This document shows positions 1 through 64,000 of a stretch of 64,000 nucleotides of DNA, piece after piece. The notes beneath the pieces were generated by a model that saw only the letters and a list, made by a program, of their open reading frames with translations, was not told the origin of the DNA and ran no database searches. The stretch is taken from the NCBI GenBank assembly GCA_024275015.1, contig JAJRZW010000001.1, forward strand, positions 706-64,705, read 5' to 3'. Numbering within the stretch: position 1 is the first letter of the stretch; the number at the start of each line of letters is the position of its first letter. Both the position numbers and the translations under genes were made by a program. The DNA is from Deltaproteobacteria bacterium (GTDB taxonomy: Bacteria > Desulfobacterota > Desulfobulbia > Desulfobulbales > JAJRZW01).

Positions 1-1
1 G

Positions 2-712
2 TTCGACGCCGCCCTGGAGCTTGGTTTTGAACTTTTTCAGGGGTATTTTTTCAAGAAGCCGCATATCCTCAGCGGCCTTGATATACCGGGGGCAAAGCTG
101 CAATATCTTGAGATTCTGCGGCTGATACGTAATGAATTTTATGATTTTGACCATCTTTCCCGGCTTATTGCCGATGATGTATCCCTTTCCTATAAACTTC
201 TGAAATATGTTAATTCCCCCTGTTACCGCCGTCGAAGTGAGATAAGGTCGTTAAAGAGTGCTGTCGCCCTGGTGGGGGAGGAGGAACTGCGTAAGTGGCT
301 GTCGTTGGTGATGATGAGTGATATGGCCGAGGACAAGCCCGACGAGTTGGTGCGCCTGGCAGTCATCCGGGGGCAGTTCTGCGAGATTCTCGGCGGGGAG
401 ATTGAGGGGGAGAAAGGTCGCGATCGTTTTCATACCGTGGGTATGTTTTCACTCCTTGACGCCCTCCTTGACCGTCCCATGGATGAGCTTCTGGCTGAGC
501 TGAATTTCAGCGATGAGATTAATCATGCCCTGACCGGTAAGTCAGGGGGACTTCTTGCTCAAGTCCTTCATTTGGTCAAGGCCTATGAGATGGGGGCATG
601 GGAGCGGGTGACCCGGGCGGCGGATTCCCTCGGCCTTGACACTGACCGTCTGCCGGAGATATTCATCGTCGCCCTTGAGCGTTCCCGTTATTTCGAGGCC
701 CTGCTCAATTGA
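2..712 (+). CDS. EAL/HDOD-domain signalling protein, 5' end outside window
   Basis: Frame is open from the window edge. The visible N-terminus ends an EAL-type domain (ELFQGYFFKKP) and is followed by an HDOD-like region (LKYVNSPCYRR, ALVGEEELRKWL). ORF-track 272..712 is its tail. Confidence 0.7.
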   Translation, partial: FDAALELGFELFQGYFFKKPHILSGLDIPGAKLQYLEILRLIRNEFYDFDHLSRLIADDVSLSYKLLKYVNSPCYRRRSEIRSLKSAVALVGEEELRKWLSLVMMSDMAEDKPDELVRLAVIRGQFCEILGGEIEGEKGRDRFHTVGMFSLLDALLDRPMDELLAELNFSDEINHALTGKSGGLLAQVLHLVKAYEMGAWERVTRAADSLGLDTDRLPEIFIVALERSRYFEALLN

Positions 713-738
713 AAAAGAGGGAAGACGGGAAAGGCCCC

Positions 739-790
739 GACGCTTTTTCCGAAAATCGCCGAAGACGCCTCCGCGGGGAATTACGAGACC
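739..790 (+). repeat. family-B repeat copy B1
   Basis: CGCTTTTTCCGAAAATCGCCGAAGACGCCTCCGCGGGGAATTACGAGACC, immediately after the HDOD gene stop. Confidence 0.75.
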
Positions 791-878
791 ATCTTTTTTT
801 CCCTTCCCCATCCGCCGCGGTCAATGGCGAAATGTTATTTTACCGGAGCCGTCTGCTTTTGCGGGCATGGGAGATGGG

Positions 879-2939
879 TCAGACGGACATTCTTGAGAAA
901 TCCCCCACCCGGAGAAAGAGGGCGGCCACCCGGCCAAGCAGGCTTACGCGGTTGTCGCGGCGTCTTTCGTCTTCGTCCATGACCATGACCTGATCGAAGA
1001 AGGTGTCAACCGGGTCTTTCAAGGCGAGAAAGGCGCGCATGGCGGCGGTGAAATCTCCGGCCGCGAGTTTTGGCCTTGCCTCTTCTTCGACCCGGACCAG
1101 GGCGGAGTAGAGTTCTTTTTCCTCAGCCTCGACCAGCAGGGCGGGATCAACGGTGCCGGGGATCTGGTCCTTGATGATGTTTCGCACCCGCTTGAATGAC
1201 CCGGCGAGGATGGCAAAGGCCTTGTCTTCACTGATTTCGACCAGGGCTCTGATCCTGCGGTCGGCTTCGGGGATGGAGTCAAAATGCACCGAGGTGACCG
1301 CCTCCACCGCTGCCTGAGACCAGGTGGTGCCGCGGTCGTTGACGTAGCGGCCGCGGATAAAGGCGATGATCGCGGTCAGGGTCTTGGCACCGTCCCTGCT
1401 TACTTTGTCTCCGAGAAGAGCAAGGCTCTTTTCGGTTAATTCGCCAAGGGAGATATTCAGGTCATGGGCGGCGATGAGGTGGATCAGGCCAAGGGCCAGA
1501 CGGCGGAGACCGAAGGGGTCGGTATTGCCGCTTGGTTCCTTGCCGATGCCGAAACAGGCGCTGATGGTGTCGATGCGGTCGGCGATGCCGACAATGGCCC
1601 CGGTTTTTGATTGCGGCAATGCCGCCCCGGCCCGCACCGGCATATAATGCTCGGCAATGGCAAGGGCGATTTCGGGCGGGATGCCTTCGTTCCGGGCGTA
1701 TTCCCGGCCCATGATTCCCTGCAGCGACGGAAATTCGGCGACCATTTCGGTGAGGAGGTCGGCCTTGGCCAGACGGGCCGCGGTCATTGCCGTGTCCGTT
1801 TCTTCCGGAGCCGCCTTGGCGCATATCCATTCTGCCATGGCGGTGATGCGGTCACTCTTTTCGCGCATGGTTCCGAGACCGGCCTGGAACACCACCCCGT
1901 CGAGCCGGGGCAGAAGCTCTTCAAGACGGTGGTTCCTGTCTTCACGGAAGAAGAATAACGCGTCTTCGAGCCGGGCCCGGAGTACCCGTTCATGGCCCCG
2001 GACCGCGAGGTCGTCGTTGCCGGTGTCGAGGTTGTTGATGGCGACGAAGTTGGCCCGCAGCTCGCCTTTGTCGTCGACCACGGCGAAATATTTCTGGTGC
2101 TCGCGCATGGAGGTGATCAGGACTCCGCGCGGCAGATGGAGGAACTTATGGTCAAATGAGCCGGCCACCGCGTGCGGCATTTCGACGAGGTTGGTTACCA
2201 GGTCGAGGAGGGCGTCATCTTCAAGGAGATGGCCACCGGTTTTTTCCGCCGCCGCCCGGGCCTGTTCGATGATCATCTCCCGGCGTTCGGCGATATCGAC
2301 GATCACTCCGGCCCGGCGCATCTGTTCGCGGTAATTATTCGGAGTGACGGAAATGGCGGCCGGGGTGGTGAAGCGGTGGCCGCGGCTTTCCCTGCCGCTT
2401 CTGATTTCGTTGATGGCGCAGTCTATTACTTTTTCGCCGAATATGGCGACGATCCACCGTACCGGTCGGGCAAAGGCGTCCCGGCCCGAGCCCCAGCGCA
2501 TGGATTTGGGGAACGGGATCTGGCTGATGATTCCGTTTAATACCGGGGACAGCAGGGCGGCGGTGTCCTGACCGCGGTTTTCCACCACCGCCATCAGGTA
2601 GTCGCCCTTATCGGTCTTGATGGTCTTGAGGTCGGATAGTTCCACTCCCCGGGTACGGGCAAAGCCGATGGCCGCCTTTGTCGGCTTGCCGTCGGGGGCA
2701 AAGGCGGCTTTTTTCGGGGGGCCGGTCACTTCTTCGCGTCGGTCTGCCTGCCTTTCCGGCAGACCGGTCACCACAAGGGCCAGACGGCGCGGGGTTCCGG
2801 CGGTGCTGATGTCGTTGTATTCGAGGCGGAGGGCCGCCAGCTCTTTCGCTATTTTTCCGGCCATAAAATTGAGGGCGGGGGTGATGTATGCCGCCGGGAT
2901 TTCCTCGGTGCCGATTTCAACTATAAGATCATTGGCCAT
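879..2939 (-). CDS. glyS: glycine--tRNA ligase beta subunit
   Basis: 686 aa ORF with a typical GlyS N-terminus (MANDLIVEIGTEEIPA) and GlyS length. Confidence 0.95.
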   Translation of the reverse strand: MANDLIVEIGTEEIPAAYITPALNFMAGKIAKELAALRLEYNDISTAGTPRRLALVVTGLPERQADRREEVTGPPKKAAFAPDGKPTKAAIGFARTRGVELSDLKTIKTDKGDYLMAVVENRGQDTAALLSPVLNGIISQIPFPKSMRWGSGRDAFARPVRWIVAIFGEKVIDCAINEIRSGRESRGHRFTTPAAISVTPNNYREQMRRAGVIVDIAERREMIIEQARAAAEKTGGHLLEDDALLDLVTNLVEMPHAVAGSFDHKFLHLPRGVLITSMREHQKYFAVVDDKGELRANFVAINNLDTGNDDLAVRGHERVLRARLEDALFFFREDRNHRLEELLPRLDGVVFQAGLGTMREKSDRITAMAEWICAKAAPEETDTAMTAARLAKADLLTEMVAEFPSLQGIMGREYARNEGIPPEIALAIAEHYMPVRAGAALPQSKTGAIVGIADRIDTISACFGIGKEPSGNTDPFGLRRLALGLIHLIAAHDLNISLGELTEKSLALLGDKVSRDGAKTLTAIIAFIRGRYVNDRGTTWSQAAVEAVTSVHFDSIPEADRRIRALVEISEDKAFAILAGSFKRVRNIIKDQIPGTVDPALLVEAEEKELYSALVRVEEEARPKLAAGDFTAAMRAFLALKDPVDTFFDQVMVMDEDERRRDNRVSLLGRVAALFLRVGDFSRMSV

Positions 2940-2948
2940 TTTTTATCC

Positions 2949-3671
2949 CTATCCTTCTATCATTGCGAAGGTGCTGTATCCTTCGGAAAGGTTTTTTACC
3001 TTGAGGGAAAACCACTTGATGGCCGCAAATTCCGTAAGCGCACGTCCAAGGGCCTGGGCCATGCCCTCGACCGTGGGTGAGAAATTGTCGCCGTCAAGCC
3101 CGTCATTATGGCGCAAGATCGCCTCTTCCGCCAGGTTAATTATCTCTTCGATCCAGGCGAAATATTCAAACCGTACCTTGAGGATCGCTTCGCCCCAGCG
3201 TCCCCGGGACCGGGGCATTAATTCACGTATCGGCGCCGGCGGCGTGAGTCTGATGGGGATTTTGACCTCAAGGGTGAGTTTTTCCTCGCGGCCGAGGGAG
3301 CCGTGCAGGCGGCAGGCGTAGCGGTCCATTTCGACCCGGACCGGGGCTGGTCGCGGTCGTTTGACAAAAAAGGGGAAGGCTATTTCCACATGGGCCTCTT
3401 CGGCCTCGAGGTGGTCTTTCATCTCTTCGAGGATGCGGTGGAAGCTTTTGATGTCGATCCGGTCGCGATGGTGGTTGAGGATTTCGACAAAGCGGCTCAT
3501 GTGGGTGCCCTTGAAGTGGTGGGGCAGATTGACGAACATGTTTACCGAGGCGATGGTCTGCTGTTCGCGGTTGGCGCGATCAAGCACGGTGATCGGGTAG
3601 GTGATTTCCCGGACCCCGACCTTGCGGATGTTTATCAGGCGGTGGTCAGGTTGGTTCTGGATGTCTTTCAT
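2949..3671 (-). CDS. folE2: GTP cyclohydrolase FolE2/MptA family
   Basis: 240 aa with FolE2-like motifs (RKVGVREITYPITV, NLPHHFKGTHMSRF). Lies directly upstream of glyS. Confidence 0.8.
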   Translation of the reverse strand: MKDIQNQPDHRLINIRKVGVREITYPITVLDRANREQQTIASVNMFVNLPHHFKGTHMSRFVEILNHHRDRIDIKSFHRILEEMKDHLEAEEAHVEIAFPFFVKRPRPAPVRVEMDRYACRLHGSLGREEKLTLEVKIPIRLTPPAPIRELMPRSRGRWGEAILKVRFEYFAWIEEIINLAEEAILRHNDGLDGDNFSPTVEGMAQALGRALTEFAAIKWFSLKVKNLSEGYSTFAMIEG

Positions 3672-3838
3672 CGAAGGTCAGGTGATTTACTGGTTCGTGA
3701 TGAAGGTTACGGTTACGGGTTCAGCGTGAATCTGTCCCGGGAAATTTTGCCTGGGAGTGACGCGGTCGCGAATCGGTAAAAAAGGCCTGCAGACACGGGG
3801 CCGGCAGGCCGTGGGATGGGGCCATGAGGATGAAGGAC

Positions 3839-4192
3839 TTATTTTTTCAGGACCCTGGCCACTGTCTCCCGCAGTTCGTCAAGGTCGGCGGATTTGACCA
3901 CAAAGGCGTCGCAGGCCCAGGAGGAGAGGTCCTGTTTGTATTCCTGATAGGCGGAACTGAGGATTACCGGCAGGTTGCTGTTGTCTTCCTTGAGTTTGCG
4001 CAGGACCTCGATGCCGTTGATCCCCGGCATCTGGATATCGAGGATGATCAGATCGGGGTTGAGGGCCGGGACCAGACGCAGGGCCTCCTCGCCGTTCATG
4101 GCTGAATGGACTTCGTAGCCTTCGTTTTCGAGTTCATCGCGAAATAGCAGATGGATTGACTCTTCGTCGTCGACAACCAGGATTTTTTTCAT
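3839..4192 (-). CDS. single-domain CheY-like response regulator
   Basis: 117 aa receiver domain starting MKKILVVDDEE, with DIQMPGINGIE. ATG at 4192. The 283-aa ORF-track extension runs into galT-like coding sequence in another frame. Confidence 0.9.
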   Translation of the reverse strand: MKKILVVDDEESIHLLFRDELENEGYEVHSAMNGEEALRLVPALNPDLIILDIQMPGINGIEVLRKLKEDNSNLPVILSSAYQEYKQDLSSWACDAFVVKSADLDELRETVARVLKK

Positions 4193-4235
4193 TGGTTTAT
4201 CTCCCTGTTTCCGTGATCTGTAGCATGATGATCCA

Positions 4236-5234
4236 TCATATTTCCGCGTCGCGGAGGAACGATGCCGCTTCTTCCGGGGGCATGGGATTGATATAGAAAC
4301 CGGAACCCCATTCAAAACCGGCGATTTGGGTGAGTTTGGGCATGATCTCGAAATGCCAGTGAAAATGTTCAAGGGGATTTTCCCGTAAGGGGGCGGTGTG
4401 GAGAACGAAGTTGTAGGGGACGTCTTGTATGCAGGCGTCAAGCCTCCGCATGCAGTCGGAAAAGATGGCGGCAAGGGACTTGAACTGCGGTTCGGCCATA
4501 TCGATATATGATGAGCCATGGACGGTGGGCATGATCCACATTTCAAACGGCGACCGGGGCGCGAACGGGGTAATGGCGATGAAGTCGTCGTTGTCGGCGA
4601 CAATCCGCACTTGCTGTTTGCGTTCCTGACGGATGATGTCGCAGAAGATGCAGCGTTCCTTATAGCCGTAATAACGTTTGCTGCCCTCAAGTTCGCTGAC
4701 GATCATTCGGGGGAGAATCGGCAGGGCGACCAGTTGCGAGTGGGAATGCTCAAGGGAGGCCCCGGCGGCGTGGCCGTAATTTTTGAAGACCATGACGTAT
4801 TTAAAGCGGGGGTCGCGACCGAGGTCGATAATCCGGTCGCGATAGGCCCAGAAGACCTGAACCATCCGTTCAACCGGCAATTGCGCGAACGACAGGTCGT
4901 GTTCCGGGATCTCGACGATGACCTCATGGGCGCCGATGCCGTTCATCTTGTCGTAGATGCCGTCGCCTTCCTTGCCGATCTCGCCTTCGATGATCAGGGC
5001 GGGGAATTTATTCGGTACCACCCGTAGATTCCATCCGGGTTTGTTGGGGGCGGGGACGGCCCGGCCGTAGCTCAGAACCTCGGGCGGGGTGGTATTTTCG
5101 TGCCCCGGACACAGGGGACAGAAACCCTCACGGGTGGAGACCCGGTCGATGACAAAATCGGTGGGTCGCTTGGAACGCTCGGTGGCGATGATGATCCAGC
5201 GGCCAAGGATGGGATCGCGACGCAGTTCAGGCAT
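4236..5234 (-). CDS. galactose-1-phosphate uridylyltransferase-like HIT-superfamily enzyme
   Basis: 332 aa from MPELRRDPILGRWIIIA. Contains the CPLCPGHE zinc motif and the HSHSQL histidine-triad motif. Start trimmed so it does not overlap dksA. Confidence 0.8.
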   Translation of the reverse strand: MPELRRDPILGRWIIIATERSKRPTDFVIDRVSTREGFCPLCPGHENTTPPEVLSYGRAVPAPNKPGWNLRVVPNKFPALIIEGEIGKEGDGIYDKMNGIGAHEVIVEIPEHDLSFAQLPVERMVQVFWAYRDRIIDLGRDPRFKYVMVFKNYGHAAGASLEHSHSQLVALPILPRMIVSELEGSKRYYGYKERCIFCDIIRQERKQQVRIVADNDDFIAITPFAPRSPFEMWIMPTVHGSSYIDMAEPQFKSLAAIFSDCMRRLDACIQDVPYNFVLHTAPLRENPLEHFHWHFEIMPKLTQIAGFEWGSGFYINPMPPEEAASFLRDAEI

Positions 5235-5241
5235 GATCTGC

Positions 5242-5604
5242 TCAGCCGGCCTTGGCGTTTTCCTGCTGTTCCTGCCGGGTTTTGCAGTCAATACAGTATG
5301 ACGCGACCGGACGGGCCTTAAGTCTTTCGATTGCGATATCGTCGCCGCATGACTCGCAGATGCCGTAGTCACCGCTGTCGATCTTGTTTATGGTTGACTG
5401 GATCTTGGCAAGGAGCTTGCGTTCCCGGTCGCGCAGGCGTAACTCAAAACTGCGGTCTGACTCTGCCGCGGCCCGGTCGGCGGGGTCAGGGTAGTTGTCG
5501 TTGTGGTCGGTCATATCAACAAGGGTCTTTTCAGCTTCTCCCAGGATTTCCCTGCTCATGTCCTCAAGCCTTTCCCGAAAGTGAACCAGATTCTCCTTAT
5601 TCAT
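5242..5604 (-). CDS. dksA: DksA/TraR family C4 zinc-finger RNA polymerase-binding regulator
   Basis: 120 aa with a coiled-coil region and the CESCGDDI...CIDCK four-cysteine finger. Confidence 0.85.
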   Translation of the reverse strand: MNKENLVHFRERLEDMSREILGEAEKTLVDMTDHNDNYPDPADRAAAESDRSFELRLRDRERKLLAKIQSTINKIDSGDYGICESCGDDIAIERLKARPVASYCIDCKTRQEQQENAKAG

Positions 5605-5720
5605 ACCATATCTCCGCGAATTTACTGTTTTGGCACCGCCGTTGTTAGGCTTTGCGTTGATTCTATCAGATCGGGATCTGATTGCTTAAACACTTTTTGA
5701 TTTTTATATTCCCTGGTTCG

Positions 5721-5877
5721 TAACAGACTGTTGAAAAAGCCGTCCTGCCTTTTTCAACTCCCGGTTGGCCAAAACAAGTTCCGGCCAACCTCTCGATTTT
5801 ATTGGATTTTAAAAACCCAATAAAATCGGCGGTGCGTCGATGCACCGCGACCAGTCCGTTTTTTAACGGACTGGTAA
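5721..5877 (+). mobile_element. family-A MITE copy A1 (multi-hairpin, ~155 bp)
   Basis: TIR CAGACTGTTGAAAAA at the left and its inverted copy at the right. Flanked by direct GTAA/GTAA. Four internal hairpins. Confidence 0.8.
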
Positions 5878-5909
5878 CCCAAAAGGCTGATTGTTAAAGG
5901 GGTCATTTT

Positions 5910-7013
5910 TCAAGAAGCCATGCGAAACAATTTTTTTAGAAATCCTTCATCAGCGGTACTGTTTTCCTCTTCAAGGACGGCGAATTCCTCAAGCAGTTCT
6001 TTCTGTCTCGATGACAGCTTTTTTGGGGTTTTTACATCAACCTCAATGATCATATCACCGGTGCCGCCACCACGCAGCCGCGGGATTCCCTGTTTTTTAA
6101 GCCGCAGGGTGTCGCCGGACTGGGTCCCGGCCGGGACCTCAAGGGTCTTCTCTCCGTGGATGGTCGGAACCTCTATGCTGCATCCGAGGGCGGCCCTGGT
6201 CATGGAAAGAGGCAGGCGCAGGTGTATATCGGCACCGTCGCGGAGAAAAAACTCATGCGGTTCAACATAGAGAAAGACGTAGAGGTCTCCAGGTGGACCG
6301 TGGTGGCGACCGCCTTCACCCTCGCCGCTGACCCGCATCCGGGCGCCATGATCAACCCCGGCCGGGATTTTCAGTGACAGCCTTTTGCTTATCTCCTTGA
6401 GCCCATGCCCATTACAGACCTTGCACGGATCTTTGATGACCCGGCCTTCGCCCCGGCAGGTGGGACATGTGGTGCTGACCCGGAAAAATCCCTGAGAACG
6501 GATGACCTGACCCCGGCCCCGGCATTCGGGACATGTCTCGGCCTCCCGGCCTTCCCTGGTCCCGGATCCCCGGCACTCATCGCAGGTATCGGCGCGAGTG
6601 ATCTCGATTTCCTTTTCAGTTCCGAGAGCGGCGTCCATAAAGGTGATGTTGAGATCAAAACGGAGGTCGGCCCCGCGGATCGGGCCGTTTTGAGTCTGCC
6701 TTGCGCCGCCGAAACTGAAGAGATCGTCGAATATGTCGCCGAAACTTGAGAATATATCGTTGAAATTTCCCGGGCCCTGATAGCCGCTGTTTCTGAGTCC
6801 GTCAATGCCGTATTGATCGTATATCTGCCGCTTTTTCGCGTCGCCCAGAACTTCGTAGGCCTCGGCCGCTTCCTTGAAGCGTTCTTCCGCCTCTTTATTG
6901 TTTGGGTTGCGGTCGGGGTGATATTTGAGCGCCAGTTTCCGGTAGGCCTTTTTTATCTCTTCGGCCGTGCTGGATTGGTCAACCTTTAATGTCTGATAAT
7001 AATCCGTACCCAT
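5910..7013 (-). CDS. dnaJ: molecular chaperone DnaJ (type I, with zinc-finger domain)
   Basis: J-domain (YHPDRNP), a G/F-rich region and four CxxCxGxG repeats. Confidence 0.9.
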
Positions 7014-7025
7014 GATGTTATGATT

Positions 7026-7292
7026 TTATGTCGTTTGCGATTCAGCGGGTTCTTCCATTGGGGTTTCGGCCTTTTTTGTCTCGATTTTGCCGATTTCCTC
7101 GATATTGCCAAAGGTTACCTTCCCGGCGGCAATTTCACGCAGGGACGATACCGCCTCCTTGTTCTTGCATTCAACAAGATAAGGCAGGCCTTTGCGGTGC
7201 TGTTTGATCCGGGCAACCGCCAGATGAATCAGGGAAAAACGATTTTCGTTCCCTATTTTTGTCAGACAGTCTTCAACCGTAATTCTCGCCAT
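7026..7292 (-). CDS. rpoZ: DNA-directed RNA polymerase subunit omega
   Basis: 88 aa starting MARITVEDCL, with NRFSLIHLAVARIKQ, typical of RpoZ. Confidence 0.9.
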   Translation of the reverse strand: MARITVEDCLTKIGNENRFSLIHLAVARIKQHRKGLPYLVECKNKEAVSSLREIAAGKVTFGNIEEIGKIETKKAETPMEEPAESQTT

Positions 7293-7685
7293 GGCCGCAG
7301 CGTTCTCCTGGATTTGGTCCGCCGGATACCGTGGTTCCCGACAGTTATTTTAAGACATTCAAGATGAAGTCAGGTTAATGGATCATCGTTAAACACTTAA
7401 TTATAATCCTATCGTCGTAATTGGCAAATTGTTTTTTGTTATTCGGAATCAGGGCAGTTAAATAATCACTATGGCGCTGGTGCTATTTTCTTTATTTACG
7501 GCTGGATGGCATGGAAAGTGCTTTTAAAGCAACGGCATGGAGTACATATGGCGGAAATTACGGTTATGGTCAGCGGTGATGGCCGTTAAGACGGGGGCGT
7601 GGCCCGGTATTAAGGCGGTCGTGCTTCAGGTCGCAGGGGGGGGAATTTTTTGCCGTGCAAGGCCTTGCCGCTGACGGGAGGAGGC

Positions 7686-7910
7686 ATGAGGAGATTGTTG
7701 TTGATGTTGCTTATCGGTCTTGCCGGCTGTGTTGCCCGGGTGGATAGCCGTTTTGTCCGTCTGAGGGCGGAAGGGGCGGCCCCGGGGAGCATTTACGGGG
7801 TCGCGGTTTATCCCCGGCTTTCGGGGGACGCTGTCGGCACTGATCTGCCCGGACGTTTTGGCCCGGCCTGGAGGGCGGTCAGGGTGCATCCCGGCCACAA
7901 TTTTAATTGA
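7686..7910 (+). CDS. small lipoprotein, function unknown
   Basis: GGAGGAGG RBS upstream of ATG 7686. Signal MRRLLLMLLIGLAGC carries a lipobox. First gene of a four-gene lipoprotein cluster. Confidence 0.5.
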   Translation: MRRLLLMLLIGLAGCVARVDSRFVRLRAEGAAPGSIYGVAVYPRLSGDAVGTDLPGRFGPAWRAVRVHPGHNFN

Positions 7911-7929
7911 TTTATCCCGGAGGATGGTG

Positions 7930-8727
7930 ATGGGTAATTTTGTCGCGGGTCTGGTATGTCTTTTATCTTTTTTTACCGCCGTTCCGGTCATTGCCGCTGC
8001 CGGAACGGGGGAATCGGCATGGCAGCGCCCCGGTAATCAGGGCGGGGTTGCGGCCGGGGAGCGGAAATACTTTTATAATTATCCCCACCAGGTTCCGCCG
8101 GATTACGTTTACCGTACTGGCCGGATCTGGGCGCCGTTGTCGTTTATCCCCGGCGCGTCCCGGCCGGGGACTGTCCGGGACGAAAAAAAGTCTTTGCCGG
8201 GGGGGATGAGCCGGGGGGGGGAACTGGCCCTGGCGGTAAAGGGGATGGCGGCGCAGCTGGTAAGCGGCGGCCGGGATTATCTGGTTGATGATTATGTGGT
8301 CGCGGTGGCGAGTTTCGTTAACCTCGGTGATCTTTACCAGACCTCGTCTCTGGGACGTTATCTTGGGGAAGAACTCATGGGCGATCTTGCCCGGGCCGGG
8401 GTCGGGGTGGTTGAGATTCGGAAGACCCCGGGGCTTTTTCTTCGGCGTCAGGGGGGGGAGTACGGTCTGTCGCGTGACCTCGATGCGTTGAATCCGGTCC
8501 AGGACGCCCAGGCGGTGGTGGTCGGCACCTACACCTATGATAAATCGCAGATCCTGGTCAACGCCCGTCTCCTCCGTAATGGTGACAGCATGGTTATATC
8601 AACCGCGAGTCTGATACTTGACATGGATGAGCTGACCCGGTCTTTGCTGGCTGACGAGAACCAGTCGGTAAGCCGGCGTCAGAAACACGGCGGAGTGGTG
8701 CGGGTGCGTCAGGCCGCCGCCGAGTAG
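7930..8727 (+). CDS. FlgO-family-like envelope protein
   Basis: N-terminal hydrophobic segment, then an FlgO-like core (VASFVNLGDLYQTSSLGRYLGEELMGDLARAGVGVVEIRK...VVVGTYTYDKSQILVNARLL). Start chosen after GGAGG at 7919-7923; 7924 is an alternative. Confidence 0.6.
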   Translation: MGNFVAGLVCLLSFFTAVPVIAAAGTGESAWQRPGNQGGVAAGERKYFYNYPHQVPPDYVYRTGRIWAPLSFIPGASRPGTVRDEKKSLPGGMSRGGELALAVKGMAAQLVSGGRDYLVDDYVVAVASFVNLGDLYQTSSLGRYLGEELMGDLARAGVGVVEIRKTPGLFLRRQGGEYGLSRDLDALNPVQDAQAVVVGTYTYDKSQILVNARLLRNGDSMVISTASLILDMDELTRSLLADENQSVSRRQKHGGVVRVRQAAAE

Positions 8728-8765
8728 GAGGGGTATTTATGAACATGTGGCAATTATCGGGGACT

Positions 8766-8902
8766 CTGGAAAATGGTCTTTTCGCCCGATCCCGGCGGGA
8801 TGAGCAAAATGAAAATGCTCATATCGCCACGGCGGGACTGCGATGTTTGATTTTGCTCATTCCCCGGCCCCGGATGAAAAGCCTGACTCTTCAAGATACC
8901 CT
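8766..8902 (+). repeat. family-C repeat copy C1
   Basis: Aligns over ~135 bp with 37991-38127 and partly with 32228-32268. Contains the ATG (8874) used by the downstream lipoprotein gene. Confidence 0.75.
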
Positions 8903-9467
8903 GTTGTTTTTACTGCTGTTCATGCTCCTGCCTGGTTGTTCTTTTTTCCCGGCCGGGCGCGGCGGCACCGTGTCGGTAAAAAGTCCGGATTTTTTCGGGG
9001 TCGGCGAAGAGATCAGTCGCCAGCTGGTCCATAATCAGAGCGAGATTCTCGCCGGGGATAAACGTTTGATAATGACCACCTTTGTCGATATCGATGACCT
9101 TTCCCATACCAGTCGTTTCGGCCGGGTTCTGGCCGAGAGTCTGGCGACGCGGCTTTTTAACAACGGTTTCGGGGTGGTTGAGGTTCGTCAGGGGGCGGAT
9201 TTGACGATAAAAAAGAAGCGCGGCGAGGTTATGCTGACCCGGACCGGGGTCCTCAGGAACGCTGAGCATCAGGCCGAGGGGATAGTGGTCGGCACTTATG
9301 CCCTGACTCCGACCACGGTGATCATAAACGCCAAGATGCTGGATGCCGCAAATGGCGAGGTCATAAGCGTTGCCGGGCTTGAACTGCAGCGGACCGCCCA
9401 GATTGAGGGCCTTCTTGCCGAGGACTGGCCTGAGCGGATCGGTCGGCTTTCGGCCTACGAGAGATAG
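8874..9467 (+). CDS. FlgO-family-like lipoprotein (paralog of 7930..8727)
   Basis: Signal MKSLTLQDTLLFLLLFMLLPGC with lipobox. Core TTFVDIDDLSHTSRFGRVLAESLATRLFNNGFGVVEVRQ...IVVGTYALTPTTVIINAKML parallels the upstream gene. The ORF-track N-terminus (8739) lies inside repeat C1. Confidence 0.65.
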   Translation: MKSLTLQDTLLFLLLFMLLPGCSFFPAGRGGTVSVKSPDFFGVGEEISRQLVHNQSEILAGDKRLIMTTFVDIDDLSHTSRFGRVLAESLATRLFNNGFGVVEVRQGADLTIKKKRGEVMLTRTGVLRNAEHQAEGIVVGTYALTPTTVIINAKMLDAANGEVISVAGLELQRTAQIEGLLAEDWPERIGRLSAYER

Positions 9468-9476
9468 GAGAGCGAT

Positions 9477-10130
9477 ATGCGAAACTTCACCGGCCTTGTC
9501 CGACCGTTGAAAAAACCGGCCATGGCTTTTTCGATCCTGCTCTTTTGTTTACTGCCGGCCTGTGTCATGGCTCCGGCGCCGCGGACGGCCGGGGCCGGGA
9601 TCGTCGAATCGCCGCCGGTGGTATTTGTCCATCCTCTCAATCATGAACTGTACCGGGGGGCGCGGCTGGCGGTGCTGCCGTTTGCGGGCGAAAATCGTGA
9701 GCTCGGGATGAACGCGGCCGCGGTGTTTCGTGACATCTTTCTTGCCAGTGGTCTGTTCAAAGCCGTTTTTGTGGTCGATAAGCAGGCGGGGACCCGGGCC
9801 CGGGCCCGGGCGGTCGCGGGCGATGCCGATCTGGTGGTATTTGCCCGGATCAACCGTGCCTTTATTGATGGCGGCGTCGGCGGCGCCGGGCTGGATGTGT
9901 CATTAAGGATATTGCATGGTAAGAGCGGCGATACGGTGTGGTATATGCGTCAGAGTGTGGAACGACCGGTACGGTGGCCGCGCAAGGACTTTGGCGCCCG
10001 TCTCGGTCGGGCTTTCAGTCCCCAAGCGGTGCTGGCGCCGGCGCCGGCCGCGGTGCTGCCGAATATGCTCACGGTTGTCGCCCGGGATATGGCCCGGGTG
10101 ATGGCCGACAGGAGACGGGCGGGTATCTGA
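9477..10130 (+). CDS. putative lipoprotein, function unknown
   Basis: AGGAG RBS. Signal ends LLPAC. The LAVLPFAGEN...ADLVVFARI pattern loosely resembles LpoB/FlgO/CsgG-fold lipoproteins. Confidence 0.5.
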   Translation: MRNFTGLVRPLKKPAMAFSILLFCLLPACVMAPAPRTAGAGIVESPPVVFVHPLNHELYRGARLAVLPFAGENRELGMNAAAVFRDIFLASGLFKAVFVVDKQAGTRARARAVAGDADLVVFARINRAFIDGGVGGAGLDVSLRILHGKSGDTVWYMRQSVERPVRWPRKDFGARLGRAFSPQAVLAPAPAAVLPNMLTVVARDMARVMADRRRAGI

Positions 10131-10200
10131 AAATTATGGATCCGTGAACTTCTGAAGGGGGCGGCCAAGGCACGGATTTCAGGAAAATGCGTATGCCCCG

Positions 10201-11907
<1,707 letters not shown>

Positions 11908-12277
11908 TTAATATCGTGGTCTCCCCGTACCTGACTCGACCTCAAGCACTCACGGCTTCAGGTGATATGTCTGCATCAGACACGAGACGTTGAATTGTGA
12001 CCGTGTCTGAATTAGACTGACGCAGTCAGTTGCTCTCCTTTGTAATTCCGTTGAAAAAGACAAAGGGTATGCGGCGGTGTGGCCGCGTCTGACATAAAAC
12101 CTGAATCCGTGCCGTCTTTGCCCGCCCTGCGGGGCGTCCCGGTAACCGGCAATTTGCTTTGTCGGCGAGTGCGTTGATATCCGGTGACCGAAGTAATCAA
12201 CCTGCTCTCCTCTCCGCATCCGGTCCGTCCCTGAACGCTCATGGATTCAGGCGTAAATCCTTAATCTGGTGGTTTTT

Positions 12278-12622
12278 ATGTTTGGTATCGGTCTGCCCGA
12301 GTTAATTCTGATTATGGTCATTGCCCTGCTGGTGGTGGGGCCGGAGAAATTACCCGGCCTGGCGCGAACCATTGCCGGCTATGTGGTGGAGTTGAAAAAG
12401 GCCGCCAATACCCTGAAACAGAGCCTGAACGACGAAGAAGATCAGCGCCCCTGGGAAGGAACGCCGCGGGACTTTACCCTGCCGGAAGGGTTCTCTGCCG
12501 CGACTGGAATCGTGCCGGAACCGGAACCGGAACCGGAGAACGTGGACGCGCAGCAGGCGGCCCCTGCTGATACCGTCCCCGAATCCGGCCACGACCCTGA
12601 GGTCGAAGAAACCGATGGCTGA
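12278..12622 (+). CDS. tatA: twin-arginine translocase TatA/TatB-family subunit
   Basis: MFGIGLPELILIMVIALLVVGPEKLP is a canonical TatA/B N-terminus. Long acidic, Pro-rich tail. ATG 12278 preferred over GTG 12269. Confidence 0.85.
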   Translation: MFGIGLPELILIMVIALLVVGPEKLPGLARTIAGYVVELKKAANTLKQSLNDEEDQRPWEGTPRDFTLPEGFSAATGIVPEPEPEPENVDAQQAAPADTVPESGHDPEVEETDG

Positions 12623-13337
12623 TAATGGCCTGCTTTCGGAATTATTTATCCATCATCTTCGGGAGCTGCGGCGGCGGATTGGCTTTTCTCTCCTGGCGGT
12701 GGTGGTTGCCGCCGGGGTGGTCTATCCCCTGCGGTTGCCGATCTCCCGTTTTCTCTGCCGCCCCCTGGCGCTGCGGATGCCTGATTTCAACGGGCTGGTT
12801 TATACCAGTCTCCCCGAGGCCTTTGTCGCTTATATTAAATTAGCGGCGGTTCTGGGGCTGCTTATCGCGTCCCCGGTGCTGCTTTTCAACCTCTGGCGTT
12901 TTGTTTCCCCGGGGCTGAAGCCGGAGGAGCGGCGGGCCGGACGGATGGTGGTCCTGACCGGGAGCCTGCTATTCTTTTCCGGGGTCGCTTTTTATTATCT
13001 CGTCGCCCTGCCGCGGATGCTGGCCTTTTTCCTCTGGTTTGAAGGAGGGCGTTTTGAGCCGGTGCTGAAACTCGGCAGCTATCTTGGTTTTGTCGCCCGG
13101 GGCGGCCTGGTATTCGGCCTTGCCTTTGAGATCCCGTTTCTGGTGGCGGCGGCGATCCGGATCGGGGCGGTGCGCAAGGACTATTTTCGTAAAAAACGAT
13201 TGTCATTCTATTTCGCCCTCGCGGTCATCGCTTTTCTTCTTGCCGGCGGCGACGTGGTTGCCACTGTTTTTCTCATGATTCCCCTGGCCGGACTGCAGGA
13301 ACTCGGGGTTCTCTTTGCCGGTAATCCGGCAGACTGA
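12615..13337 (+). CDS. tatC: twin-arginine translocase subunit TatC
   Basis: 240 aa polytopic protein with TatC-like HLRELRRR and a six-TM pattern. Overlaps the tatA stop. Confidence 0.9.
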   Translation: MADNGLLSELFIHHLRELRRRIGFSLLAVVVAAGVVYPLRLPISRFLCRPLALRMPDFNGLVYTSLPEAFVAYIKLAAVLGLLIASPVLLFNLWRFVSPGLKPEERRAGRMVVLTGSLLFFSGVAFYYLVALPRMLAFFLWFEGGRFEPVLKLGSYLGFVARGGLVFGLAFEIPFLVAAAIRIGAVRKDYFRKKRLSFYFALAVIAFLLAGGDVVATVFLMIPLAGLQELGVLFAGNPAD

Positions 13338-13437
13338 TTTTCTCTCCCTCTGTTTTTCCGGGAAAACTTGACGAACTCGTAACAATTATCAGGATGGATA
13401 GTTTAAGGATTTTGATATAACAAGGAGTCAAACGCTC

Positions 13438-13560
13438 CATCAACACCACCCTGAACTCGATTTAACCCTTTGATATAAATAAGTATAATCAAGTGGGGTA
13501 AACCTCGCGCATGACGGTGTCCTGAAATCTTTACAGAGTGTGATTGTTTTTGCATTAGGG
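13438..13560 (+). repeat. family-F repeat copy F1 (promoter-like core)
   Basis: ~125 bp homologous to 61612-61738. Contains TTAACC-16 nt-TATAAT (13462-13489). Confidence 0.7.
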
Positions 13561-13574
13561 GTGATTGATTGATC

Positions 13575-13652
13575 GCTTACCCAAGGAGCAGGGGGGGCTG
13601 GGAGTGAGTCCCTGTCCCGCCATGGCGGGATCGAACGAGCAACATGCGTTAC
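13575..13652. repeat. family-D repeat, degenerate copy D1
   Basis: Core CCCGCCATGGCGGGAT plus a degenerate right arm GCGTTACGACGCCAT. Confidence 0.55.
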
Positions 13653-13712
13653 GACGCCATTAAACTTGTCAGCAACAATTTTACTGTCCTAAGATAAAAA
13701 AATACTTGTCTG

Positions 13713-13739
13713 TGATAATTTTTAATGATAATCGTTAGC
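13713..13739. promoter_or_regulatory. Fur-box-like operator upstream of the cyd operon
   Basis: TTTAATGATAATCGTTAGC (13721-13739) matches 15 of 19 positions of the classical GATAATGATAATCATTATC box. An extra GATAAT hexamer lies just upstream. Confidence 0.45.
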
Positions 13740-13774
13740 ATTAACAAAACAGCTTATTGCCCGGTGGAGGAGGT

Positions 13775-14041
13775 ATGAAGGCGTTACTGTCAAGGACATA
13801 TTCCTTTTATCGTGACGGGTTAGCCGCCATGACCATCGGCCGAACCCTGTGGAAGATCATCATCATCAAGCTGATCATCATATTCGGAGTGATCCGGTTT
13901 TTTTTTATGCCCGATGTTTTAAATGAGAATTTTGCCGACGCCGCGGCAAAGGCGGATCATGTCGCCGCCGTGTTGACCCGCGTAACCCCGGTCGTTTCGG
14001 GAGCGGCCGTAAATTTTAAAACGGGAGGTAGAGATGATTGA
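13775..14041 (+). CDS. DUF4492-like small membrane protein of the cytochrome bd operon
   Basis: GGAGGAGG RBS. 88 aa with one TM segment (WKIIIIKLIIIFGVIRFFF). Overlaps the cydA start. Confidence 0.6.
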   Translation: MKALLSRTYSFYRDGLAAMTIGRTLWKIIIIKLIIIFGVIRFFFMPDVLNENFADAAAKADHVAAVLTRVTPVVSGAAVNFKTGGRDD

Positions 14042-15569
14042 GCAATTAGGTGCGGCGACGGTAAATTGGGCTCGGGCCCAGTTTGCCCTTACCGCCATGT
14101 ACCACTGGATTTTTGTGCCCCTGACCCTGGGGTTGTCGTTTCTGTTAGCCTTTTTTGAGACGATTTACGTCAAGACCGGGGACGAGAGCTGGAAACGGCT
14201 GACCCGCTTCTGGATGCGGCTGTTTGCGATTAACTTTGCCATCGGTATTGCCACCGGGATCATCCTTGAATTTGAGTTCGGCACCAACTGGTCCAATTAC
14301 TCCTGGATGGTCGGCGATATCTTCGGCGCGCCGCTTGCGGCCGAGGGTATTTTTGCCTTCTTCCTTGAGGCCACCTTTTTCGCGGTGATGTTTTTTGGTT
14401 GGGATCGGGTGTCGAAAAGGATGCACCTTTTTTCCACCTGGATGGTCGCTGTCGGCTCAAATCTTTCCGCCCTGTGGATTCTGGTCGCCAACGCCTGGAT
14501 GCAGCACCCGGTGGGGATGGATTTCAACGCCGAGATGGCCCGTTTCGAGATGCGTAATTTTCGTGAGATCCTTTTTTCGCCGGTGGCAATCAGCAAGTTC
14601 ACTCACACCACAAGTTCAGCCTTCATGTTAGGCTCTTTTTTCGTTATCGCGGTGTCGTCATGGTACCTTCTCAAGGGACGGCATCTGAAGATGGCGAAAA
14701 GGAGCATGATCGTCGCCGCGGTATTCGCCCTGCTGTCCTCGGTGATGGTCGGGGTAACCGGCGATGAGGCGGCTTATAGCATTGCCCGGATTCAGCCGAT
14801 GAAGCTTGCCGCCATTGAGGGATTATATCAGGGTGAGGATAATGCCGGTCTTGTGGCGGTGGGGTTGATGAATCACGCCAAGAAGGTGGATAACGACGAG
14901 GCCCCTTTTCTTGCCGCCGCCAGGATCCCGGGGCTCCTTTCCCTGCTGGCCAACAGGCGTTTCGGTTCGTTTGTTCCCGGGATCAATGACCTGGTCTACG
15001 GTAACCAACAGCGCCATATTGTCGGGATAAAGGAAAAGATGGTTCGCGGCCGGGAGGCTGTCTGGGCCCTGGGGATGTATAAAAAGGCGCGCAGGAACGA
15101 CGATGCCCGCGGTGCATCCGCGGCCCTGACTAACTTTAATCTTAATAAGGCCTATCTCGGCTACGGTTACCTTTCACGTCCGGAAGAGGCGGTTCCGCCG
15201 GTGCCGTTGAGTTTCTACAGTTTCCATATCATGGTGGTTCTGGGCACTGTCCTGCCCCTTGTCTGTATCTTTATTTTGTATTTCAGCAATAAGGGCAGTC
15301 TTGAAAGGCAGCGCTGGCTTCTGGGTGCCGGGGTCGCCTCGGTGTTCATGGGGTGGGTCGCCCAGGAGGCGGGCTGGGTGGTGGCCGAGGTCGGGCGGCA
15401 GCCGTGGGCGATCCAGGGGCTTTTGCCGGTGAGTGTGGCCCGTTCAAATATCGGCGCCGGATCGGTACAGACGACTTTCTTCATGTTTCTCATCCTCTTT
15501 ACCCTGCTGGCCTGGGCCGAGGTACGGATTATGCTCAATCAGATAAAAAAAGGCCCGGAGGATAATTGA
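14034..15569 (+). CDS. cydA: cytochrome bd ubiquinol oxidase subunit I
   Basis: 511 aa starting ARAQFALTAMYHWIFVPLTLG. CydA-like throughout, including a Q-loop region. Confidence 0.95.
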   Translation: MIEQLGAATVNWARAQFALTAMYHWIFVPLTLGLSFLLAFFETIYVKTGDESWKRLTRFWMRLFAINFAIGIATGIILEFEFGTNWSNYSWMVGDIFGAPLAAEGIFAFFLEATFFAVMFFGWDRVSKRMHLFSTWMVAVGSNLSALWILVANAWMQHPVGMDFNAEMARFEMRNFREILFSPVAISKFTHTTSSAFMLGSFFVIAVSSWYLLKGRHLKMAKRSMIVAAVFALLSSVMVGVTGDEAAYSIARIQPMKLAAIEGLYQGEDNAGLVAVGLMNHAKKVDNDEAPFLAAARIPGLLSLLANRRFGSFVPGINDLVYGNQQRHIVGIKEKMVRGREAVWALGMYKKARRNDDARGASAALTNFNLNKAYLGYGYLSRPEEAVPPVPLSFYSFHIMVVLGTVLPLVCIFILYFSNKGSLERQRWLLGAGVASVFMGWVAQEAGWVVAEVGRQPWAIQGLLPVSVARSNIGAGSVQTTFFMFLILFTLLAWAEVRIMLNQIKKGPEDN

Positions 15570-15570
15570 A

Positions 15571-16701
15571 ATGATCGGTAAACTTGATCTCGCAACCCTG
15601 CAGAACCTCTGGTGGCTCATCTGCTCCGTGGTCGGCGCTCTTTTTGTTTTTCTCACCTTTGTCCAGGGGGGGCAGTCGATGCTCCTTGCCATCGGTCATG
15701 ACGAGGATGAAAAACGGCTGGTGGTCAACTCGTTAGGTCGTAAATGGGAACTGACTTTCACTACCCTGGTCCTTTTCGGCGGGGCGCTTTTTGCCGCCTT
15801 TCCCAAATTTTACGCCACCAGTTTTGGCGGCGCCTACTGGGTCTGGATGTTTATTCTTTTCACCTTCATTATTCAGGCGGTGAGCTATGAATACCGCAGC
15901 AAGGAGGACAATTTCCTGGGGACCCTGACCTATGATATTTTTCTTCTTGTAAACGGGGTGGTGGGTGTCCTCCTCATCGGAGTCGCGGTTGGGACCTTTT
16001 TTACCGGGGCCAATTTCAGCCTTAATGCCTATAACCTGGTTACCTGGCACCATCCCCTGCGGGGGCTCGAAGCGGTTTTCAACCCCTTCAATCTCGCCCT
16101 GGGGTTGTTCCTGGTCTTTCTTGCCCGGACGCTCGCGGCCCTGTATCTGAAGAATAACCTCGCCCACGAGGGCCTGCGGCTGAGGCTGGGCCGGGCGGGG
16201 TTCAGGAACCTGCTCTATGCCCTGCCGTTTCTTTTATATGTCCTTGGCCGGCTTGTTTTCATGGACGGCTACGCGGTTGATCCGGAAAGCGGGGCGGTGG
16301 GGCTCGAGGCGGGGAAATATCTCCACAATCTCATGGTCATGCCGCTGCTGGCTGTCATGCTGGCCTGCGGCCTTGTTCTGGTGATATGGGGGGTGGTGGG
16401 CAATCGTTTTACCAGCGGCGACAAGGGGATCTGGCTTGCCGGGCCGGGAACGTTCCTGGTGGCGCTTACCCTCTTTCTTCTCGCCGGTTACAACAACACC
16501 CCGTTTTATCCCTCGACCTTTGATCCGGCGAGTTCGCTTACCATTCACAATGCCTCAAGCAGCCATTATACCCTCACCGTCATGAGCTATATCGCCCTCG
16601 CGATCCCGGTGGTTCTCGCCTATGTCTTCTGTTTCTGGCGCAAGATGGACATCGGCAAACTTTCTACCGCCGACATGGCCCGGGAACTTGATCTTTATTG
16701 A
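15571..16701 (+). CDS. cydB: cytochrome bd ubiquinol oxidase subunit II
   Basis: 376 aa polytopic protein starting 2 nt after the cydA stop. Confidence 0.93.
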   Translation: MIGKLDLATLQNLWWLICSVVGALFVFLTFVQGGQSMLLAIGHDEDEKRLVVNSLGRKWELTFTTLVLFGGALFAAFPKFYATSFGGAYWVWMFILFTFIIQAVSYEYRSKEDNFLGTLTYDIFLLVNGVVGVLLIGVAVGTFFTGANFSLNAYNLVTWHHPLRGLEAVFNPFNLALGLFLVFLARTLAALYLKNNLAHEGLRLRLGRAGFRNLLYALPFLLYVLGRLVFMDGYAVDPESGAVGLEAGKYLHNLMVMPLLAVMLACGLVLVIWGVVGNRFTSGDKGIWLAGPGTFLVALTLFLLAGYNNTPFYPSTFDPASSLTIHNASSSHYTLTVMSYIALAIPVVLAYVFCFWRKMDIGKLSTADMARELDLY

Positions 16702-16712
16702 AGGAGGAAATA

Positions 16713-16805
16713 ATGCAGATGATTTTATTGATCGGCTGGCTGGTGTTGATAGTCGCTTCCCTGAAAGGGGCGGAGTATGCCCTGAAAAAAATGGGAGAGC
16801 TGTAA
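16713..16805 (+). CDS. candidate CydX-like small membrane peptide (30 aa)
   Basis: AAGGAGG RBS at 16701-16707. Encodes MQMILLIGWLVLIVASLKGAEYALKKMGEL, a single TM segment, directly after cydB. Below the ORF-track size cut-off. Confidence 0.45.
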   Translation: MQMILLIGWLVLIVASLKGAEYALKKMGEL

Positions 16806-16843
16806 TACCGGCCCTGAGTCGTTGAACGGTGAATTTGGCTTTT

Positions 16844-16955
16844 GATGGTGTTGTAAAAAGTCCGATTCACTGCGTCCTGGCGTTTTTTTGTTCGCCATAT
16901 CCCGCCATGGCGGGATATGGCCTCGATCGCGAATCGGAATTATTGCGACGCCATC
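16844..16955. repeat. family-D palindromic repeat copy D2
   Basis: Arms GATGGTGTTGTAAAAAGTCCGAT and ATCGGAATTATTGCGACGCCATC flank the core ATATCCCGCCATGGCGGGATAT. Confidence 0.7.
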
Positions 16956-16982
16956 ATCCTTGAATCTGAATGGAGGTAACAA

Positions 16983-17567
16983 ATGAGTATCGTAACCAGT
17001 TCGGCCCCGGATTTCACCGCCCAGGCGGTGATGGCGGACAACAGTTTTGCAGAGTTGAACCTGTCGGCCTATAAGGGCCGCTATGTCCTTCTGTTTTTCT
17101 ATCCCCTGGACTTCACCTTTGTCTGTCCCTCGGAAATCCTCGCCTTTAACCGGGCTAATGATGAGTTCAAAAAACGCGATTGCGACCTGATCGGGGTTTC
17201 GGTTGATTCGCATTACACCCATTTCGCCTGGCGCAACACCCCGGTAAACGAGGGCGGTATCGGACAGATAAGTTTTCCCCTGGTCGCTGATCTCGACAAG
17301 TCGATCGCGAGGAAATACGGAGTGCTGTTCAACAACGAGGTCGCGCTCCGGGGACAGTTCATCATCGACAAGGATCAGGTGGTGCGTCACGCCCTGATCA
17401 ATGATCTGCCCCTGGGACGTAATGTTGAAGAGGCATTGAGGATTCTCGACGCCCTTCAGTTCCACGAGGCCCACGGTGAGGTCTGCCCGGCCAACTGGCG
17501 CCCGGGTGAAGACGGTATGACTCCCACCGCCGAAGGGGTGGCCAGCTACCTCGCGAACCACGGCTGA
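16983..17567 (+). CDS. ahpC: 2-Cys peroxiredoxin (AhpC/Prx1 type)
   Basis: 194 aa with LFFYPLDFTFVCPSEI (peroxidatic Cys) and a resolving Cys in EVCPANW. Confidence 0.92.
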   Translation: MSIVTSSAPDFTAQAVMADNSFAELNLSAYKGRYVLLFFYPLDFTFVCPSEILAFNRANDEFKKRDCDLIGVSVDSHYTHFAWRNTPVNEGGIGQISFPLVADLDKSIARKYGVLFNNEVALRGQFIIDKDQVVRHALINDLPLGRNVEEALRILDALQFHEAHGEVCPANWRPGEDGMTPTAEGVASYLANHG

Positions 17568-17571
17568 GAAC

Positions 17572-17729
17572 TTAACAGACTGTCGAAAAAGCCGTCCTGG
17601 CTTTTTCAACTCCCGGTTGGCCAAAACAAGTTCCGGCTAACCTCTTGATTTCACTGTAATTTTTCAACCCGGTGAAATCGGCGACGCGTCCGTGCGCCGC
17701 GACCAGCCCGTTTTTCAACGGGCTGTTAA
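17572..17729 (+). mobile_element. family-A MITE copy A3
   Basis: Full copy flanked by TTAA/TTAA. TIRs CAGACTGTCGAAAAA and TTTTTCAACGGGCTG. Confidence 0.8.
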
Positions 17730-17844
17730 GGTTTTTTCCGTTGTCCGGATTTGATCCCTCTTGTCCCTTCATCTCCCGTGTGGCTGTGGCGTGAGGAATA
17801 ATGAGGCCTTAACCGGTCAGGGGATATTTTACTGCCGGTGTTGG

Positions 17845-17974
17845 TTGTTGGCCTTGCGATAAATTGCGGGTCAACGGTAATCGCGCTTCTAACTTGTTGA
17901 AATTACGTAGATCAATTTCCGTTTGAGAGACTTGTTACGACTTCATCTTGGTTGATGAAGTCGTAACAAGTCTC
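17845..17974 (+). repeat. family-E repeat copy E1, ending in a 48-nt perfect hairpin
   Basis: Homologous to 32096-32204. Positions 17927-17947 and 17954-17974 are perfect 21-nt inverted arms around a 6-nt loop. Confidence 0.75.
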
Positions 17975-18050
17975 CGTTCCGGCTTGAAACACCGCTTGTC
18001 CCGGTATGGCAGGGGTACGAAGTAATCCCGGGGCGAACAATCAGATTCTT

Positions 18051-18494
18051 TCAGGGCCTCCTGATAACAAATTCGTCGACGAGTTTGTTGCCGTTGATCA
18101 GGATTTTGGTTTTGATCCGGTTTTCTCCCGGTTTCAGGTCGACATCGCCGCCGTGTCCCATGTTCATTACCATGGTCATCACCTTCTGGACCCCGTCGTC
18201 CGCGGTTGTGATCAGGTAACCGACCCGGCCGTTTTCGGTCATTTTCCCTTTCATGTCAGTAAGATAGAGCATCAGGTGATGCGATTTTATCCCCGGGGTT
18301 GTTTTCAGCCCCTTTTCTTTGACCTCCGTCTTCATGTCGATGAGGTAATACTGCAGCCGGTAGCCCTTAACCACGGCGCTACGGATTTTTTCGCCCTTCG
18401 GCGCGCTCATGGCATTGGCGGAATGGTCCATGCCCGGGGCCAGACCGGCGGTCATGATGAAAATAGCGGCGGTGATAATGATTTTTTTAAGCAT
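18051..18494 (-). CDS. periplasmic Met/His-rich protein, putative metal-binding accessory of the Cus-type operon
   Basis: Signal peptide (MLKKIIITAAIFIMTAGLAPG) and Met/His clusters (HHLMLYLTDMKGKM, MTMVMNMGHGG). Last gene of the efflux operon. Confidence 0.5.
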   Translation of the reverse strand: MLKKIIITAAIFIMTAGLAPGMDHSANAMSAPKGEKIRSAVVKGYRLQYYLIDMKTEVKEKGLKTTPGIKSHHLMLYLTDMKGKMTENGRVGYLITTADDGVQKVMTMVMNMGHGGDVDLKPGENRIKTKILINGNKLVDEFVIRRP

Positions 18495-18527
18495 GTTGTT
18501 CTCCTTGGTTATCAGGGTTGGATGGTT

Positions 18528-21500
18528 TTATCTTTCAGCTTTATGAAAGTTGTAGCTTCCGGACTTCCAGAGAAAATAAATCGCCGGGATGATCACCAGG
18601 GTCAGAATGGTTGATGAGATCAGCCCTCCGACCATGGGGGCGGCGATTCGTTTCATTACCTGGGAGCCGGTTTCGTGACCGCTCATCACCGGCAACAGTC
18701 CGATCAGGGTGGTGGACACGGTCATAAGTTTCGGTCTGACCCTCTCAACCGCGCCGTCGATTATCGCCTCTTTCAACCGTTTCCGGTCGCGGCAGGGTTT
18801 GTCGCCGAAATAACGATCGTAGGCCTCATCGAGATAGACCAGCATCACCACTCCGGTCTCGGCCGCAAGCCCGGCGAGGGCGATGAATCCCACCACCACC
18901 GCCACTGAGACGTTATAGTCGAGGAGGTAGAGGAGCCATACTCCGCCGATCAGGGCGAAGGGCAGTGAACCCATTACCAGCGCGGCCTCGGTCAGGTTGC
19001 CGAAGTGGAGGAAAAGGAGGATGAAGATCACCAACAGGGTTCCGGGGACGATCATTCGCAGGGTGGCGCGGGCCTTTTGCATATACTCATATTGCCCTGA
19101 CCATACAAGGGAGTATCCAGGCGGCAGTTTGATCTCGTGGTCGATGGTCTTTTTCGCCAGCTTGACATACGAACCCACGTCGACCCCGTGGATGTCGATG
19201 AATACCCAGGCGGTGCGGCGACCGTTTTCACTCTTGATCCCGGCCGGGCCCTTGTGGATTTTTATCGTTGCCAATTGTCCCAGCGGGATCTGGGCCCCGG
19301 TGGGCGCGGCGACCAGGATTCGTTTCAACCGTTCCGGGTTATCCCGCAGCCCCCGGGGGTAACGGAGGTTTACCGGGTAGCGTTCGAGGCCTTCAACCGT
19401 TGTGGTGACGTTCATGCCGCCGATGGCGCTCATGATCACTTCTTCCACCGCGGCCACCGACAGTCCGTAACGGGCGATTTCATCGCGGTTGATGACAAAG
19501 TCGAGGTAATTGCCGCCGGTAATCCGTTCGGCAAAGGCGGAGCTGGTACCGGGTATCCGCCGTGCCAGGGCCTCGATTTTGGCGCCGATCCGGGAGAGCG
19601 TTCCCAGGTCCGGTCCCATGATCTTGATCCCCACCGGGGTCTTGATCCCGGTGGAGAGCATGTCTATCCGGGTCTTGATCGGCATGGTCCATGCGTTGGT
19701 GAGCCCGGGAAAACGGATGGCGCGGTTCATGTCGGCGGCGAGTTCGTCGATGGTGATATAGCGTTCCTCCGGCCAGATACTGGTAAGCGGCGGGAATTTA
19801 AGGAAGTCGGGCAGCCAGGAATAGAAACGCCTGATCTTTTTTTTGCGCCAATGGCTCACAAGCCTGGTCTTTACCTCTTCCGGCCAGATGAAGGTAAGGG
19901 GTTTTTTCAGCCATGGGGGCCAGGGTGAGAAGAAACGGTGCACCGGATTTGTCTCCCAGACCTCCTTGGGCTTGAGGGTGATGGTGGTCTCGATCATTGA
20001 CAGCGGCGCCGGGTCGGTGGCGGTCTCGGCCCGGCCGATCTTGCCCAATACGTTTTTCACCTCGGGGAATTTTTTGATGATCCGGTCGGTCTGCTGGAGA
20101 AGCTCCCGGGCCTTGGTTATCGATATCCCCGGCAGGGTGGTGGGCATATAGAGGATGTCGCCTTCATTAAGCGGCGGCATGAACTCATGCCCCAGACGGG
20201 TGGCGGGCAGGAGCGATATCAGCAGCAGGATCACCGCGGCGGTCACCGTGCGCAGCGGGTGGGCGAGGACGTGTTTTATTACCGGCAGGTAGATCCTGAT
20301 GAAGAAACGGTTGAGCGGGTTGGCCTTTTCCGGCAGGAGTTTCTGCGGCAGAAGGGCGAGGTAAACCATAAGTGACAGTGCCATGGCGATCACCAGCCCC
20401 CAGGGTCCGGGGGTATAGCCGAAGATCGCGGCAAGGATGAGCAGGAACACCGGGAGGAGCGATACCGCCACCGTCTGCCATTTGCGGACAAAAAGGGTGG
20501 TCATCCTTTCGCGGACGAACACGGTCATCAGCACCGGGATAATGGTGATCGCCAGCAGGGCAGAGGAAGCCATGGCAAAGGTCTTGGTATAGGCCAGCGG
20601 TTTGAACATCCTTCCCGATTGTTCGCCGAGGGCGAATACCGGCAGAAACGATACGGTGATGATCAACAGGCTGTAGAACAGGGCCGGTCCCACTTCCTGG
20701 GCCGCGAGCGATATGATCTCCGGGTGGCTCATACCGCCGCCCTTTTCGCGGAAATGTTCCAGATGTTTGTGGGCGTTCTCCACCATCACCACCGAGGCGT
20801 CGACCATCACCCCGATGGCGATGGCGATTCCCCCCAGGCTCATGATGTTGGCGTTAAGGCCCATGACCCGCATGATGATAAAGGCCATGAGTATCCCCAC
20901 CGGCAGGGTGAAGATCGCCACCAGGGCGGAGCGGAAGTGGAGGAGGAAAATGATGCAGATGATCGCCACCACCGCCATCTCTTCGACCAGCTTTGATTTC
21001 AGGGTATCAACCGCCCGCAGGATCAGGCCGCTTCTGTCATAGCCGGTTCTTATTTTTACTCCCGGCGGCAGACCTTTTTTCAGTTCCGCGAGCCTTTTTT
21101 TGACCTTGCTTATTACCGCGAGGGCGTTGGCGCCGCTACGCATAATCACGATACCGCCAGCGGCCTCACCGGCGCCGTTAACGTCAAGGACGCCGCGGCG
21201 CAGTTCCGGGCCGAGGTGGATGTTGGCGAGGTTTCTCAGCAGGATCGGGGTCCCCGCTTTATCGACCCCGAGGCTGATTTTTCCGAGATCGGCGATGGAT
21301 TTTATATAGCCCAGGCCGCGGACCATGAACTCGGTCTCACCCATTTCCAGCACCCGGCCGCCGACGTCGCCGTTGGCCGCCTTTATCGCCTTCCTGATCT
21401 TTGCCAGGGAGATGTTATAGGCAAGGAGGCGATTGGGATCGACCTCGATCTGGTATTGCTTGACAAAGCCGCCGATGCTCGCGACCTCGCTGACCCCGGG

Positions 21501-22013
21501 GATAGCGGCCAGTTCAAAGCGCAGGTACCAGTCCTGGATGCTCCGCAATTCCGCGAGGTCATGTTTGCCGGAGGTGTCTTCCAGGGTGTACTCGTAAATC
21601 CAGCCGACTCCGGTGGCGTCGGGGCCCAATGTCGGGGAGACCCCGGCCGGGAGGCGACCGGTGACGAAGTTCAGGTATTCCAGCACCCGGCTCCGGGCCC
21701 AGTAGAGGTCGGTGCCGTCCTTGAAGATGATGTAGACGAAAGAGAGGCCGAAGAACGAGTAGCCCCGCACCACCTTGGCGTAGGGGACACTGAGCATGGC
21801 GGAAGTCAGGGGGTAGGTGACCTGGTCCTCCACCACCTGCGGCGACTGTCCCGGGTATTTGGTCATGATGATTACCTGGGTGTCGGAGAGGTCGGGGATG
21901 GCGTCAAGGGGGATTGAGCGCATGGCCAGAACCCCGGCAATAATAACCGCGATGGTCATCAGCATGACCATGAAGCGGTTTTTGATCGACCATTTTATTA
22001 TCTTTGCGATCAT
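18528..22013 (-). CDS. cusA: CusA/CzcA-family heavy-metal RND efflux pump (with two insertions)
   Basis: 1161 aa with RND/HME signature throughout. About 110 aa longer than typical CusA. Confidence 0.92.
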   Translation of the reverse strand: MIAKIIKWSIKNRFMVMLMTIAVIIAGVLAMRSIPLDAIPDLSDTQVIIMTKYPGQSPQVVEDQVTYPLTSAMLSVPYAKVVRGYSFFGLSFVYIIFKDGTDLYWARSRVLEYLNFVTGRLPAGVSPTLGPDATGVGWIYEYTLEDTSGKHDLAELRSIQDWYLRFELAAIPGVSEVASIGGFVKQYQIEVDPNRLLAYNISLAKIRKAIKAANGDVGGRVLEMGETEFMVRGLGYIKSIADLGKISLGVDKAGTPILLRNLANIHLGPELRRGVLDVNGAGEAAGGIVIMRSGANALAVISKVKKRLAELKKGLPPGVKIRTGYDRSGLILRAVDTLKSKLVEEMAVVAIICIIFLLHFRSALVAIFTLPVGILMAFIIMRVMGLNANIMSLGGIAIAIGVMVDASVVMVENAHKHLEHFREKGGGMSHPEIISLAAQEVGPALFYSLLIITVSFLPVFALGEQSGRMFKPLAYTKTFAMASSALLAITIIPVLMTVFVRERMTTLFVRKWQTVAVSLLPVFLLILAAIFGYTPGPWGLVIAMALSLMVYLALLPQKLLPEKANPLNRFFIRIYLPVIKHVLAHPLRTVTAAVILLLISLLPATRLGHEFMPPLNEGDILYMPTTLPGISITKARELLQQTDRIIKKFPEVKNVLGKIGRAETATDPAPLSMIETTITLKPKEVWETNPVHRFFSPWPPWLKKPLTFIWPEEVKTRLVSHWRKKKIRRFYSWLPDFLKFPPLTSIWPEERYITIDELAADMNRAIRFPGLTNAWTMPIKTRIDMLSTGIKTPVGIKIMGPDLGTLSRIGAKIEALARRIPGTSSAFAERITGGNYLDFVINRDEIARYGLSVAAVEEVIMSAIGGMNVTTTVEGLERYPVNLRYPRGLRDNPERLKRILVAAPTGAQIPLGQLATIKIHKGPAGIKSENGRRTAWVFIDIHGVDVGSYVKLAKKTIDHEIKLPPGYSLVWSGQYEYMQKARATLRMIVPGTLLVIFILLFLHFGNLTEAALVMGSLPFALIGGVWLLYLLDYNVSVAVVVGFIALAGLAAETGVVMLVYLDEAYDRYFGDKPCRDRKRLKEAIIDGAVERVRPKLMTVSTTLIGLLPVMSGHETGSQVMKRIAAPMVGGLISSTILTLVIIPAIYFLWKSGSYNFHKAER

Positions 22014-22022
22014 CGTCGGGCC

Positions 22023-23438
22023 TCACATGTCGTCGAAGAAGTCGTCGCCGTTTTTTGTCGCCGGCGCGATTTTCGTGGCCGGGGCGGCCTTTTTTTCTTT
22101 CTTGGGGGCCAACATTTTGGCCACCGCCTCTTTGAGTTTGCTTTCGCTGTCAAGGAGGAACTGGCCCGATATCACCACCTTTTCTCCCGGGGCGATTCCG
22201 TTCTTTATTTCGACCCGGTCACCTTCGATGTTGACTCCCAGGGTGACCTTGCGGGGGATGAAGTTGTCGTTGTCACCGACGACAAAGACCAGATTCTCGG
22301 TGCCGCTGCGGAGGATCGCCTCGGAGGGGACCACGGTGCCGCTGCGACCGGGATCGCTTTTGATCTCAATGTCGGCGTACATGTCGGGTTTGAGGACCAG
22401 ACCGGGGTTTTTGAATTCAATGCGGATGACCACGTCGCGGGTTTTTTTTTGCAGGTAGGGATAAATATAGGAGACCTTGCCGGTGAAAGCGGTCCCGGGC
22501 TGATAGGGCAGGGTCATCTTAGCTGTCTGTCCCATTTTGATCCACGGCAGTTCATATTCAAAGATATGGGCCTCGACCCAGACCCGGGAGAGATCACTTA
22601 TGGCGTATAAAATCTGTCCCGGCCTGATCGCCGCTCCGGCCACCGCCCGGGTGGAGGTCACCACCCCGGTGTAGGGTGAGCGCAGGGGGATGGTCTTGCT
22701 GACCCGGCCGCTTTTTTCGAGATCCCTGATGGTCTCTTCCGGTACATCCCAATAAAGCAGACGGCTGCGGGCCGCTTTTTTCATCTCGCCGCTTGAGCCG
22801 AGGAGCTCCTCCTCGGCGGTGAGGAGTTGCGGTGAATAGATTTCGGCGAGGAGCTCGCCTTTTTTTACCATGGCGCCGGTGAAATCAACCGTCACCTTCT
22901 CAATCCAGCCGCTGACCTTGGGGCTGAGACGATAGGTGCGGGTTTCGTCATAGGTTATATGGCCGTAGGTGCGGATGGTTCGGACCAGCGGCGCGGTTTT
23001 AGCCCTGGCGGTGCGCAGACCCATGTTCTGCCGGGTCACGGGGTTGATTTTTATTTCCACCCCACCTGCGACCTGATCTTCATAGACCGGAACCAGGTCC
23101 ATCCCCATTTTGCTTTTGCCTGGATGGTTATAGACCTCGGTCGGTTCCATCGGCGCGCGCCAGAAGGCGATCTTTCTCTTTTTGTCTCCGTTTTTAGCGG
23201 TGGAGTTGTCGACCTTGGGGACCAGGGTCATGCCGCAGATGGGGCATTGCCCCGGGGCCTCGGTGACGATCCACGGGTGCATGCCGCAGGTCCAGAGCTG
23301 TTTTTCCTCACTGGTGGCGGTGGTCGCGTTCGACCGCTCGTTGTTGCTGCGACCGATGATGATGCCGGTTCCGGTGGCGATCAGCAACAGGATGACGCCT
23401 CCGATGAGGATCAGTTTTTTGTCAGCAGGGATTTTCAT
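22023..23438 (-). CDS. cusB: RND efflux periplasmic adaptor (CusB-like) with N-terminal heavy-metal-binding domain
   Basis: 471 aa. WTCGMHPWIVTEAPGQCPICGMTLVP motif followed by an MFP barrel/lipoyl region. Confidence 0.88.
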   Translation of the reverse strand: MKIPADKKLILIGGVILLLIATGTGIIIGRSNNERSNATTATSEEKQLWTCGMHPWIVTEAPGQCPICGMTLVPKVDNSTAKNGDKKRKIAFWRAPMEPTEVYNHPGKSKMGMDLVPVYEDQVAGGVEIKINPVTRQNMGLRTARAKTAPLVRTIRTYGHITYDETRTYRLSPKVSGWIEKVTVDFTGAMVKKGELLAEIYSPQLLTAEEELLGSSGEMKKAARSRLLYWDVPEETIRDLEKSGRVSKTIPLRSPYTGVVTSTRAVAGAAIRPGQILYAISDLSRVWVEAHIFEYELPWIKMGQTAKMTLPYQPGTAFTGKVSYIYPYLQKKTRDVVIRIEFKNPGLVLKPDMYADIEIKSDPGRSGTVVPSEAILRSGTENLVFVVGDNDNFIPRKVTLGVNIEGDRVEIKNGIAPGEKVVISGQFLLDSESKLKEAVAKMLAPKKEKKAAPATKIAPATKNGDDFFDDM

Positions 23439-24838
23439 TGCATATCCTCCAGGTTGCGGCCGACAGCGAGGGAAAGTTCGGCTGTGGCTGTTCCCAGTTG
23501 CATTTGCGCCGTTGAAAGGGCGAGACGGTTGTTAAGCCAGGCGTCATCAGCCCGGGTGAGGGCGGTAAAGCTGATACTCCCGGCCTCGAGACCGCGGCGG
23601 GCGACGGCAAGGGCGGCCCGGGACAGGGGGACGACGTGTTCTTTAAGCAGTTTAATCCGCCGCCGGTGACGGTCGGCTGTATCCCAGGCGTCGCGGGCTG
23701 TGCCCCGGGCCCGGTGTTTTGCGGCCTTGACTTTTTCATCGGCCGCGTTTACCGCGAGGCGCAGACGTTCAAGGTAAAAGAGGTTGGCGCCCTTGAATCC
23801 GTCCGTTATCCGTCCGGTGGCGGTCATTTTTTTATCCGTGAACCTGCCGCTGATTTCGCCGCCCATACGTCGCGACAGACCGGCGCTGAAGTCGGGAACG
23901 GCCATGAAACGGCCGAGATCGTACATGGTCGCCAGCGTCAGACGGCGGTTTTTTGCCAGCCGCAGGTCAAGGTTTGTCTGTTCGGCCGCGGCGATCATCG
24001 CCTTTGGGTCTGGCGGCGTCGGCGTTGTCGCCGGGGGGATGAAGGTGAAATGGTCAATGGGGGCAGCGCAGAGTTCGAAGAGGTCGCGGCGCAGGGTCTT
24101 TTCCTCTTCTTCAAGATCGCGGAGCCGGGTGGTGAGTTTTTGTTTTTTTATCCGGATGGCGATCACCTGTCCATAGGGGGTCTTGCCGCTGCTATAGCGC
24201 GTCATGGCGACCTTTTCGAGATCACGGAAAAGTTTAAGACTTTTGCCGGTGAGGCCTTGGGCGGTCTGGTTATGGATCAGGCGGAAATAGAGTTTCCGGC
24301 CCCGGGTTATGGCCCGGGCAATGGTCTTTTCCCTCGCGATTCGGGCCTGTTCCACCTCAAGGGCGGCAAGGCGGCTGCGCAGGCTCGCTGATTGCGGCAG
24401 GGCAAGGTCGGTGGTGGCCATTTTTACCGGCCCGACCCCGGGGGCAAGCCCGGCAGTGAAGGATTGATAGGTGGAAAGGAGGTCGTTGATCGCCTGCTCC
24501 TGGCCGTATGTCTCGATCCTGGCCGCCACCGTGGCCCGGGTGCTTTTAATCGCGGGGTTATGTCTCAGGATGAGGGCGCTTAAACGGTTGAGTTCGTTGT
24601 TGCGGTCAAGTCCGGCCTGATCGATGAACGGGATGGTGGTATCGGCGGCGACAGTGATTTTCGCCGTTTCCAGGGATGGGGCCGCCGGGCGTTCTGTCTG
24701 GGGCATGGTGGCCGGTTCGAGGCCTGCCGCGGCCTCGGGCGGTGCGGCAAAAAGCCGCTTTTGTTCGCCGTAGGTCGCGGCGCAGGCGGGGATGGTGGCG
24801 ACGATGGCCAGAAGCATCAAGGTGGTCCGGATGGTCAT
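23435..24838 (-). CDS. TolC-family outer-membrane efflux protein (second of a tandem pair)
   Basis: 467 aa with a signal peptide and coiled-coil-rich TolC/OEP-like repeats. Overlaps both neighbours by 4 nt. Confidence 0.8.
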   Translation of the reverse strand: MTIRTTLMLLAIVATIPACAATYGEQKRLFAAPPEAAAGLEPATMPQTERPAAPSLETAKITVAADTTIPFIDQAGLDRNNELNRLSALILRHNPAIKSTRATVAARIETYGQEQAINDLLSTYQSFTAGLAPGVGPVKMATTDLALPQSASLRSRLAALEVEQARIAREKTIARAITRGRKLYFRLIHNQTAQGLTGKSLKLFRDLEKVAMTRYSSGKTPYGQVIAIRIKKQKLTTRLRDLEEEEKTLRRDLFELCAAPIDHFTFIPPATTPTPPDPKAMIAAAEQTNLDLRLAKNRRLTLATMYDLGRFMAVPDFSAGLSRRMGGEISGRFTDKKMTATGRITDGFKGANLFYLERLRLAVNAADEKVKAAKHRARGTARDAWDTADRHRRRIKLLKEHVVPLSRAALAVARRGLEAGSISFTALTRADDAWLNNRLALSTAQMQLGTATAELSLAVGRNLEDMQ

Positions 24839-26139
24839 TGTTCCCTGCCTCCACTGGTAATGTTTCCGGCCAGGGCCTCAAGGTCGGCCAGGTCCTGATG
24901 GTAATCGCTTCTGGCCCGGGCCAGTGACAGACGGAAATTATACAGGGTGGCCAAGGCCTCAAGATGTTCGGCCAGGGTCTTTAATTCGTTTCTGGCCGTT
25001 GATTCACTGGTTCCCAATTGCGATATGGCCTGGGGCAGGAGGTTGTCACGGTAGAGGCGCACGGTGCGCCGGTCGTTTTTTATTTTGAAGTACAGCCGTG
25101 TTACCCGGGTTCGGGTCTGGTTTTCAAGGTTCCGTTCCGTCGCCCGGGCCGATTTCTCTTCCGCCTTCGCCCGGGTCAGGCGTCTGGTGTTTTTCCCCAT
25201 CCACAGGGGCAGGGTGAGACCGCCGCTGATTCCCATGGCGTTGCGCCCCGCGTCCGGCGGTGGGCTTGCCACATCGGGGCGGCCGATTTCGGCGTAGAAG
25301 AGCCCCACCGAGAAGTCGGGGAGAAAACCCAGACGCGCGAGGTTCTTTCCTCCGGCGGCGATCTTGATTTTTATCTTCGCGGCCCGGATTTCTTCAAGGC
25401 GGGAGAGGACGAGGGTCTGGAGTCGGTTGAGGTTGAGATTCAGGGGTGGTTCAGGGGCAAGGCGCATTCTGCCGGGAATGCTTTCCGGCTTACGGCCGAG
25501 GAGGGCGTTGAAATTGGCCTTTTCGCCGGTGAGTTGTTCCCGCAGCAGCACGAGATCGTAGCGCCCCTGGGCCTGTTGTGACGCGGCCCGCATGAGATCA
25601 AGGCTGAGGGCCTTGCCCTCCTTGCCGGGGTCGGCGGCAAGGAGGGCGGCCTTTTGCAGCAGGGCAAGATTCTCTGCCGCCAGGGTTTCGGCCCGGCGGA
25701 GATAGACGATCCGGGCGAAACTGCGGCGCAGTTTTCTGATGGTCTCCCGAACGGTTATTTCATAGGCAAGCCGGGCGAGCTCGGCCCGGGCTTCGGCGAT
25801 ATCGGTTTTTTTCGCTAATTTGGCCGGCAGGGGGATCTTCTGGTTTATGGTCAGGCTCCATTCCTGGGGCCCGAGACGGGTTTCAATGGGGTCGGTGAAA
25901 TCGGTGAATTTCGCCTGGGGATCAGGGAGGCTCGCGGCGAGGCGGATATCCTCTATCGCCGCCCGCCATTTGAGCTTTGCCGCCGCGATCCCCGGGTTGT
26001 GGTTCACCGCCTCGCGGATAAGTTTTACCGGAGGTTCCGGCTCTTTCCCGGCGGCGGGAGCGTCGCCGGCATTGGCACCGGTGGCGGCAAGGGCCGTAAG
26101 GAGGATGATGCTGAAGAGGTAAATTTTATTTTTGCGCAT
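24835..26139 (-). CDS. TolC-family outer-membrane efflux protein (first of a tandem pair)
   Basis: 434 aa with signal peptide MRKNKIYLFSIILLTALAATGANA and OEP-like repeats. Confidence 0.8.
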   Translation of the reverse strand: MRKNKIYLFSIILLTALAATGANAGDAPAAGKEPEPPVKLIREAVNHNPGIAAAKLKWRAAIEDIRLAASLPDPQAKFTDFTDPIETRLGPQEWSLTINQKIPLPAKLAKKTDIAEARAELARLAYEITVRETIRKLRRSFARIVYLRRAETLAAENLALLQKAALLAADPGKEGKALSLDLMRAASQQAQGRYDLVLLREQLTGEKANFNALLGRKPESIPGRMRLAPEPPLNLNLNRLQTLVLSRLEEIRAAKIKIKIAAGGKNLARLGFLPDFSVGLFYAEIGRPDVASPPPDAGRNAMGISGGLTLPLWMGKNTRRLTRAKAEEKSARATERNLENQTRTRVTRLYFKIKNDRRTVRLYRDNLLPQAISQLGTSESTARNELKTLAEHLEALATLYNFRLSLARARSDYHQDLADLEALAGNITSGGREQ

Positions 26140-26272
26140 AAGCTTTGTTTGCCTTTGAGGTTTTTAATCAACCTCTAAAGGGTAGCAAAGACGATGCCAC
26201 AGGGTTTTTATTTTATTTTTCTTTTTAAATCATGTAGTTACGCGGATTGATTTTTTTGATGGGTGCTGGAGG

Positions 26273-26311
26273 TGAATAATATTATTCATCTCAAATGGAG
26301 AATATTATTCA
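26273..26311. promoter_or_regulatory. palindromic operator candidates upstream of the Cus-type operon
   Basis: Perfect 16-bp palindrome TGAATAATATTATTCA (26273-26288) and a second half-degenerate copy GAATATTATTC (26300-26310), 134-172 bp upstream of the first tolC-like start. Confidence 0.45.
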
Positions 26312-26408
26312 ATGGTTCGGGGTTGAAGCCGCCCCCACGTAAGATCATGAAGATTAGGTCTCAGTTATTGTGTCCAGGCGTATCGTGATTTGCTGGATTA
26401 CCGCGCCA

Positions 26409-27386
26409 TCAGTGGTTATAGCTGTCGTCGCAGATTAGAAGGAGTTCCTTTTTCGTGTCTTCGAGAACCAGTTTTGCCTCTTCCACGTCGTTGGCGATAT
26501 GGGCTGCCAACTCCTTGATTCCGGAGAATTTCCTTTCGCCCCGGAGGTAGCGGAGGAGGTTGATCTTGATCGGCTGTCCGTAGATATCGCGGTTGAAGTC
26601 AAAGATGTGGGTCTCGGCCATGATTGTCGGATCGTTATTGCGGTCAAATGTGGGGTTGCGGCCGATATTGATTACCCCGCCGTAACAGTGGCCGCCGTAT
26701 GTCACCTGGGCCACGTAAACCCCATGTTTGGGACAGAGGTCTTCGGGTGATATATGGAGGTTGGCGGTGGGGAAGCCGATTTCGGCCGCGCCGCGTCGTT
26801 CTCCCATCTTTACTTCGCCGCGGATCTGGTAGGGCCGTCCCATGAGCTTGGCCACGTCCCGCATCCGGCCTTCACTTACCAGTTCACGGATTTTTGTGCT
26901 GCTGACAAGGATGGAATCCACATGCAGGGCATCTATCACCGTGAGAACGAACCCCTTTTCCTCTCCATGCTTTTTCAGAAAGGGGATATTCCCCTCACGG
27001 CCGCGGCCGAAGGCGTAATCGTAGCCGACCACCAGCTCTTTCATCTTGAGATGGGCGAGGATGGCGTTGATGAAGGCGGCGGCCGGGGTTGCGGCCAGTT
27101 CCCGGGTAAAGGGGAGGACAACCAGGGTGTCGATGCCTGTCTGACGTATGAGCTCCACCTTTTGCTGTATGGTTGAGATCAGTTTGATTCCGCCTGGACG
27201 CAGGATTTTCAATGGGTGAGGCTCAAAGGTTATGGCAACGCTTGCGCCTCTTCGGGCCAGGGCCTGCTGCGCCACCCGCTTAAACAGAAGCTGGTGGCCT
27301 TTATGAACTCCGTCGAAATTGCCGATAGTGACGAAGGCGGGACTGTCCCTGGTTTGAATTTCACTGAATTTATTATAAACCTGCAT
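26409..27386 (-). CDS. ribF: bifunctional riboflavin kinase / FMN adenylyltransferase
   Basis: 325 aa with TIGNFDGVHKGHQ and the C-terminal riboflavin kinase motif PTANL. Confidence 0.93.
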   Translation of the reverse strand: MQVYNKFSEIQTRDSPAFVTIGNFDGVHKGHQLLFKRVAQQALARRGASVAITFEPHPLKILRPGGIKLISTIQQKVELIRQTGIDTLVVLPFTRELAATPAAAFINAILAHLKMKELVVGYDYAFGRGREGNIPFLKKHGEEKGFVLTVIDALHVDSILVSSTKIRELVSEGRMRDVAKLMGRPYQIRGEVKMGERRGAAEIGFPTANLHISPEDLCPKHGVYVAQVTYGGHCYGGVINIGRNPTFDRNNDPTIMAETHIFDFNRDIYGQPIKINLLRYLRGERKFSGIKELAAHIANDVEEAKLVLEDTKKELLLICDDSYNH

Positions 27387-27507
27387 CTTTTTCTGTCCTT
27401 TTATCTGACTGTGTCGGCCAAAGAATAGGTTCTAACAAGATTACTGGCAAGGACAAAAATCTTGACAAGTGGCAGGGAGAATAATTAAAGTCGCTCTCAT
27501 TGTTGCT

Positions 27508-27594
27508 GCCGAAGTGGCGGAATTGGTAGACGCGCTAGGTTCAGGGTCTAGTGCCCGTACGGGTGTGGGAGTTCGAGTCTCCCCTTCGGCACCA
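27508..27594 (+). tRNA. tRNA-Leu (anticodon CAG)
   Basis: Cloverleaf: acceptor GCCGAAG/CTTCGGC, anticodon loop TTCAGGG, long variable arm, T-arm GGGAGTTCGAGTCTCCC, encoded CCA. Confidence 0.9.
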
Positions 27595-27610
27595 TTTTAA
27601 AGCCTTTATC

Positions 27611-27649
27611 AGAGGCGTAACCGGATGCGCGGTTGTGCCTCTTTTTTTT
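27611..27649 (+). terminator. rho-independent terminator after tRNA-Leu(CAG)
   Basis: AGAGGC...GCCTCT stem with an inner AACCG/CGGTT pairing, followed by a T7 run. Confidence 0.7.
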
Positions 27650-27665
27650 ATGTCTTATTGTTGAC

Positions 27666-27841
27666 AGACTCGTAACAATTCCCCGCGTAGGCGTCTTCGG
27701 CGATTTCCGGAAAAAGCGGCGGGCGGCGGGATGCGTTAAAAAACCCCGCATGTCTGAGGGTTTAGCCCGAGTTCGGGGTTTTAGCATCCCGCTGCCCGAA
27801 AATCGCCGTTTTCAGCCGGAGCGGGGGATTGTTACGAGTTC
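27666..27841. repeat. inverted pair of family-B repeats (B3 reverse, B4 forward) forming a ~175-bp imperfect palindrome
   Basis: Left arm GACTCGTAACAATTCCCCGCG...GGCGGGATGC. Right arm GCATCCCGC...GCGGGGGATTGTTACGAGTTC. Confidence 0.7.
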
Positions 27842-27899
27842 ATCATTGTTATTTATTTCGTTCCCCGGTTTCCTGATAAATTCGTAACCATAATCATGG

Positions 27900-28033
27900 G
27901 ATGGCCAAGCAATAATTCCGATATACCAAGGATCGGTCTCTTTTGGAGAGCGAGGTCATATCCTCGCCATGGCGGGACCGAGCGGGCAAAAGGAGGTCAC
28001 TAAGTCGTAGATCGGAATTATTGTTTGGCCATC
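27900..28033. mobile_element. family-D palindromic MITE-like element copy D3
   Basis: 23-bp TIRs GATGGCCAAGCAATAATTCCGAT and ATCGGAATTATTGTTTGGCCATC, with central CCTCGCCATGGCGGGAC. Confidence 0.7.
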
Positions 28034-28043
28034 TTAATTTCTC

Positions 28044-28940
28044 ATGGAAAATAACCCGGCAGAACAAAAAAACGAAGAGGAAGAGATCGTCGCCCGCTGT
28101 CTCGACAGTCGGGAGCTGTCTGATTTCTGTCTGGTGTTGGCGGCGCGGCGGATTTCGTGTCGTTTTCTTTTCCGCAACGGTTTTTATCACCTCATGGCTC
28201 CGGTTGTCGAGGCGGACCGGGCCCGGGAGGAGATCCGTGCCTTTCGTCATGAAAACCAGGGCTGGCCGCCGCGTCTCCGTGCCGATGATTTTGCCGTCGA
28301 GGCGGGAATGTGGTTCTGGCCCCTGGTTCTTGTGGCCCTTTTTTACGGGGTAAGCGGGCCCTGGGACGGCAACGGCCATTTGTTTGTCCGCGGGGCGCTG
28401 AATAAAGCCTTTCTCAACGGCGACTGGTGGCGGCCGGTCACGGCTCTTTTTCTCCATTCCGGTCCGGTGCATCTTTTGTCAAACCTGGTTTTCGGGTGGA
28501 TCTTTTTCCTGCTTCTGTCGCGGAGCGTCGGCGGCGGGGCGGCCTGGTTTTTCGCCACCATAGCGGCGGTGGCCGCTGGAGTGGTCAATATTGTCATCAG
28601 GCCTGACGCCCGGCAGATTATCGGGTTTTCCACCGCGGTTTTTGCCGCCATCGGCATGCTCTGCGGTCTGGCCTTGCGTAAGCCTGCCGCCGGGCGGCGT
28701 CTTCTTATCGTCTTCGGCAGCGGGCTGGGATTTTATGCCATGCTCGGGGTCGGCAACGGTGCCGGGCGGGTGGATATTCGTTCCCATCTCTATGGTCTTG
28801 GGACTGGTATACTTGTCGGAGTGTTATTGGCTTTTTATAAGGGGCTGCCCGGTTTTGTCGGTCGCCGCCGGGTACAGGAGGGCGCCTGGCTGTTTTTCGG
28901 CTCGGCGGTGGCGATTGCCTGGCTTGCGGCCCTTGCCTGA
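28044..28940 (+). CDS. rhomboid-family intramembrane serine protease
   Basis: 298 aa with WWRPVTALFLHSGPVHLLSNLVFG, the catalytic GFSTAVFAAIG motif, and a downstream His in a TM segment. Confidence 0.8.
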   Translation: MENNPAEQKNEEEEIVARCLDSRELSDFCLVLAARRISCRFLFRNGFYHLMAPVVEADRAREEIRAFRHENQGWPPRLRADDFAVEAGMWFWPLVLVALFYGVSGPWDGNGHLFVRGALNKAFLNGDWWRPVTALFLHSGPVHLLSNLVFGWIFFLLLSRSVGGGAAWFFATIAAVAAGVVNIVIRPDARQIIGFSTAVFAAIGMLCGLALRKPAAGRRLLIVFGSGLGFYAMLGVGNGAGRVDIRSHLYGLGTGILVGVLLAFYKGLPGFVGRRRVQEGAWLFFGSAVAIAWLAALA

Positions 28941-29050
28941 ATTCCGCCGGCCTGAAAAGGCCAGGGGATTCGAGTGACACCTCACGGGTTCAGCGGAGAA
29001 AACAGAAGGCATAAAGTCTGGAACTGGTATAGTATGAATCACTAACCGGA

Positions 29051-29097
29051 TCAGGCCGTTGAAAAAGTCATGGACGGCTTTTTCAACAGTCTGTTAA
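29051..29097 (-). repeat. family-A fragment A4 (terminal hairpin only)
   Basis: GTTGAAAAAGTCATGGACGGCTTTTTCAACAGTCTGTTAA. Confidence 0.65.
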
Positions 29098-29140
29098 GGT
29101 GCCTTTGTATCGATTGAATTTGAAAAATGAGGCAGAGAAT

Positions 29141-30247
29141 ATGAGCTGGGACGAGCAACAGCCGCCATGGGGCGGTAAGCAGAACCCCGGGCCTGAAGAT
29201 TTTATCGCGGCCCTGATCCGTAAGATTAAGGAAACTTTTGATCCTGATGCCGCCGGCGGTCAGAGAGGCGGTAACGGCAATGGCGGGAAAAAGACTGCGT
29301 CCGGGGCCGGGGGCGGTAAGCTTATGCTGGTGATTGCGGCCCTGGTAGCATTTGCGTTCATTAACGCCTCGTTTTTTACCATTGAGCCCGGACAGCAGGG
29401 GGTGGTGCTGCGTTTCGGCAAATTCAGCCGTATTGCCAGTCCCGGCCTGAATTTCAAGATTCCGATGGTCGACCAAATGATCAAGGTCGATGTCAAGACG
29501 GTGCGTAAGGAGGAATTCGGATTTCGGACCCGTAAGGCGGCGCGGCGCAGCCAGTTCGCCAAAAGGGGTTATGAGGCCGAGAGCCTGATGCTCACCGGCG
29601 ATAAGAATGTCATTGATGTCGAGTGGATTGTTCAGTATCGAATCAAGGATCCGGTTGACTATCTTTTCCGGGTCGGTGATGTGCCCGAGGCGGTGCGGGA
29701 CCTGTCGGAAAAGGTCATGCGTCGGATCATTGGCAACATGGATTTTGATTACGTCCTCGGTAATCGTGATGTTCTTGCCTCTGCCATGAGCCGGGAACTG
29801 CAGAGGGATCTTGATTCCTATCGCAGCGGTGTTGACGTGGTCAAGGTTCAGCTTCAGGACGTCAACCCCCCGGACGCGGTCAAGCCCGCCTTTAACGAGG
29901 TTAACGAGGCTGATCAGGATATGAAACGTTTGGTCAACGAGGCCGAGGAGACCTACAACCGCCAGATTCCCAAGGCCAGGGGTACTGCCAAGCAGAGAAT
30001 TCAGGAGGCCCAGGGTTACGCGGTGGAGCGGATCAATAAGGCCAGGGGTGACACGGTCAGGTTCCTGGATATTTACAAGGAATACCGTCTGGCCAAGGAT
30101 GTGACCCGTAAGCGTATGTATCTGGAGACCATGCAGAAGGTCATGCCGCGGATCAAGGAAATATATATCATGGATAAAGATCAGCGTTCCATTCTGCCGT
30201 TGTTGAATCTTAACCAGCCCCGCGCCAATAGCGCTGCCGCCAGATAA
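29141..30247 (+). CDS. hflK: FtsH protease modulator HflK
   Basis: 368 aa from MSWDEQQPPWGG, with a Gly-rich N-terminus, one TM segment and an SPFH/band-7 domain. Confidence 0.9.
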   Translation: MSWDEQQPPWGGKQNPGPEDFIAALIRKIKETFDPDAAGGQRGGNGNGGKKTASGAGGGKLMLVIAALVAFAFINASFFTIEPGQQGVVLRFGKFSRIASPGLNFKIPMVDQMIKVDVKTVRKEEFGFRTRKAARRSQFAKRGYEAESLMLTGDKNVIDVEWIVQYRIKDPVDYLFRVGDVPEAVRDLSEKVMRRIIGNMDFDYVLGNRDVLASAMSRELQRDLDSYRSGVDVVKVQLQDVNPPDAVKPAFNEVNEADQDMKRLVNEAEETYNRQIPKARGTAKQRIQEAQGYAVERINKARGDTVRFLDIYKEYRLAKDVTRKRMYLETMQKVMPRIKEIYIMDKDQRSILPLLNLNQPRANSAAAR

Positions 30248-30258
30248 GGAGGAAAGAT

Positions 30259-31200
30259 ATGCAGAGGATTATCAGGACCCTGGCGATAGTGGTGGCGGTG
30301 GCTCTGGGAATCGTGGCCTGGAACGGTTTTTACGTCATCCCCGAGGGTTATCAGGCGGTCATTACCCAATTCGGCCGTCCGGTGGGTCGTCCGGTGGCCG
30401 ATGCCGGGCTTAAGCTCAAGGTCCCTTTTATTCAGGACGTGACCTATTTTGACAAGAAGATCCAGGTATGGGACGGTGACCCGAACCAGATCCCCACCAG
30501 GGACAAGACCTATATCTTTCTTGATGTCACCGCCCGCTGGCGTATTGCCGACGCTCTTAAATTCATGCAGGCGGTGGGTAATACCACCCGGGCCCAGTCG
30601 GCCCTGGATGACATCATCGACGGTACCGTCCGCGATATGGTTAATAAAAACGACCTGGTGGAGATTATCCGCAGTTCCGACTGGTCGCCGGAGACCATGA
30701 GTAAAAGCAACCGTACCGGAACCAACGAGAAGGTCAAGATGGGCCGTGACCGGATTACCGCCCTTATTCATGAGACCGCTTCCAGGATCACGCCCCAATA
30801 CGGCATTGAGCTGGTTGACGTGATGTTCAAACGGGTCAATTACATTGAAAAGGTGCGGCTCAAGGTCTATGAACGAATGATCTCGGAGCGCAAGCGGATC
30901 GCGGCTGAGAAACGTTCTCTCGGCGAGGGCCGCAAGGCCGAGATTCTCGGCCGGGTGAATAAGGAATTAAAGGAGATTATGTCCACCGCCAACCGCAAGG
31001 CCAAGGAAATTCGCGGTCGGGCCGATGCCAGTGCCTCTAGAATTTATGCCGATGCCTACAGCCGCGATGTTGAGTTCTACGACTTTATGAAGAGCCTTGA
31101 AGCCTACGACAGCGCGATCAAGGGTAATGCCAGCCTGGTGATCAACTCTGACAAGGGGTTTTATCGCTACCTCAAGGATTATCGCCCCGGCAAGAGGTAA
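30259..31200 (+). CDS. hflC: FtsH protease modulator HflC
   Basis: 313 aa with an N-terminal TM segment and SPFH domain, directly after hflK. Confidence 0.9.
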   Translation: MQRIIRTLAIVVAVALGIVAWNGFYVIPEGYQAVITQFGRPVGRPVADAGLKLKVPFIQDVTYFDKKIQVWDGDPNQIPTRDKTYIFLDVTARWRIADALKFMQAVGNTTRAQSALDDIIDGTVRDMVNKNDLVEIIRSSDWSPETMSKSNRTGTNEKVKMGRDRITALIHETASRITPQYGIELVDVMFKRVNYIEKVRLKVYERMISERKRIAAEKRSLGEGRKAEILGRVNKELKEIMSTANRKAKEIRGRADASASRIYADAYSRDVEFYDFMKSLEAYDSAIKGNASLVINSDKGFYRYLKDYRPGKR

Positions 31201-31245
31201 TATTGACAGCACTCAACAAACTCCATCCCGTGCTACATGGAGCGC

Positions 31246-31995
31246 TTAAGTATTCATGTCGTTCATATAGCTTGGGCGGTGAGAGGCCGCGTCGTAGGGG
31301 ACGCGGCCTTTTTTTTCAAGCAGGGCCAAAAGTTCGTCCAGGTGTTTTTCCCGGTTCAGGCGGTCACGGCCGATTATATCAAAACGGCAATTGCAGCCGG
31401 TGAGCTGGCCCGCGCACCAGGGGCAGATCTCCACCGGGCATCCGGGCGCGTGGAACTCGTTGTCACCGGTACCGCAGACAGGGCAGAGCCTGATGTCGGT
31501 GGCCACGGGGCAATATAGCTCCAGGTGGTCGATGGTTGGGTATTTTTTTTTGAAGGCATCGTCGTCGGCAAAGGCGAAAAAGGTCAATACCTCCCTGACC
31601 GGGATTCCCTGGCTCAGGGGGCCCAGAAACTCGACTTTTTCCATGCTGACCAGATAGAGATAATTGTCTGTAAAGGTGATGGCGCAGAGGAGGAAAACAC
31701 CGTTTTTTCTCGTCAGTTCCCGGATCTCCCTGATTCCGTCTTCCCTTGCCTCGGGGAGAAAGCTGTAGAAATTGTGGAGGACGTTCATCGCTATCCGATC
31801 AGCGGCGAATTCGTGGATTAGTTCTTTCACCTCGTCACGGTGGGATTCAGGGCTGTTGTATTCGGCCAGCATCTTGGTCTCTTCGGTTATCTCTTTGATC
31901 GGGCGCATATTATCATTTCCTGTGGACTTATGGGTATCCTGAAAGATGGTCTTTTCGTCTGATGCTGCGTCATGAGCAAGACGAAGAATGCTCAT
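31246..31995 (-). CDS. hypothetical protein with C-terminal eight-cysteine cluster
   Basis: 249 aa ORF (alternative ATG at 31908). Cys cluster: CPVATDIRLCPVCGTGDNEFHAPGCPVEICPWCAGQLTGCNC. No family recognised. Confidence 0.5.
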   Translation of the reverse strand: MSILRLAHDAASDEKTIFQDTHKSTGNDNMRPIKEITEETKMLAEYNSPESHRDEVKELIHEFAADRIAMNVLHNFYSFLPEAREDGIREIRELTRKNGVFLLCAITFTDNYLYLVSMEKVEFLGPLSQGIPVREVLTFFAFADDDAFKKKYPTIDHLELYCPVATDIRLCPVCGTGDNEFHAPGCPVEICPWCAGQLTGCNCRFDIIGRDRLNREKHLDELLALLEKKGRVPYDAASHRPSYMNDMNT

Positions 31996-32032
31996 CCCGC
32001 CGGCGGGAGATGGCCTCGCTTGTAAAAGCGAT

Positions 32033-32087
32033 GCCGCTCTTTCCGGAAATCACCGAAGCCGCCTCCGCGGGGATTTGTTACTGGTCC
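32033..32087 (+). repeat. family-B repeat copy B5
   Basis: GCCGCTCTTTCCGGAAATCACCGAAGCCGCCTCCGCGGGGATTTGTTACTGG. Confidence 0.7.
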
Positions 32088-32095
32088 ATCAATTA

Positions 32096-32204
32096 TTGTT
32101 GGCCTCGCAATAAATTGCGGGCCAACGGCAATTGCACTTCTGACTTATTGAAATTACGTGGACCCGCTTCCGTTTGAGATATTTGTTACGACTTCATCTT
32201 GTTG
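32096..32204 (+). repeat. family-E repeat copy E2
   Basis: Aligns with 17845-17950 but lacks the second hairpin arm. Confidence 0.7.
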
Positions 32205-32227
32205 TTTCGCCATCCCGGAGATTATTA

Positions 32228-32268
32228 CGGATTCATCATTCCCGGGTCTCGGACGAAAATCTTCATTT
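32228..32268 (+). repeat. family-C fragment C3
   Basis: CATTCCCGGGTCTCGGACGAAAATCTTCATTTTTCAATAT matches the 3' part of C1 and C2. Confidence 0.55.
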
Positions 32269-32925
32269 TTCAATATATCCTGATATTTTTTTTATCCATT
32301 TCCGGATTTCGGCGGTCATGTCCGCGGCCTGAGTGATGGCGGTAACCACCGCGATCCTCCGGGCCCCGGCGGCCAGAAGTTCATCAAGATGAGCAAACTT
32401 TATTCCCCCCATTACCGTAAACGGTAGGTCTGATCTTTCTGACCACCCGGCGATTGCCCCGCTGCCTGAAAAATGATGCAGGCCTTTCTTGGTTGAGGTC
32501 GGGAACAGGGGGCCGATATTATAATAGGACGCCCCCCGGGTCGCGGCGCTTTGGACCTGCTCCGCCCGGTTGGCCGAGACCCCGATGATCATTTCCGGCA
32601 AAAGCCCGCGGGCGGCTTCGGCGGGGATATCGCTGTTTCCCAGGTGGACGCCGTCGGCGTCGGCGAGGATGGCGATATCGATGCGGTTGTTGACCATGAA
32701 CAGGGCTCCGGCGGCGCGGGTTTTATCGCGGAACATCATGGCCTTCTGGTAGAGCGTGCGGTCGTCGGAGACCTTGTCGCGCAGCTGGACTATTTTTGCG
32801 CCGCCGGCAAGGACCGCGTCAAGCCATTCCCGGTCACTTCTTCCGGCACATAATGGCTCACAGGATACCGGGTAAACCGTGACCTGGTCGGTGAAGATCT
32901 GCATCCGGCGGCTGAGGTTGTTCAT
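32263..32925 (-). CDS. thiE: thiamine-phosphate synthase
   Basis: 220 aa with IVQLRDK, DGVHLG and GGI motifs typical of ThiE. Confidence 0.9.
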   Translation of the reverse strand: MNNLSRRMQIFTDQVTVYPVSCEPLCAGRSDREWLDAVLAGGAKIVQLRDKVSDDRTLYQKAMMFRDKTRAAGALFMVNNRIDIAILADADGVHLGNSDIPAEAARGLLPEMIIGVSANRAEQVQSAATRGASYYNIGPLFPTSTKKGLHHFSGSGAIAGWSERSDLPFTVMGGIKFAHLDELLAAGARRIAVVTAITQAADMTAEIRKWIKKISGYIEK

Positions 32926-33111
32926 CTGTCTGATCCTGGCGTGTTTACGGACAACTTGAAAAAAACAAAGAAAAATGTCAGTATACCCGATTGTCTTGAA
33001 ACTTTTCCTGACGCAGGAGGTGTATTTTTAAGACTTCATCCCCATTTATCAGGTAGATGTCCGGGACGCAAGCCCTGGGTTCTAAAAATAAAGAGAATAT
33101 GGAGTTTTACG

Positions 33112-34416
33112 ATGATTGACAGATTCACGACCGACAGAAAGGCCACGCTTACCGTGGACGGCCGGACATTCGAGTTGCCGATCGTCGAGGGTAGCGAGGG
33201 AGAAAAAGCTATTGATATCAGGATGTTGAGGGGGAAGAGCGGTTATATTACCCTTGACACCGGTTTCATGAACACCGGATCCTGCAGCAGTGATATAACC
33301 TTTCTTGACGGTGAAAACGGGGTGTTGTTGTACCGCGGCTACGCCATCGAAGACCTGGCTGGCAATTGTTCTTTTATCGAAGTCGCCTATCTCCTTATTA
33401 ACGGTCATCTTCCGACCCGGGATCAATTGCGGGATTTCAGCGAACTGCTGGGCCTTTTCGCCCTTATCCATGAGGACATGGTCCATTTCTTTGACCGTTT
33501 CCCGCCCGGGGCCTCGCCGATGTCCATTCTTTCGTCCATGGTAAGCTGCCTGTGTAATTTCTATCCGGAAATGAATGAAAACCCCATGGACAATATTGAT
33601 ATGATGGCGGCGCGGTTGATTTCCAAGGTCCGGACCATTGCCGCTTTTTCCTACAAAAAGTCCCTGGGGGCACCGCTGGTCTATCCCCGGCACGATCTTT
33701 CCTATTGTGCCAATTTTCTCAATATGATGTTCGACTCTCCGGTGAGGTCCTACGAGGTCAACTCAACCATGGTCAGGGCCCTGAACCAGCTCCTCATTCT
33801 TCACGGAGACCATGAGCAGAACTGTTCCACTGCCACGGTGCGGATGGTCGGCAGCGCCCGGGTAAATCTTTACGCCTCAATATCCGCCGGGATCAACGCC
33901 CTGTGGGGACCGTTGCACGGCGGAGCCAACCAAGCGGTCATGGAAATGCTGGAAGATATCCATGCCAGTGGCGGCGATTATAAAAAATATATCGCCAGGG
34001 CCAAGAATCCCGATGATCCATTCCGGCTTGTCGGCTTTGGGCACCGGGTTTACAAGACCTTTGACCCCCGTTCCCGGATCATAAAGAAGGCCTGCGATGA
34101 TGTCCTCGCTTCCCTTGGAATCAACAATGACCCCCTGCTTGAGTTGGCCAAGGAGATCGAGGAGGTGGTGTTGAAGGATGAATATTTCATTGAGCGCAAC
34201 CTCTATCCCAATGTTGATTTTTACAGCGGCATAATTTACCGGGCCATGGGGATTCCGGTGGATATGTTCACGGTGATGTTCGCCCTTGGACGTCTGCCGG
34301 GGTGGATTGCCCACTGGAAAGAAATGTGGGACGACCCCAATGGCAGGATCAGTCGGCCGCGGCAGGTCTATGTGGGGCCGTCGCAGCGGGATTTTGTCGA
34401 CATTGGGCAGCGGTAA
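33112..34416 (+). CDS. gltA: citrate synthase
   Basis: 434 aa from MIDRFTTDRKATLTVDG (GGAG RBS), with HGDHEQNCST and GFGHRVYK catalytic motifs. The ORF-track N-terminal 57 aa were rejected. Confidence 0.93.
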   Translation: MIDRFTTDRKATLTVDGRTFELPIVEGSEGEKAIDIRMLRGKSGYITLDTGFMNTGSCSSDITFLDGENGVLLYRGYAIEDLAGNCSFIEVAYLLINGHLPTRDQLRDFSELLGLFALIHEDMVHFFDRFPPGASPMSILSSMVSCLCNFYPEMNENPMDNIDMMAARLISKVRTIAAFSYKKSLGAPLVYPRHDLSYCANFLNMMFDSPVRSYEVNSTMVRALNQLLILHGDHEQNCSTATVRMVGSARVNLYASISAGINALWGPLHGGANQAVMEMLEDIHASGGDYKKYIARAKNPDDPFRLVGFGHRVYKTFDPRSRIIKKACDDVLASLGINNDPLLELAKEIEEVVLKDEYFIERNLYPNVDFYSGIIYRAMGIPVDMFTVMFALGRLPGWIAHWKEMWDDPNGRISRPRQVYVGPSQRDFVDIGQR

Positions 34417-34437
34417 TTTTTTTAAAACAGGCTTTTT

Positions 34438-34467
34438 AAATGCGGCCTTTCTGACCCGCATTTTTTT
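34438..34467 (+). terminator. rho-independent terminator after gltA
   Basis: AAATGCGG...CCGCATTT stem followed by a T-run. Confidence 0.6.
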
Positions 34468-34777
34468 GCCGAGTTTCAGGCTGTTTTTTGTTCGCCAGAT
34501 ACGGATTCGGGAAAAATTAACAGAGAGGGGAATGAAGGATAGCCCCCTGTGTCAGGAGAGTTACGGCCAAATAACGGTGTTGTTTCTCAAAAACACAAGA
34601 TGTTGCATAAGAAAGATCATACAAACACAACAAACTGCCAAGTTGGCTGAGATTTTACAAATATTCTACTTGGTTGCTAAATAGGCCGCCAAATCGGGAG
34701 TTGCTGCCTATTTAGCGGATCAATCCCTGATTCCCCCCGGTCCGGATTCAGGGTATTGATAGAATTTTTTTACTGTA

Positions 34778-35059
34778 TTACGATTCAAGTTTCCTTTGCG
34801 GCGATTTTTCCGGGGCGACGCCTTTTTTTTCAAGTTTTTTCAGGTAAATGTCGGGCTGGGCACTGATGGCGTCGTCGCAGCCGCGGCAGCAGACGTAGAC
34901 CCGTTTCCCTTTCACGTCCACATAGATATTGCGGTCGATTTCACCGCCCATGACCGGGCAGCGGATCTGGGGACGCATGCCTTCCTTTAAGTCATTTTTC
35001 GTTCGGGTGCAGGCCCCGCACAGGAAAAGTAGCGGTAGCAGGGTGAGAAAAAAAATCAT
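34778..35059 (-). CDS. YHS/TRASH-like domain lipoprotein
   Basis: 93 aa from MIFFLTLLPLLFLCGAC (lipobox). CPVMGGEID...KRVYVCCRGCDDAISAQPDIY resembles a YHS metal-binding domain. Confidence 0.55.
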   Translation of the reverse strand: MIFFLTLLPLLFLCGACTRTKNDLKEGMRPQIRCPVMGGEIDRNIYVDVKGKRVYVCCRGCDDAISAQPDIYLKKLEKKGVAPEKSPQRKLES

Positions 35060-35264
35060 CTTAACCTTTTTTTTCCCTCCCTGTTTGCGCAGGGAGGGGA
35101 TGGCCGGAATAGAGGACGTGACTCGGTCGCATCCCTGCTCCAGGACTGTTGTCCTAACCCTCACTTTTTCAGGTGGTTTTTTCATCGGCTTGTTCCATGG
35201 GGTAAGTAGTTTGTCAATCCGGTTAGGGAAAGATGCCGTGGGGGCTCTATAGCCCGGGGTACTC

Positions 35265-35477
35265 TTATCAGACCGTTGAAAAAGCCGTCCATGGCTTTTC
35301 AGCCATAGTTGCTGAATCCGTGACGGCTTAGTGGCAACCGAGTATATATTTATCTGAATTCATGCGTTTTTTACCGGAATTTCACTCCGGCGGAAATTTT
35401 ACCCCGCCGCCCTTCGGGCGTCCGGGAACGGCGCGTCCATGCGCCGCGTACAGTCCGTTTTTCAACGGACTGTTATA
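35265..35477 (+). mobile_element. family-A MITE, long variant A5
   Basis: Family-A termini with a divergent interior. Flanked by TTAT/TTAT. The right flank supplies the TAA stop of the response-regulator gene. Confidence 0.7.
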
Positions 35478-36138
35478 CATCGGTGATTCCGTGTTTTATC
35501 GCAAACTTGACCAGGGCGGGAATATTAGGGGTTCCGAGTTTCTTCATCAACCGACTGCGATAGGTCTCGACGGTTTTGGCCGAGATGAAGAGGATTCCGG
35601 CGATCTCGGTGCTTGATTTTCCCTATACCACCAGTTGAACGATCTCCCGTTCCCGGGGGCTTAATGACTTCAACGGCCCGTTTTTTTTCAGCCGCATTCC
35701 CTTGGAAAGCAACTCATCGGCCATGGTCCCGGATATCCTCCGGGCCAGGTATCTTTTTCCCCGGGCCACGGTTTTTATGGCCAGAACCACTTCCTGACCG
35801 GCTGATTCTTTGAGGAGATATCCCGTTGCCCCGGCGTTGAGGGCCTGGTGGATATATTCACTGGTGGCGTGCATGGACAGAATGATCACCCGGCATTCCG
35901 GGCAGGCGGTGACGATTTGCAGGGTCGCTTCGATACCGTTCATCTCCGGCATGGCGATATCAACCAGGGCCACATCGGGGCCATGCTCCCTGACCATCCT
36001 GACCGCCTCCCGGCCGTTGGCGGCCTCGCCGACAACCGTGATTCCGCCGGCGGCGAGAAGGCTTTTTAATCCTTCCCGGACAATTCGGTGGTCATCGGCG
36101 AGAAGGATCCTGATATTTTTCGTTTCATACCTCGACAC
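35473..36138 (-). pseudogene. NarL/FixJ-type response regulator interrupted by an in-frame TAG
   Basis: Receiver domain (RILLADDH, DIAMPEMNG), then [43 protein letters not shown]. The stop at 35623-35625 sits where LuxR HTH domains usually have E/Q. Confidence 0.75.
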
Positions 36139-37411
36139 TTATACTTGTTCCCTCCCCGGGGGCCGAGTTCAGTTCCATCCTGCCGCCGATGGCGGTTATC
36201 CTCTCCCGCATGGCAATTATGCCCAAGCCGGAAGCCTCGTCCCCGGAGGTTTCCCGGGTAAAGCCGATACCATCGTCGTTTATCGTCATCCTGGTGCAAT
36301 CCTGTCGGTGTTCGATTCTTACGGTGACGCTGTGGGCCTTGGCGTGTTTGACCACGTTGGTCAACGCCTCCTGGGCGATACGGAACAGGGGCGTTTCCAC
36401 ATTTTCCGTAAGCCTCAGGCCCGGCTCATCGTCGATGATATCTATTTTTAATCCGGTCCGCATGGCTATTTTGTCGCTATAACAGCGAATCGCCGCCGCA
36501 AGTCCGTGGTCGTCGAGGTTGCTTGGTCGCAGTTCCGACATGATGTCACGGATCTCCTCGGTGCTTTCCTCAATGAGACGGAAGGAGTCGGCGAAGAAGG
36601 TTTCCGCCTCTCCTGAGTCATCATGTGTGAACCGATTTTTGATGATGTTGAGGTTGAGGTTGAGGGCGCTCAGCTTCTGCCCGACCCGGTCGTGCAGTTC
36701 GATGGCGATTTTTCGTTTTGCCGACTCTTCAAGATTGGCAAGGCGGGCGGAAAATATCTTCAGTTTCCTCTCGGCCTTTTTCTCCAGGACAAGACTGCGG
36801 CCGGCCCTGAACGCGAGGAGAATGATCAGAACCCCCAGGATCATGGAGATCAGGTAGGTGGCCATGTTTGAGTGGGCGGCAAGGCTGCCAAGCTCCTTTT
36901 TGCTTTTTGTGATGTCGTAATATATCTCAAAAACCCCGATTACCCTGCCACTTCTTATGATCGGGACATAGGTCTCGACCAGGTCGAATTTGTGTAGATC
37001 GCCGTAACGGTTCAGCCCCTCTTTCCGGCTGAGCAGGGTATGGGTTTCGCCGGTCCGGATGATATCTGGGAAGAACGTCTTGCTGGTGTTGCCGCCGATC
37101 TCGGTATGATAGGTGGAATAGACGATTACTCAGTCGGGGGAGTAGACCTTGATTTTCCACAGGCCGATCAGCTTTTTGGTATTTTCGATTTCGCGGATGA
37201 AGTCCGCGGGGAGGTTGTCTTTTGACAGATTGCTGACCTCGATGAGATGAAATGATATCTGGTGGGCGATATTTTCAACCACTTTTTCCGTTTCCCGGAC
37301 GATAAATCCATTATACAGGGGGTTGATTACAAAGATGGAGTAAAGGGGGAGAGTAATGATCGCGACAAAGGCGATAACGACAAAAAGGCGGAGGATTTTC
37401 AGTCTGGGCAC
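36125..37411 (-). pseudogene. HisKA_3/HATPase sensor histidine kinase interrupted by an in-frame TGA
   Basis: Same frame across the stop: TM1, a sensor domain (KVYSPD-TGA-VIVYSTYHTEIGG...VETYVPIIRSGRVIGVFEIYYDIT), TM2, the ELHDRVGQ H-box, and an ATPase domain. Stop at 37130-37132. GTG start at 37411 after GGAG. Confidence 0.7.
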
Positions 37412-37446
37412 ACCCGGCTCCGTTTCGGAATTAAAGAGAAGTAACT

Positions 37447-37575
37447 TCTCAGATCGTTGAAGAAAGCGTCCATGGCTTTTAAACCCCGGTTGACCAAAAC
37501 TTTGTTTCGGCCAGCCTCTCAATTTCGCTGGCGCGTCCCTGCGCCGCACACAGTTCGTTTTCCAACGGACTGTCA
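37447..37575 (+). mobile_element. family-A MITE, shortened copy A6
   Basis: Family-A termini with an internal deletion. Overlaps the ORF-track N-terminal extension of the kinase. Confidence 0.65.
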
Positions 37576-37938
37576 TGATTGTCCACGAATATCTTCCTAT
37601 GGATATTAATGCAATGATTTAGTCCATTTCTTTAAGCCGCGAGTGTCTGGGAACGGGTCAGGTGTAAGTGGGGAACTATGTTGATTATCCTTCGGTATAT
37701 CAATGGGTTGTCCGTCATGCAACCGGCCTGTTTCCTGGAATCCTTCAGGGCGTCAGCATGAGCCCCGACAACTTTAGGCAGACAAACAACAACGTTATAA
37801 CAATTGGTTGGGTTGCTTCCCGCCGCTATCGTCATGGATCCAGGCATTTATCAAAGACTCCCTACAGATAAAACAAACAGACCTGGTTAATAATAAAAGC
37901 GCATACATCATGCATGGAAAATATTTTCCTTTGTTTTC

Positions 37939-37982
37939 CCCTCCTCCGGCCCCCCCTATTGTCCCGGAGGAGGGTTTTTTTT
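37939..37982 (+). terminator. strong orphan rho-independent terminator
   Basis: 11-bp stem CCCTCCTCCGG/CCGGAGGAGGG followed by T8. No annotated gene upstream on the + strand. Confidence 0.7.
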
Positions 37983-37990
37983 AAGGGTAT

Positions 37991-38127
37991 CTTGAAAATG
38001 GCCTTTTCGCCCGATCCCGGCGTCATGAGCAAAATGAAAAATGCTCACATATTCTCGATATGCTACGCTTTTTAATTTTGCTTATTCCTTGGCCTCGGAC
38101 GAAAATCCTCATTTTTCAAGATACCCT
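37991..38127 (+). repeat. family-C repeat copy C2
   Basis: Aligns end to end with 8766-8902. Confidence 0.75.
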
Positions 38128-38282
38128 TAACAGAGTGTTGAAAAAGCCGTCCTGTCTTTTTCAACCGTCGGTTGGATAAAACAAGTTTCATCCAACCTCT
38201 CGATTTCACCGGGTTTTTTAAACCGGTGAAATCGGCGGCGCGTCCATGCGTCGTAACAGCCCGTTTTTCAACGGGCTGTTAC
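38127..38282 (+). mobile_element. family-A MITE copy A7
   Basis: Full copy with flanks TTAA/TTAC. Confidence 0.75.
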
Positions 38283-38387
38283 GGCAAATCCCGTGGTAAT
38301 TTCATTTCCAATTATATATATTGCGGACGCAGACAGAGTTTTTCTTGCCTTTCGGCTTTTTGCCGCAGGTCTTTCCCGGGTTTTGAT

Positions 38388-38822
38388 ATGCGCCAGGACG
38401 AAGTTCCACAGGATGAGGGTATTGCCGAGGGGTTGGTCGAGGTCACCTACGCGGTTGATGATGACGGGCATTATACCCAGGTCGGCAGCGCCGGATGGGA
38501 ACCCAAGAATATCTCCAATCATCAGGCATGGGAAGAGATCGTGAAAAAGGTCGAGGCGGTCCGGGCCGAAGTCGAGGCCGGGCGGGTATCGCCGTTGGCC
38601 TTTCACATGGCGAGAAACCAGATGGAGGCGGGGCTTCTGGCAAGCTATATGGGGCTTTTCCGCTGGCAGGTGCGCCGTCACCTTAAACCGGCGGTATTCG
38701 CCCGGCTTGAGTCCGAACTCCTTGAACGCTATGCCGCGATGCTCAGGACCACGGTGGCGGCCCTGGGCGACATTAATCTTGCCCCGGAGATGAAGATTCC
38801 CGGCAGCCGCGGGGGGGCATGA
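38388..38822 (+). CDS. hypothetical protein (possible HTH-like), first gene of a three-gene cluster
   Basis: 144 aa from MRQDEVPQDEG. Its stop overlaps the next start (ATGA). The ORF-track N-terminus lies in MITE A7. Confidence 0.5.
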   Translation: MRQDEVPQDEGIAEGLVEVTYAVDDDGHYTQVGSAGWEPKNISNHQAWEEIVKKVEAVRAEVEAGRVSPLAFHMARNQMEAGLLASYMGLFRWQVRRHLKPAVFARLESELLERYAAMLRTTVAALGDINLAPEMKIPGSRGGA

Positions 38823-39820
38823 TGGAGATTGACTTTACCCACCGCCAGTCGGCCCACTGCGAGAACGGGGTTACCGCCAACCTCGTCAGTCATTACGGCA
38901 TTTCCATGAGTGAGCCCCTGGCGTTTGGTATCGGCGGCGGACTTTTTTTTGGCTATATCCCCTTCATGCGTTTAAACGGCCTGCCCCTTACCACTTTCAG
39001 GGCCATAACCGGGCTTATCTTTAAGCGGGTAACCCGGGAACTCGGGATAAAGACCGTGAGCCGCAGATTCAGGAGCCGGGCGGAGTCGATGCGGGTTCTC
39101 GACGAGGTTCTTGGTCGCGGGATTCCGGTGGGGCTGCAGACCGGGGCCTGGTGGCTGCCCTATTTCCCCGAGGCCTATCGTTTTCATTTCAACATGCATA
39201 ACCTGGTGGTGTACGGCAAGCGGGGCGACGATTATCTTATCAGCGACCCGGTGTTCCCGGAGCCGGTGGTCTGTGACGGCGCCGACCTCGCCCGGGCAAG
39301 GTTTACCAAGGGAACCCTGGCGCCAAAGGGGCGGATGTACTACCTCGAACATGTCCCGGAAAATGTCGACTGCAGGGACCCGGTGCGCAAGGGTATCAAG
39401 ACCGTTTGCCGGGCGATGCTCAAAAGCTCTCTGCCCATTATCGGCGTTTCCGGTATCCGTTTTCTTGCCCGCCGGCTTGAACGGTGGCCGCGGAAACTCG
39501 GTGATGACCGGGCCCTGCTTCATCTCGGGCAGTTGATCCGGATGCAGGAGGAGATCGGCACCGGCGGCGCCGGGTTCCGTTTTATCTACGCCGCCTTTTT
39601 AGAGGAGGCGGCCGGGGTGTTCGGCGAGGATTACTTCCTCGAGTTGTCGAAGCGTCTCACTGCTATCGGTGACCGCTGGCGTGAATTTGCGGTCCGTGCG
39701 GCGAGAAATTGCAAGGGCCGCGCCAGCGACGATGACAGCTATCCGGCGATGGCGGCTATTTTAATGGATTGCGCCGAGCGGGAGGAAAAACTCTATCGTG
39801 ATCTGTTGCAGACTGTCTGA
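38819..39820 (+). CDS. BtrH_N / DUF4872 domain protein (papain-like fold family)
   Basis: 333 aa. The N-terminal QSAHCENGVTANL motif and overall layout match BtrH N-terminal plus DUF4872 proteins. Confidence 0.65.
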   Translation: MMEIDFTHRQSAHCENGVTANLVSHYGISMSEPLAFGIGGGLFFGYIPFMRLNGLPLTTFRAITGLIFKRVTRELGIKTVSRRFRSRAESMRVLDEVLGRGIPVGLQTGAWWLPYFPEAYRFHFNMHNLVVYGKRGDDYLISDPVFPEPVVCDGADLARARFTKGTLAPKGRMYYLEHVPENVDCRDPVRKGIKTVCRAMLKSSLPIIGVSGIRFLARRLERWPRKLGDDRALLHLGQLIRMQEEIGTGGAGFRFIYAAFLEEAAGVFGEDYFLELSKRLTAIGDRWREFAVRAARNCKGRASDDDSYPAMAAILMDCAEREEKLYRDLLQTV

Positions 39821-39850
39821 GTCGGGGATTTTAATCTTAAAGACCTTAAC

Positions 39851-41185
39851 ATGAAAATTCTCCTTGTAAGTCCTGCCTGGCACGACAAGATGAACGAGAA
39901 TATCCGGGTTTTGGCCCTGCCGCCGCTTAATCTCGCCACCATTGCCGCCTGTACCCCGGAAGGGCACGAGGTGGAAATTTTCGACGAGGCCTTTGACGAG
40001 ATTGATTACGCCGTTGATGTCGATCTGGTCGGAATTACCTGCATGACCCCGCTTGCGCCACGGGCCTATGATATCGCGGCTGGATTCCGCCAACGGGGGG
40101 TGCCGGTGGTCATAGGCGGCATTCATTCTTCGATGTTGCCGGATGAGGCCGCGGCTCACGCCGACTGCGTGGTTGTGGGCGAGGCCGAGGGGATCTGGCC
40201 CCAGGTAGTCAACGACTGTGCCGCCGGGAAGATGAAAAAGCTCTATCAGGCGGAGAAAAGGCCGGACATCACTTTTTTGAAACAACCGCGCCGTGATCTC
40301 CTGACCAATAAATATTTTGTTCAGACGGTGCAGACCTCGCGCGGATGTCCCAATAACTGCAAATTCTGTTCAGTCACCCGGTTTAACGGTGGTCAGTACC
40401 GTCTTCGCGATATCGATAACGTCATCGACGAAATCCGTTCGATTGCCGACAAGCGTCTGTTCATCATCGACGACAATATCATCGGCTCGGGCAATAACTG
40501 CATTGACCGCGCCTTTGTTTTTTTTGAGCGTTTGGCCGAGTGTAAAAAAGAGTGGGGCGGCCAGACCTGTCTCAATATAGTCGAGCACGACGGATTGCTG
40601 GCCGCGGCGCGCAAGAGCGGCGCCCGTGCTTTTTTAATCGGGTTTGAGTCCATCGACGATGCCGCACTCGGCGGTTTTGACAAGAAGATCAACATGCGTC
40701 CGACCACCCGTAATTTTCGCGAGGCGATAAAAAAAATTCACGACCACGGTATAGCTGTTGTCGGCGGCTTTATCTTTGGTACCGACAGTGACAACCCTGA
40801 TACCTTTCGCCGGACCCTCGATTTTATTATTGAGACCGGAGTTGACGCGGTGCAGCTTTCGATTCAGACCCCGCTGCCCGGCACCGAACTTTATCGGCAA
40901 TTGCAGCAGGACGGGCGGTTGCTCCTCACCGATTACCCTGCCGACTGGGAGGCCTACAATATTTTTGAGCCGGTTTTTCAGCCATTGAACCAAAGCCCGG
41001 AAGAACTTTACCGCAACCTGATGGCTGCCTACCGTGAGGTCTCGGCCCCTTGGCCGTCGTTTATCCGCGGGCTTAAGACCTTGATGGCGACAAGGAGTAT
41101 GTTCGCCACTGGTATTTCTTTTTTCTGGAACTACGACTCCTGTAAGACCATTTCCAAGATAACCCGGCCCCGGATTTACACTTGA
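39851..41185 (+). CDS. B12-binding-domain radical SAM protein (class B)
   Basis: 444 aa with an N-terminal cobalamin-binding-like Rossmann region (MKILLVSPAW...VVIGGIH) and the CPNNCKFC CxxxCxxC motif. Confidence 0.88.
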   Translation: MKILLVSPAWHDKMNENIRVLALPPLNLATIAACTPEGHEVEIFDEAFDEIDYAVDVDLVGITCMTPLAPRAYDIAAGFRQRGVPVVIGGIHSSMLPDEAAAHADCVVVGEAEGIWPQVVNDCAAGKMKKLYQAEKRPDITFLKQPRRDLLTNKYFVQTVQTSRGCPNNCKFCSVTRFNGGQYRLRDIDNVIDEIRSIADKRLFIIDDNIIGSGNNCIDRAFVFFERLAECKKEWGGQTCLNIVEHDGLLAAARKSGARAFLIGFESIDDAALGGFDKKINMRPTTRNFREAIKKIHDHGIAVVGGFIFGTDSDNPDTFRRTLDFIIETGVDAVQLSIQTPLPGTELYRQLQQDGRLLLTDYPADWEAYNIFEPVFQPLNQSPEELYRNLMAAYREVSAPWPSFIRGLKTLMATRSMFATGISFFWNYDSCKTISKITRPRIYT

Positions 41186-41275
41186 TGGCGTTGTGATAAT
41201 TCCGATTTACGGTACCCTTTTGTTCGCTCGATCCCGCCATGGCTGGATATGGCATTGCTCACAAAAGGAAATCAC
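41184..41275. repeat. family-D repeat, truncated copy D4
   Basis: Left arm GATGGCGTTGTGATAATTCCGAT overlaps the radical SAM stop codon. Core GATCCCGCCATGGCTGGATAT. Confidence 0.6.
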
Positions 41276-41340
41276 TCCTCAGTATGTATAACTTATTGAT
41301 GATTTCGCAAAAATCCCTTCTTTTCGTTTTTTCAAGACAC

Positions 41341-41496
41341 CTATCAGAGTGTTGAAAAAGCCGTCCTCTCTTTTTCAACCGCCGGTTGGATAAAACAAGT
41401 TTCATCCAACCTCTCGATTTCACCGTGTTTTTCAAACCGGTGAAATCGGCGGCGCGTCCATGCGCCGCAACCAGCCCGTTTTTCAACGGGCTGCTA
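41341..41496 (+). mobile_element. family-A MITE copy A8
   Basis: Full copy flanked by CTAT/CTAT. The right flank supplies the glnS TAG stop on the minus strand. Confidence 0.8.
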
Positions 41497-43197
41497 TGGT
41501 TGCTGGCCTCGTAACAAGTCCCCGCGGAGGCGTCTTCGGCTGTTCCATGTGTCGCGAAGAGTCACGGTGCGGTTGAATACCAGTCGCTTGCGGGTTGAGT
41601 CGCCTGAATCAAGACAGAAATAACCGTTGCGTTCAAACTGGTAGTTTTCGCCCGGCCTTGCCGCGGCCAGCGACGGTTCAAGCCGGGAGTCGGTCATCAC
41701 CGTGAGGGAATCGGGATTGACGCACCCCAGGAAATCGCCGTCCCCCTCGGGATCGGGCCGGGTGAAGAGGCGGTCGTAGAGCCTGACCTCGGCGGGGACC
41801 GCGTGCCGGGCTGAGACCCAGTGGATGGTCCCCTTGACCTTGCGTCCGTCCGGGGCGTTGCCACCGCGGGTTTCGGGGTCGTAAGAGCAACGTAATTCTA
41901 CGACCACCCCGTTGTCGTCCTTTATCACCTCCTCACAGGTGATAAAATAGGCGTAGCGCAGTCTCACCTCGCGGCCGGGGGCGAGGCGTTTGAATTTTTT
42001 CACCGGCTCTTCCATGAAATCGCCCCGTTCAATGTATATCTCGCGGGAAAAGGGGATTTTTCTCTCTCCCATCTCCGGCCGCTTGGGATGGTTGGCGGCG
42101 GGCAGGTCTTCTTCCAGTTCCTCCGGGTAATTGCTGATTACCACCTTCAGAGGATCAAGCACCCCTAAGACCCGGGGGGCGTTTTCGTTAAGGTCGTCCC
42201 GCAGGCAATGCTCGAGGAGTTCGACCTCAACGGTTGAATCTTTTCTGGCAACGCCGATGCGGTAGCAGAAGTAACGGATCGCCGCCGGGGTGTAGCCGCG
42301 ACGGCGGATACCGGAAAGGGTGGGCATCCGCGGGTCGTCCCATCCTGAGACTACGTTCTCGTTGACCAGCTTGAGGAGTTTACGCTTGCTGACCACGGTA
42401 TAGCTGAGGTTGAGGCGGGCGAATTCTATCTGCCGCGGGTGGCATGAAATGGTGATATGGTCGAGGACCCAGTCGTATAAGGGACGGTGGTATTCAAATT
42501 CGAGGGTGCAGAGGGAATGGGTGATGCCCTCGAGGGCGTCTGAGATCGGATGGGTGAAATCGTACATCGGATAGACACACCAGGCGTCGCCTGTGCGGGG
42601 ATGGCTGGTGTGCATGATCCGGTAGATAACGGGATCGCGCAGATTTAGATTGCCGTTTTTCATGTCTATCTTCGCCCGCAGCACTTTTGAACCGTCCGGA
42701 AACTCCCCGGCCCGCATCCTCTCGAAGAGGTCGAGATTTTCCTCCGCCGATCGTTCGCGGAACGGGCTTTCCTTTCCCGGTTCGGTGAGGGTGCCGCGGT
42801 GTTCGCGGATCTCGTCGGCAGTGAGCTCGCAGACATATGCCAGCCCTTTTTTTATCAGTTCTTCGGCGAAACCATAGAGCTTTTCGAAATAGTCCGAGGC
42901 GTGAAAGAGGTGGTCGCCCCAGTCGAAACCGAGCCATTTGATATCCGCCTTGATCGCGTCGACGTATTCCTGCTCCTCCTTGCTTGGGTTGGTGTCGTCA
43001 AAGCGCAGGTGGACCCGGGTATGGGGGTATCCGGCAGCGATGCCGAAGTTGAGGCAGATGGATTTGGCATGGCCGATATGGAGATAGCCGTTGGGCTCGG
43101 GGGGGAAACGGGTGACGATTTCCGCGTGTCGACCGTTTTCAAGGTCGGAGTCGATGATCTTGCGGATAAAGTCGCGGGGACGGTCGTTGTTTGTCAT
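41494..43197 (-). CDS. glnS: glutamine--tRNA ligase
   Basis: 567 aa with [17 protein letters not shown] (HIGH) and a KMSKS-region equivalent. GlnRS-like throughout except the last ~15 aa. Confidence 0.95.
41507..41546 (-). repeat. family-B repeat copy B6, inside the glnS 3' end
   Basis: CCTCGTAACAAGTCCCCGCGGAGGCGTCTTCGGCTGTTCC. Translated as the GlnRS C-terminal tail. Confidence 0.7.
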
Positions 43198-44684
43198 GAC
43201 GCGGCCTCGAATATCCTACCCACCCGGCGCAGGCGTTTCAGCACCGTATCGCGGTCGAAATGGGCGAAAAGCTCGAACATGCTCGGCCCCTTGATTCGGC
43301 CGGTGATCAAGGCCCGGGCGGCGTTGACCGGTATTCCCATCTTTATCCCCAGCTCTTCGGCCAGCCCCCTGGCGACGGCCTCGGCCTTTTCCGGAGTTAT
43401 TTCGTTCGTCGCCTCCAGCCGGTCGGCCAACATCGGCAGCCATTTGACCAGGTCAGGGTGTTTGAGGACATTTTTTTTCAGCGCCTTTTCTTCGATCTCA
43501 AAGTCATCGGCGAAAAAGGCGCGGCCGGCAGTGACAAAATCGCGGGTGGTGTAGAACCGTTCCCGCAGCATGTCGATGGTTTTGAGGTACCATCCCTTCC
43601 TGTCGCCATCAAAGGCCTCGTGCCATAACCCATCTTTTACGAGTTCATTTTTGACCATTGCCGCAATATCTTCAACCGGCATGGTTCGCAGGTAATGGCC
43701 GTTGATGTTGATCGCCTTGGGGTCGGTGAAGAATTTGGGGTCCCCCTGGCGGTAATTGAAAATCGAGTTTGATTTGTTTATCCGTTCAAGGGAAAAGGCC
43801 TCGATCAGTTCTTCCTTTGAAAAAATCTCCCGGTCGTCGCCGGGGTTCCAGCCGAGGAGGACAAGAAAATTGACCAGGGCCCAGGGGATGAAGCCGTGGT
43901 CGCGGTAAAATTGCACCGCCACGATTTCGCCATGGCTACGCTTGGATATTTTCGCCTTTTTCAGGTCAAGGGTGAGCGGCATGTGGGCGAACACCGGCAC
44001 CGGAGCGTTGAGGGCCTGGTAGAGAAGGATCTGGCGCAGGGTATTGGTCATGTGGTCCTGGCCGCGGATGATGTGGCTGATGCGGTCGCGGATGTCGTCG
44101 ACCACGTTGCAGAGGAGGTAGAGGGGCTTGCCGTTGGAACGGACGATGACAAAATCCTCGATCTCGTTACAGGGTCTGGCGATTCGACCCAGGACCTTGT
44201 CGACGTAGCCTACCTCTCCTTCCGGCGGGACCTTGAACCGGACGACAAAGGGGCGGTTTTCGGCCTCAAATGCGGCAATTTGTTCCTGGGCAAGGTCGCG
44301 GCAGTGGCCGTCATAGCCGACGTGGGTCTGCTTTGCCGTCAGGGCCGCCTCGCGCTTGGCCTCCAGTTCTTCCCGGGTGCAGAAACATTTATACGCCTTG
44401 CCGGAGGCCAGCAGTCTTTCCGCCGCCGTCCTGTGTGCGGCCGTGAACGCGGTCTGAAAGTACGGGCCTTCGTCCCAGTCAAGCCCGAGCCATTTCATCC
44501 CGTCGATGATCCCTTTTATTGACTCTTTGGTTGATCTTTCGGCATCGGTGTCTTCAATACGCAGTATCAGTTTTCCCCCGTGCCTGCGGGCGAAAAGCCA
44601 GTTGGCGATCGCGGTGCGGGCCCCGCCGATATGGAGGTAGCCGGTGGGGCTGGGGGGGAAACGGACTCTCACTTCTTTATTCAT
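43194..44684 (-). CDS. gltX: glutamate--tRNA ligase
   Basis: 496 aa with [17 protein letters not shown] and KISKR motifs. ATGA overlap with glnS. Confidence 0.95.
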
Positions 44685-44704
44685 CAGATATAGCTCCCGG
44701 AACG

Positions 44705-44790
44705 TTAACAGATCGTCTAATAAAGTCGTCCATGGCTTTCTGTACTGCCGTTGGCAGAAACAAGTTTCGCCTAATCTTTTGATTCCGTAG
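44705..44790 (+). repeat. family-A fragment A9
   Basis: TTAACAGATCGTCTAATAAAGTCGTCCATGGCTTTC..., a degenerate left half. Confidence 0.55.
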
Positions 44791-44989
44791 AATTCTTAAT
44801 CCGGGAGAGTGGACGGCGCATCTGCGGTGTCGGCAAGTCGTTGATATATCGAAGTATAATAAACACTCTTGCCTCCTCGTATCTGCGCTGTTCCCGAACG
44901 TCACGGATTCAGGGTGTTTTATAAAACTTTTATGGGCCGCAGGCAACAGGGGAGTTTTTGTCGCGGTTGTGTTAGGATTACAGCGGTTG

Positions 44990-45034
44990 CAGCCCGTTGA
45001 AAGAGCCAGGACGGCTTTTTCAGCAGTCTGTTAA
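44990..45034 (-). repeat. family-A fragment A10
   Basis: CAGCCCGTTGAAAGAGCCAGGACGGCTTTTTCAGCAGTCTGTTAA. Confidence 0.6.
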
Positions 45035-45095
45035 GCCTGAATCTGGTTGCGGGCTGCTGGTTTTTAACAGGATTTTGGCATTTTAAATTAAGGAT

Positions 45096-45512
45096 ATGAG
45101 CATGAAGAATATAAATCTGTTATGCGTCGGCCTTGGTCTGTGTGCTGTTGTCTCAACCTCCATCCCGGCCCTTGCCGGAAACCATGCCCGGGGCGAGTGG
45201 CATATCACCACCTCAATGCAGATGCCGGGGATGCCGGTGGCTATTCCCGGCGGATCCTTTAATCAGTGCATGAATCGTGACGGGATTCCCCATCAGGAAA
45301 GCCCGGACCAGAAGTGCAGAAAACTTTCGCGTAAGATCAGCGGTAATACCGTGACCTGGCATATGACCTGCACCGGTCCCGAGGGTGATGTCGATATGCA
45401 GGGGACTTCAACTTATAACGGCAACTCGATGCACGGCAGCATGACCATGACCACCGCCGACGGCAGTATGACCATTCAGATGCAGGGGCAGAAAGTAGGA
45501 CCATGCCGTTGA
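45096..45512 (+). CDS. DUF3617-like secreted protein
   Basis: 138 aa with a signal peptide and conserved Cys spacing (NQCM, QKCRKL, WHMTCTGPEG, GPCR). Confidence 0.55.
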   Translation: MSMKNINLLCVGLGLCAVVSTSIPALAGNHARGEWHITTSMQMPGMPVAIPGGSFNQCMNRDGIPHQESPDQKCRKLSRKISGNTVTWHMTCTGPEGDVDMQGTSTYNGNSMHGSMTMTTADGSMTIQMQGQKVGPCR

Positions 45513-45598
45513 GATGGTGAGCATATGGATTATGTTGATGAATGTCTCGTCATTGCGATTACCCCCCTGTCCTTGCCTTCGCAGATTGGGAGATGCCG

Positions 45599-45642
45599 CT
45601 ACCAGACCGTTTTAAAAGCCATGGACGGCTTTTGAAACTCCG
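45599..45642 (+). repeat. family-A fragment A11
   Basis: CAGACCGTTTTAAAAGCCATGGACGGCTTTTGAAACTCCGG. Confidence 0.55.
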
Positions 45643-45658
45643 GTAAAGGGGAGGCCGG

Positions 45659-46042
45659 TTAATTATCGAGGCTGATGGTAAGCGGAATGCGGTATAGTTT
45701 TTTATCCACCGGCAAGGTCGCGCCGAGGCGCCATTGCCGGCAGTTTTTCCCTTCAAGGCGAGCTTCGATTTCTTTTACCAGTCCTTCGACGTTGATCACC
45801 GGGTGGCGCGAGAAGACCTCGGGCAGGCCGTAGGTGAGATTGCAGGCGAGACATTTGCCCGGGCGCTCGTGAAGCTCAAGGCTGAAGTTCAGGGTTTTTC
45901 CCTCCAGGCCGTGAAATGCGAGGCGGATATCATAGACCCCTTCGTCGGCGTCACCGTAAAGGGCCTCGAAGAATTCGTTTGAGCGTTCCGGCGGGAATAA
46001 CTCGTCAAGGATGTCGGCATTGAACATTTTTTCAATTGTCAT
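45659..46042 (-). CDS. hypothetical protein
   Basis: 127 aa ORF with coding-like composition and no recognisable family. Contains CLACNLTYGLPEVF. Confidence 0.5.
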   Translation of the reverse strand: MTIEKMFNADILDELFPPERSNEFFEALYGDADEGVYDIRLAFHGLEGKTLNFSLELHERPGKCLACNLTYGLPEVFSRHPVINVEGLVKEIEARLEGKNCRQWRLGATLPVDKKLYRIPLTISLDN

Positions 46043-46164
46043 GGCTCTTTTATGGTTCTGGTTTTCGGCAGAATAAACGATTACTGAAAATAGCGTGTTG
46101 TCGGGATTAAAGTCAAATCAAAATATCCCCCCGGAGGTGGGGCAAGGGTTATTGCCGTTGCGGG

Positions 46165-48354
46165 ATGCGCCCGGCCTGTGTTAATTTTGCCGCTATGCAG
46201 CCAGGCCTTTTTGATAATCAACCATCTTTTTCCGGCCGCCTTTCCCGGATGACCGAGGCCCTTAATCCGGCCCAGCGGCAGGCGGTGGAACATGGCCCGG
46301 GGCCGATTCTGGTGATCGCCGGCGCCGGTACCGGCAAGACCCGGACCCTGGTCTGCCGCCTGGCATATCTCATGGGCCGCGGGGTGGCGCCGGAGAATAT
46401 CCTTCTTCTCACCTTTACCCGCAAGGCGGCCGAGGAGATGATCAGCCGGGCCACCTCCATTGTCGGCGACGATACCGGCCGTCTTACCGGCGGCACCTTC
46501 CACTCGGTGGCCAACATCCTCCTGCGCCGTTACGCCCGCCATCTCGGCTATGAACCCGGTTTTGTCATCAGTGACCGCGGTGATGCCGAGGGGATCGTCA
46601 ACCTCCTCCGCTCCTCCCTCAGTCTTGGCGGCCACGGCCGCCGTTTTCCCTCACGGCGTATGGTGATCAATGTCATCAGCCGGGCGGTTAACCGCTGTGT
46701 TCCCATCGGGGCGGTGCTTGAGGAACAATATTCCCATCTCCTTGAATTCCAGGGGGATATCGAGTCCCTGGCAAGGCATTATCAGGCATTTAAGCGTGAG
46801 CATCAGCTCATGGACTATGATGACCTCCTGGTTAACTTCCGTGATCTCCTTCGGGACCATCCGGGACCATGCCGGGAGATTCGGGAACGTTTTGTCCATG
46901 TTCTGGTTGATGAATATCAGGATACCAATCCGGTGCAGGCGGAGATCGTCCGTCTTATCGCCGTCCCGGGCAATAACGTTATGGTGGTGGGGGATGACGC
47001 CCAGTCGATCTACAGTTTCCGCGGCGCTGACTTTCGTAATATCATTCAGTTCCCCGATCTCTTCCCCGGCACGGTTGTTGTCCGTCTGGAAGAGAATTAT
47101 CGTTCAACCCAGAATATCCTCGATCTTGGCAATGCCATCATCGCCCATGCCGGCGAGGGCTTTAAAAAGAGGCTGTTCACCTCCATCGGCGAAGGCGATA
47201 AACCGCTTCTCCATCCTCTGAGCAATGAGGCGGTCCAGGCCCGCTATGTTGCCGGCGAGATCAAAAAGCTTCTCGATCGGGGCGACTCCGCGGCCGAGAT
47301 CGCGGTCCTTTTCCGTTCTGGTTTTCATTCCTATAAACTGGAGATTGAACTTGCCTCTCTCGGGATAGTTTTTGAGAAAAGAGGGGGGATGAAATTGCTG
47401 GAATCAGCCCATATCAAGGACGTGGTCTCATATTTTCGCCTCCTGATCAATCCCCACGACAGTCTTTCCTGGAACCGTCTGTTGCTGATGCTGCCTAAAT
47501 TAGGGCCCAAGACTGCGGCGAAGATTGTCCAGGCGGCGCGGGACAGCGATGACCCTTTTTCCGCTCTTGAGGAGTATCCCGCTCCGGCTTCATGGGGTGA
47601 GGGGCTGCGGGAGCTGGTCCTTCTGTTCCAAGGGATTCGTGGCGGAGCCATGACCCCCGCGGCGGTGTTCGGGGCGGTGATGGAGGTCTACCGGCCCCGG
47701 CTCGAGATCCTCTATGCCGATGATTACCCCCGCCGTCTTAGGGACCTTGAACAGCTGGATATCCTTCTTGGCGGTTATGCCGATATCCCCTCGTTCCTTG
47801 ACGATATCGCCCTTGATCCGCCCGAGGCTGACGGTTTTGCCGATGGGGCCGCGGGCGGCAGTGTGATTCTTTCCACCATTCATTCGGCCAAGGGCCTTGA
47901 ATGGGACAATGTCTTTGTCATTAATCTGGCCGAGGGGCGGTTCCCCTCGACCAGGTCTGGTTTTGGCCCGGAACTTGAGGAGGAGCGCCGTCTTTTCTAC
48001 GTTGCCGTCACCCGGGCGCGGAAGCGGGTTTTTCTCACTTATCCCCGTGAGGTCAAGGGATACGGTGGATTTGACGGCGGCGGGCCTTCGCCCTTTGTTA
48101 CCCAGTTGCCCCATGATGTCGTCAGGGTTGCCGGGCTGCGGCCGGTTCCGGTGTATGGTGGTGGGGATGATTTCCGGGTATCCTCTCCGACGTCCGCGGG
48201 CGGGGGATTTGCCGTCGGCGACCGGGTGAAACACCCTTTTTTCGCTCTGGGCACGGTGATCGGCAAGACCGGCAAGAGCAAGGTCGTGGTCGCCTTCGAC
48301 CGCCACGGGAATAAGGAGTTACACCTTGACTATGCCCGGCTTGAGCGGGCTTGA
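46165..48354 (+). CDS. UvrD/PcrA/Rep-family ATP-dependent DNA helicase
   Basis: LNPAQRQAVEH, Walker A AGAGTGKT, DEYQDTN, and a C-terminal UvrD_C region. Start uncertain (46165, 46195 or 46249). Confidence 0.9.
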   Translation: MRPACVNFAAMQPGLFDNQPSFSGRLSRMTEALNPAQRQAVEHGPGPILVIAGAGTGKTRTLVCRLAYLMGRGVAPENILLLTFTRKAAEEMISRATSIVGDDTGRLTGGTFHSVANILLRRYARHLGYEPGFVISDRGDAEGIVNLLRSSLSLGGHGRRFPSRRMVINVISRAVNRCVPIGAVLEEQYSHLLEFQGDIESLARHYQAFKREHQLMDYDDLLVNFRDLLRDHPGPCREIRERFVHVLVDEYQDTNPVQAEIVRLIAVPGNNVMVVGDDAQSIYSFRGADFRNIIQFPDLFPGTVVVRLEENYRSTQNILDLGNAIIAHAGEGFKKRLFTSIGEGDKPLLHPLSNEAVQARYVAGEIKKLLDRGDSAAEIAVLFRSGFHSYKLEIELASLGIVFEKRGGMKLLESAHIKDVVSYFRLLINPHDSLSWNRLLLMLPKLGPKTAAKIVQAARDSDDPFSALEEYPAPASWGEGLRELVLLFQGIRGGAMTPAAVFGAVMEVYRPRLEILYADDYPRRLRDLEQLDILLGGYADIPSFLDDIALDPPEADGFADGAAGGSVILSTIHSAKGLEWDNVFVINLAEGRFPSTRSGFGPELEEERRLFYVAVTRARKRVFLTYPREVKGYGGFDGGGPSPFVTQLPHDVVRVAGLRPVPVYGGGDDFRVSSPTSAGGGFAVGDRVKHPFFALGTVIGKTGKSKVVVAFDRHGNKELHLDYARLERA

Positions 48355-49675
48355 TTTTTTTACGGGACCATCAACCTTGAACTATCAGCGGGCCTGGGAA
48401 TTTCTCGATAAACTGCAGTTTTTCAAGATCAAGCTTGGTCTTGATTCCATGCGTATCTTTTTAGACCGTCTCGGACGCCCGGACCGGCGGCTTCGTTTTA
48501 TCCATCTGGCCGGGACCAACGGCAAGGGCTCGGTGGGGGCGATGCTCCACGCCATTTTATCTGCGGCCGGATTCAGGGTCGGATTTTATACCTCGCCCCA
48601 CCTGAGTTCGGTGCGGGAGCGGTTCCGGATCGGTGATGAATATATCAGTGAGGATGATTTTGCCTTTCACTCAGGCGAGATCATCGCGGCCATGGGGGCG
48701 GAACGGATCACCTATTTTGAGTTCACCACCGCCCTGGCTCTGCTCTGGTTTGCCGCCCGGGATGTGGATATCGTTATTCTTGAAACCGGTCTCGGCGGCC
48801 GTCTTGACGCCACCAATGTCATTACTCCGGAACTGAGCCTGATTACCAATGTCGCCATGGATCATGAGGCATATCTGGGAAACACGATTACCTCGGTGGC
48901 GACGGAGAAGGCGGGGATCATCAAGCCCGGGGTTCCGGTGATCAGCGGGGTCGAAGATCCGGAGGCGGCGGCGGTGGTGGCGGGATCCTGTTGTCAGCGA
49001 CGGGCGCCGCTTTTTCGTCTTGGACGTGAGTTCACCTTTACCGTCGAGGCGGATGGATGGGGGTTCCAGGGGCGCGATCGGCATTATGACCATTTGCCGC
49101 TGGCCCTTGCCGGGCGGCATCAACGACGAAACGCGGCCCTGGCCCTGGCCGCCCTTGATGCTCTGGACGGAACCGGAATCCGGGTCTGTGAGGAGGATAT
49201 ACGCCGTGGCCTCGCCGGGGTAAGGTGGCCGGGACGGCTTGAATTTTTTTCCCTTGCCGGGCCGCTATGCGGCATCAGGGCCGGGGACCGGCGGCAGGTA
49301 CTTGTTGACGGGGCCCATAATCCCGCCGGGGCCGCGGCTCTGGCCCATGCCCTCGCGAACGGTTATCGCCGTCAACGGCTTATTGTGGTCTGGGCCGCGA
49401 TGGCCGATAAAGACATGGCCTCCACCCTTGGCAGGATTACTCCCCTGGCCGGGGTGATCTTTCTGACCCGGCCCGAGTCTGAGCGTTCAGCCTGCACTGA
49501 TGCCCTGGCCGCCTCGATTGCCGGGTTTTCGGGTGAAGTACATTGTGAGGATGATGTTGCCGCCGCCCTGACCGCGGCCTTTGTCACGGCCGGACCGGAT
49601 GATCTGGTCCTGATTGCCGGTTCCCTGTACCTTGTCGGCCGGGCCCGGGAGATAATGCTTGGAGGGTTGGTCTGA
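48326..49675 (+). CDS. folC: bifunctional folylpolyglutamate synthase / dihydrofolate synthase
   Basis: AGTNGKGS P-loop and a Mur-ligase fold pattern. TTG start 7 nt after AAGGAG. Confidence 0.9.
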   Translation: MTMPGLSGLDFFTGPSTLNYQRAWEFLDKLQFFKIKLGLDSMRIFLDRLGRPDRRLRFIHLAGTNGKGSVGAMLHAILSAAGFRVGFYTSPHLSSVRERFRIGDEYISEDDFAFHSGEIIAAMGAERITYFEFTTALALLWFAARDVDIVILETGLGGRLDATNVITPELSLITNVAMDHEAYLGNTITSVATEKAGIIKPGVPVISGVEDPEAAAVVAGSCCQRRAPLFRLGREFTFTVEADGWGFQGRDRHYDHLPLALAGRHQRRNAALALAALDALDGTGIRVCEEDIRRGLAGVRWPGRLEFFSLAGPLCGIRAGDRRQVLVDGAHNPAGAAALAHALANGYRRQRLIVVWAAMADKDMASTLGRITPLAGVIFLTRPESERSACTDALAASIAGFSGEVHCEDDVAAALTAAFVTAGPDDLVLIAGSLYLVGRAREIMLGGLV

Positions 49676-49676
49676 G

Positions 49677-49988
49677 ATGGGATGGGATGACCACGGCTTC
49701 GGGGTAGTGGACGACGAATTTATCCGCCGGGAAAAGAACAAGGCCCGCGACCTGCGTCGCGGCCGTTGGTGGAAACAGAAAATATCATCCGGCCGCTGTC
49801 ATTATTGCGGCGAAAGATTTAAGCCGGCGGAACTGACCATGGATCATGTGGTTCCCATTGCCCGGGGCGGTTTGAGTGTAAAGAATAATCTGGTCGCGGC
49901 CTGTACGGGGTGCAACAGCGCCAAGAAGGCCAGTCTTCTCCAGGAGTGGTCCGGAGATTACCGGGTCGATGGTGGGGGAGGGGGATAG
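49677..49988 (+). CDS. small HNH endonuclease
   Basis: 103 aa. CHYCGE...DHVVPIARGG...NLVAACTGCN is an HNH motif. Confidence 0.8.
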   Translation: MGWDDHGFGVVDDEFIRREKNKARDLRRGRWWKQKISSGRCHYCGERFKPAELTMDHVVPIARGGLSVKNNLVAACTGCNSAKKASLLQEWSGDYRVDGGGGG

Positions 49989-50000
49989 CCCGGCCGGGGA

Positions 50001-50417
50001 TCAATGCCGGGTGGTGTTGGCTCCGCGGCAGCCGGGGCAGGTGCCGTGAAATTCGACATGATGACCTTTGATCTCATAGCCGCTGATTTCTTCGGCCTGG
50101 TTTTCAAGCTCGTGGTGCATGGGGATGTGAATATCATCAACCCGGCCGCATTTGCTACAACTTATATGATAATGCGGTGCCGGATTGCCGTCGAAACGTT
50201 TCTGGGTCTCGCCGAAATCAAGTTTCTGGATGATGTCGCTGCTTGAGAGGAGTTCGAGGTTGCGGTAAACCGTGCCAAGACTGATGCGTGGCAGGCGTTC
50301 CCGGACCATGTCGTAGATCTCGGTGGCGGTGGGGTGGCTGGTTACCTTGCGTAACTCTTCGAGGATTACCTTGCGTTGGCTGGTCAATCGCATGACCTTG
50401 TTGTCTTTGCCTGTCAT
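50001..50417 (-). CDS. fur: Fur-family transcriptional regulator
   Basis: 138 aa with a winged-helix N-terminus (LTSQRKVILEEL) and the HHxxC / CxxC pairs of Fur/Zur/PerR proteins. Confidence 0.85.
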   Translation of the reverse strand: MTGKDNKVMRLTSQRKVILEELRKVTSHPTATEIYDMVRERLPRISLGTVYRNLELLSSSDIIQKLDFGETQKRFDGNPAPHYHISCSKCGRVDDIHIPMHHELENQAEEISGYEIKGHHVEFHGTCPGCRGANTTRH

Positions 50418-50434
50418 ATTATTGCACCACTAAA

Positions 50435-50453
50435 AATAATGATTATTATTAAC
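50435..50453. promoter_or_regulatory. Fur-box-like site upstream of fur (autoregulation candidate)
   Basis: AATAATGATTATTATTAAC matches 15 of 19 positions of GATAATGATAATCATTATC and lies 18-36 bp upstream of the fur ATG. Confidence 0.5.
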
Positions 50454-50548
50454 AACAATAGCAAGGCTGTTCCTTTTTGTCAAGATATGCGATCTGTCTG
50501 AAAAATCAATAAAAATCCGGTGATGCTTCAGTGAGGTGCTGCCTGTCA

Positions 50549-51664
50549 TTATTTTTCCCCGGATTCGGGGATATCACCCAGGCAGATACCGATTTCGCGG
50601 GCGGTTTTCATCTTGTCGCAGTCAAGGGGGACCTGTTTTCTTTTTTCTATCGCCCGGGCCAGGGGGACGGCGGTCATGCTGGTGCCTTCAAGGGCGACCA
50701 TGTGATCAAAGGTGCCCTCCTCGGCAAGTCTTACCGCCGCAGCCCCGAAGCGCAGGGCCAGCAGGCGGTCAAAGGTGGTGGGGGAGCCGCCCCGCTGCAG
50801 GTGCCCCAGGACCAGGGATCGGGTGTCCTTGCCGGCGCAGGTCCTGATTTTGTCAGCCACCCATTCGCCGATGCCGCCGAGGAGGACCTCGTGGCGGCCG
50901 ACCTCTTTCTTGTCGTTTCCCTTGCAGATGACGGTGTTGTCCTTGCCTTTGGCTCCTTCGGCGACCACGACGATGGCGTAATGTTTGCCGTGCAGTTCGT
51001 TTTCGGCTATCTTGTCGCATATCCCCTTGATCTCAAAAGGAATCTCGGGGAGAAGGATGATGTCGGCGCCGCCGGATATCCCCGAGTTGAGAGCGATCCA
51101 GCCTGCTTCTCGACCCATTACTTCGACCACCATAACCCGGTCATGGCTTTTGGCGGTGGAGTGGAGTTTGTCCAGGGCCTCGGTGGCGGTGGAGACCGCG
51201 GTGTCGAAACCAAAGGTGAGCTGGGTCGCCTCAAGGTCGTTGTCAATGGTCTTTGGGACTCCGATCACCGGCATCCCTTTTTTTTCGGCAAAGCGGTGGG
51301 CGATTTCAAGGCTGCCGTCCCCGCCGACGGCGATGTGGCAGAAGAATCCCATCCGCTCAAAGTTTTTCATTACCCGGTCGGACACATCGCGGATCTGGAT
51401 CTCGCCGGCCAGGTTTTCCACCGGCATCGCAAAGGGGTTGCCCTTGTTGGTGGAGCCGAGGATGGTGCCGCCGGTTGGGGTGATGTCTTTGACCTCTTCC
51501 GCGGTCAGGCGTACAAGTTCATCGGGATCGAGAAGTCCCCTGTAGCCGCTCTTTGAGCCGTAGACTTCCCAATCCCGGGACTCCGCCGCCCGCACCACCG
51601 CGTAGATGACGGCGTTGAGTCCAGGGGCGTCCCCGCCGCCGGTTGAGATGACGATTCGTTTCAT
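50549..51664 (-). CDS. pfkA: 6-phosphofructokinase (ATP-dependent type by the GGDGS motif)
   Basis: 371 aa with TGGGDAPGLNA, VGGDGS and PKTIDND motifs. Confidence 0.92.
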   Translation of the reverse strand: MKRIVISTGGGDAPGLNAVIYAVVRAAESRDWEVYGSKSGYRGLLDPDELVRLTAEEVKDITPTGGTILGSTNKGNPFAMPVENLAGEIQIRDVSDRVMKNFERMGFFCHIAVGGDGSLEIAHRFAEKKGMPVIGVPKTIDNDLEATQLTFGFDTAVSTATEALDKLHSTAKSHDRVMVVEVMGREAGWIALNSGISGGADIILLPEIPFEIKGICDKIAENELHGKHYAIVVVAEGAKGKDNTVICKGNDKKEVGRHEVLLGGIGEWVADKIRTCAGKDTRSLVLGHLQRGGSPTTFDRLLALRFGAAAVRLAEEGTFDHMVALEGTSMTAVPLARAIEKRKQVPLDCDKMKTAREIGICLGDIPESGEK

Positions 51665-51718
51665 GCTCGCTCCTTTTCATATCCCGGTGGGATTTATTGT
51701 CGTTTATTCATCCATCAT

Positions 51719-51832
51719 CTTAGCAGACCGTTCAAAAAGCCGTCCATGGCTTTTTGAACGGTTTGCTGGGCAAAACAGGTTTCGTCCAACATCTTGATTG
51801 CACTGGATTCCTCAATTTAGATGAAATCAGCG
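51719..51832 (+). repeat. family-A degenerate copy A12
   Basis: CAGACCGTTCAAAAAGCCGTCCATGGCTTTTTGAACGG followed by diverged hairpins. Confidence 0.6.
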
Positions 51833-52048
51833 GAGTGTCAATGGTCCCTTCAAGGTACAAAAATGGAAGAGAAAAAGTCGCGGCAACTTCAGGCTTTGCT
51901 TAAATATTGAATTGACTATTTCCCTTATCGGATATATTATTAGATCTAAGTTATGTTTTTGGTAATGAGAGTTTCGGGGCCGGCCCGATGGAGTTTATTA
52001 CCGAAAGTAAATGCGGCGCAAGCCCCAAAAGAACCGGAGGTTTACTGT

Positions 52049-52379
52049 CATGCTGGAAGTAACTGATCTGGCGATCGAGAACATCAAGACCTATATGGAG
52101 GAGAACAGCCTTGATTCCGCTCTAAGGGTTGCCCTTATGCAGGGTGGCTGATCGGGGCCCTCCCTGGGATTGGCTCTGGATGAGCCAAAAGACACTGATT
52201 TTCGCCTGGATAAAGACGCCGTTACCTTTGTCGTTGATAACGATTTGCTTGGCAATTGTGGCGGTATCAAGGTCGATTTTATTGACTCCGGAATGCGTTC
52301 CGGTTTTTCTGTGACCTCAACCAATCCCATTGCCGACGGTGGCAGTGGTTGTGGCAGTTGCGGCAGCAGCTGCGGTTAA
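52049..52379 (+). CDS. HesB/IscA-like selenoprotein (in-frame UGA; apparent 1-nt frameshift near the 5' end)
   Basis: GGAGG RBS, then ATG 52049 encoding MLEVTDLAIE. After the A-run at 52079-81 the family-like sequence continues in the +1 frame: NIKTYMEENSLDSALRVALMQGG-TGA(52149-51)-SGPSLGLALDEPKD...GSGCGSCGSSCG. Confidence 0.6.
52170..52188 (+). promoter_or_regulatory. candidate bacterial SECIS hairpin
   Basis: UUGGCUC-UGGAU-GAGCCAA: a 7-bp stem whose 5-nt apical loop contains GG, starting 19 nt after the UGA. Confidence 0.5.
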
Positions 52380-52412
52380 ACTGAAAACAATTTCTCTTCA
52401 TCTCCTCACTTT

Positions 52413-52451
52413 AAGCCTGCCGTGGTTTTTTGATCCCGGTAGGCTTTTTTT
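52413..52451 (+). terminator. rho-independent terminator after the selenoprotein gene
   Basis: AAGCCTGCCG...CGGTAGGCTT stem followed by T7. Confidence 0.7.
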
Positions 52452-52497
52452 CGTTCACCAGGGCCAGGCGCAGATCTGCGCCTGGCCCTGGTGAACG
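52452..52497. repeat. 46-bp perfect palindrome
   Basis: CGTTCACCAGGGCCAGGCGCAGATCTGCGCCTGGCCCTGGTGAACG with no mismatch, centred on AGATCT. Confidence 0.9.
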
Positions 52498-52568
52498 GTA
52501 TTTCTTTGCCGCTGAGTTTGAAATTGCGTTCATCCTGCTTGAATTTTTCGCCCGGCTTCATTTAAGCT

Positions 52569-54056
52569 ATGGCCATGGCAGGTAAATCCGTCACAGCTAT
52601 TCTCGTTATTTTTTTTCTCTTCCCTCCGCTTGCGGCAATCGCCGGTGCTTCCGGGGTTCGGGAGGCGGTATGGGCCGGGGCCTTTTATCCTGCCGATTAC
52701 AGGGAACTGAAGAGGGAGGTGGCCGGGGATATCGCCTACGGGGCTGCGCGGCTGCGCCGGAGGGGGGTGTCGGCAAGGCCCCTGATTATCATTATTCCCC
52801 ATGCCGGTTACCGTTATTCCGGCCGCATTGCCGGGGTCGCCGCCGCCGCGGTTGCCCGGCGCGGATATAAACGGGTTATCATTATCGCCCCCGACCACCG
52901 GGTCGGTTTCTCCGGGGTGGCGACCATGGCCCGGGGCGCCTACCGCACTCCCCTGGGGCTGGTTTCCGTTGATCCGGAGGCGGCGGTATTGATGTCCCGG
53001 GGGAGATTATTTCATCGGGTTGCCGCTTCGGACAACAGCGAGCACGCGGTTGAGGTGGTTCTGCCCTTTCTCCAGTCGGCCCTGGGCGGATTTTCCCTGA
53101 TCCCTCTGGTTTCCTCCAGGGTTGCGCCGCAGACGCTGGCGGACGCCGTTGTTCCCCTCCTTTCCCCGGAAACCCTGCTGGTTATTTCGAGTGATTTTTC
53201 CCATTATCTCCCCTATGACCGGGCCGTGGCCCATGACCAGGCCACCATAAGGGCCATCCTTAACCTTGATCTGGACGTTTTTCAGGGGATCAAAAATAGT
53301 GCCTGCGGCCGTACCGGGATCGCGGCGGCGATAATCGTCGCCCGGCGACTCGGTCTTGCTCCGGAACTTCTGGCCCGGGCCAACAGCGGTGATGCCACCG
53401 CCGACCGCGGCCGGGTGGTGGGTTACGTTGCCATGGGGTTTTATAAAAATGAAAAAACAGCGACGGAGAGAAAAATGCCGGAACTCAGTAACGAACAGGG
53501 CCGGGCGCTGTTGCTTCTGGCGCGGCGTACTATCCTGAAAAAGTTCGGCCGGGATCCCGGCGTCGAAGACGGGCCGGAGGCCGTCGTCCTCGACGATCCG
53601 GTTTTTTCAACCCGGCGGGGGGTATTTGTCACCCTTAACCGCCGCGGGCGTCTGCGTGGATGTATCGGCAGCCTTGCCGGGGTTGAGAGTATTGTCGCGG
53701 GGGTGAGGAGAAACGCCGTTAATGCCGCCTTTAATGATCCACGTTTTAAACCCCTGAGCGCGGAGGAACTTGCGGATCTGGAGATCGAGGTCAGTATTCT
53801 CACCGAGGCTGAGCCGCTGGCCTTTAACGACAGCGACGAGCTGATAAGAAAATTGCGGCCCGGCATCGATGGGGTCATTATTCGCGACGGCATCCACAGC
53901 GCTACTTTTCTTCCCCAGGTGTGGGAGCAGATTCCGGTCCCGGCTGATTTTCTGACCCATCTCTGCCGCAAGGCCGGAATGGCGGGGAACCGCTGGCAGC
54001 GTCCCGGACTCACCGTCCTTGCTTATCAGGTGCAGTATTTTGCCGAGGGCGGATGA
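52569..54056 (+). CDS. AmmeMemoRadiSam system fusion protein: MEMO1-like (protein B) + AMMECR1 (protein A), with signal-like N-terminus
   Basis: N-terminal half has FYPADYRELK, IIIPHAGYRYSG and SEHAVEVVLPFLQ (MEMO). C-terminal half has GVFVTLNRRGRLRGCIGS and ATFLPQVWEQ (AMMECR1). First 29 aa are hydrophobic, ending AIAGASG. Confidence 0.85.
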   Translation: MAMAGKSVTAILVIFFLFPPLAAIAGASGVREAVWAGAFYPADYRELKREVAGDIAYGAARLRRRGVSARPLIIIIPHAGYRYSGRIAGVAAAAVARRGYKRVIIIAPDHRVGFSGVATMARGAYRTPLGLVSVDPEAAVLMSRGRLFHRVAASDNSEHAVEVVLPFLQSALGGFSLIPLVSSRVAPQTLADAVVPLLSPETLLVISSDFSHYLPYDRAVAHDQATIRAILNLDLDVFQGIKNSACGRTGIAAAIIVARRLGLAPELLARANSGDATADRGRVVGYVAMGFYKNEKTATERKMPELSNEQGRALLLLARRTILKKFGRDPGVEDGPEAVVLDDPVFSTRRGVFVTLNRRGRLRGCIGSLAGVESIVAGVRRNAVNAAFNDPRFKPLSAEELADLEIEVSILTEAEPLAFNDSDELIRKLRPGIDGVIIRDGIHSATFLPQVWEQIPVPADFLTHLCRKAGMAGNRWQRPGLTVLAYQVQYFAEGG

Positions 54057-56136
54057 GGCGCTGCGGGTAAAGCGGCTCCTGTTCGCCGCCGGTGCCGCCA
54101 CCGTATTGGTGCAGTTGGTGATGGTGCGGGAGCTTTTGGTCCGTTTCAGTGGCAATGAATTCGTCATCGCGGTCATCTTTTTTATCTGGCTTGTCAGTGG
54201 CGCTATCGGTGCCTTTGCCGCCCCCCGCCTTGGCCGTTTTTTTTCCGCCACCGGTGAGCGTTTATGGTGGCTTGCCCTCCTGCTTGTTATTCTGCCGCAG
54301 CTTATGGTCGGCGCTGTTGCCATCCTCGCCCCCATCCTGACCCTGCCCGGGGTATCAGCGGGATTTTACCCCACCCTGTTTTTTGTTATTCTCCTTATCA
54401 GTCCCTATTGTTTTGCCATCGGGGTTTTTTTCCCCTGGGCCCTTGCCCGGTACGCCCCGCGCGTGAGCGGCAGGGGCGCGGCCCGGATCTATCTTGCCGA
54501 TACCGGCGGCGGGGTAATCGCCTCTTTGCTGTTTGTCCTGTTGCTGGTACGTTTTTTTTCTTCATTCACGGTGGTGGTCGGGGGGGGCTTTGTTTTTTTT
54601 CTGGCGGCCCTGCCTTTTATGCCGCAACATAGGCGTGCCCGGGCGGCAGGCCTGTTTTTCCTCTGTCTGGCGATTGCGGCGGCGGCATTACTGCGTTTTT
54701 TTGCTCCATCTCCCTATAATGGCAGGATCGTAAGCGCGCGCGATTCCCGTTTCGGCCGGATCGAGGTGGTGAAAAAGGCGGAACAGAGCACGGTGATGAC
54801 AAACGGCCGGCCGGTATTCATCAGTCAGACGCCGGCCCTGGCCGAGGAATTGGTGCATTACCCCGCCTCCCTGGTTGCCTCGCCCCGGCGGATGTTGTTT
54901 ATCGGCGCGGTGGCGGGTATTTTTGTCGAGGCGGCGAAATACCGTCCCCGGACCCTTGATTATCTTGAGATTGATCCGGACTTAAGCCGCGTTCTCCTGG
55001 CCGGGGGGCTGGTTGTTCCGGTATCCGGCCTGAGGGTGATTAACCGTGATCCGCGTCTTTTCCTGGCCGGGAGCGGGGATAAATACGATATGATCGTCAT
55101 CGCCCGCGGTGAGCCTGAGACCTTTGGCGATAACCGTCTTTTCACCCGGGAGTTCATGGCCCTGGTCCGAGCTCACCTCGCTCCCGGCGGGGTCTTTGCC
55201 TTCGGGGTTGACGGTTTTGAAAATTACCTTGGCCCCGCGTCCCGGCAGCGGTTTGCCTGTTATTATGCCACCATGAGATCGGTTTTTCCCGAGGTAGCGA
55301 TGATCCCAGGCCGGAAAACGATTTTTATCGGTTCATCCCGTCGGCCGCGGCTGGACATCCCCGGGATTCTCCGATCCCGGGGGATCGTTACCAGTTATCT
55401 GGCGCCGTTTTTCCGGGGTGAGGTTACTCCGGAGCGTCTGCGGTACCTTGAGGACGCGGTCCGGGTCCGGAACGCGTCGCTGAATCTTGATCTGCACCCC
55501 GCCATTGTCCGCATGGTCCTTGATCACTGGTTTGAAAGGTTTGCCGGCTCGCCTTTCTGGTTTGCGGTTCCGGTCTGCGTGTTTTTTCTCTTGCTTCTCC
55601 TCCGCGCCTCTCCCGGAGAGTATACCCTGCTCACCGCCGGTTTTACCTCGATGGCGGTGGAGACTGTGGCGGTGTTCGCCTTTGCCGTTTTTCATGGTTA
55701 TATTTTTGAACAAATCGGTATTTTGATCTCCCTTGCCCTGGCCGGGATTTTTGTCGGCCTCCGCTTTGGCGCCGGAGTCCGGGATAAAGAGAGCCGGGGG
55801 GTGATCCTGGCCGCTGACGCGGCGATTATCGTCCTTGCCCTTTTATGGGCCGTAAGCCTTGGCCGTTTTAATGACGGGATAACCACGGTTATTATTCTGT
55901 TTATGACTTTTACCCTTTCACTTGCCTCCGGGTTGCAGTTCGGCCCGGCAATAAATCTCAGCCCTGACGGGCCGAATGGGGCGGCCGGGGCCTTTGGCGC
56001 CGATCTCGCCGGGGCCGGGGCCGGGGTGCTTCTCATCGCCCTTGTGATCCTGCCCGGTTATGGCCTGGCGGCGGCGGTGGCGTCAATCGCGATAATAAAG
56101 GCCACAGGTATGGTCCGGGTTTTTTCCGCGGGGTGA
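54019..56136 (+). CDS. polytopic membrane protein with central spermidine-synthase-like (AdoMet-dependent) domain
   Basis: 705 aa with many TM segments at both ends. The middle region (FGRIEVVKK...MLFIGAVAGI...YLEIDPDL...YDMIVIA...FTREF) resembles aminopropyltransferases. Overlaps the upstream gene; start uncertain (54019 or 54040). Confidence 0.72.
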   Translation: MLIRCSILPRADEALRVKRLLFAAGAATVLVQLVMVRELLVRFSGNEFVIAVIFFIWLVSGAIGAFAAPRLGRFFSATGERLWWLALLLVILPQLMVGAVAILAPILTLPGVSAGFYPTLFFVILLISPYCFAIGVFFPWALARYAPRVSGRGAARIYLADTGGGVIASLLFVLLLVRFFSSFTVVVGGGFVFFLAALPFMPQHRRARAAGLFFLCLAIAAAALLRFFAPSPYNGRIVSARDSRFGRIEVVKKAEQSTVMTNGRPVFISQTPALAEELVHYPASLVASPRRMLFIGAVAGIFVEAAKYRPRTLDYLEIDPDLSRVLLAGGLVVPVSGLRVINRDPRLFLAGSGDKYDMIVIARGEPETFGDNRLFTREFMALVRAHLAPGGVFAFGVDGFENYLGPASRQRFACYYATMRSVFPEVAMIPGRKTIFIGSSRRPRLDIPGILRSRGIVTSYLAPFFRGEVTPERLRYLEDAVRVRNASLNLDLHPAIVRMVLDHWFERFAGSPFWFAVPVCVFFLLLLLRASPGEYTLLTAGFTSMAVETVAVFAFAVFHGYIFEQIGILISLALAGIFVGLRFGAGVRDKESRGVILAADAAIIVLALLWAVSLGRFNDGITTVIILFMTFTLSLASGLQFGPAINLSPDGPNGAAGAFGADLAGAGAGVLLIALVILPGYGLAAAVASIAIIKATGMVRVFSAG

Positions 56137-56139
56137 AAA

Positions 56140-57318
56140 ATGGCTGTTGACCGGCGCAGGTTCATAAAGGGCTCAGCCCTCATCGTCTCGTCCTTGGCCC
56201 TTGGCGGCGGGGTAATCTGGCTTGGCAATAACCGCGGTCGTTTCAGTCGGTTGAGCGATATCACCGGCCATGTTTTTCGCGGTCAGGCCCCGGATACCCC
56301 CGGCCCTTTCGCCCGCGAGGCGATGTTTTATGAAAAGACACCCGGTGCCACGGTGGTCTGCGCTCATTGCCGTCATGCCTGCCGCCTTGCTGCCGGTGAC
56401 ATGGGCCTCTGTCGCAATCGCGCCAATATAGGCGGGGTTCTCTATTCCCTGGCGTACGGTAACCCCTGTTCTTTCAACCTTGATCCGGTGGAGAAAAAGC
56501 CCCTGTTTCATTATCGTCCCGGGACCAGCGCTTTTTCCATCGCCACTGCCGGCTGTAATTTTCGCTGCCTCAACTGTCAGAACTGGGAAATATCACAGAA
56601 GCGGCCCGACGAGGTACGGCATCGGGAGATGTTCCCGGCGGCGGTGGTTGAAGAGGCGCGGAAGAGGGGGGCGGCGTCCATCGCCTATACCTATTCCGAG
56701 CCGGCGACCTTCTACGAGTATATGCTTGACACCGCCGCTCTGGCAAAAGAACGGGGGATCGGTGGTCTGTTCATCTCCAACGGCTATCTTAACCCTGAAC
56801 CCCTTGTCGGTCTCTGCCGGGTCATTACCGCCGCCAATATCAATCTCAAGGCCTTTGACGAGACCACCTACCGCAGCCTTGACGGCGGTGGGCTTGCCCC
56901 GGTGCTTGAGACCCTCAGGATTATCCACCGTGAAGGGGTGCATCTTGAGGTTACCAGCCTGGTGATTCCCGGTTATACCGACAAGGTTGAAGACCTGAAA
57001 AGGATGTGCGCCTGGATTCTCGCCAACCTCGGCCCTGACGTGCCGCTGCATTTTCTCCGTTTCTTTCCCCGTTATCGTCTTGACCGTCTTGAGGCTACCC
57101 CGGTTTCCACCATCGAGTCATTCCGCGAAATCGCCATGGCCCAGGGTATTCATTACGCCTATGTCGGTAATGCGGGGATCACTCCCGGGGCCGATACCTT
57201 CTGCCATAATTGCGGCAAATTGCTGATTGAGAGAAGGGGGTACCTCCTGCCGGTGATGGACGTCATTGCCGGCCACTGCAAATACTGCCGCGCCGTGATT
57301 CCCGGGTTATGGGGATGA
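56140..57318 (+). CDS. AmmeMemoRadiSam system radical SAM enzyme with N-terminal twin-arginine motif
   Basis: MAVDRRRFIKGSALIVSSLALGGG, then an auxiliary Cys cluster (CAHCRHAC...LC), then CNFRCLNCQNW (CxxxCxxC). Starts 4 nt after the upstream stop. Confidence 0.85.
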   Translation: MAVDRRRFIKGSALIVSSLALGGGVIWLGNNRGRFSRLSDITGHVFRGQAPDTPGPFAREAMFYEKTPGATVVCAHCRHACRLAAGDMGLCRNRANIGGVLYSLAYGNPCSFNLDPVEKKPLFHYRPGTSAFSIATAGCNFRCLNCQNWEISQKRPDEVRHREMFPAAVVEEARKRGAASIAYTYSEPATFYEYMLDTAALAKERGIGGLFISNGYLNPEPLVGLCRVITAANINLKAFDETTYRSLDGGGLAPVLETLRIIHREGVHLEVTSLVIPGYTDKVEDLKRMCAWILANLGPDVPLHFLRFFPRYRLDRLEATPVSTIESFREIAMAQGIHYAYVGNAGITPGADTFCHNCGKLLIERRGYLLPVMDVIAGHCKYCRAVIPGLWG

Positions 57319-57325
57319 GGGTAAA

Positions 57326-57367
57326 GGCCGGCTTTGGCTCCCGGGAGCAGGCGCCGGCTTTTTTTCT
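57326..57367 (+). terminator. rho-independent terminator ending the AmmeMemoRadiSam operon
   Basis: GCCGGC...GCTCCCGGGAGC...GCCGGC stem followed by T9. Confidence 0.7.
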
Positions 57368-57437
57368 ACGACCGGTGTGCATTTGCTTGTGGGCGCCGGG
57401 ATAATCTGCTAATAAAAAAGACCTGCCCGTACCAAAA

Positions 57438-57525
57438 GCCCGGGTGGCGGAACTGGTAGACGCAAGGGACTTAAAATCCCTCGGAGTTCATCTCTGTGCG
57501 AGTTCGATTCTCGCCCCGGGCACCA
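57438..57525 (+). tRNA. tRNA-Leu (anticodon TAA)
   Basis: Acceptor GCCCGGG/CCCGGGC, anticodon stem-loop AGGGACTTAAAATCCCT, long variable arm, T-arm GCGAGTTCGATTCTCGC, encoded CCA. Confidence 0.9.
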
Positions 57526-57648
57526 GTAAAATCAAGGACTTTCCGTTGGCCGGTCAGTTCCGTTTTTCACGCGCTTTTGGCTAATTTGACTACGCCGTCA
57601 TGGATTCAGCAACATGCCACCTGCCCATAATCCCCCACCTGTCCTGTA

Positions 57649-58977
57649 ATGACTGAAATCTTTCCGCCAGGGGTCAAGCGCATGAAGGGGATAACAGCCG
57701 GGATCACTGCCGCCGATATCGTCTTTGACCGCGAGCATGTCTGGCACCCATATTCCTCCATGGTCAGTCCGCCGCCGGTGTGGCCGGTGTCCGGTGCCGT
57801 GGGCTGCCGGATAACTCTTGCCGACGGTCGGGAACTGGTGGACGGGATGGCTTCGTGGTGGTCGGCGATTCATGGTTATGGTCATCCGCGCCTGAACGCT
57901 GCCGCCCATGAGCAGATTGACCGTTTTTCCCATGTGATGTTCGGGGGGTTGACCCATGAATCGGCGATCGGGCTCTGCCGCCGCCTGGTGAGTCTTACCC
58001 CCGGAGGGCTTGATCGGGTATTTCTCTGCGACTCCGGCTCGGTGGCGGTGGAGGTGGCGATCAAGATGGCGCTTCAGTATCACCATGCCCGTGGGCGGTC
58101 GGAAAAACACCGGCTGGTCACGATAAGAAACGGCTACCACGGTGATACTTTCGCGGCGATGAGCGTCTGTGACCCGGTGACCGGGATGCACGGTATTTTC
58201 AAAGGCGTTCTGTCGGAGCAGCTTTTCGTCCCGGCCCCGCAGGTCACATTTGACGGGGAATTTGACGAGGCCGATATAGCCCCCCTGGCCGCGTTGATTG
58301 AACAACATTGCCATGAACTCGCGGCCCTTATCCTTGAGCCGGTGGTCCAGGGCGCCGGTGGGATGCGTTTTTATTCTCCGGCCTATCTTGCCCGGGCCCG
58401 GGATCTCTGCGACCGTTACGATATCCTCCTGATCGCCGATGAGATTGCCACCGGCTTCGGCCGTACCGGCAGGCTTTTTGCCTGTGAGCACGCAAAGGTC
58501 AGTCCCGATATTCTCTGCCTCGGCAAGGCGATGACCGGCGGTTACCTGTCGCTCGCCGCCACCCTGACTACCGCCGGGATTGCCGAAACCATCTGTTCCG
58601 GCGCGGCGGGCTGTTTCATGCATGGTCCCACCTTCATGGGCAACCCTCTCGCCTGCCGGATTGCCTGTGAGAGTATTGATCTGTTGCTGGAGTCTGACTG
58701 GAAGAGGCGGGTCGCGGCCATAGAGACCCGGACAGGACAAGGCCTTGCCCCCTGTGCCGACCTTGAGACGGTGAAAGATGTACGGGTTCTCGGGGGAATC
58801 GGGGTGGTCGAACTGCGGGAGGCGCCGGACGGCGGCGTGCTTCAGGAGATGCTGGTGGCCGAGGGAGTGTGGGTCAGGCCCTTTGGTCGCCTGGTCTATA
58901 TCATGCCTGCCTATACCATCAGTGACGCGGAGGTCGATTGTCTGACCGCAGCTATATTCAATGTTCTTTCGTCGTGA
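57649..58977 (+). CDS. bioA: adenosylmethionine-8-amino-7-oxononanoate aminotransferase
   Basis: 442 aa with [17 protein letters not shown] and [12 protein letters not shown], plus the PLP lysine context [10 protein letters not shown]. Confidence 0.92.
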
Positions 58978-59013
58978 TGATTTTTTATCGCAAAGTAGCG
59001 ATGTTACGGCTCA

Positions 59014-60540
59014 TCACCCTTCCCCGGGTGGGCGACGGTACTGGATGGCCTCGGCCAGGTGGGGGGCGCGGATGTCTTTCTCGCCGGCCAGGTCGGCGAT
59101 TGTCCGGGCGACCTTGATGATCCGGTGGCAGCTTCGGGCCGAAAGGGCCAGGCGGTCGGCGGCCCGGACCAGCAGGGTCTCTCCTTCACTGTCAAGACGG
59201 CAATAGCGTTCGATCGCCATCGGGACGAGGACGCTGTTCCAGGCCCTGCCGTTACCGTTGCTCCGGCCGGCCTGAACGTCTCTTGCTGTTTGCACCCGTT
59301 TTCTGATCGCGGTTGAACTTTCACCTTTATGGTCTTTTTTCATCTCCCGCCATGGTACTGCCGGAACTTCCACATGCATGTCTATGCGGTCCAGCAGGGG
59401 GCCGGAGAGCCGGGAGGTGTAGCGTCGGATCTGGACTTCGTTACAGGTACAATCATGGCGGGGATCGCCGAAAAAACCGCAGGGACATGGATTCATTGCC
59501 CCGATCAAAAGAAAGGCGGCGGGAAAGGTGAGGGAGGTCGCGGCCCGGGAAATGGTTACCACCCCGTCTTCCATGGGCTGGCGCATTACTTCGAGGACGT
59601 TGCGGCGGAACTCCGGCAGTTCATCCAGGAACAGGACGCCATTATGGGCCAGGGTCACCTCGCCGGGACGGGGGATATTGCCCCCGCCGATGAGACCGGC
59701 ATCGGAGATGGTGTGGTGCGGGGCGCGGAATGGCCGCTGTCGCACCAGGGTTCCGGTCTTCTTCAGCATCCCGGCGACGCTCATGATTCTGGAGGTCTCA
59801 AGGGTCTCCTCAAAGGAGAGTTCCGGCATGATTGTCGGCACCCGCCGGGCCAGCATGGTCTTGCCGGTGCCGGGTGGGCCTTTTAAAAGGATATTATGGT
59901 TCCCGGCCACGGCGACCTCCAGAGCCCGTTTGACCGATTCCTGGCCCCGGACCTCGGAAAAATCGATTGTTGTTGACTCTTCGGGGTCATCATCCACATT
60001 GATCCCCGGCGGCAGCGGCGCAATTTCGCGTTTCCCGGCGATAAATTCCACCGCTGTTGCCAGATCCTCCACCGCGATGACTTTGATTCCGGCCACTGCC
60101 GCGGCTTCGCGGCCGTTTTTTGTCGGGACCATGACCTGCTTTCTGCCACTGTCCCGGGCGGCGATGACCATCGGCAAAATGCCGTTTACCGGCCGGAGCT
60201 CACCATCAAGGGAAAGTTCTCCCATGATCATCATCGTTTTTAGTGTTGAAGCGGGAATCAGATCGCAGGCGGTGAGGATGCCGATGGCAATGGGTAGGTC
60301 GTAGGTGGAGCCGGCTTTTTTCAGGTCGGCCGGGGCGAGGTTTACGGTGATCCTGCGGCTGGGAAAATCGTAACCTGAGTTTTTGATTGCGGCCCGAACC
60401 CGGTCTTTACTTTCCCTGACCGCGCCTTCGGGCAGTCCTACGGTGGTAAAGGCCGGCAGACCGGCGGCAAGATCGACCTCGACATCGATTTCGATCCCCT
60501 CAACCCCGATTACCGCGCCGCTCGTTACTTTTGCGATCAT
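59014..60540 (-). CDS. comM: YifB/ComM-family Mg-chelatase-like AAA+ ATPase
   Basis: 508 aa with an N-terminal Lon-like ChlI domain (DLPIAIGIL), Walker A GPPGTGKT and a C-terminal Mg_chelatase_C region. Confidence 0.92.
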   Translation of the reverse strand: MIAKVTSGAVIGVEGIEIDVEVDLAAGLPAFTTVGLPEGAVRESKDRVRAAIKNSGYDFPSRRITVNLAPADLKKAGSTYDLPIAIGILTACDLIPASTLKTMMIMGELSLDGELRPVNGILPMVIAARDSGRKQVMVPTKNGREAAAVAGIKVIAVEDLATAVEFIAGKREIAPLPPGINVDDDPEESTTIDFSEVRGQESVKRALEVAVAGNHNILLKGPPGTGKTMLARRVPTIMPELSFEETLETSRIMSVAGMLKKTGTLVRQRPFRAPHHTISDAGLIGGGNIPRPGEVTLAHNGVLFLDELPEFRRNVLEVMRQPMEDGVVTISRAATSLTFPAAFLLIGAMNPCPCGFFGDPRHDCTCNEVQIRRYTSRLSGPLLDRIDMHVEVPAVPWREMKKDHKGESSTAIRKRVQTARDVQAGRSNGNGRAWNSVLVPMAIERYCRLDSEGETLLVRAADRLALSARSCHRIIKVARTIADLAGEKDIRAPHLAEAIQYRRPPGEG

Positions 60541-60681
60541 AAAAGATTCTGTATCCTGTCAGGAAATATGATAGCACTCAATAAACCCCACCCCCACGCT
60601 ATAATGTCACGGTCTGTAAGGGTTTCAGGGAGCGCTTACGGAAATATAGTCGCGGCCGGGAGGTGATGCCGGGGGGGCGTT

Positions 60682-61068
60682 TCAGGCAGAGAACTCTTCA
60701 TCGGCTTCGTTAAAATCGATGGTGTTGGCCCAGATGAAGTACTCCAGTTGTTCAAGCTGTTTTTTAGTCAGTTTTTTGAACTGTACCCCGCAGCGGCGGG
60801 TGATGTTGATCCCGTCATTGATGGCGCAGTCGGAGATGACTTTCAGGGGTATGTCTTCAAGGCAGAGTTCACCGTTACCAAAGAGGATGCCTAAATCAGA
60901 CGGGGGCATGTCTTTCCATTCACCCCGGTCAACGTATCTGAAGGCAAGGCCGCCGCGGCTGATATCGATGATCTCGCCGACCCTGGAATTGAGGGCGCAT
61001 GTGCCTGATTTGGCCCGGTAACGTTTATGTGCTCTTCGTTCGTTTTCGCCTGCCTTCTTTTCACTCAT
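60682..61068 (-). CDS. PilZ-domain protein
   Basis: RRAHKRY and DISRGGLAF match the RxxxR / DxSxxG c-di-GMP-binding motifs. ATG 61068 preferred over 61101. Confidence 0.7.
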   Translation of the reverse strand: MSEKKAGENERRAHKRYRAKSGTCALNSRVGEIIDISRGGLAFRYVDRGEWKDMPPSDLGILFGNGELCLEDIPLKVISDCAINDGINITRRCGVQFKKLTKKQLEQLEYFIWANTIDFNEADEEFSA

Positions 61069-61084
61069 AGAGTTCGGAAATGGT

Positions 61085-61453
61085 TTACGCCTCACCCTCA
61101 CAATTATTGATGATGAAATTTTTTATCCTTGCCTGCTGATTTGCGTCGATCCCCACGAATTCCAATGACAGACGCTGCATTTTGATTGCGCTCTGGGGAA
61201 TCTGGTTATTCCCGGCCCGGCGGGAACGCACGCGAAAGGTAATTTGATCAAGACAGAGATTGTCGTTACCGAAGATATGACCGGTACCCTGATTTATCGG
61301 GTCCCATTCTTCCTGTCGGAGACAGGTGAAGGACAGACCCCCGATGCTGATATCGATTATTCGGCCGAATCGGGTTGAATCCATGGCGAAAAAACCATTT
61401 TTTACCCGATACCTTTTTGACTCTCTGCGTTCTCTTTCCATCGTACCGCGCAT
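61085..61453 (-). CDS. PilZ-domain protein (tandem paralog)
   Basis: RRESKRY and DISIGGLSF motifs, with the same architecture as the downstream gene. Confidence 0.7.
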   Translation of the reverse strand: MRGTMERERRESKRYRVKNGFFAMDSTRFGRIIDISIGGLSFTCLRQEEWDPINQGTGHIFGNDNLCLDQITFRVRSRRAGNNQIPQSAIKMQRLSLEFVGIDANQQARIKNFIINNCEGEA

Positions 61454-61611
61454 TGGTAAAACCTCCCGGATTACGGAAATATAATTTGTCCTTCCGTTAT
61501 TCCTCCGTTTCTGATTTTACCGTAAAAAAGGAAAAAAGAGAATAAACAAAATCTCTGATCTCCAGGGACGTCGGCTGTCAACGGGGTCGGGTGATCAGTA
61601 GTTGAGTGCTT

Positions 61612-61738
61612 CATTAACACCACCCTGCACGCGCTTTAATCCTTTAATGTACCTAAAATTATAATCAAAGGGGGTAAAACGCGCGCATGGCGGTGTCCCT
61701 GAAGTTTTTACAGAGTGCGTCTTTTTTGTATCAGGTGC
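61612..61738 (+). repeat. family-F repeat copy F2
   Basis: Homologous to 13438-13560. TTAATC-18 nt-TATAAT at 61636-61665. Confidence 0.7.
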
Positions 61739-61740
61739 GT

Positions 61741-61898
61741 TTAACAGTCTGTTGAAAAACGGACTGTATGCGGCTGATGTCCGCGCCGTCGATTTTGCCG
61801 GGTTGAAAAACCCGGTGAAATCGAGAGTTCGGCCGGAAATTGTTTTGGCCAGCCGGAGAGATAAAAAGCCATGGACGGCTTTTTCAACAGTCTGTTAA
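61741..61898 (-). mobile_element. family-A MITE copy A13
   Basis: Full copy flanked by TTAA/TTAA. TIRs CAGTCTGTTGAAAAA and TTTTTCAACAGTCTG. Confidence 0.8.
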
Positions 61899-61912
61899 TT
61901 GATCGCTTGCGA

Positions 61913-62512
61913 TCAGTAAACCGGAACCAGAATGAGGTTACCATTATGGTCGAATATCACTCCTTCCGGGGTGATCTCGTGAACGGTGATTCCTGGCTCA
62001 ACCTCATCGCCCTGGTGGAGGATACGGCCATTGACGCTGGCCATGCGCGCGGCCGGAGTGTCGGAATAAAAGTGGGCCGATATCTTCAGTTGTGGCAGGC
62101 GGTTGGAAGGTTTTGCAGGCAGATCGGCCAGGTGGGTCACCCCGGTGGTTTTTTTATTCCCTGGGGCATGCGCGGGTGCGGCAGTCGGGATTGCCGCGAT
62201 CGGGACCGGGGCGTTGTTGTCAGTTTTTGCCGTGTCTTCTTTTAAACCGGGGGGGGCAATGGTGATTACGGCCACTGCCTTTGGCGCCGGAGGGTGTGGC
62301 GGTGCCGGGATCTCGATTGCCCCCTGGTCGCGGTTGAGAAGGAAGACGATAACCGCGATAATCGCGACCACGCAGACCGCGGCAAGGATTTTTATCGGCG
62401 TCTTCTTCCCCGGTGGCGTAAGGATGTCGCCGTGCAGGGAGGAGATGTCCGGAACCTGTCCCTGCCGACGTTCCTGCTCCGATTTTTTTAAGGCTTCAAG
62501 GATATATGACAT
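61913..62512 (-). CDS. GspB-like (T2SS protein B family) membrane protein
   Basis: 199 aa from MSYILEALKKSEQER (typical GspB N-terminus), one TM segment, and a C-terminal ASVNGRILHQGDEV...VHEITPEGVIF motif. Confidence 0.6.
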   Translation of the reverse strand: MSYILEALKKSEQERRQGQVPDISSLHGDILTPPGKKTPIKILAAVCVVAIIAVIVFLLNRDQGAIEIPAPPHPPAPKAVAVITIAPPGLKEDTAKTDNNAPVPIAAIPTAAPAHAPGNKKTTGVTHLADLPAKPSNRLPQLKISAHFYSDTPAARMASVNGRILHQGDEVEPGITVHEITPEGVIFDHNGNLILVPVY

Positions 62513-62585
62513 GATTAGGGTTAAATCCCGGTTCTGTGATCGTGTTCGTTCGTGGCCTAAAGGCCGTTCCCGCAATAGGCCCGGT

Positions 62586-64000
62586 TCAAGGTTGTGGGAG
62601 CTGCATTTCGGCCGCGAATACTCCGTCGGTGAAGACCGGGCCGGTTCCCCGACGGAAGCGGTTTATTACCACAATGGTCTCCGGGCCGGCGATGCCGTCG
62701 GCGGAGAGCATATGTTCTTTCTGGATTTTTTTTATTTTTTCGCCGAGGTCCGGGGCGAAATCACCGTTGCGGCCGGGGGTAAGGATACGGCGCAGCCAGG
62801 TGACTCCGGGGCCGCTGTCGCCGTTTTTTAGTGGGTGGCGGTATCCCGGCGGCGGTTGCCAGAAAATGGTGAACTGGCCGTCCCAGCGTCGGGCCAGATC
62901 GGCGTAGGACATTCGGCGGGTGGCGGCGGGGGTGACAATGGTGACCCCGTTTTTGTTCCTGCCGGTGATCAGAGCGGGTCTGTATGCGCCGTTGGCGTTT
63001 TTTATCCGGACCAGGGCCGGGCGGCCAAGCCCGACCAGGGTACCGATACTGCCACGGGCGGTAAGACAGGAAAGACCGGCGGCAGTGGCGGCGGTGCAGG
63101 CAGTGGCACCCGGGCGCGGGGCCGGGATATCCCACAGACGACAGAGTTCAATCGCCGGGTCATCGCCGTTTGTCGGTGCCGGTTTTATGGCCGTAACCGG
63201 GCTTGCGGTTTTGTGTTGTAACAGGATGACGATCGGGCTGTAGGGAGAGACGGAGAGAAAAAGGATAATCGCGGCAACGGCGATGGCCGCCAGAATCACG
63301 GTCAGGGGGCGGATAAGTATGGGCCTGGGCAGAACTTCTTTTGCCGCCCGGTTGAGGATGGAGCTGCTGACCTTTTTTTTGTCGTCGGCGTAGGCACCGA
63401 GGAGACAGCGGTCGCAGATGACGTTGATCAGGCGCGGAATTCCCCGGCTTAAGCGATGTATGGTGGTCAGAAGCGCATCCGGGAAGGGATTGTCGTCGTG
63501 GCCCGCAATCCGGAGACGGTGTTTTATGTACGCTCTGGTCTCGATCCGGTTCAAGGGCTCAATATGGTAACGGGCGGTGATCCGTTGCGATAATTGCCGT
63601 AACTCCGGGCGTTCCAGGAGCTCATTTAATTCCGGCTGTCCCAGGAGGATTATTTGCAGGAGTTTTCTTCTGTCGGTTTCAAGGTTGGTCAAAAGCCGTA
63701 CCTGTTCCAGAACCTCCGGAGTCAGATTCTGGGCCTCGTCGATAATAAGCAGGACCCTGGTGCCGTCGCGGTTGGCATTGAGGAGGTAATGGTTGATCGC
63801 GTCCACCAGGGTCTTGATACTGCCGTGTTCATGATCCACCTGGATCTCAAGTTCATCGCAGATGGTGGCCAGAAGCTCGACCGCGGTGACCTTGGGGTTG
63901 ATGATAAAGGCGACCTCGGTATCTTCGGAGAGCTGGGCCAGAAGGCAGCGGCATACGGTGGTCTTGCCGGTGCCGACCTCGCCGGTTAAAAGGACGAACC
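62586..64000 (-). CDS. ExeA/GspA-like AAA ATPase with C-terminal peptidoglycan-binding domain, 5' end outside window
   Basis: Frame is open to the window edge (LLTGEVGTGKTT Walker A at 63950-63985). Also DEAQNL, a TM segment and a PG_binding-like GDSGPGVTWLRRIL...ADGIAGPET. ORF-track start 63839 is internal. Confidence 0.85.
   Translation of the reverse strand, partial: FVLLTGEVGTGKTTVCRCLLAQLSEDTEVAFIINPKVTAVELLATICDELEIQVDHEHGSIKTLVDAINHYLLNANRDGTRVLLIIDEAQNLTPEVLEQVRLLTNLETDRRKLLQIILLGQPELNELLERPELRQLSQRITARYHIEPLNRIETRAYIKHRLRIAGHDDNPFPDALLTTIHRLSRGIPRLINVICDRCLLGAYADDKKKVSSSILNRAAKEVLPRPILIRPLTVILAAIAVAAIILFLSVSPYSPIVILLQHKTASPVTAIKPAPTNGDDPAIELCRLWDIPAPRPGATACTAATAAGLSCLTARGSIGTLVGLGRPALVRIKNANGAYRPALITGRNKNGVTIVTPAATRRMSYADLARRWDGQFTIFWQPPPGYRHPLKNGDSGPGVTWLRRILTPGRNGDFAPDLGEKIKKIQKEHMLSADGIAGPETIVVINRFRRGTGPVFTDGVFAAEMQLPQP

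Follow-up and report, generated by a model that had tools for sequence, protein, structure and literature searches.

The closest described counterparts of the repeats analysed here are the classical bacterial MITEs (Correia/NEMIS of Neisseria, RUP and SPRITE of S. pneumoniae, and ERIC; reviewed in PMC10969869 and PMC2229807) and the insertion sequences (ISs) of the IS5 group and the IS1182 family. Experimentally captured IS5-group elements are 1282-1387 bp long and have 16-18-bp IRs and 4-bp DRs; DRs of 4 bp are likewise recorded for ISPha2 and ISPmar3 of Paracoccus (IS5 group) and for ISPse1 of the IS1182 family (PMC3281130). The 64,000-nucleotide stretch of the Desulfobulbia contig JAJRZW010000001.1 that we analysed (hereafter, the window) contains a real family of ~150-bp non-coding MITEs, Family-A, with ends that match the termini of IS5/IS1182-type insertion sequences. 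The elements are an ordinary, well-known kind of selfish DNA, and Family-A itself seems to be a new, undescribed family. The best explanation, to which we assign a probability of roughly 0.8, is a MITE family with IS5/IS1182-type ends served by a DDE transposase acting in trans.

Six full copies were used to build an nhmmer profile, which recovered all 13 loci listed in the initial annotation, the sequences of which are as described there, and one short unlisted fragment resembling hairpin 1 (CCGACCGTTGAAAAAACCGGCCATGGCTTTTTCGATC; 9496-9556, plus strand, E = 4.3e-4); the 13 loci are real, but they are not the full tally. E-values range from 1e-45 to 1e-52 for full and near-full copies, from 1e-15 to 1e-22 for partial copies, and from 6e-10 to 7e-3 for short fragments. 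The terminal motif CAGNNNGTYGAAAAA occurs 26 times in the window with at most one mismatch, versus 0.78 +/- 0.89 times in shuffled sequences. Full copies are bounded by imperfect TIRs of 15-16 bp and measure 148-152 bp without the duplications, a little less than the ~155 bp first proposed. Each carries five successive hairpins rather than four; the hairpin that had been missed, GGCGGCGCG...CGCGCCGC, follows hairpin 3 and precedes the one at the right end.

Full copies are located at 5724-5873 (150 bp, plus strand, E = 7.5e-51, GTAA at 5720-5723 and 5874-5877; 33 nt beyond the dnaJ stop codon), 17576-17725 (150 bp, plus, E = 2.2e-52, TTAA/TTAA), 38131-38278 (148 bp, plus, found by nhmmer), 41345-41493 (149 bp, plus, found by nhmmer, CTAT/CTAT) and 61745-61894 (150 bp, minus, E = 9.3e-48, TTAA/TTAA); the copies at 38131 and 41345 are 95% identical. 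A near-full copy with a truncated right end occupies 11608-11749 (minus, E = 3.5e-45, left flank TCAA). The 204-bp variant at 35269-35472 (plus, found by nhmmer, TTAT/TTAT) has both ends and hairpins 1, 4 and 5 as in the rest of the family, whereas its central modules differ, and the 123-bp copy at 37450-37572 (plus, E = 1.5e-18) lacks hairpin 3 and has decayed ends. Two elements of ~42 bp consist of two TIRs placed back to back: one at 29052-29093 (minus, E = 5.9e-10), with a 6-nt spacer, an outer flank TTAA and an inner flank without a match, and one at 44990-45030 (minus, E = 7.6e-9, outer flank TTAA). The remaining members are a decayed copy at 44709-44843 (plus, E = 8.8e-15, left flank TTAA) that covers model positions 2-119 and has no recognisable right end, a partial copy at 51724-51854 (plus, E = 6.3e-22, left flank TTAG) that covers model positions 2-124 and includes a complete inner TIR copy, and a degenerate hairpin-1 fragment at 45592-45646 (minus, E = 7e-3), the weakest member of the family. 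Altogether, the elements are 42-235 bp long, and no ORF is conserved among the copies. Identity among the copies of this genome ranges from 73 to 95% (80% on average), and several copies are truncated; thus, the family looks old and, judging from these sequences, is probably inactive here. At least three other Desulfobulbia MAGs (WFOD01, CAYRGZ01 and DDXK01) also contain it, with the same architecture, and this architecture is conserved across genomes whose copies share only ~72% identity.

The five pairs of flanking tetranucleotides reported initially (GTAA, TTAA, TTAT, CTAT and TTAA, each on both sides) were all seen, and the reading of them as duplications, hence as direct evidence of transposition, is borne out by two kinds of evidence. 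First, among 26 complete elements (52 flanks) from the window and related Desulfobulbia MAGs, 20 have identical 4-mers on the two sides (expected match probability 0.087; binomial P = 9e-17), and the non-palindromic flanks provide 16 direct matches and no inverted-repeat match. Two window copies have imperfect pairs, TTAA/TTAC at 38131 and TTCT/TCAT at 37450. Second, the window carries at 44913-44946 an empty site, GGTGTTTTATAAAACTTT, which is orthologous to a filled site of a relative (L001, 5207-5346), where an element of 140 bp that shares the TIRs stands between two TTATs. Flanks that belonged to the element consensus would leave two tetranucleotides at an empty site, and this one holds a single TTAT. 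The alignment of the empty and filled sites scores 40, and the best of 296 random segments reached 32; the inserted element is not a window copy but a sister element of the relative, with the same TIRs and a different interior. Thus, the 4-bp TSD is real, and Family-A shows the following features of prokaryotic MITEs: it is short (below ~500 bp) and non-coding, occurs in many copies, and has imperfect TIRs of 15-16 bp, a TSD of fixed length (4 bp) and, through the sister element, an empty orthologous site to compare with a filled one.

The target proposed initially, NTAW, proved too narrow, as the 52 flanks give NTAN with a preference for Y at position 1. Of these flanks, 44 contain the TA core, and the ends begin with CAG, as do many Tc1-like ends. 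Both features would suit an IS630/Tc1-mariner-type transposase that duplicates only the 2-bp TA, as for RUP-like elements. The 4-nt duplications contradict such an origin, which we consider very unlikely: the positions outside the TA are duplicated too (position 1 agrees in 23 of the 26 elements and position 4 in 24), the 4-nt duplications include the non-TA pairs TCAG/TCAG and CCAA/CCAA, and the TIR matches IS5/IS1182 ends.

The hairpins raise the alternative that the elements are structured units with a function for the host, which resemble MITEs or were exapted after insertion, and whose hairpins are under selection; they could serve as terminators, mRNA 3'-end stabilisers or small RNAs. 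In line with this, 94.7% of the hairpin cells are paired (27-55% in slid controls), compensatory double changes are found in 12 pairs (44 cells), the MFE z-score is about -9 on either strand, and the architecture is kept between genomes in spite of the low identity of their copies. However, 11 pairs include G.T and 9 include A.C, so that neither strand is favoured; compensatory changes without strand bias indicate that the Family-A hairpins are DNA palindromes rather than strand-specific RNA. Moreover, none of the hairpins fits a simple terminator consensus, and no Rfam family matches the elements: the only hits in the window that reached a gathering threshold were two tRNAs, the best sub-threshold scores on a copy being 17.8 bits against a threshold of 73.5 and 10.4 bits against 100. 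Palindromes can also be restored without selection, by template switching, since quasi-palindrome correction of this kind is a known mutational mechanism.

Genomic position bears on the same question. The copies are always intergenic, as had been claimed, once over-long ORF calls are corrected; the purA profile match, for instance, begins only at residue 135 of a 567-aa ORF, which places the copy at 11608-11749 upstream of the true purA start. Some copies closely adjoin stop codons. The glnS stop codon (TAG, minus strand) falls within the right-hand TSD (41494-41497) of the copy at 41345-41493, and the dnaJ stop codon is adjoined by independent insertions in two genomes; the latter would fit a functional unit. 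Both orientations are seen, however, the host intergenic regions are divergent, convergent and tandem, and many copies are truncated. On balance, we regard a host function as improbable. In the MITE reading, copies persist between genes, and sometimes exactly on stop codons, where a TA-containing target is on offer and the duplication restores the stop codon.

The window itself provides no transposase, in agreement with the initial annotation: a scan of the 55 window ORFs revealed none, including none of the RAYT or Y1 type. The elements are hairpin-rich, intergenic and abundant, as are palindromes of the REP/REPIN type, which a RAYT (IS200/IS605-like Y1) transposase disperses, but they have TIRs and a TSD, including the duplication seen in the empty/filled comparison, and REPs have neither. 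A REP/REPIN identity is thus contradicted and can be given hardly any credence. The search for autonomous elements with the same TIRs yielded none in the window or in ~190 kb of Desulfobulbia MAG DNA, and succeeded in other taxa, where such elements belong to the IS5 and IS1182 types.

Autonomous IS5-family elements (NCBIfam transpos_IS5_4, NF033581) of 1.27-1.53 kb end in CAGnnnGTTGAAAAA(G/C) at both ends and are flanked by 4-bp YTAR sequences that are usually, though not always, identical. Their transposases score 238-282 bits against NF033581 (cut-off 140). Three rhizobial plasmid ISs of 1502-1526 bp (L087-L089) have the TIR CAGG(C/T)(T/C)GTTGAA(A/G)AAG and the flanks TTAG/TTAG, CTAG/CTAG and CTAG/CTAG; two of them (L088 and L089) were found via protein similarity and not via the TIR, and three further elements found via protein similarity (L210-L212) also have the TIR, with the flanks CTAG/CTAG. 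In L185, the right TIR (CAGCCCGTTGAAAAAC) agrees with that of the MITE at 16 of 16 positions. At least 120 metagenome contigs have the TIR at a constant spacing from the GRP and RWF motifs of a DUF772 transposase. Flanks of the metagenome-contig ISs of IS5_4 type are identical in 11 of 24 cases; this fraction, which may reflect chimeric assembly, makes the evidence for a 4-bp TSD weaker on the IS side. Identical pairs were seen as TTAG/TTAG in L110, L129, L136, L148 and L205 and as CTAA/CTAA in L119. The shared TIR and the 4-bp duplication thus support the initial comparison with IS5-like elements at the family level. The IS5_4-type elements examined sit almost always at YTAR, versus 18 of the 52 MITE flanks, in which CTAT, TTAT and TTAC are common.

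The same TIR is also found on IS1182-type elements (NF033551, 396 bits), so that the partner could instead be an IS1182-family element outside the IS5 group, the MITE being an internal-deletion derivative of an IS of ~1.6 kb. Two such elements, L150 and L091, begin with CAGACTGTTGAAAAAG, a 16/16 match to the window left TIR, after which comes an A5-stem-loop-stem-T5 hairpin with the layout of MITE hairpin 1; neither such a match to the left TIR nor the left-end hairpin was seen in IS5_4-type elements. Hairpin 1 consists of the TIR core and its inverted copy in an A5-stem-T5 layout, which is that of the terminator-like hairpin inside the IS1182-type left end, and thus was probably inherited from the parent IS. 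Duplications of 4 bp are known for a minority of IS1182 members, namely L186 (1595 bp, TTTA/TTTA) and ISPse1 (PMC3281130). On the other hand, most IS1182-type elements examined sit in terminator-like palindromes with the whole hairpin, ~25-30 bp, duplicated (L114, L123, L135, L171 and L201), and their junctions lack a TA core; the MITEs never show duplicated hairpins, and their flanks are 4-bp NTAN. We therefore hold an IS1182 partner to be possible but rather unlikely.

In the mechanism that we propose for the MITE family, a DDE transposase supplied in trans would bind the 15-16-bp TIRs (left, CAG(A/T)C(T/C)GT(T/C)GAAAAAG; right, CAG(C/T)CCGTTGAAAAAC), excise the element and insert it into a staggered 4-nt cut with TA at its centre (NTAN), the repair of which would produce the 4-bp duplication. 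We infer that the transposase that moved the window copies was of the DUF772 + DDE_Tnp_1 type, which occurs in the IS5 group of the IS5 family and in the sister family IS1182; the cut-and-paste chemistry is likewise presumed on the basis of existing knowledge of DDE insertion sequences.

Comparison with known systems places Family-A as follows. REP/BIME/REPIN palindromes are similar in their abundance, intergenic location and paired changes that keep palindromy, but are Y1 (RAYT)-dependent and lack the TIRs and TSD of Family-A. The IS5 group (L087 of Microvirga pMVF16-3, L088 of S. meliloti pMl1, L185, ISPha2 and ISPmar3) shares a 16-bp TIR of the same motif (13-16 of 16 positions) and a 4-bp duplication centred on TA; it differs in its length of 1.27-1.53 kb, its 345-370-aa DUF772/DDE transposase, the additional 114-aa ORF of its rhizobial members, its almost strict YTAR target and the absence of a hairpin just inside the left end, whereas the Family-A MITE is 150 bp long and non-coding, targets NTAN and has hairpin 1 at this place. 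IS1182 ISs (L114, L150, L186 and ISPse1) share the TIR motif, the left-end A5-stem-loop-stem-T5 hairpin and, in some members, the 4-bp duplications; they are 1.5-1.6 kb long with a 450-500-aa transposase and, unlike Family-A, lie mostly in terminator-like palindromes without a TA core at the junction. The classical MITEs Correia/NEMIS, RUP, SPRITE and ERIC resemble Family-A in size (100-160 bp) and in having TIRs, a target that contains TA and strong secondary structure; they too cluster between genes and are nested with other repeats. They have no sequence similarity to Family-A. Correia and RUP duplicate TA alone, whereas Family-A duplicates 4 bp, and its modular five-hairpin interior and IS5/IS1182-type ends further set it apart from these classical bacterial MITEs.

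Scanning of the window with an nhmmer profile made from six full copies of Family-A, a MITE family of non-coding repeats with terminal inverted repeats (TIRs) and 4-bp target-site duplications (TSDs), recovered all 13 copies and fragments listed in the initial annotation, together with one unlisted fragment at 9496-9556. The sequences at these loci are as described there, and a repeat finder assigns them to families of direct and inverted repeats. When at most one mismatch is allowed, the window contains 26 occurrences of the terminal motif CAGNNNGTYGAAAAA, vs 0.78 +/- 0.89 in dinucleotide-preserving shuffles; the family is genuine and well in excess of what chance would produce. Full copies, 148-152 bp without flanks, lie at 5724-5873, 17576-17725, 38131-38278, 41345-41493, and, on the minus strand, 61745-61894, and another minus-strand copy (11608-11749) lacks the right end. 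The density is about one copy per 4.6 kb. Pairwise identity of the copies within the window is 73-95% (mean 80%); in this genome the family looks old and is probably inactive.

Pairing of TIRs at a spacing of 40-250 bp in the window and related loci yielded 26 complete elements. Identical 4-nt flanks surround 20 of them, where the chance match probability, given flank composition, is 0.087 (P about 9e-17), and the 4-bp TSD proposed from sequence alone therefore stands. Two alternatives were considered: (i) the tetranucleotide is a part of the element, and (ii) only the TA is duplicated. The TA is indeed present in 44 of the 52 flanks, with Y preferred at position 1. The variable positions, however, covary between the left and right flanks (position 1 in 23/26 elements and position 4 in 24/26), and duplications without TA also occur (TCAG/TCAG and CCAA/CCAA). 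Among the 20 non-palindromic left flanks, 16 are matched directly and none as an inverted repeat. Taken together, these observations rule out both alternatives. The target deduced from the 52 flanks is NTAN rather than the NTAW suggested initially.

Neither CydA nor GlnS of the window has an exact match on record. No recorded GlnS shares more than 84% identity with that of the window, and its closest named relatives belong to Desulfobulbaceae and Desulfurivibrionaceae MAGs. In the nearest relatives, L001 (GCA_026993265.1) and L003, the glnS-proximal intergenic DNA is too diverged for empty counterparts of the window copies to be identified, and only the gltX-DUF3617 spacer can be aligned. In L001, this spacer contains a 140-bp element with the same TIRs as Family-A and an unrelated interior. 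The filled site reads GGTGTTTTAT[CAG...CTG]TTATAAAACTTT, whereas the orthologous empty spacer of the window reads GGTGTTTTATAAAACTTT (44913-44930). The joined L001 flanks align to the window with a score of 40, compared with a maximum of 32 over 296 random window segments. Thus, the comparison of empty and filled sites called for by the initial annotation finds one tetranucleotide (TTAT) in the window spacer and supports transposition, the inserted element being a sister of Family-A rather than a window copy. The sister family occupies two positions in L001, 5207-5346 (140 bp) and 10086-10296 (211 bp), with CAGCCCSTTGAAAAAC TIRs at both ends. Several MITE families are apparently served by one transposase type.

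All window copies are located between real, Pfam-supported genes, as the initial annotation had stated; they occur in either orientation, and the genes on the two sides may be tandem, convergent or divergent. Some insertions coincide with stop codons. The glnS stop codon (TAG) is within the right TSD (41494-41497) of the copy at 41345-41493, and in the Desulfobulbia MAG WFOD01 a copy (L031 450-609, WFOD01000202.1) is situated exactly on the dnaJ stop codon, with CTAA providing the TAA stop. In both cases the stop was regenerated by the duplication. An independent window copy (5720-5912 region), in the orientation opposite to the WFOD01 one, lies 33 nt past the dnaJ stop codon. Overall, the TSD doubles as the stop codon of an ORF of 120 codons or more in 5 of 27 elements; with a rough expectation of ~9%, stop-codon targeting is only a trend.

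Other repeats share the intergenic DNA of the window. A second family of ~48-60 nt (...GCCGCTTTTTCCGAAAATCGCCGGAGACGCCTCCGCGGGGACTTGTTACGAG) is found at 735-782, 11842-11899, 27661-27726 (reverse complement), 32029-32092, and 41495-41540 (reverse complement). The last of these copies is read as the final ~15 glnS codons and gives a C-terminus that is not seen in relatives, whose GlnS ends in ...DTWGKKAG* or ...DTWAKKK*. A third family (repeat-finder groups D9, D17 and D18; 62-89% identical) is present at 8759-8902, 31932-32281, and 37984-38127, the last copy abutting the MITE copy at 38131; thus, clustered or nested repeats of different families share spacers. There are also two intergenic repeat pairs, of 106 nt (17845-17950 and 32096-32201; 86% identical) and 60 nt (13423-13482 and 61597-61656; 75% identical), and a 58-nt inverted repeat with an 18-nt spacer (27900-28033) just downstream of tRNA-Leu (27508-27594). 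Two ARAGORN tRNA calls without Rfam counterparts, tRNA-Ser(gct) at 12512-12590 (-) and tRNA-His(atg) at 24240-24326 (+), are probably false positives, because they lie within a tatA-like ORF and an outer-membrane efflux gene, respectively. A small ORF (49659-49988, +) encoding a 109-aa HNH endonuclease overlaps the end of a Mur-ligase-family gene.

In species-representative genomes, where about half of the listed matches are coding-sequence noise (the reverse complement of ...DGFFD...), genuine Family-A members were found in at least three other MAGs: WFOD01 (~27 loci among the matches listed), CAYRGZ01, and DDXK01. Their copies are ~72% identical to those of the window. Elements that begin with the same 22 nt (CAGnnTGTTGAAAAAGCCGTCC), lie between YTAR-type flanks and differ in their interiors were observed in Gammaproteobacteria (L035 and L055, here too with five hairpins), Nitrospirota (L011 and L033), Woeseia (L083), and Dethiosulfatarculus (L075). 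The literature on the TIR string and on MITEs in Desulfobulbaceae provided nothing relevant, and no Rfam family matches Family-A. Thus, although MITEs are a well-known kind of element, this family appears to be undescribed.

The left end of Family-A is CAG(A/T)(C/G)(T/C)GT(T/C)GAAAAAG, and the right end, in reverse complement, is CAG(C/T)C(C/T)GTTGAAAAAC; comparison of the two defines an imperfect TIR of 15-16 bp. RNAalifold analysis of 16 copies, of which six are in the window and ten in other genomes, revealed five successive hairpins. Hairpin 1 is formed by the inner portion of the left TIR and an inverted copy of it (GTTGAAAAAGCC/GGCTTTTTCAAC), hairpins 2 and 3 match the initial description, hairpin 4 (GGCGGCGCG/CGCGCCGC) had been overlooked there, so that four hairpins were counted, and hairpin 5 includes the right TIR. 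The element is modular, as is evident from its variants: a 204-bp copy with other central modules (35269-35472), a 123-bp copy without hairpin 3 (37450-37572), a ~233-bp WFOD01 subfamily with a different central module, a 68-bp deletion derivative that retains both ends and the TSD (L024), and ~42-bp back-to-back pairs of TIRs (29052-29093 and 44990-45030).

The folding energy of a single copy is -69 kcal/mol for one strand and -77 kcal/mol for the other (z about -9 in each case). In the 16-copy alignment, 94.7% of the paired cells are complementary, compared with 27-55% for structures slid by 1-3 columns. Double-sided changes occur in 12 of the 43 pairs (44 cells), and none of 500 shuffles reached the observed covariation score. 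The stems contain G.T in 11 pairs and A.C in 9, so that neither strand is favoured, unlike in a strand-specific RNA; what is conserved is a set of DNA palindromes. None of the hairpins meets a simple terminator consensus.

The upkeep of the palindromes may reflect either selection, because they take part in mobilisation or serve the host, or quasi-palindrome correction, a known mutational mechanism that operates free of selection. Full copies bear extra inward-facing TIR cores GTTGAAAAA, in the form of CCGNNNGTTGAAAAA in hairpin 1, and in some window copies another core occupies the loop of hairpin 3 (5750-5764, 17602-17616, 17660-17674, 38157-38171, and 41371-41385 for all such sites); the hairpin-3 core is not conserved in the WFOD01 subfamily. 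These internal cores could be additional transposase-binding sites. It seems rather unlikely that the palindromic interior is functional, be it for transposition or for the host. If it were, the palindromes might be required for mobilisation, the internal cores serving as extra transposase-binding sites or hairpin substrates; or else Desulfobulbia might have co-opted the element as a portable module, functioning as a 3' end or an insulator, that is kept preferentially where it lies at a stop codon. Either scenario, if true, would account for an architecture that survives ~28% sequence divergence and recurs with a different sequence in the gammaproteobacterial MITEs L035 and L055.

These results leave the current understanding of MITEs unchanged; their significance is that in uncultured Desulfobulbia the intergenic DNA is shaped by a dense family. 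Its copies inflate ORF calls, several of which extend into them, and break MAG assemblies, and they can be placed exactly on stop codons, as for glnS in the window and dnaJ in a relative.

No transposase was found among the 55 window ORFs scanned, in line with the initial annotation, and all recognisable ORFs are housekeeping genes. A cognate autonomous IS was likewise not found in the examined Desulfobulbia loci, either from TIR pairs spaced by 600-3500 bp and accompanied by 4-bp repeats or by tblastn with an IS5 transposase. Protein searches with the rhizobial and L185 transposases yielded only close alpha- and gammaproteobacterial relatives and none from Desulfobulbia, a plasmid BLAST search with a Desulfobulbia-type mini-element gave nothing useful, and the Family-A model did not co-occur with the IS in 120 metagenome loci and L210-L212.

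The ends of Family-A have counterparts in known systems. Rhizobial plasmids match a synthetic mini-element at CTAG|CAGGCTGTTGAAAAAG, and in Methylosinus pMSC49b the CAGGCTGTTGAAAAAG end is followed by an ORF for a DUF772 and DDE_Tnp_1 transposase that scores 217.6 bits against NF033581 (transpos_IS5_4; cut-off 140). Three intact relatives, two of them picked by protein similarity rather than by TIR, are 1502-1526 bp long, with the TIR CAGG(C/T)(T/C)GTTGAA(A/G)AAG and flanks TTAG/TTAG, CTAG/CTAG, and CTAG/CTAG; in three further IS5_4 copies chosen by protein identity, the TIR again lies between CTAG flanks. In the rhizobial elements, the TIRs also enclose a conserved second ORF downstream of the transposase, with a 114-aa product annotated as hypothetical (L087 1692-2036, L088 1701-2045, and L089 1689-2033).

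In at least 120 metagenome contigs, a fixed distance separates the TIR from the GRP and RWF motifs of the DUF772 domain; these contigs form two classes. The first (1.27-1.34 kb) is of IS5_4 type, with flanks that are almost always YTAR, and the right TIR of its member L185 equals that of the MITE at 16/16 positions. The second (1.5-1.6 kb) is of IS1182 type, with 396 bits against NF033551; an A5-stem-loop-stem-T5 hairpin resembling hairpin 1 of the MITE comes after its left TIR, and two members, L150 and L091, match the window left TIR at 16/16 positions. Most insertions of class 2 have a terminator-like palindrome as their site and have duplicated the entire hairpin. In L114, L123, L135, L171, and L201, metagenome contigs many of which are from human gut, an entire hairpin of ~25-30 bp is directly repeated on either side of the IS, a striking choice of target in contrast to the 4-bp NTAN sites of Family-A. 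Paracoccus elements trapped experimentally have 4-bp repeats both in the IS5 group (ISPha2, ISPmar3) and in the IS1182 member ISPse1 (PMC3281130).

Judging from sequence, we conclude that Family-A has the ends of the IS5-group/IS1182 clade. A short duplication centred on TA favours an IS5-group partner and the left-end hairpin an IS1182 one, whereas the relaxed NTAN target fits exactly neither of the examined IS5_4 and IS1182 sets. Family-A is a genuine MITE family, the inferred mover being an IS5/IS1182-type DDE transposase. The CAGnnnGTTGAAAAA terminus is common to IS5-group ISs, IS1182-family ISs and several MITEs with unrelated interiors across several phyla, and its presence in these three kinds of elements suggests one conserved mode of end recognition among DUF772-type transposases.

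Follow-up and report, generated by a model that had tools for sequence, protein, structure and literature searches.

A sensor histidine kinase gene and its partner response regulator gene, located in the 64-kb stretch of DNA analysed here (the whole of which is referred to as the window), were each found to be interrupted by a single in-frame stop codon, and two genuine, recent nonsense mutations have probably inactivated this two-component system. The system is of the classical kind, with a membrane HisKA_3 (DesK/NarX-like) kinase, whose predicted periplasmic PAS/PDC-like sensor lies between two transmembrane (TM) helices, and a NarL/FixJ partner with a receiver (REC) and a GerE domain. Both stop bases were read from one consensus sequence, and the window contains no N. 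We infer that the stop changes are real in the organism and causally linked to each other. The event is of an ordinary kind with published precedent and is not novel in kind.

Interruption of the sensor kinase gene

By translation, the kinase frame was followed on the minus strand from a GTG at 37411-37409 to its own TGA at 36127-36125 (428 sense codons), and it contains one internal stop, the TGA at 37132-37130, in agreement with an earlier note on this DNA, which had described the frame as open except at that codon. For the Pfam scan of both proteins of the pair, the stops were masked, and all of the four domain matches were above the curated cut-offs. The intact kinase P0001 (428 aa), encoded on the ENA metagenome contig L001 as part of the closest ortholog pair, is 66% identical to the kinase and colinear with it with zero gaps, and was used for comparison and modelling. 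The features of the gene are as follows, with their evidence in brackets.

36125..37411, minus strand: sensor histidine kinase gene with one internal TGA (translation, Pfam, ortholog P0001)
37418..37421, minus strand: GGAG Shine-Dalgarno sequence, 6 nt upstream of the kinase GTG (read from the sequence)
36911..37249, minus strand: periplasmic sensor domain, approximately residues 55-167, predicted to be PAS/PDC-like (AlphaFold2 model of P0001, Foldseek)
37130..37132, minus strand: internal TGA (37132-37130), kinase codon 94, in the context KVYSPD-stop-VIVYST (translation)
36518..36715, minus strand: HisKA_3 dimerisation/phosphoacceptor domain with the H-box ELHDRVGQ (His240) (Pfam, alignment)
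36131..36400, minus strand: HATPase_c catalytic domain with intact N, G1 and G2 boxes (Pfam, alignment)

The kinase is thus laid out as TM1, a predicted periplasmic PAS/PDC-like sensor, TM2, a coiled coil, HisKA_3 and HATPase_c. HisKA_3 (PF07730) was matched over residues 233-298 with an E value of 7e-11 and 43 bits against a cutoff of 24, and E238, L239, H240 and D241, all of them invariant columns of the alignment, are kept. HATPase_c (PF02518) was matched with an E value of 2.6e-14 and 54 bits against a cutoff of 26.4, and the invariant Q347, E348, N352, H356, D379, G381, G383, F384 and G397 are all retained. Among solved kinase cores the nearest were those of DesK (2e-24) and VraS (1.6e-21), with which Foldseek agreed. 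The gene has the H-box domain and HATPase_c of the HisKA_3 class, and its reading frame is interrupted by the TGA at codon 94; judged from its sequence, it is a member of that class (DesK/NarX) by descent and is predicted to be non-functional. As read from the Shine-Dalgarno sequence and the start codon, its signals for expression remain in place, and the orthologous kinase of the JGI contig L026, which carries the second ortholog pair, also starts with GTG at the homologous residue.

No Pfam match was obtained within kinase residues 1-230, and no solved sequence relative of the periplasmic sensor domain was found. The domain belongs to no Pfam family and is common in metagenome-assembled genomes (MAGs) of Desulfobulbales, Nitrospirota and Spirochaetes. 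In the AlphaFold2 model of P0001 (mean pLDDT 75; 76-89 across the sensor), a TM helix is followed by a helix/five-strand PAS/PDC-like domain and a second TM helix, and Foldseek searches with this model matched full-length PAS/LOV kinases and WalK. Gly94, which corresponds to the TGA, is modelled in the tight turn of a beta-hairpin between strands 84-90 and 95-99.

Interruption of the response regulator gene

The regulator frame runs by translation from a GTG at 36138 to a TAA at 35475-35473 on the minus strand and contains a single internal stop, the TAG at 35625-35623, at the position given for it in the earlier note. Its features are listed below.

35473..36138, minus strand: NarL/FixJ-type regulator gene (REC and GerE HTH) with one internal TAG (translation, Pfam, orthologs)
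35776..36108, minus strand: receiver domain, with D15, D16, D60, S88 and K110 intact (Pfam, translation)
35500..35670, minus strand: GerE (LuxR-type) HTH domain (Pfam, ortholog comparison)
35623..35625, minus strand: internal TAG (35625-35623), regulator codon 172, within GerE (translation)

Response_reg (PF00072) was matched with an E value of 2.5e-29. GerE was matched with 1e-19 over residues 157-213 and is recognised only if the TAG of codon 172 is treated as sense, so the stop lies inside the DNA-binding domain, after its first helix, and not between receiver and HTH as had been supposed. The 49 codons past the TAG are 86% identical to the ortholog. As expected of the NarL/FixJ class, the receiver has the acidic pocket, the Asp, the Ser/Thr and the Lys; GerE is not in one piece with it.

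The two genes had also been described as overlapping. An overlap of 14 nt stands only if the GTG at 36138 is accepted as the regulator start; an ATGA overlap is present at 36125-36128. Its ATG is not in the reading frame of the receiver, for which reason we weighed a frameshift where the two genes meet and rejected it; the regulator may instead start at the GTG at 36138, or have lost an ATG that is now ACG (36121-36123).

Ancestral residues at the two sites

The regulator of the L001 pair (217 aa) is 73% identical to the regulator of the window, and the intact 217-aa orthologs P0123 and P0122 are 73-74% identical to it. At the TGA site, Gly was found in 28 of 29 homologues, that is, in 8/8 aligned homologues having the sensor domain and in 20/21 translated sensor domains of GTDB genome loci, the remaining one having Ser. 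The orthologous codon is GGA in L001 and GGT in L026. The claim that Gly is usual here and that one G-to-T change converts GGA to TGA was therefore upheld, the closest ortholog having GGA itself. At the TAG site, the 119 homologues have Glu (117) or Asp (2), in place of the Glu or Gln that had been called usual; the orthologous codon is GAA in L001 and GAG in L026, and the latter agrees with a single G-to-T change from GAG to TAG. Both changes are G-to-T on the same strand.

The possibility that homologues naturally end at the stop positions had been named as one that would account for the stops, and no such homologue was found at either site. None of the 119 regulator homologues, the lengths of which are 213-234 aa, ends near residue 171; the kinase homologues are at least 428 aa long, and none of them ends at the TGA site. 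At both sites, a sense codon one substitution away from the stop is thus present in homologues and none of these terminates there, as is expected of nonsense alleles.

Integrity and evolutionary rate of the two genes

Frameshifts or additional stops were found in neither gene. Among the regulator columns that are at least 95% conserved (n=71), one differs in the window apart from the stop (Ser to Ala), against 0-3 in the intact orthologs. Lineage-specific amino acid changes in the regulator amounted to 12.0 for the window and 16.7 for L001 (mean over 18 outgroups), and those in the kinase to 23 and 34, and to 20 and 37, respectively, with the two nearest outgroups. By these relative-rate counts, the lineage of the window has not evolved faster.

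The dN/dS against L001 was calculated on either side of each stop, as the earlier note had proposed. It was 0.18 before and 0.19 after the stop in the kinase, and 0.25 before and 0.16 after the stop in the regulator, so that all segments lie at 0.16-0.25; with dS against L001 at about 1, these values show long-term constraint only and cannot date the stops. The view that everything else in both genes is intact was confirmed, the catalytic motifs being kept, the Shine-Dalgarno sequence present and the genes colinear with their orthologs. Because frameshifts and further stops are absent and the rest of both genes is intact, the stop-creating event appears from the sequence to be recent in both genes. 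A very recent inactivation, as had been suggested, is likewise supported by the loss of a near-invariant residue by one G-to-T change in each gene and by the absence of any other sign of decay.

Examination of recoding and read-through

Programmed recoding or suppression would have the TGA and the TAG read as sense (as selenocysteine, as pyrrolysine, as glycine under genetic code 25, by a suppressor tRNA or by leaky termination) and would yield full-length proteins, perhaps in a regulated manner; we consider this highly improbable. UGA is read as Gly in genetic code 25, and the TGA does stand at a Gly position. However, TGA ends 37 and TAG 5 of the other genes in the window, most of which were confirmed by Pfam as full-length, and the kinase's own terminator is a TGA. 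Since TGA and TAG serve as regular terminators, a reassigned code, including one with UAG as pyrrolysine, is excluded.

Sec and Pyl are used by some of the bacteria formerly grouped as Deltaproteobacteria. Like a selenoprotein gene, the kinase gene, from a Thermodesulfobacteriota genome, is intact apart from its in-frame TGA; unlike one, it has no SECIS-like hairpin 3' of the TGA, the homologous residue is Gly and not Cys, and the site would be, according to the model, a structural beta-turn of a periplasmic sensor and not a redox centre. The Rfam search of 35200-38400, with E values up to 10, returned neither a SECIS nor any other family. Homologues carry Gly/Ser and Glu/Asp at the two sites, never Cys, nor Lys.

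Both reading frames are perfectly kept downstream of the stops, as recoding would have it, but the 80 nt that follow each stop are no more stably folded than shuffled sequences (z of +0.37 for the TGA and -0.10 for the TAG), and the stop contexts TGA-G and TAG-G are not classically leaky ones. The search for a suppressor tRNA that the earlier note had called for gave none with anticodon UCA or CUA in the 64-kb window, in which tRNA-Leu(CAG) and tRNA-Leu(TAA) were the only tRNAs confirmed. With normal terminators, no Rfam element or structure and no suppressor tRNA in the window, the stop-codon read-through proposed earlier was not borne out, and the evidence disfavours recoding and read-through, for which support was not obtained. 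A related idea, that partial read-through of both stops would couple the amounts of the two proteins through translation termination, is given hardly any credence.

Clustering of the two stops within the window

A home-made gene map of the window contained 57 genes. Truncated Pfam domains were found in none of the approximately 50 other genes, and the genes scanned as full-length included glyS, dnaJ, purA, tatC, cydAB, cusCBA-like efflux genes and ribF, and those for citrate synthase, GlnRS, GluRS, UvrD, PFK and Fur. The GlnRS of the window assigns the uncultured host to Desulfobulbales; it is 71-76% identical to those of Desulfurivibrionaceae, Desulfobulbaceae and Thiovibrio, the nearest protein being 84% identical. 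A frame-continuity scan of the window (ORF-stop-ORF, with codon scores) revealed no other stop-interrupted gene; the remaining high-scoring cases proved to be shadow frames or neighbouring genes that share a frame, such as CusB/CusA and rpoZ/dnaJ, and none of them is a broken gene. The double stop is not part of a general decay or of a poor assembly. Kinase and regulator together offer 189 of the 4852 single-base nonsense targets in the genes of the window (3.9%), so a second random nonsense hit would fall in the pair about 4% of the time.

As an alternative, which we regard as unlikely, the stops could be a consensus or assembly artefact or a minority allele, GGA and GAG being the codons carried by the organism or by most of its population. 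The two T bases would then stem from low coverage, from oxidative damage (G-to-T) or from an assembler's choice of a minority strain. Two G-to-T changes on one strand are the signature of 8-oxoG, the oxidative damage of library preparation, and a missense excess is absent. Yet the approximately 50 other genes, with about 54 kb of coding sequence, contain no stop, no frameshift and no truncated domain, so the consensus error rate is low; moreover, only a few percent of random substitutions give stops, and besides the rarity of two nonsense errors, the second would fall in the same operon with a frequency of only about 0.04.

The sequence appears to be metagenome-assembled, and the species was found once across the collections searched, as an artefact would allow. 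Protein searches with both products gave nothing closer than the L001 pair at 66% and 73%. In an exact-cluster look-up, all of the four proteins submitted (the two truncated gene calls, citrate synthase and GlnRS) were singletons, and a scan of the GTDB species representatives gave a best match of 30% identity. In two scans, JGI metagenomes were searched for the exact DNA around the stops, the mutated base being left as N; these, too, gave nothing closer than the L001 pair.

An exact parallel, and a precedent for the double inactivation, is published for Streptococcus infantarius CJ18, in which premature stops are present in both blpH and blpR and the authors could not distinguish real mutations from sequencing artefacts (PMC9638458). 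As in the window, a kinase and its cognate regulator are each interrupted and the neighbours are intact. The case differs in that a peptide quorum-sensing kinase and a LytTR-type regulator of a host-associated Firmicute with known genome decay are concerned, and in that other strains were on hand there for comparison.

The pair is flanked by two copies of a dispersed repeat:

37530..37573, minus strand: dispersed two-hairpin repeat, upstream copy (direct repeat with the copy after the regulator stop)
35430..35473, minus strand: dispersed two-hairpin repeat, downstream copy, beginning within the regulator TAA (same repeat)

A mobile cassette bounded by direct repeats was considered but seems unlikely: the repeat family is dispersed with six copies, the GC content is not distinctive and there are no mobility genes.

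Products left by the stops

The longest ORF remaining after the TGA of the kinase is the following.

36125..36865, minus strand: ORF of 246 aa from the first in-frame ATG (36865), which lies at TM2 (translation, P0003)

Two genuine nonsense mutations could also have left functional products, so that the pair would be rewired and not lost. A 171-aa receiver-only protein would then act as a phosphate sink or a single-domain regulator, and the 246-aa product from ATG 36865, with TM2 and the DHp and CA domains, as a constitutive or intramembrane-sensing kinase. This reading, to which we attach very little weight, draws on the complete domains in both ORFs (REC at residues 11-121; HisKA_3 and HATPase_c) and on a stand-alone receiver elsewhere in the window (3839-4192). 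Public gene calls list both products as proteins, the call for the source contig being the 246-aa ORF in the case of the kinase (P0003, 100% identical) and the 171-aa truncated protein in that of the regulator (P0121). However, no Shine-Dalgarno sequence was found upstream of ATG 36865, which is separated from the TGA by 88 untranslated codons, and neither truncated architecture was seen as a natural form in any retrieved homologue. The sequence past the TAG has kept 86% identity to the ortholog, which leaves no time in which a new role could have evolved.

Proposed model for the probable loss of both genes

Under the preferred reading of a recent double knock-out, the change of GGA (Gly94) to TGA would cut the kinase short at 93 residues, within the first beta-hairpin of its sensor, and the truncated kinase would consist of TM1 and a fragment of the sensor, so that no kinase core would be made from the normal start. 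The change of GAG (Glu172) to TAG would end the regulator after 171 residues and leave the receiver with the first helix of the HTH only, and the truncated regulator is predicted for that reason to be unable to bind DNA.

After the first hit, the partner gene may have been either freed from selection or selected against. The former could have come about through loss of function, together with polarity of the untranslated kinase message on the downstream regulator. In the latter case, a regulator deprived of its bifunctional kinase/phosphatase could undergo uncontrolled phosphorylation by acetyl phosphate or through cross-talk, which would favour regulator nulls. Selection against the orphaned partner regulator is plausible by analogy with Streptococcus pneumoniae, in which suppressor (null) mutations in ciaR arise when ciaH and ackA are inactivated (PMC4295557). 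The ciaH/ciaR pair shows how selection for a null allele of the partner regulator could follow from a hit in the kinase; it was studied experimentally and in a defined background (ackA inactivated), whereas the scenario for the present pair is drawn from its sequence. Which hit came first, and whether fitness was affected, we infer only.

The clustering of the stops in one operon fits a causal link between the hits. Only about 3% of random substitutions in the two genes create stops, and two nonsense changes in the absence of a missense excess do not look like simple neutral decay; they favour selection for loss or an artefact, and mildly favour selection over drift. One option is a paired, selected knock-out, the second hit compensating the first, or an on/off polymorphism in the population, and not simple decay.

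In its organisation, the pair resembles DesK/DesR, NarX/NarL and VraS/VraR, in which the gene of a kinase with HisKA_3 and HATPase_c also comes first, the regulator has Response_reg and GerE, and the two genes are adjacent or overlapping. It differs from these systems in its sensor (approximately residues 55-167), which has no Pfam family and no solved sequence relative, and in the premature stop present in each gene.

Significance

The two genes should be annotated as pseudogenes, or as alleles with an internal stop, that belong to a single HisKA_3/NarL system, in place of a 246-aa 'kinase' and a 171-aa 'receiver'. Beyond annotation the significance of the finding is small. The sensor domain, being without a Pfam family, is a modest lead by itself. 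If the alleles are real, the pair would be a small, clean example of the coupled loss of partner genes, in which two nonsense hits with no other decay hint that an orphaned partner was selected against rather than lost by neutral drift.

Sensor domain of the kinase

The periplasmic sensor domain of the kinase (36911-37249, minus strand) matched no Pfam family and no sequence relative of solved structure, and it is predicted to be PAS/PDC-like. Two conserved motifs were found in it, K-[IL]-x-[IVL]-[FY]-x-x-x-G-x-[IV]-[IVL]-[FY]-S-[ST] and DVVETYVPI...G.FEIYYDIT. The domain with both motifs was also detected at loci L002-L023, in metagenome-assembled genomes labelled as Desulfobulbaceae, Nitrospirota, Geobacteraceae, Spirochaetaceae and Gemmatimonadota.

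Start site of the regulator

In the closest intact ortholog pair, carried by an ENA metagenome contig (L001), the regulator starts with GAGG-N6-ATG directly after the kinase stop codon. The same GAGG-N6 is present in the window, but the homologous codon is ACG (36123-36121) instead of ATG. The sole in-frame start of the regulator in the window is a GTG at 36138, located five codons upstream of ACG and preceded by GGAGG at a distance of 12 nt; the ATG of the ATGA overlap (36128-36125, minus strand) does not share the reading frame of the receiver. The ACG may represent a lost start, as a third lesion, or mere start-site drift.

Surroundings of the pair

The following features adjoin the kinase-regulator pair.

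Features beside the pair
37412-38387, non-coding stretch from the kinase start to the divergent gene at 38388
34778-35185, minus strand, small ORF immediately downstream of the regulator and on its strand

The non-coding stretch (976 bp) is unusually long and AT-richer (44-48% GC), contains two copies of a dispersed hairpin repeat, and gave only a weak sigma-70-like match. In the product of the small ORF, LLFLCGAC resembles a lipoprotein signal and the Cys-rich segment CPVMGG...VYVCCRGCDD is reminiscent of YHS/TRASH metal-binding domains; nothing was matched in Pfam at 1e-3. This protein could act as a partner of the two-component system or be among its targets; a counterpart is not conserved beside the orthologs on L001 or on the JGI contig with the second pair (L026).

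Dispersed hairpin repeat

The intergenic structured repeat (approximately 95-110 nt) occurs in six copies in 64 kb, versus none expected by chance, and is composed of three hairpins in succession.

Copies and hairpins of the dispersed repeat
5780-5874, minus strand, copy
17632-17726, minus strand, copy
35379-35473, minus strand, copy
37479-37573, minus strand, copy
38185-38279, minus strand, copy
61744-61838, plus strand, copy
Hairpin 1, ACAGTCCGTT-GAAAA-ACGGACTGT
Hairpin 2, GCGGCGC-ATGGA-CGCGCCGC
Hairpin 3, GATTTCACCGG..CCGGTGAAATC

Two-sided changes with pairing kept were observed at 6 of the 28 predicted pairs, and no match was obtained in Rfam. The kinase-regulator pair is flanked on both sides by direct repeats, namely two copies conserving hairpins 1 and 2 only, one of which begins within the TAA of the regulator. 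The repeat looks like a REP/MITE-like family.

tRNA calls

ARAGORN called a tRNA-His with anticodon ATG (24240-24326, plus strand) and a tRNA-Ser(GCT) (12512-12590, minus strand). Rfam confirmed neither, and both lie within Pfam-supported protein genes (OEP outer-membrane factor and TatA). They are probably false positives.

Possible paralogous pairs

On L001, where the closest ortholog lies, two HisKA_3/NarL-type pairs and a hybrid PAS kinase were found within 6.5 kb (554-6476). Paralogous redundancy of this system is therefore possible in the lineage and, if present, could make the loss of one copy easier.

Follow-up and report, generated by a model that had tools for sequence, protein, structure and literature searches.

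Three tightly linked genes in a 64-kb stretch of DNA from a Desulfobulbales-like anaerobe (64,000 nucleotides, hereafter the window) encode a small protein, a BtrH_N/DUF4872 protein and a radical SAM enzyme, and raise the question of which pathway these proteins jointly serve. The analysis establishes the family membership of the proteins, the conservation of catalytic residues and the linkage of the genes across genomes. The trio is probably a DarG-DarH-rSAM-A module that serves a lipid-pigment pathway of the dialkylresorcinol (DAR) type, akin to those of flexirubin and arcuflavin, and it is separated from the genes for the core.

Locus organization

The features of the locus, all on the plus strand, are as follows.

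38121..38284, + strand: upstream copy of a dispersed ~160-nt four-hairpin repeat (nhmmer E = 9.9e-52); not part of the system
38388..38822, + strand: gene 1, darG, 144 aa, DarG-family protein
38819..39820, + strand: gene 2, darH, 333 aa, BtrH_N and DUF4872 domains
39851..41185, + strand: gene 3, rSAM-A, 444 aa, radical SAM protein with an N-terminal B12-binding-type domain
41334..41500, + strand: downstream copy of this dispersed repeat, lying between rSAM-A and glnS (nhmmer E = 8e-54); not part of the system

The coordinates, strand and spacing of the genes are those given in a preliminary description of this DNA, and the tight operon structure proposed there was also seen. The genes darG and darH are translationally coupled through an ATGA overlap (GGGGCATGATGGAG), and a 30-nt spacer separates darH from rSAM-A. 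The ATG at 38388, rather than the upstream TTG at 38172, was taken as the start of darG because the NCBIfam match of the protein begins at residue 1. Housekeeping genes surround the trio (HflKC, ThiE, citrate synthase, GlnS, GltX, a UvrD-like helicase, FolC, PFK, BioA, GlyS, DnaJ, PurA, CydAB and a Cus efflux system). Searches with Rfam around the trio returned no riboswitch, including the cobalamin riboswitch, and no known RNA; promoter and terminator scans gave signals not above those of shuffled controls, and PADLOC gave no meaningful match to a defense system.

Homologues of DarA, DarB, KS, CLF and ApeP number zero in the window (tblastn for DarB), and rSAM-B, a second B12-type radical SAM protein of related loci, has no match there either. 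The DarI/DarJ ABC transporter is not located 3' of darH, where its place is taken by rSAM-A. Since the window is without DarA, DarB or a ketosynthase, the DAR core genes are either elsewhere in the genome or absent, and we assume from relatives that the core pathway is present. The locus is also devoid of an ACP gene, whereas ACP genes are present in related clusters. The carrier protein that the preliminary description did not see, and the ketosynthases, are expected elsewhere, as in relatives.

DarG and DarH belong to DAR families

In favor of the DAR reading, the products of genes 1 and 2 exceed curated NCBIfam cutoffs, those of DarG_fam and the DarH equivalog, respectively. A Pfam run returned the families previously claimed for the locus, namely BtrH_N, DUF4872, B12-binding and Radical_SAM. 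DarH matched BtrH_N (155 bits, 1.3e-45) and DUF4872 (190 bits, 2.7e-56), and scored 464.1 bits against the NCBIfam equivalog NF053550 DarH_acyl (cutoff 300). In an alignment of 10 DarH orthologues, H13-C14, the FHFNxHN motif (H127) and the ISDP motif (D143) are invariant. BtrH and CtaG perform Cys-His-Asp transacylation from carrier-protein thioesters (PMC7183216), and by analogy with CtaG, Cys14, His127 and Asp143 form a candidate triad in DarH. The papain-fold protein is predicted to be a carrier-protein-dependent transacylase. A sequence search of the PDB found no relative of DarH.

DarG matched NCBIfam NF053536 DarG_fam over residues 1-129 with 150.5 bits (cutoff 70), while its score against the narrower flexirubin_DarG equivalog (143 bits) was under the cutoff of 170; there was no Pfam match. 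Homologues of the protein are numerous (282 found, 30 aligned), with conservation from Met1 and along the whole length. An AlphaFold2 model (pLDDT 82, and >90 for residues 50-130) predicts a small N-terminal β-hairpin region, a long helix and a C-terminal XRE-like helix-turn-helix (HTH) domain. Foldseek matched the latter to the HTH-like domain of HppE, 434 Cro and SinR (rmsd 1.6-2.7 Å over ~60 residues), with probabilities of 0.9-1.0 but weak E-values (0.06 or worse), and a PDB sequence search with DarG found nothing. In the window, DarG immediately precedes DarH on the same strand, as it does in 73 of the 75 loci with upstream sequence among 80 metagenomic DarH loci, and DarG-DarH is an invariant gene pair of flexirubin/arcuflavin-type DAR clusters.

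The literature search found no experiment on the function of DarG or DarH, no paper pairing the rSAM-A family with BtrH_N/DUF4872 proteins, and none describing a pairing of aryl-polyene/DAR genes with a radical SAM enzyme. The preliminary description knew of no characterized pathway combining the two larger proteins; this stands for the radical SAM pairing, but darG and darH are not orphans, as they are DAR genes in NCBIfam.

rSAM-A represents an unnamed radical SAM family

In Pfam, rSAM-A matched B12-binding (PF02310, 2e-14, 53.9 bits, gathering threshold 32.1) and Radical_SAM (2.4e-20). The cysteines of the CxxxCxxC motif (C166/C170/C173) are all three invariant, and the B12-binding domain holds a single invariant cysteine (C64), making a MiaB-type auxiliary cluster unlikely. 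No NCBIfam model scored above its cutoff: HpnJ, HpnR and BchE were best with ~92-97 bits versus 480-650, and across the HpnR, HpnJ, BchE, MgmA and ladderane-type models the best scores were 87-97 bits versus cutoffs of 360-650. The alignment to the hopanoid C-3 methylase HpnR spans residues 1-389 of 444. The best 120 homologues (clusters) are 59-100% identical to rSAM-A and ~445 aa long. Judged by its sequence, the protein belongs to an unnamed, tightly conserved radical SAM family, which is well conserved yet without a curated NCBIfam model. Radical SAM homologues at 39-50% identity, from Dehalococcoidia, Spirochaetota and Bacteroidales, are found in unrelated contexts and were left out of functional inference.

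A PDB sequence search with rSAM-A returned distant radical SAM cores only. With the AlphaFold2 model (pLDDT 78), the nearest structures were AprD4, MgmA, TsrM, CysS and TokK, and the top match was AprD4 (E = 5e-18, TM 0.71), a non-methylating diol dehydratase whose B12-like domain, to our knowledge, binds no cobalamin. The enzyme could accordingly be AprD4- or BchE-like instead of a cobalamin-dependent methylase, and catalyze dehydration, dehydrogenation, C-C cyclization or cross-linking on a DAR/polyene lipid. The presence of the non-methylases HpnJ and BchE and of a 'ladderane-type lipid biosynthesis' radical SAM model among the best NCBIfam scores points the same way, as does the ordinary UbiE-like methyltransferase that adjoins rSAM-A in two related loci (L025, L051). 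Set against this are the B12-binding score, which is above the gathering threshold, and the other close structures (MgmA, TsrM, CysS and TokK), which are cobalamin methylases. Most characterized class-B radical SAM enzymes are methylases, and the up to three B12-type radical SAM enzymes per DAR cluster in anaerobes resemble multi-methylation pathways. A non-methylating rSAM-A is regarded as rather unlikely.

Gene linkage across genomes

Loci encoding rSAM-A orthologues (identity ≥55%, n = 46) contain DarH in 20 cases and aryl-polyene or DarA/DarB genes in 4 more, while the other 22 have no nearby DAR or aryl-polyene gene. The complete ordered trio is found in at least eight Desulfobacterota loci (L001, L005, L006, L009, L010, L012, L013 and L042), and is interrupted by contig ends in L007, L011 and L088. 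The three genes appear in this order in so many genomes that their linkage far exceeds what chance would give, and the co-conservation on which the preliminary description had depended is borne out.

Several relatives place the trio genes within larger DAR clusters. In L085 (GCA_003358065.1), the trio closes an operon of five genes with the order rSAM-B-DarB-DarG-DarH-rSAM-A, which adjoins aryl-polyene genes and is divergent from ApeI-like, ApeP-like, KR, LolA and 4HBT genes, and the Gallionellaceae loci L022, L027 and L029 have the order rSAM-A-KS-CLF-ApeP-KR-ACP-KS-x-DarA-DarB-DarG-DarH. The rSAM-A gene of L051 resides within an arcuflavin-like cluster (UbiE-like MT, deacetylase, MMPL, LolA, acyltransferase, AMP-ligase, ACP and DarA/DarB). 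DarB is present in the related loci L008, L022 and L085. The 80 metagenomic DarH loci frequently have DarA-DarB or rSAM-B-DarB as neighbors, and 55 of them carry the ABC pair 3' of DarH; rSAM-A adjoins DarH in 0 of the 80. The gene for rSAM-B lies directly upstream of DarB, in the usual place of DarA: rSAM-B was found in 15 loci, DarA in 21 and both in 0.

The same data bear on the possibility that DarG and DarH were recruited away from DAR chemistry, so that the trio would be a self-contained three-gene pathway acting on another substrate, such as a common membrane lipid or some other metabolite bound to an acyl carrier. The trio is solitary, amid unrelated genes, in the complete-trio loci listed above and in the window, which has neither a DarB nor a KS gene; at least eight genomes have a lone trio and lack DarB inside 10 kb. 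DarG-DarH is without its usual partner, the ABC transporter, and the 22 of 46 rSAM-A loci unlinked to DAR genes fit such independence. However, the 464-bit score of DarH is well clear of the equivalog cutoff of 300, and the rSAM-A-linked DarH proteins form one clade that includes those of L085 and L008, which have DarB and rSAM-B in the same operon. Members of the same orders also commonly carry DarB with rSAM-B, in many cases at another locus (e.g., L086 of Desulfotalea psychrophila), and split DAR/polyene loci are documented in Azoarcus (PMC3949708). A stand-alone pathway on a non-DAR substrate is unlikely given these findings.

Flanking repeats

The repeats on either side of the trio had suggested an accessory, cassette-like character in the preliminary description. 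The repeats are real: positions 38123-38268 and 41337-41482 form direct repeats of 146 nt that are 90% identical and 3214 nt apart. They are not distinctive, as a profile search with the element gave 13-14 sites in 64 kb, and copies of the same repeat likewise bracket the neighboring GlnS-GltX operon and the two-component genes. Because the element is dispersed and brackets neighboring genes too, being flanked by it is about what chance would give in this genome, and the repeats around the trio belong to an ordinary genome-wide dispersed family. A mobile or recently acquired cassette would agree with the bracketing direct repeats, the position of the trio amid housekeeping genes and the differing neighborhoods of the trio between families. 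In the nearest relative, L088 (radical SAM protein 82% identical), DarH-rSAM nevertheless remains a few genes from GlnS-GltX, which argues that the trio is not a cassette. The GC content of the three genes (0.54-0.59) is inside the range of the window, and the ORFs around the trio that were scanned with family libraries gave no integrase or transposase match. The cassette reading was rejected on the dispersed repeats and the kept synteny, and we consider it very improbable.

Rejected likewise, and the least credible of the readings, is a RiPP-like system. In it, a peptidase of the C39/BtrH type would work with a B12 radical SAM maturase on a peptide, and gene 1 would supply the precursor or a recognition element. 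This would agree with the kinship of BtrH_N to C39 leader peptidases and with the frequent presence of B12 radical SAM methylases in RiPP clusters, but gene 1 encodes a 144-aa protein that is conserved over its full length and confidently folded in the model, the leader upstream of the trio holds no plausible short precursor-like ORF in the ORF list (the search called for in the preliminary description, which had left room for a peptide substrate), no PADLOC or RiPP family match rose above noise, and the recurrent neighbors are ketosynthase, DarB, ACP and aryl-polyene genes rather than peptide-pathway genes.

A model for the DarG-DarH-rSAM-A module

Taking the trio as a DAR module, a DarB-type ketosynthase, presumably encoded outside the window in this genome, would condense two fatty-acyl thioesters into a cyclohexanedione/resorcinol core. 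In Desulfobacterota relatives, DarB appears to be paired with rSAM-B instead of the aromatase DarA. A carrier-protein thioester may donate an aryl-polyene or fatty acyl group to Cys14 of DarH, and the enzyme would then transfer this group onward; the most plausible acceptor is a phenolic OH on the DAR. DarG, as an XRE-HTH-like partner of DarH, could be an adaptor subunit or an autoregulator. With a radical derived from [4Fe-4S]/SAM, and probably with the help of cobalamin, rSAM-A would modify an unactivated carbon in either the DAR or the acyl chain, most likely by C-methylation. The preliminary description was right to propose a role in natural-product or lipid biosynthesis with a modified lipid as a possible product.

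A broader and more tentative proposal, possible though somewhat doubtful, is that the DAR pathway of anaerobes has been rebuilt around B12-type radical SAM enzymes. Here, rSAM-B would stand in for DarA as another route from the DarB product to the ring, rSAM-A would add methyls or C-C links on the resorcinol/polyene lipid, and lineages of sulfate reducers and iron oxidizers would make a hitherto unseen class of membrane lipids or pigments derived from DAR.

The gene clusters for DAR and aryl-polyene pigments rank with the most widespread biosynthetic types in bacteria, and the studied producers known to us are all aerobes. The modules described here occur in anaerobic and microaerophilic lineages, including Desulfobulbales, Desulfuromonadales, Gallionellaceae and Rhodocyclales, with B12-type radical SAM enzymes as fixed partners. 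The DAR pathway and the DarG and DarH families are already known, while the attached rSAM-A family is uncharacterized. Both rSAM-A and rSAM-B are candidates that can be tested for new radical chemistry with alkylresorcinol lipids as substrates, and compact operons of the L085 type are suited to heterologous expression.

Comparison with known systems

The radical SAM enzymes HpnR, MgmA/QCMT, TsrM, CysS, TokK and AprD4 have an N-terminal Rossmann B12-type domain and a CxxxCxxC core, as does rSAM-A; the likeness lies in the predicted structure (TM 0.6-0.7), whereas the sequences are no more than 15-20% identical. DarH belongs to the same BtrH_N fold family as BtrH (butirosin) and CtaG (closthioamide), whose N-terminal catalytic cysteine with His and Asp partners (Cys11 in CtaG) has its candidate counterpart in Cys14. 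The donors of BtrH and CtaG are carrier-protein thioesters, as proposed for DarH. The two enzymes form amides on amine acceptors, whereas the DarH reaction is presumed to be ester-forming, and DUF4872 is an extra domain of DarH.

In Azoarcus sp. BH72, which has the gene set for arcuflavin (a xanthomonadin-DAR hybrid), the same pair, there called darD/darE and consisting of a conserved-hypothetical and a BtrH-like gene, adjoins darB/darA, and the arc/dar pathway is spread over several loci (PMC3949708). No radical SAM gene is listed for these clusters, and the term is absent from that paper; the same type of gene set (MT, deacetylase, MMPL exporter, LolA, acyltransferase, AMP-ligase and ACP) also houses relatives of the window rSAM.

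The names DarG and DarH come from the flexirubin DAR sub-cluster darA-darB-darG-darH-darI-darJ of Chitinophaga and Flavobacterium (PMC12968099). In Chitinophaga pinensis and Flavobacterium johnsoniae, the cluster darA-darB-darG-darH-darI-darJ-darC-darD-darE links DarG-DarH to ketosynthase/ACP-based lipid-pigment synthesis. Compared with this aerobic Bacteroidota system, the locus of the anaerobic, Desulfobacterota-like host is without DarA, DarB, ABC transporter, ACP and KS, and the position after DarH is held by a B12-type radical SAM gene, not by the ABC pair. Nevertheless, the two systems have the DarG and DarH families in common, and in both DarG lies directly upstream of DarH.

Identity of the three genes

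ORF calling placed the three genes of the preliminary description at the same coordinates, and the domain families proposed there for genes 2 and 3 were recovered with Pfam:

38388-38822, + strand, gene 1, DarG family, 144-aa ORF
38819-39820, + strand, gene 2, DarH, 333-aa ORF
39851-41185, + strand, gene 3, rSAM-A (our name for this family of B12-type radical SAM enzymes), 444-aa ORF

The stop of gene 1 overlaps the start of gene 2 (…GGGGCATGATGGAG…), and a 30-nt spacer precedes gene 3. Pfam identified BtrH_N and DUF4872 in gene 2, B12-binding and Radical_SAM domains in gene 3, and gave no match for gene 1. In NCBIfam, gene 1 scored as a DarG-family dialkylresorcinol (DAR) biosynthesis protein (150.5 bits, cutoff 70) and gene 2 as the equivalog 'BtrH-related acyltransferase DarH' (464 bits, cutoff 300); judged by their sequences, both are members of known families. 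No NCBIfam model exceeded its cutoff for gene 3, the best (HpnJ, HpnR and BchE) reaching ~92-97 bits against cutoffs of 480-650. The letters G and H derive from the flexirubin DAR sub-cluster of Chitinophaga pinensis and Flavobacterium johnsoniae, which comprises darA, darB, darG (hypothetical), darH (BtrH N-terminal domain), darI/J (ABC transporter), darC (ACP) and darD (KS) (PMC12968099). In Azoarcus BH72, a matching 'conserved hypothetical + BtrH-like' pair, named darD/darE, adjoins darB/darA (PMC3949708). Neither the flexirubin nor the Azoarcus paper reports a functional test of the pair (PMC12968099, PMC3949708).

Genomic context of rSAM-A and DarH

An rSAM-A alignment was scanned against one genome per species, giving 80 loci. 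These, and further loci retrieved through exact-protein look-ups, were compared by tblastn and by clustering of their ORFs. Among the 46 loci counted (rSAM ≥55% identical to that of the window), DarH was by far the commonest neighbour, being present in 20; a further 4 had aryl-polyene (KS/CLF/ApeP/KR) or DarA/DarB genes without DarH, and 22 had none of these. The complete, ordered DarG-DarH-rSAM-A trio occurs in Desulfobulbales, Desulfuromonadales and other Desulfobacterota MAGs (loci L001, L005, L006, L009, L010, L012, L013 and L042); in L007, L011 and L088 it is cut short, in each case solely by the end of a contig. In L085 (GCA_003358065.1), a single operon encodes rSAM-B (432 aa; a second B12-type family), DarB (382), DarG (147), DarH (342) and rSAM-A (446), divergent from genes for a 4HBT thioesterase and ApeI-like, LolA, ApeP-like and KR proteins; its gene order shows the pathway context to which the trio probably belongs. 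The order in L008 is rSAM-A-rSAM-B-DarB-DarG-DarH, and in L003 rSAM-A adjoins DarH-DarG-DarB-DarA together with a third rSAM. In Gallionellaceae, Sideroxydans and related betaproteobacteria (L022, L027, L029), rSAM-A comes first, followed by KS-CLF-ApeP-KR-ACP-KS-x-DarA-DarB-DarG-DarH, with DarB, DarG and DarH confirmed by NCBIfam. In L051, a UbiE-like methyltransferase gene stands on one side of rSAM-A; on the other are deacetylase, MMPL, LolA, lipid-A-type acyltransferase, AMP-ligase and ACP genes, and DarA/DarB follow downstream. The arcuflavin clusters of Azoarcus have been described with this same gene set. Rhodocyclales (among them Dechloromonas, Zoogloeaceae and Rhodocyclaceae) are the source of several 'orphan' rSAM-A loci; split polyene/DAR clusters are known from Azoarcus and Dechloromonas aromatica, both Rhodocyclales (PMC3949708).

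Viewed from DarH, the trio is a minority arrangement, since among 80 metagenomic loci found by DarH alignment the usual downstream partner was an ABC ATPase/permease pair (55/80) and rSAM-A was beside DarH in none. Of the 75 loci with upstream sequence, 73 had DarG as the gene immediately before DarH. A neighbour-joining tree of 95 DarH sequences, built without bootstrap values, contains one clade of 12 proteins with rSAM-A following or adjacent (the window, L001, L005, L006, L009-L013, L042, L008 and L085), adjoining clades linked to ABC transporters and rSAM-B. The placement of the window's DarH with the DarB-linked L008 and L085 argues that it remains in DAR chemistry and was probably not recruited elsewhere.

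Queries for DarA, DarB, KS, CLF, ApeP, KR and rSAM-B returned only the trio itself by tblastn in the 64-kb window. The orders of the trio hosts are rich in DarB homologues (Desulfurivibrionaceae, Desulfobulbaceae, Desulforhopalus, Desulfotalea, Desulfuromonas and Geoalkalibacter), and these can lie at a locus of their own, as the rSAM-B-DarB pair does in Desulfotalea psychrophila; a split arrangement, with the DAR core genes apart from the trio, is thus plausible.

Predicted roles of the proteins

The rSAM-A family is very tight, the best 120 database clusters all being ~445 aa and 59-100% identical, with named sources including Desulfurivibrionaceae, Syntrophus, Desulfuromonas, and Deltaproteobacteria and Gammaproteobacteria MAGs. 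The radical SAM motif CxxxCxxC is present, and the N-terminal domain is of the B12 type; a single invariant Cys in that domain makes a MiaB-like auxiliary cluster unlikely. The structural model (pLDDT 78) is closest to AprD4 (TM 0.71) and then to the cobalamin methylases MgmA, TsrM, CysS and TokK. Our tentative first choice is that rSAM-A C-methylates an unactivated carbon of the DAR or acyl chain; the main alternative is a non-methylating radical reaction.

An alignment of 10 DarH orthologues revealed invariant H13-C14, an FHFNxHN motif (H127) and ISDP (D143). A papain Cys-His-Asp/Asn triad is common to BtrH-family enzymes, and in BtrH and CtaG the acyl group of a carrier-protein thioester is transferred by way of a Cys-bound intermediate, the catalytic residue of CtaG being Cys11 (PMC7183216, PMC10318531). 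By analogy, DarH would move an ACP-bound acyl or aryl-polyenoyl group to an acceptor. In flexirubin and arcuflavin an aryl-polyene acid is esterified with a DAR, and the darABC cluster of Pseudomonas, whose product is free DAR, is not known to contain the DarG-DarH pair; the acceptor would thus most plausibly be a phenolic OH of the DAR.

DarG is conserved from Met1 on in a homologue alignment. The invariable pairing of DarG with DarH suggests that the two proteins act as stoichiometric partners; DarG may instead be a regulator. In its AlphaFold2 model (pLDDT 82; >90 at residues 50-130), a five-helix bundle comes after a long helix. Foldseek matches to this bundle include the HppE HTH-like domain as well as the Cro, SinR and XRE repressors (rmsd 1.6-2.7 Å over ~60 residues, probability 0.9-1.0, no E-value <0.06).

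rSAM-B and further radical SAM families

rSAM-B proteins (431-462 aa) are 57-65% identical within their family and only ~27% identical to rSAM-A. Upstream sequence could be read for 39 DarB genes; their immediate upstream neighbour was DarA in 21 (L003, L022, L027, L029, L051, L124 and others), rSAM-B in 15 (L008, L026, L085, L086, L087, L093, L099, L106-L108, L111, L112, L118, L123, L170), neither in 3 and both in none. DarA is the aromatase that converts the carboxy-cyclohexanedione made by DarB into the resorcinol (PMC6836626). This role, combined with the strict alternation, suggests that rSAM-B may be a non-orthologous replacement of DarA in anaerobes (Desulfobacterota). DAR clusters of anaerobes also contain rSAM-C, a B12-type family of 482-488 aa (L003:15665-17131, L107:1788-3236, L111:1876-3324; also L100, L121 and L126), and, immediately before it, a further B12-type family of 445-447 aa (L107:431-1768, L111:510-1853), so that some clusters encode three B12-type radical SAM enzymes.

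Repeats and position of the trio

All scanned neighbours of the trio are housekeeping or unrelated genes: HflK/HflC, ThiE, citrate synthase and a two-component pair upstream; GlyS, DnaJ, PurA, CydAB and a Cus-type efflux system farther upstream; and GlnS, GltX, a UvrD-like helicase, FolC, PFK, AmmeMemoRadiSam genes and BioA downstream. The two-component system (35400-37576, - strand) is interrupted by in-frame stops. In the LuxR/NarL-type response regulator, TAG 35623-35625 lies within the HTH and the frame runs on (…QLVV*GKSSTEIAGILFISAKTVETYRSRL…); TGA 37130-37132 splits the histidine kinase (36125-36865) from its N-terminal sensor part (ORF 37130-37576). These genes are either decaying pseudogenes or assembly errors. 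The AmmeMemoRadiSam genes (52569-57318) encode a fused A+B protein (52569-54056) and a radical SAM partner (56140-57318), separated by a 705-aa ORF (54019-56136) whose sole match, a weak one, is to a polyamine aminopropyltransferase model. In the 567-aa adenylosuccinate synthetase ORF (10201-11904, - strand), the Pfam domain begins at residue 139. The true start probably lies downstream of the listed one, which falls in the repeat-rich spacer 11604-11899.

The repeats said to bound the trio are real (38123-38268 and 41337-41482, 90% identical). They are copies of a ~160-nt intergenic element with four hairpins (alignment A3), at least two subfamilies and no Rfam family, which a profile search located, full or partial and on both strands, at 13-14 sites in the window:

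5715, 9495, 11604(-), 17566, 28941(-), 35258, 37439, 38121, 41334, 44700, 44996(-), 45609(-), 51716, 61741(-)

The GlnS-GltX operon (sites 41334, 44700) and the two-component genes (35258, 37439) are likewise bracketed. Other short repeat families accompany the element, e.g. 37984-38127 versus 8759-8902 and 31932-32281. In L088, the closest relative with context (rSAM 82% identical), DarH-rSAM is followed by three signalling genes and then GlnS-GltX, an order indicating that the position of the trio is inherited. The cassette reading was rejected on the dispersed repeats, this inherited position, the unremarkable GC content of the trio and the lack of a mobility gene among the ORFs scanned around it.

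Comparison with known systems

The pathway assignment makes most of the trio finding ordinary. Among the papers searched, none linked radical SAM enzymes to DAR/aryl-polyene clusters or DUF4872 proteins, and the conserved B12-type rSAM partners of DAR modules in anaerobes are an unreported, testable lead. Compared with a complete dar cluster, the window locus is without DarA, DarB, the ABC transporter and the ACP. By its domains, rSAM-A is a predicted class-B radical SAM enzyme, but one that stands outside all the named class-B subfamilies.

Follow-up and report, generated by a model that had tools for sequence, protein, structure and literature searches.

Results

The hesB locus and its reading frame

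The DNA analysed here, which we call the window, is a stretch of 64,000 nucleotides that contains a short gene of the IscA/HesB family (hereafter hesB). The gene and its flanking elements are arranged as follows.

51912..51940 (+): sigma-70-like promoter candidate, TTGACT-17-TATTAT (consensus scan, 10/12 matches; pattern only)
52036..52040 (+): Shine-Dalgarno sequence GGAGG, 9 nt 5' of the ATG (sequence read)
52050..52379 (+): IscA/HesB-family selenoprotein gene (translation, NF038090, TIGR00049, PF01521)
52149..52151 (+): UGA selenocysteine (Sec) codon, residue 34, in the motif GG-U-S-G-P (TGA in relatives, Cys in paralogs and distant homologs)
52170..52188 (+): bacterial SECIS hairpin, stem 52170-52176/52182-52188, apical loop UGGAU at 52177-52181
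52413..52451 (+): intrinsic-terminator-like hairpin AAGCCUGCCG...CGGUAGGCUU followed by a U-run (fold of 52380-52510, sequence read)

The promoter candidate sits in the intergenic region between pfk and hesB. Across 84 upstream regions (83 related loci and the window), no conserved 5'-UTR element was detected beyond the Shine-Dalgarno sequence, and GG.GG was the sole conserved upstream motif. The divergently transcribed pfk gene (50549-51664, −) neighbours hesB in 66 of the 83 loci, a synteny from which we read no functional link. According to family scans, the neighbours in the window are housekeeping genes, encoding GlyS, DnaJ, PurA, TatC, CydAB, a Cus-type efflux system, RibF and HflKC; further neighbours encode citrate synthase, GlnRS, GluRS, a UvrD/PcrA-like helicase, FolC, PFK, an AmmeMemoRadiSam system and BioA.

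The region 3' of the gene has features of its own. A perfect inverted repeat of 46 nt (52452-52497; CGTTCACCAGGGCCAGGCGCAG ATCT GCGCCTGGCCCTGGTGAACG), unique in the window, lies directly 3' of the hesB terminator and precedes the AmmeMemoRadiSam gene; it could act as another terminator, bind a protein or represent a REP-like element. The fold of 52380-52510, spanning both terminator and repeat, has a z-score of −11. The AmmeMemoRadiSam system occupies 52569-57318, directly 3' of hesB. Its fused B+A protein (52569-54056) and its radical SAM partner (56140-57318) are separated by a fused MFS/spermidine-synthase-like ORF of 705 residues (54019-56136), which overlaps the B+A gene at the latter's end. 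In the related loci L005, L015 and L024 the three genes are arranged in the same way. Elsewhere in the window, 38819-41185 contains a strong match to the BtrH-related acyltransferase DarH (NF053550, 464 bits vs a cutoff of 300), followed by a B12-binding radical SAM enzyme related to hopanoid/lipid methylase-type families, although it reaches none of their cutoffs; the pair may form a small operon for lipid or natural-product modification.

Read from the ATG at 52050-52052, the interval 52050-52379 (+) is one unbroken frame of 109 codons plus TAA with a single in-frame TGA, and its direct translation is MLEVTDLAIENIKTYMEENSLDSALRVALMQGG-TGA-SGPSLGLALDEPKDTDFRLDKDAVTFVVDNDLLGNCGGIKVDFIDSGMRSGFSVTSTNPIADGGSGCGSCGSSCG-TAA. 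Sequence and translation agree on the TGA at 52149-52151 in the context ...LRVALMQGG-TGA-SGPSLGLALDEPKD, and translation confirmed the C-terminal end GSGCGSCGSSCG with the TAA stop at 52377-52379, both as described in an earlier note on this DNA, whose GGAGG ribosome-binding site was likewise found. In the ORF list of the window, MLEVTDLAIENIKTYMEENSLDSALRVALMQGG (MLEVTD...MQGG) is held by an ORF at 52011..52151 ending at this TGA, and the part 3' of the TGA lies in the same frame. The start codon is fixed by homologs that begin with MLEV or MFEV, several of them with a stop codon just before.

The earlier note had described a selenoprotein gene that additionally carried a frameshift. Its first half is upheld by the comparative data presented below, whereas the second is contradicted by the frame and by the reading of the bases. 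The note had placed the ATG at 52049, ended the start frame at a TGA at 52112-52114, and joined the two parts by a +1 shift, an indel or a disruption at an AAA at 52079-52081. However, 52049-52052 reads CATG, which puts the ATG one base later; the bases at 52079-52081 are GAA (..GAG AAC ATC..), with no A-run; and the TGA at 52112-52114 is in frame with 52049 only and out of frame with the real ATG. The frameshift arose on paper because the ATG was set one base early and an absent AAA was read, and the case illustrates how a one-base coordinate slip can produce a false story of recoding plus frameshift. We therefore rejected a programmed +1 frameshift or a disrupted gene, since the N- and C-terminal parts share one frame and there is no slippery A-run. 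The homologs likewise speak against a real frameshift, whether an assembly indel, a disruption or a programmed +1 shift in an A-run near 52079-52081: the 109-residue product aligns with them end to end, with gaps only in the variable Gly/Ser/Cys-rich C-terminal tail, and the spacing from start codon to TGA is 33 codons in 80/80 of the best 80 of 514 relatives. We assign a real frameshift practically no probability.

The UGA codon in relatives

Relatives were gathered by scanning one genome per species (GTDB representatives). Of the 514 relatives confirmed in this way, the best 80 were retained, which belong without exception to Desulfobulbales or other Thermodesulfobacteriota. Every one of these best 80 of 514, one per species, shows TGA at the codon corresponding to codon 34. 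In remoter homologs and in the tandem paralogs the Sec column is TGC or TGT, and IscA-type chains in the PDB align the Cys of their GGCSG motif to the site, in keeping with the earlier proposal that the TGA occupies the column of the GGC(S/G)G cysteine. The alignment to homologs, which the earlier note had suggested as a check, thus gave Cys or TGA at the column, rather than the lack of both Cys and Sec that would speak against a selenoprotein. The in-frame UGA stands opposite a homolog Cys, and TGA orthologs elsewhere are conserved on both sides of the codon, as expected of a selenoprotein gene.

A database search returned 238 homologs; of the 24 that were aligned, 17 have C opposite the UGA and 7 have W. 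The W-type homologs have TGA in the DNA: contig L083, the source of P0001, reads GGT TGA GCT, and under table 11 it does not translate to the stored protein P0001. In public gene calls from metagenomes, Trp (GGW[AS]GP) stands for the Sec UGA in P0001, P0003, P0007, P0011, P0014, P0019 and P0054, with L083 498-827 as an example locus.

At the protein level, conservation 3' of the UGA is at least as high as that 5' of it among 84 Sec-form sequences. Residues conserved in at least 95% of them are GPSLGLALDE, K, D, F, V, L, CG, K, D and G and, further on, RSGF, P, C104 and C108-G; 83 of the 84 also have Cys70.

Another in-frame TGA in the window, at 37130-37132 (−), splits a NarL-type sensor histidine kinase (37576..36125) with the layout TM1, periplasmic sensor domain, TM2, HisKA_3 and HATPase. 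As a Sec codon it was rejected, the column being Gly in 6/6 aligned homologs (..SPD-TGA-VIVYST vs ..P/S-x-G-x-I-I-Y-S-T); it appears to be either a nonsense mutation (GGA to TGA) or an error in sequencing. Among the other TGA-interrupted ORFs of the window, no selenoprotein candidate with a Cys/Sec signature was found.

That kinase indicates that nonsense changes or sequencing errors may occur in this DNA, and the TGA of hesB could by analogy be a nonsense mutation of a Cys codon, leaving a pseudogene with a 33-residue fragment or two unrelated small ORFs. Against this, the column is Cys in hesB homologs, whereas it is Gly in those of the kinase; the TGA is found in all of the best 80 of 514 relatives; and it is followed by a nucleotide-invariant hairpin and by strong amino-acid conservation downstream (GPSLGLALDE...RSGF...C...CG, at 95% or more). 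Nor does the downstream ORF have a conserved start codon or ribosome-binding site, as the TTG at 52170 is CTG in 15 loci. Since the relatives are conserved on both sides of the TGA, a pseudogene is excluded, and we regard a nonsense origin of the codon as hardly credible.

The SECIS hairpin

The hairpin TTGGCTC-TGGAT-GAGCCAA, which had been put forward as a candidate SECIS, lies exactly at 52170-52188, embedded in the codons for L-A-L-D-E-P-K. A bSECISearch model was reportedly presented by Zhang and Gladyshev in 2005. According to a 2026 review (PMC13188914), the constraints on bacterial SECIS (bSECIS) elements are an apical loop of 3-9 nt, an upper stem of 4-16 bp, a G in the first two loop positions, a distance of 16-37 nt between UGA and loop, and a free energy of at most −7.5 kcal/mol. 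The candidate satisfies all of these published constraints, with a 7-bp stem, a 5-nt loop (UGGAU, with G at position 2 followed by G) starting 25 nt after the UGA, and a free energy of −10.1 to −10.2 kcal/mol. SECIS elements lie inside the coding region in bacteria and mostly in the 3' UTR in archaeal members (PMC13188914). As a coding-region stem-loop just 3' of the UGA, the hairpin resembles the bacterial SECIS consensus and the SECIS of E. coli fdhF, and it shares with the consensus the size of the loop, the position of its G residues, the 7-bp upper stem and the 25-nt spacing. It differs from the consensus in that RNAalifold, run on 80 sequences, detected no conserved lower stem between UGA and hairpin.

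Taken alone, the hairpin is weak evidence, and it becomes significant only through comparative data. The window contains 2242 TGA triplets, 6.5% of which precede an ungapped hairpin fitting the bSECIS constraints and 2.5% a qualifying hairpin at least as stable, and the local fold z-score of the UGA-proximal region, −0.84 for the single sequence, is uninformative. Searches with Rfam at gathering and permissive thresholds found no SECIS or other family on the hesB gene; the Rfam matches at the locus were miRNA-like chance hits on the palindrome 3' of the gene and were discarded.

The comparative data concern the 80 Sec-form orthologs (best 80 of 514 relatives), in which the free energy is −7.5 kcal/mol or lower in 79. 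Their codon counts at the hairpin, numbered from the UGA, are as follows.

Ala +8: GCT in 80/80
Leu +9: CTG in 80/80
Asp +10: GAT in 75/80
Glu +11: GAG in 80/80
Pro +12: CCA in 67/75

Codons +7 to +13 show zero or near-zero synonymous variation in these Sec forms; the codons for Ala, Leu, Pro, Ser and Gly just 5' of the hairpin and 5' of the UGA vary freely, with an entropy of 1.3-2.0 bits. For the amino acids of the hairpin codons, codon entropy at other places in the gene is 1.5-2.0 bits. The only consistent structure that RNAalifold found in the 80 sequences is the hairpin at 52170-52188, and 97% of the cells in the stem alignment are paired. Pairing is kept through four G-C to G-U changes accompanied by Pro to Ser and through six U-A to U-G changes, and one G-C to U-A double change, in L037, comes at the cost of Pro to Gln. 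Covariation is thin and its statistics are modest, since the stem scarcely changes and 3 of its 7 pairs never vary. The window hairpin matches the family consensus at all 19 nt, and the 17-nt SECIS core GGCUCUGGAUGAGCC is invariant throughout the order. The pattern of substitution shows an RNA element under selection beyond the protein code.

Cysteine paralogs

Four related loci (L021, L036, L056 and L074) have a Cys paralog near the Sec gene, and in Desulfobulbus oligotrophicus (L081, CP054140.1) a Cys copy and a Sec copy stand in tandem at 10001-10330 and 10442-10771. Checked in the DNA, the D. oligotrophicus protein P0027 has a true TGC at the Sec column. The Cys copies encode the same peptide through other codons, and their hairpin is absent or weak (0 to −5.8 vs −10.2 kcal/mol); synonymous freezing of the hairpin codons is confined to the Sec forms and does not extend to the Cys paralogs. 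In the tandem pair of D. oligotrophicus, the SECIS of the Sec copy is intact, and the hairpin of the Cys copy is disrupted by one substitution, GAG to GAA (−3.5 vs −10.2 kcal/mol).

Genetic code and selenocysteine machinery

TGA is the stop codon of 25 of the 32 family-supported genes in the window, and therefore the genetic code is not reassigned. It also ends 62 of 84 members of the NF038090-type family. Because TGA is a normal stop codon here, its reading as Sec must be local and dependent on a signal. These counts bear on the idea that the UGA of hesB is read as a standard amino acid (Trp, Gly or Cys), by a reassigned code or by near-cognate read-through. Several public gene calls do give W at the homologous TGA, but these are gene-caller artefacts, as the comparison of L083 with its stored protein under table 11 indicates, and a conserved SECIS-type hairpin would be needless for such a reading. 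We find it very improbable.

ARAGORN and Rfam found no tRNA-Sec in the 64-kb window, and ARAGORN found none in 1.04 Mb of related loci; family scans of approximately 42 ORFs of the window found no SelA, SelB or SelD. A search for selA, selB, selC and selD elsewhere in the genome had been suggested in the earlier note; conducted within the 64-kb window only, it turned up none of the four. ARAGORN did call two other tRNAs, a 79-nt tRNA-Ser(gct) at 12512-12590 (−) and an 87-nt tRNA-His(atg) at 24240-24326 (+), the latter within the ORF of an outer-membrane efflux protein (23435-24838). Both calls lack Rfam tRNA support at the gathering threshold and are probably false positives.

The Sec machinery of the source genome is presumed from the intact gene and the lineage. 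Desulfotalea psychrophila belongs to the Desulfobulbales. In the literature, this species has 12 selenoproteins including SelD, and Thermodesulfobacteriota are among the most selenoprotein-rich bacteria. The gene could nevertheless be a recent relic in a genome that has lost the machinery, so that the ORF looks intact and is no longer expressed at full length. The absence of Sec genes from the 64-kb window would fit such a history, and losses of selenoproteins within the HesB-like family are on record (PMC1794560, Table 1). However, the reading frame, the Sec codon and the complete 19-nt SECIS are intact, the hairpin being that of the family consensus, and the richness of the lineage in selenoproteins points the same way, which leaves a relic very improbable.

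Family assignment of the product

For profile searches, the Sec of the query protein was written as Cys. The scores obtained were as follows.

NCBIfam NF038090 'IscA_HesB_Se': 136.9 bits vs cutoff 85, above
TIGR00049 (Fe-S assembly accessory protein): 66.5 bits vs cutoff 58.8, above
Pfam PF01521 (Fe-S_biosyn): 36.2 bits vs cutoff 26.3, above
TIGR01911 'HesB_rel_seleno': 35.6 bits vs cutoff 66.35, below
Equivalog models IscA, SufA and ErpA: 33-49 bits vs cutoffs 117-181, below

The assignment to the HesB/IscA family made in the earlier note is thus supported by three models. The NF038090 match is full-length (residues 1-103 against profile positions 1-101 of 101, E = 2.4e-40). With 83 relatives the product has in common the GG-U/C-x-GPSLGLALDE core, Cys70 and the Cys-rich C-terminal tail; it differs from the NF038090 family in nothing of substance and is a further ortholog, not a variant. 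The nearest genomic relative, L001, is 84% identical over residues 1-94. A literature search on 'NF038090' found no paper.

The HesB-like selenoproteins of TIGR01911 resemble the product in the HesB/IscA fold, in Sec at the first conserved Cys, in the motif U-x-G-P (here U-S-G-P, residues 34-37) and in having Cys-containing homologs, and they are typical of anaerobic Deltaproteobacteria. The 92-position profile of TIGR01911, however, stops before the C-terminal Cys-rich tail that is conserved in the NF038090 subfamily. Judged from these profile matches, the hesB product is related to TIGR01911 but falls in the sister model NF038090.

The A-type carriers IscA, SufA and ErpA share the same domain over its whole length. 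E-values to solved structures range from 1e-13 to 2e-3 (PDB 1nwb, 2apn, 1r94, 1s98, 1x0g and 2d2a; the proteins are Aquifex aq_1857, H. influenzae HI1723, E. coli IscA/YfhF, and T. elongatus IscA and SufA). IscA has three ligand cysteines, C...C-G-C. The hesB product differs from these carriers in having Sec in place of the first ligand Cys, an additional conserved Cys70, and C-x2-C-x3-C-G in place of the C-terminal C-G-C ligand pair. Its C-terminus reads G-C-G-S-C-G-S-S-C-G, with no C-G-C, and one Cys only aligns with the CGC of aq_1857.

Discussion

We consider it highly probable (roughly 93%) that the locus carries an intact, monocistronic selenoprotein gene of the IscA/HesB-type NF038090 family, encoding 109 residues with UGA at codon 34 and a SECIS, and no frameshift. 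It is a real selenoprotein gene of an already known family and not a new finding. HesB-like selenoproteins are an established family, common in Deltaproteobacteria/Thermodesulfobacteriota and present in the prokaryotic selenoproteome catalogue for two decades. The work of Kryukov and Gladyshev of 2004 belongs to the literature on it. Zhang et al. (2006, PMC1794560) tallied eleven bacterial HesB-like selenoproteins, of which Deltaproteobacteria contributed many, the family with its motif UxGP is listed in Table 1 of the 2026 review (PMC13188914), and the HesB-like selenoprotein of Methanococcus maripaludis was verified by 75Se labelling (as reported in PMC11097638).

By the established bacterial Sec pathway, the SECIS hairpin would recruit SelB-GTP-Sec-tRNA(Sec) to the ribosome, and the UGA at codon 34 would then be decoded as selenocysteine rather than as a stop; without selenium or SelB, translation would end after 33 residues. 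The mature protein would combine Sec34 with the family-conserved Cys70 and a Cys-rich C-terminal tail (C101, C104 and C108). Sec34 might serve as a more reactive ligand than Cys, and together with Cys70 and the C-x2-C-x3-C-G tail it could stand in for the canonical C...CGC triad. Going by its sequence, the product's probable role is to bind iron or an Fe-S cluster or pass it on, or to perform thiol/selenol redox chemistry.

The main use of the present analysis lies in correct annotation, because standard gene callers split or truncate the hesB selenoprotein gene or read its UGA as Trp, and Sec forms of NF038090-type proteins are hidden in protein databases under this wrong residue. The locus adds one more ortholog to a selenoprotein family widespread in Desulfobulbales. 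It also offers a clean example of a SECIS within coding sequence, documented by comparison of 80 species in which its synonymous sites are frozen and by the decayed hairpin of the Cys paralogs.

A more specific role, as a selenium-liganded carrier of Fe-S clusters or iron whose Sec and Cys isoforms are switched by selenium supply, would resemble the Sec/Cys isoenzyme switch of Methanococcus. The invariance of the 17-nt SECIS core may point to unusually tight recognition by SelB. We think such a role unlikely. The window holds a single Sec copy with no regulator identified, and nothing in it argues for isoform switching. In the genomes where Cys and Sec copies are neighbours, the pair may provide a substrate for selenium-dependent isoform use.
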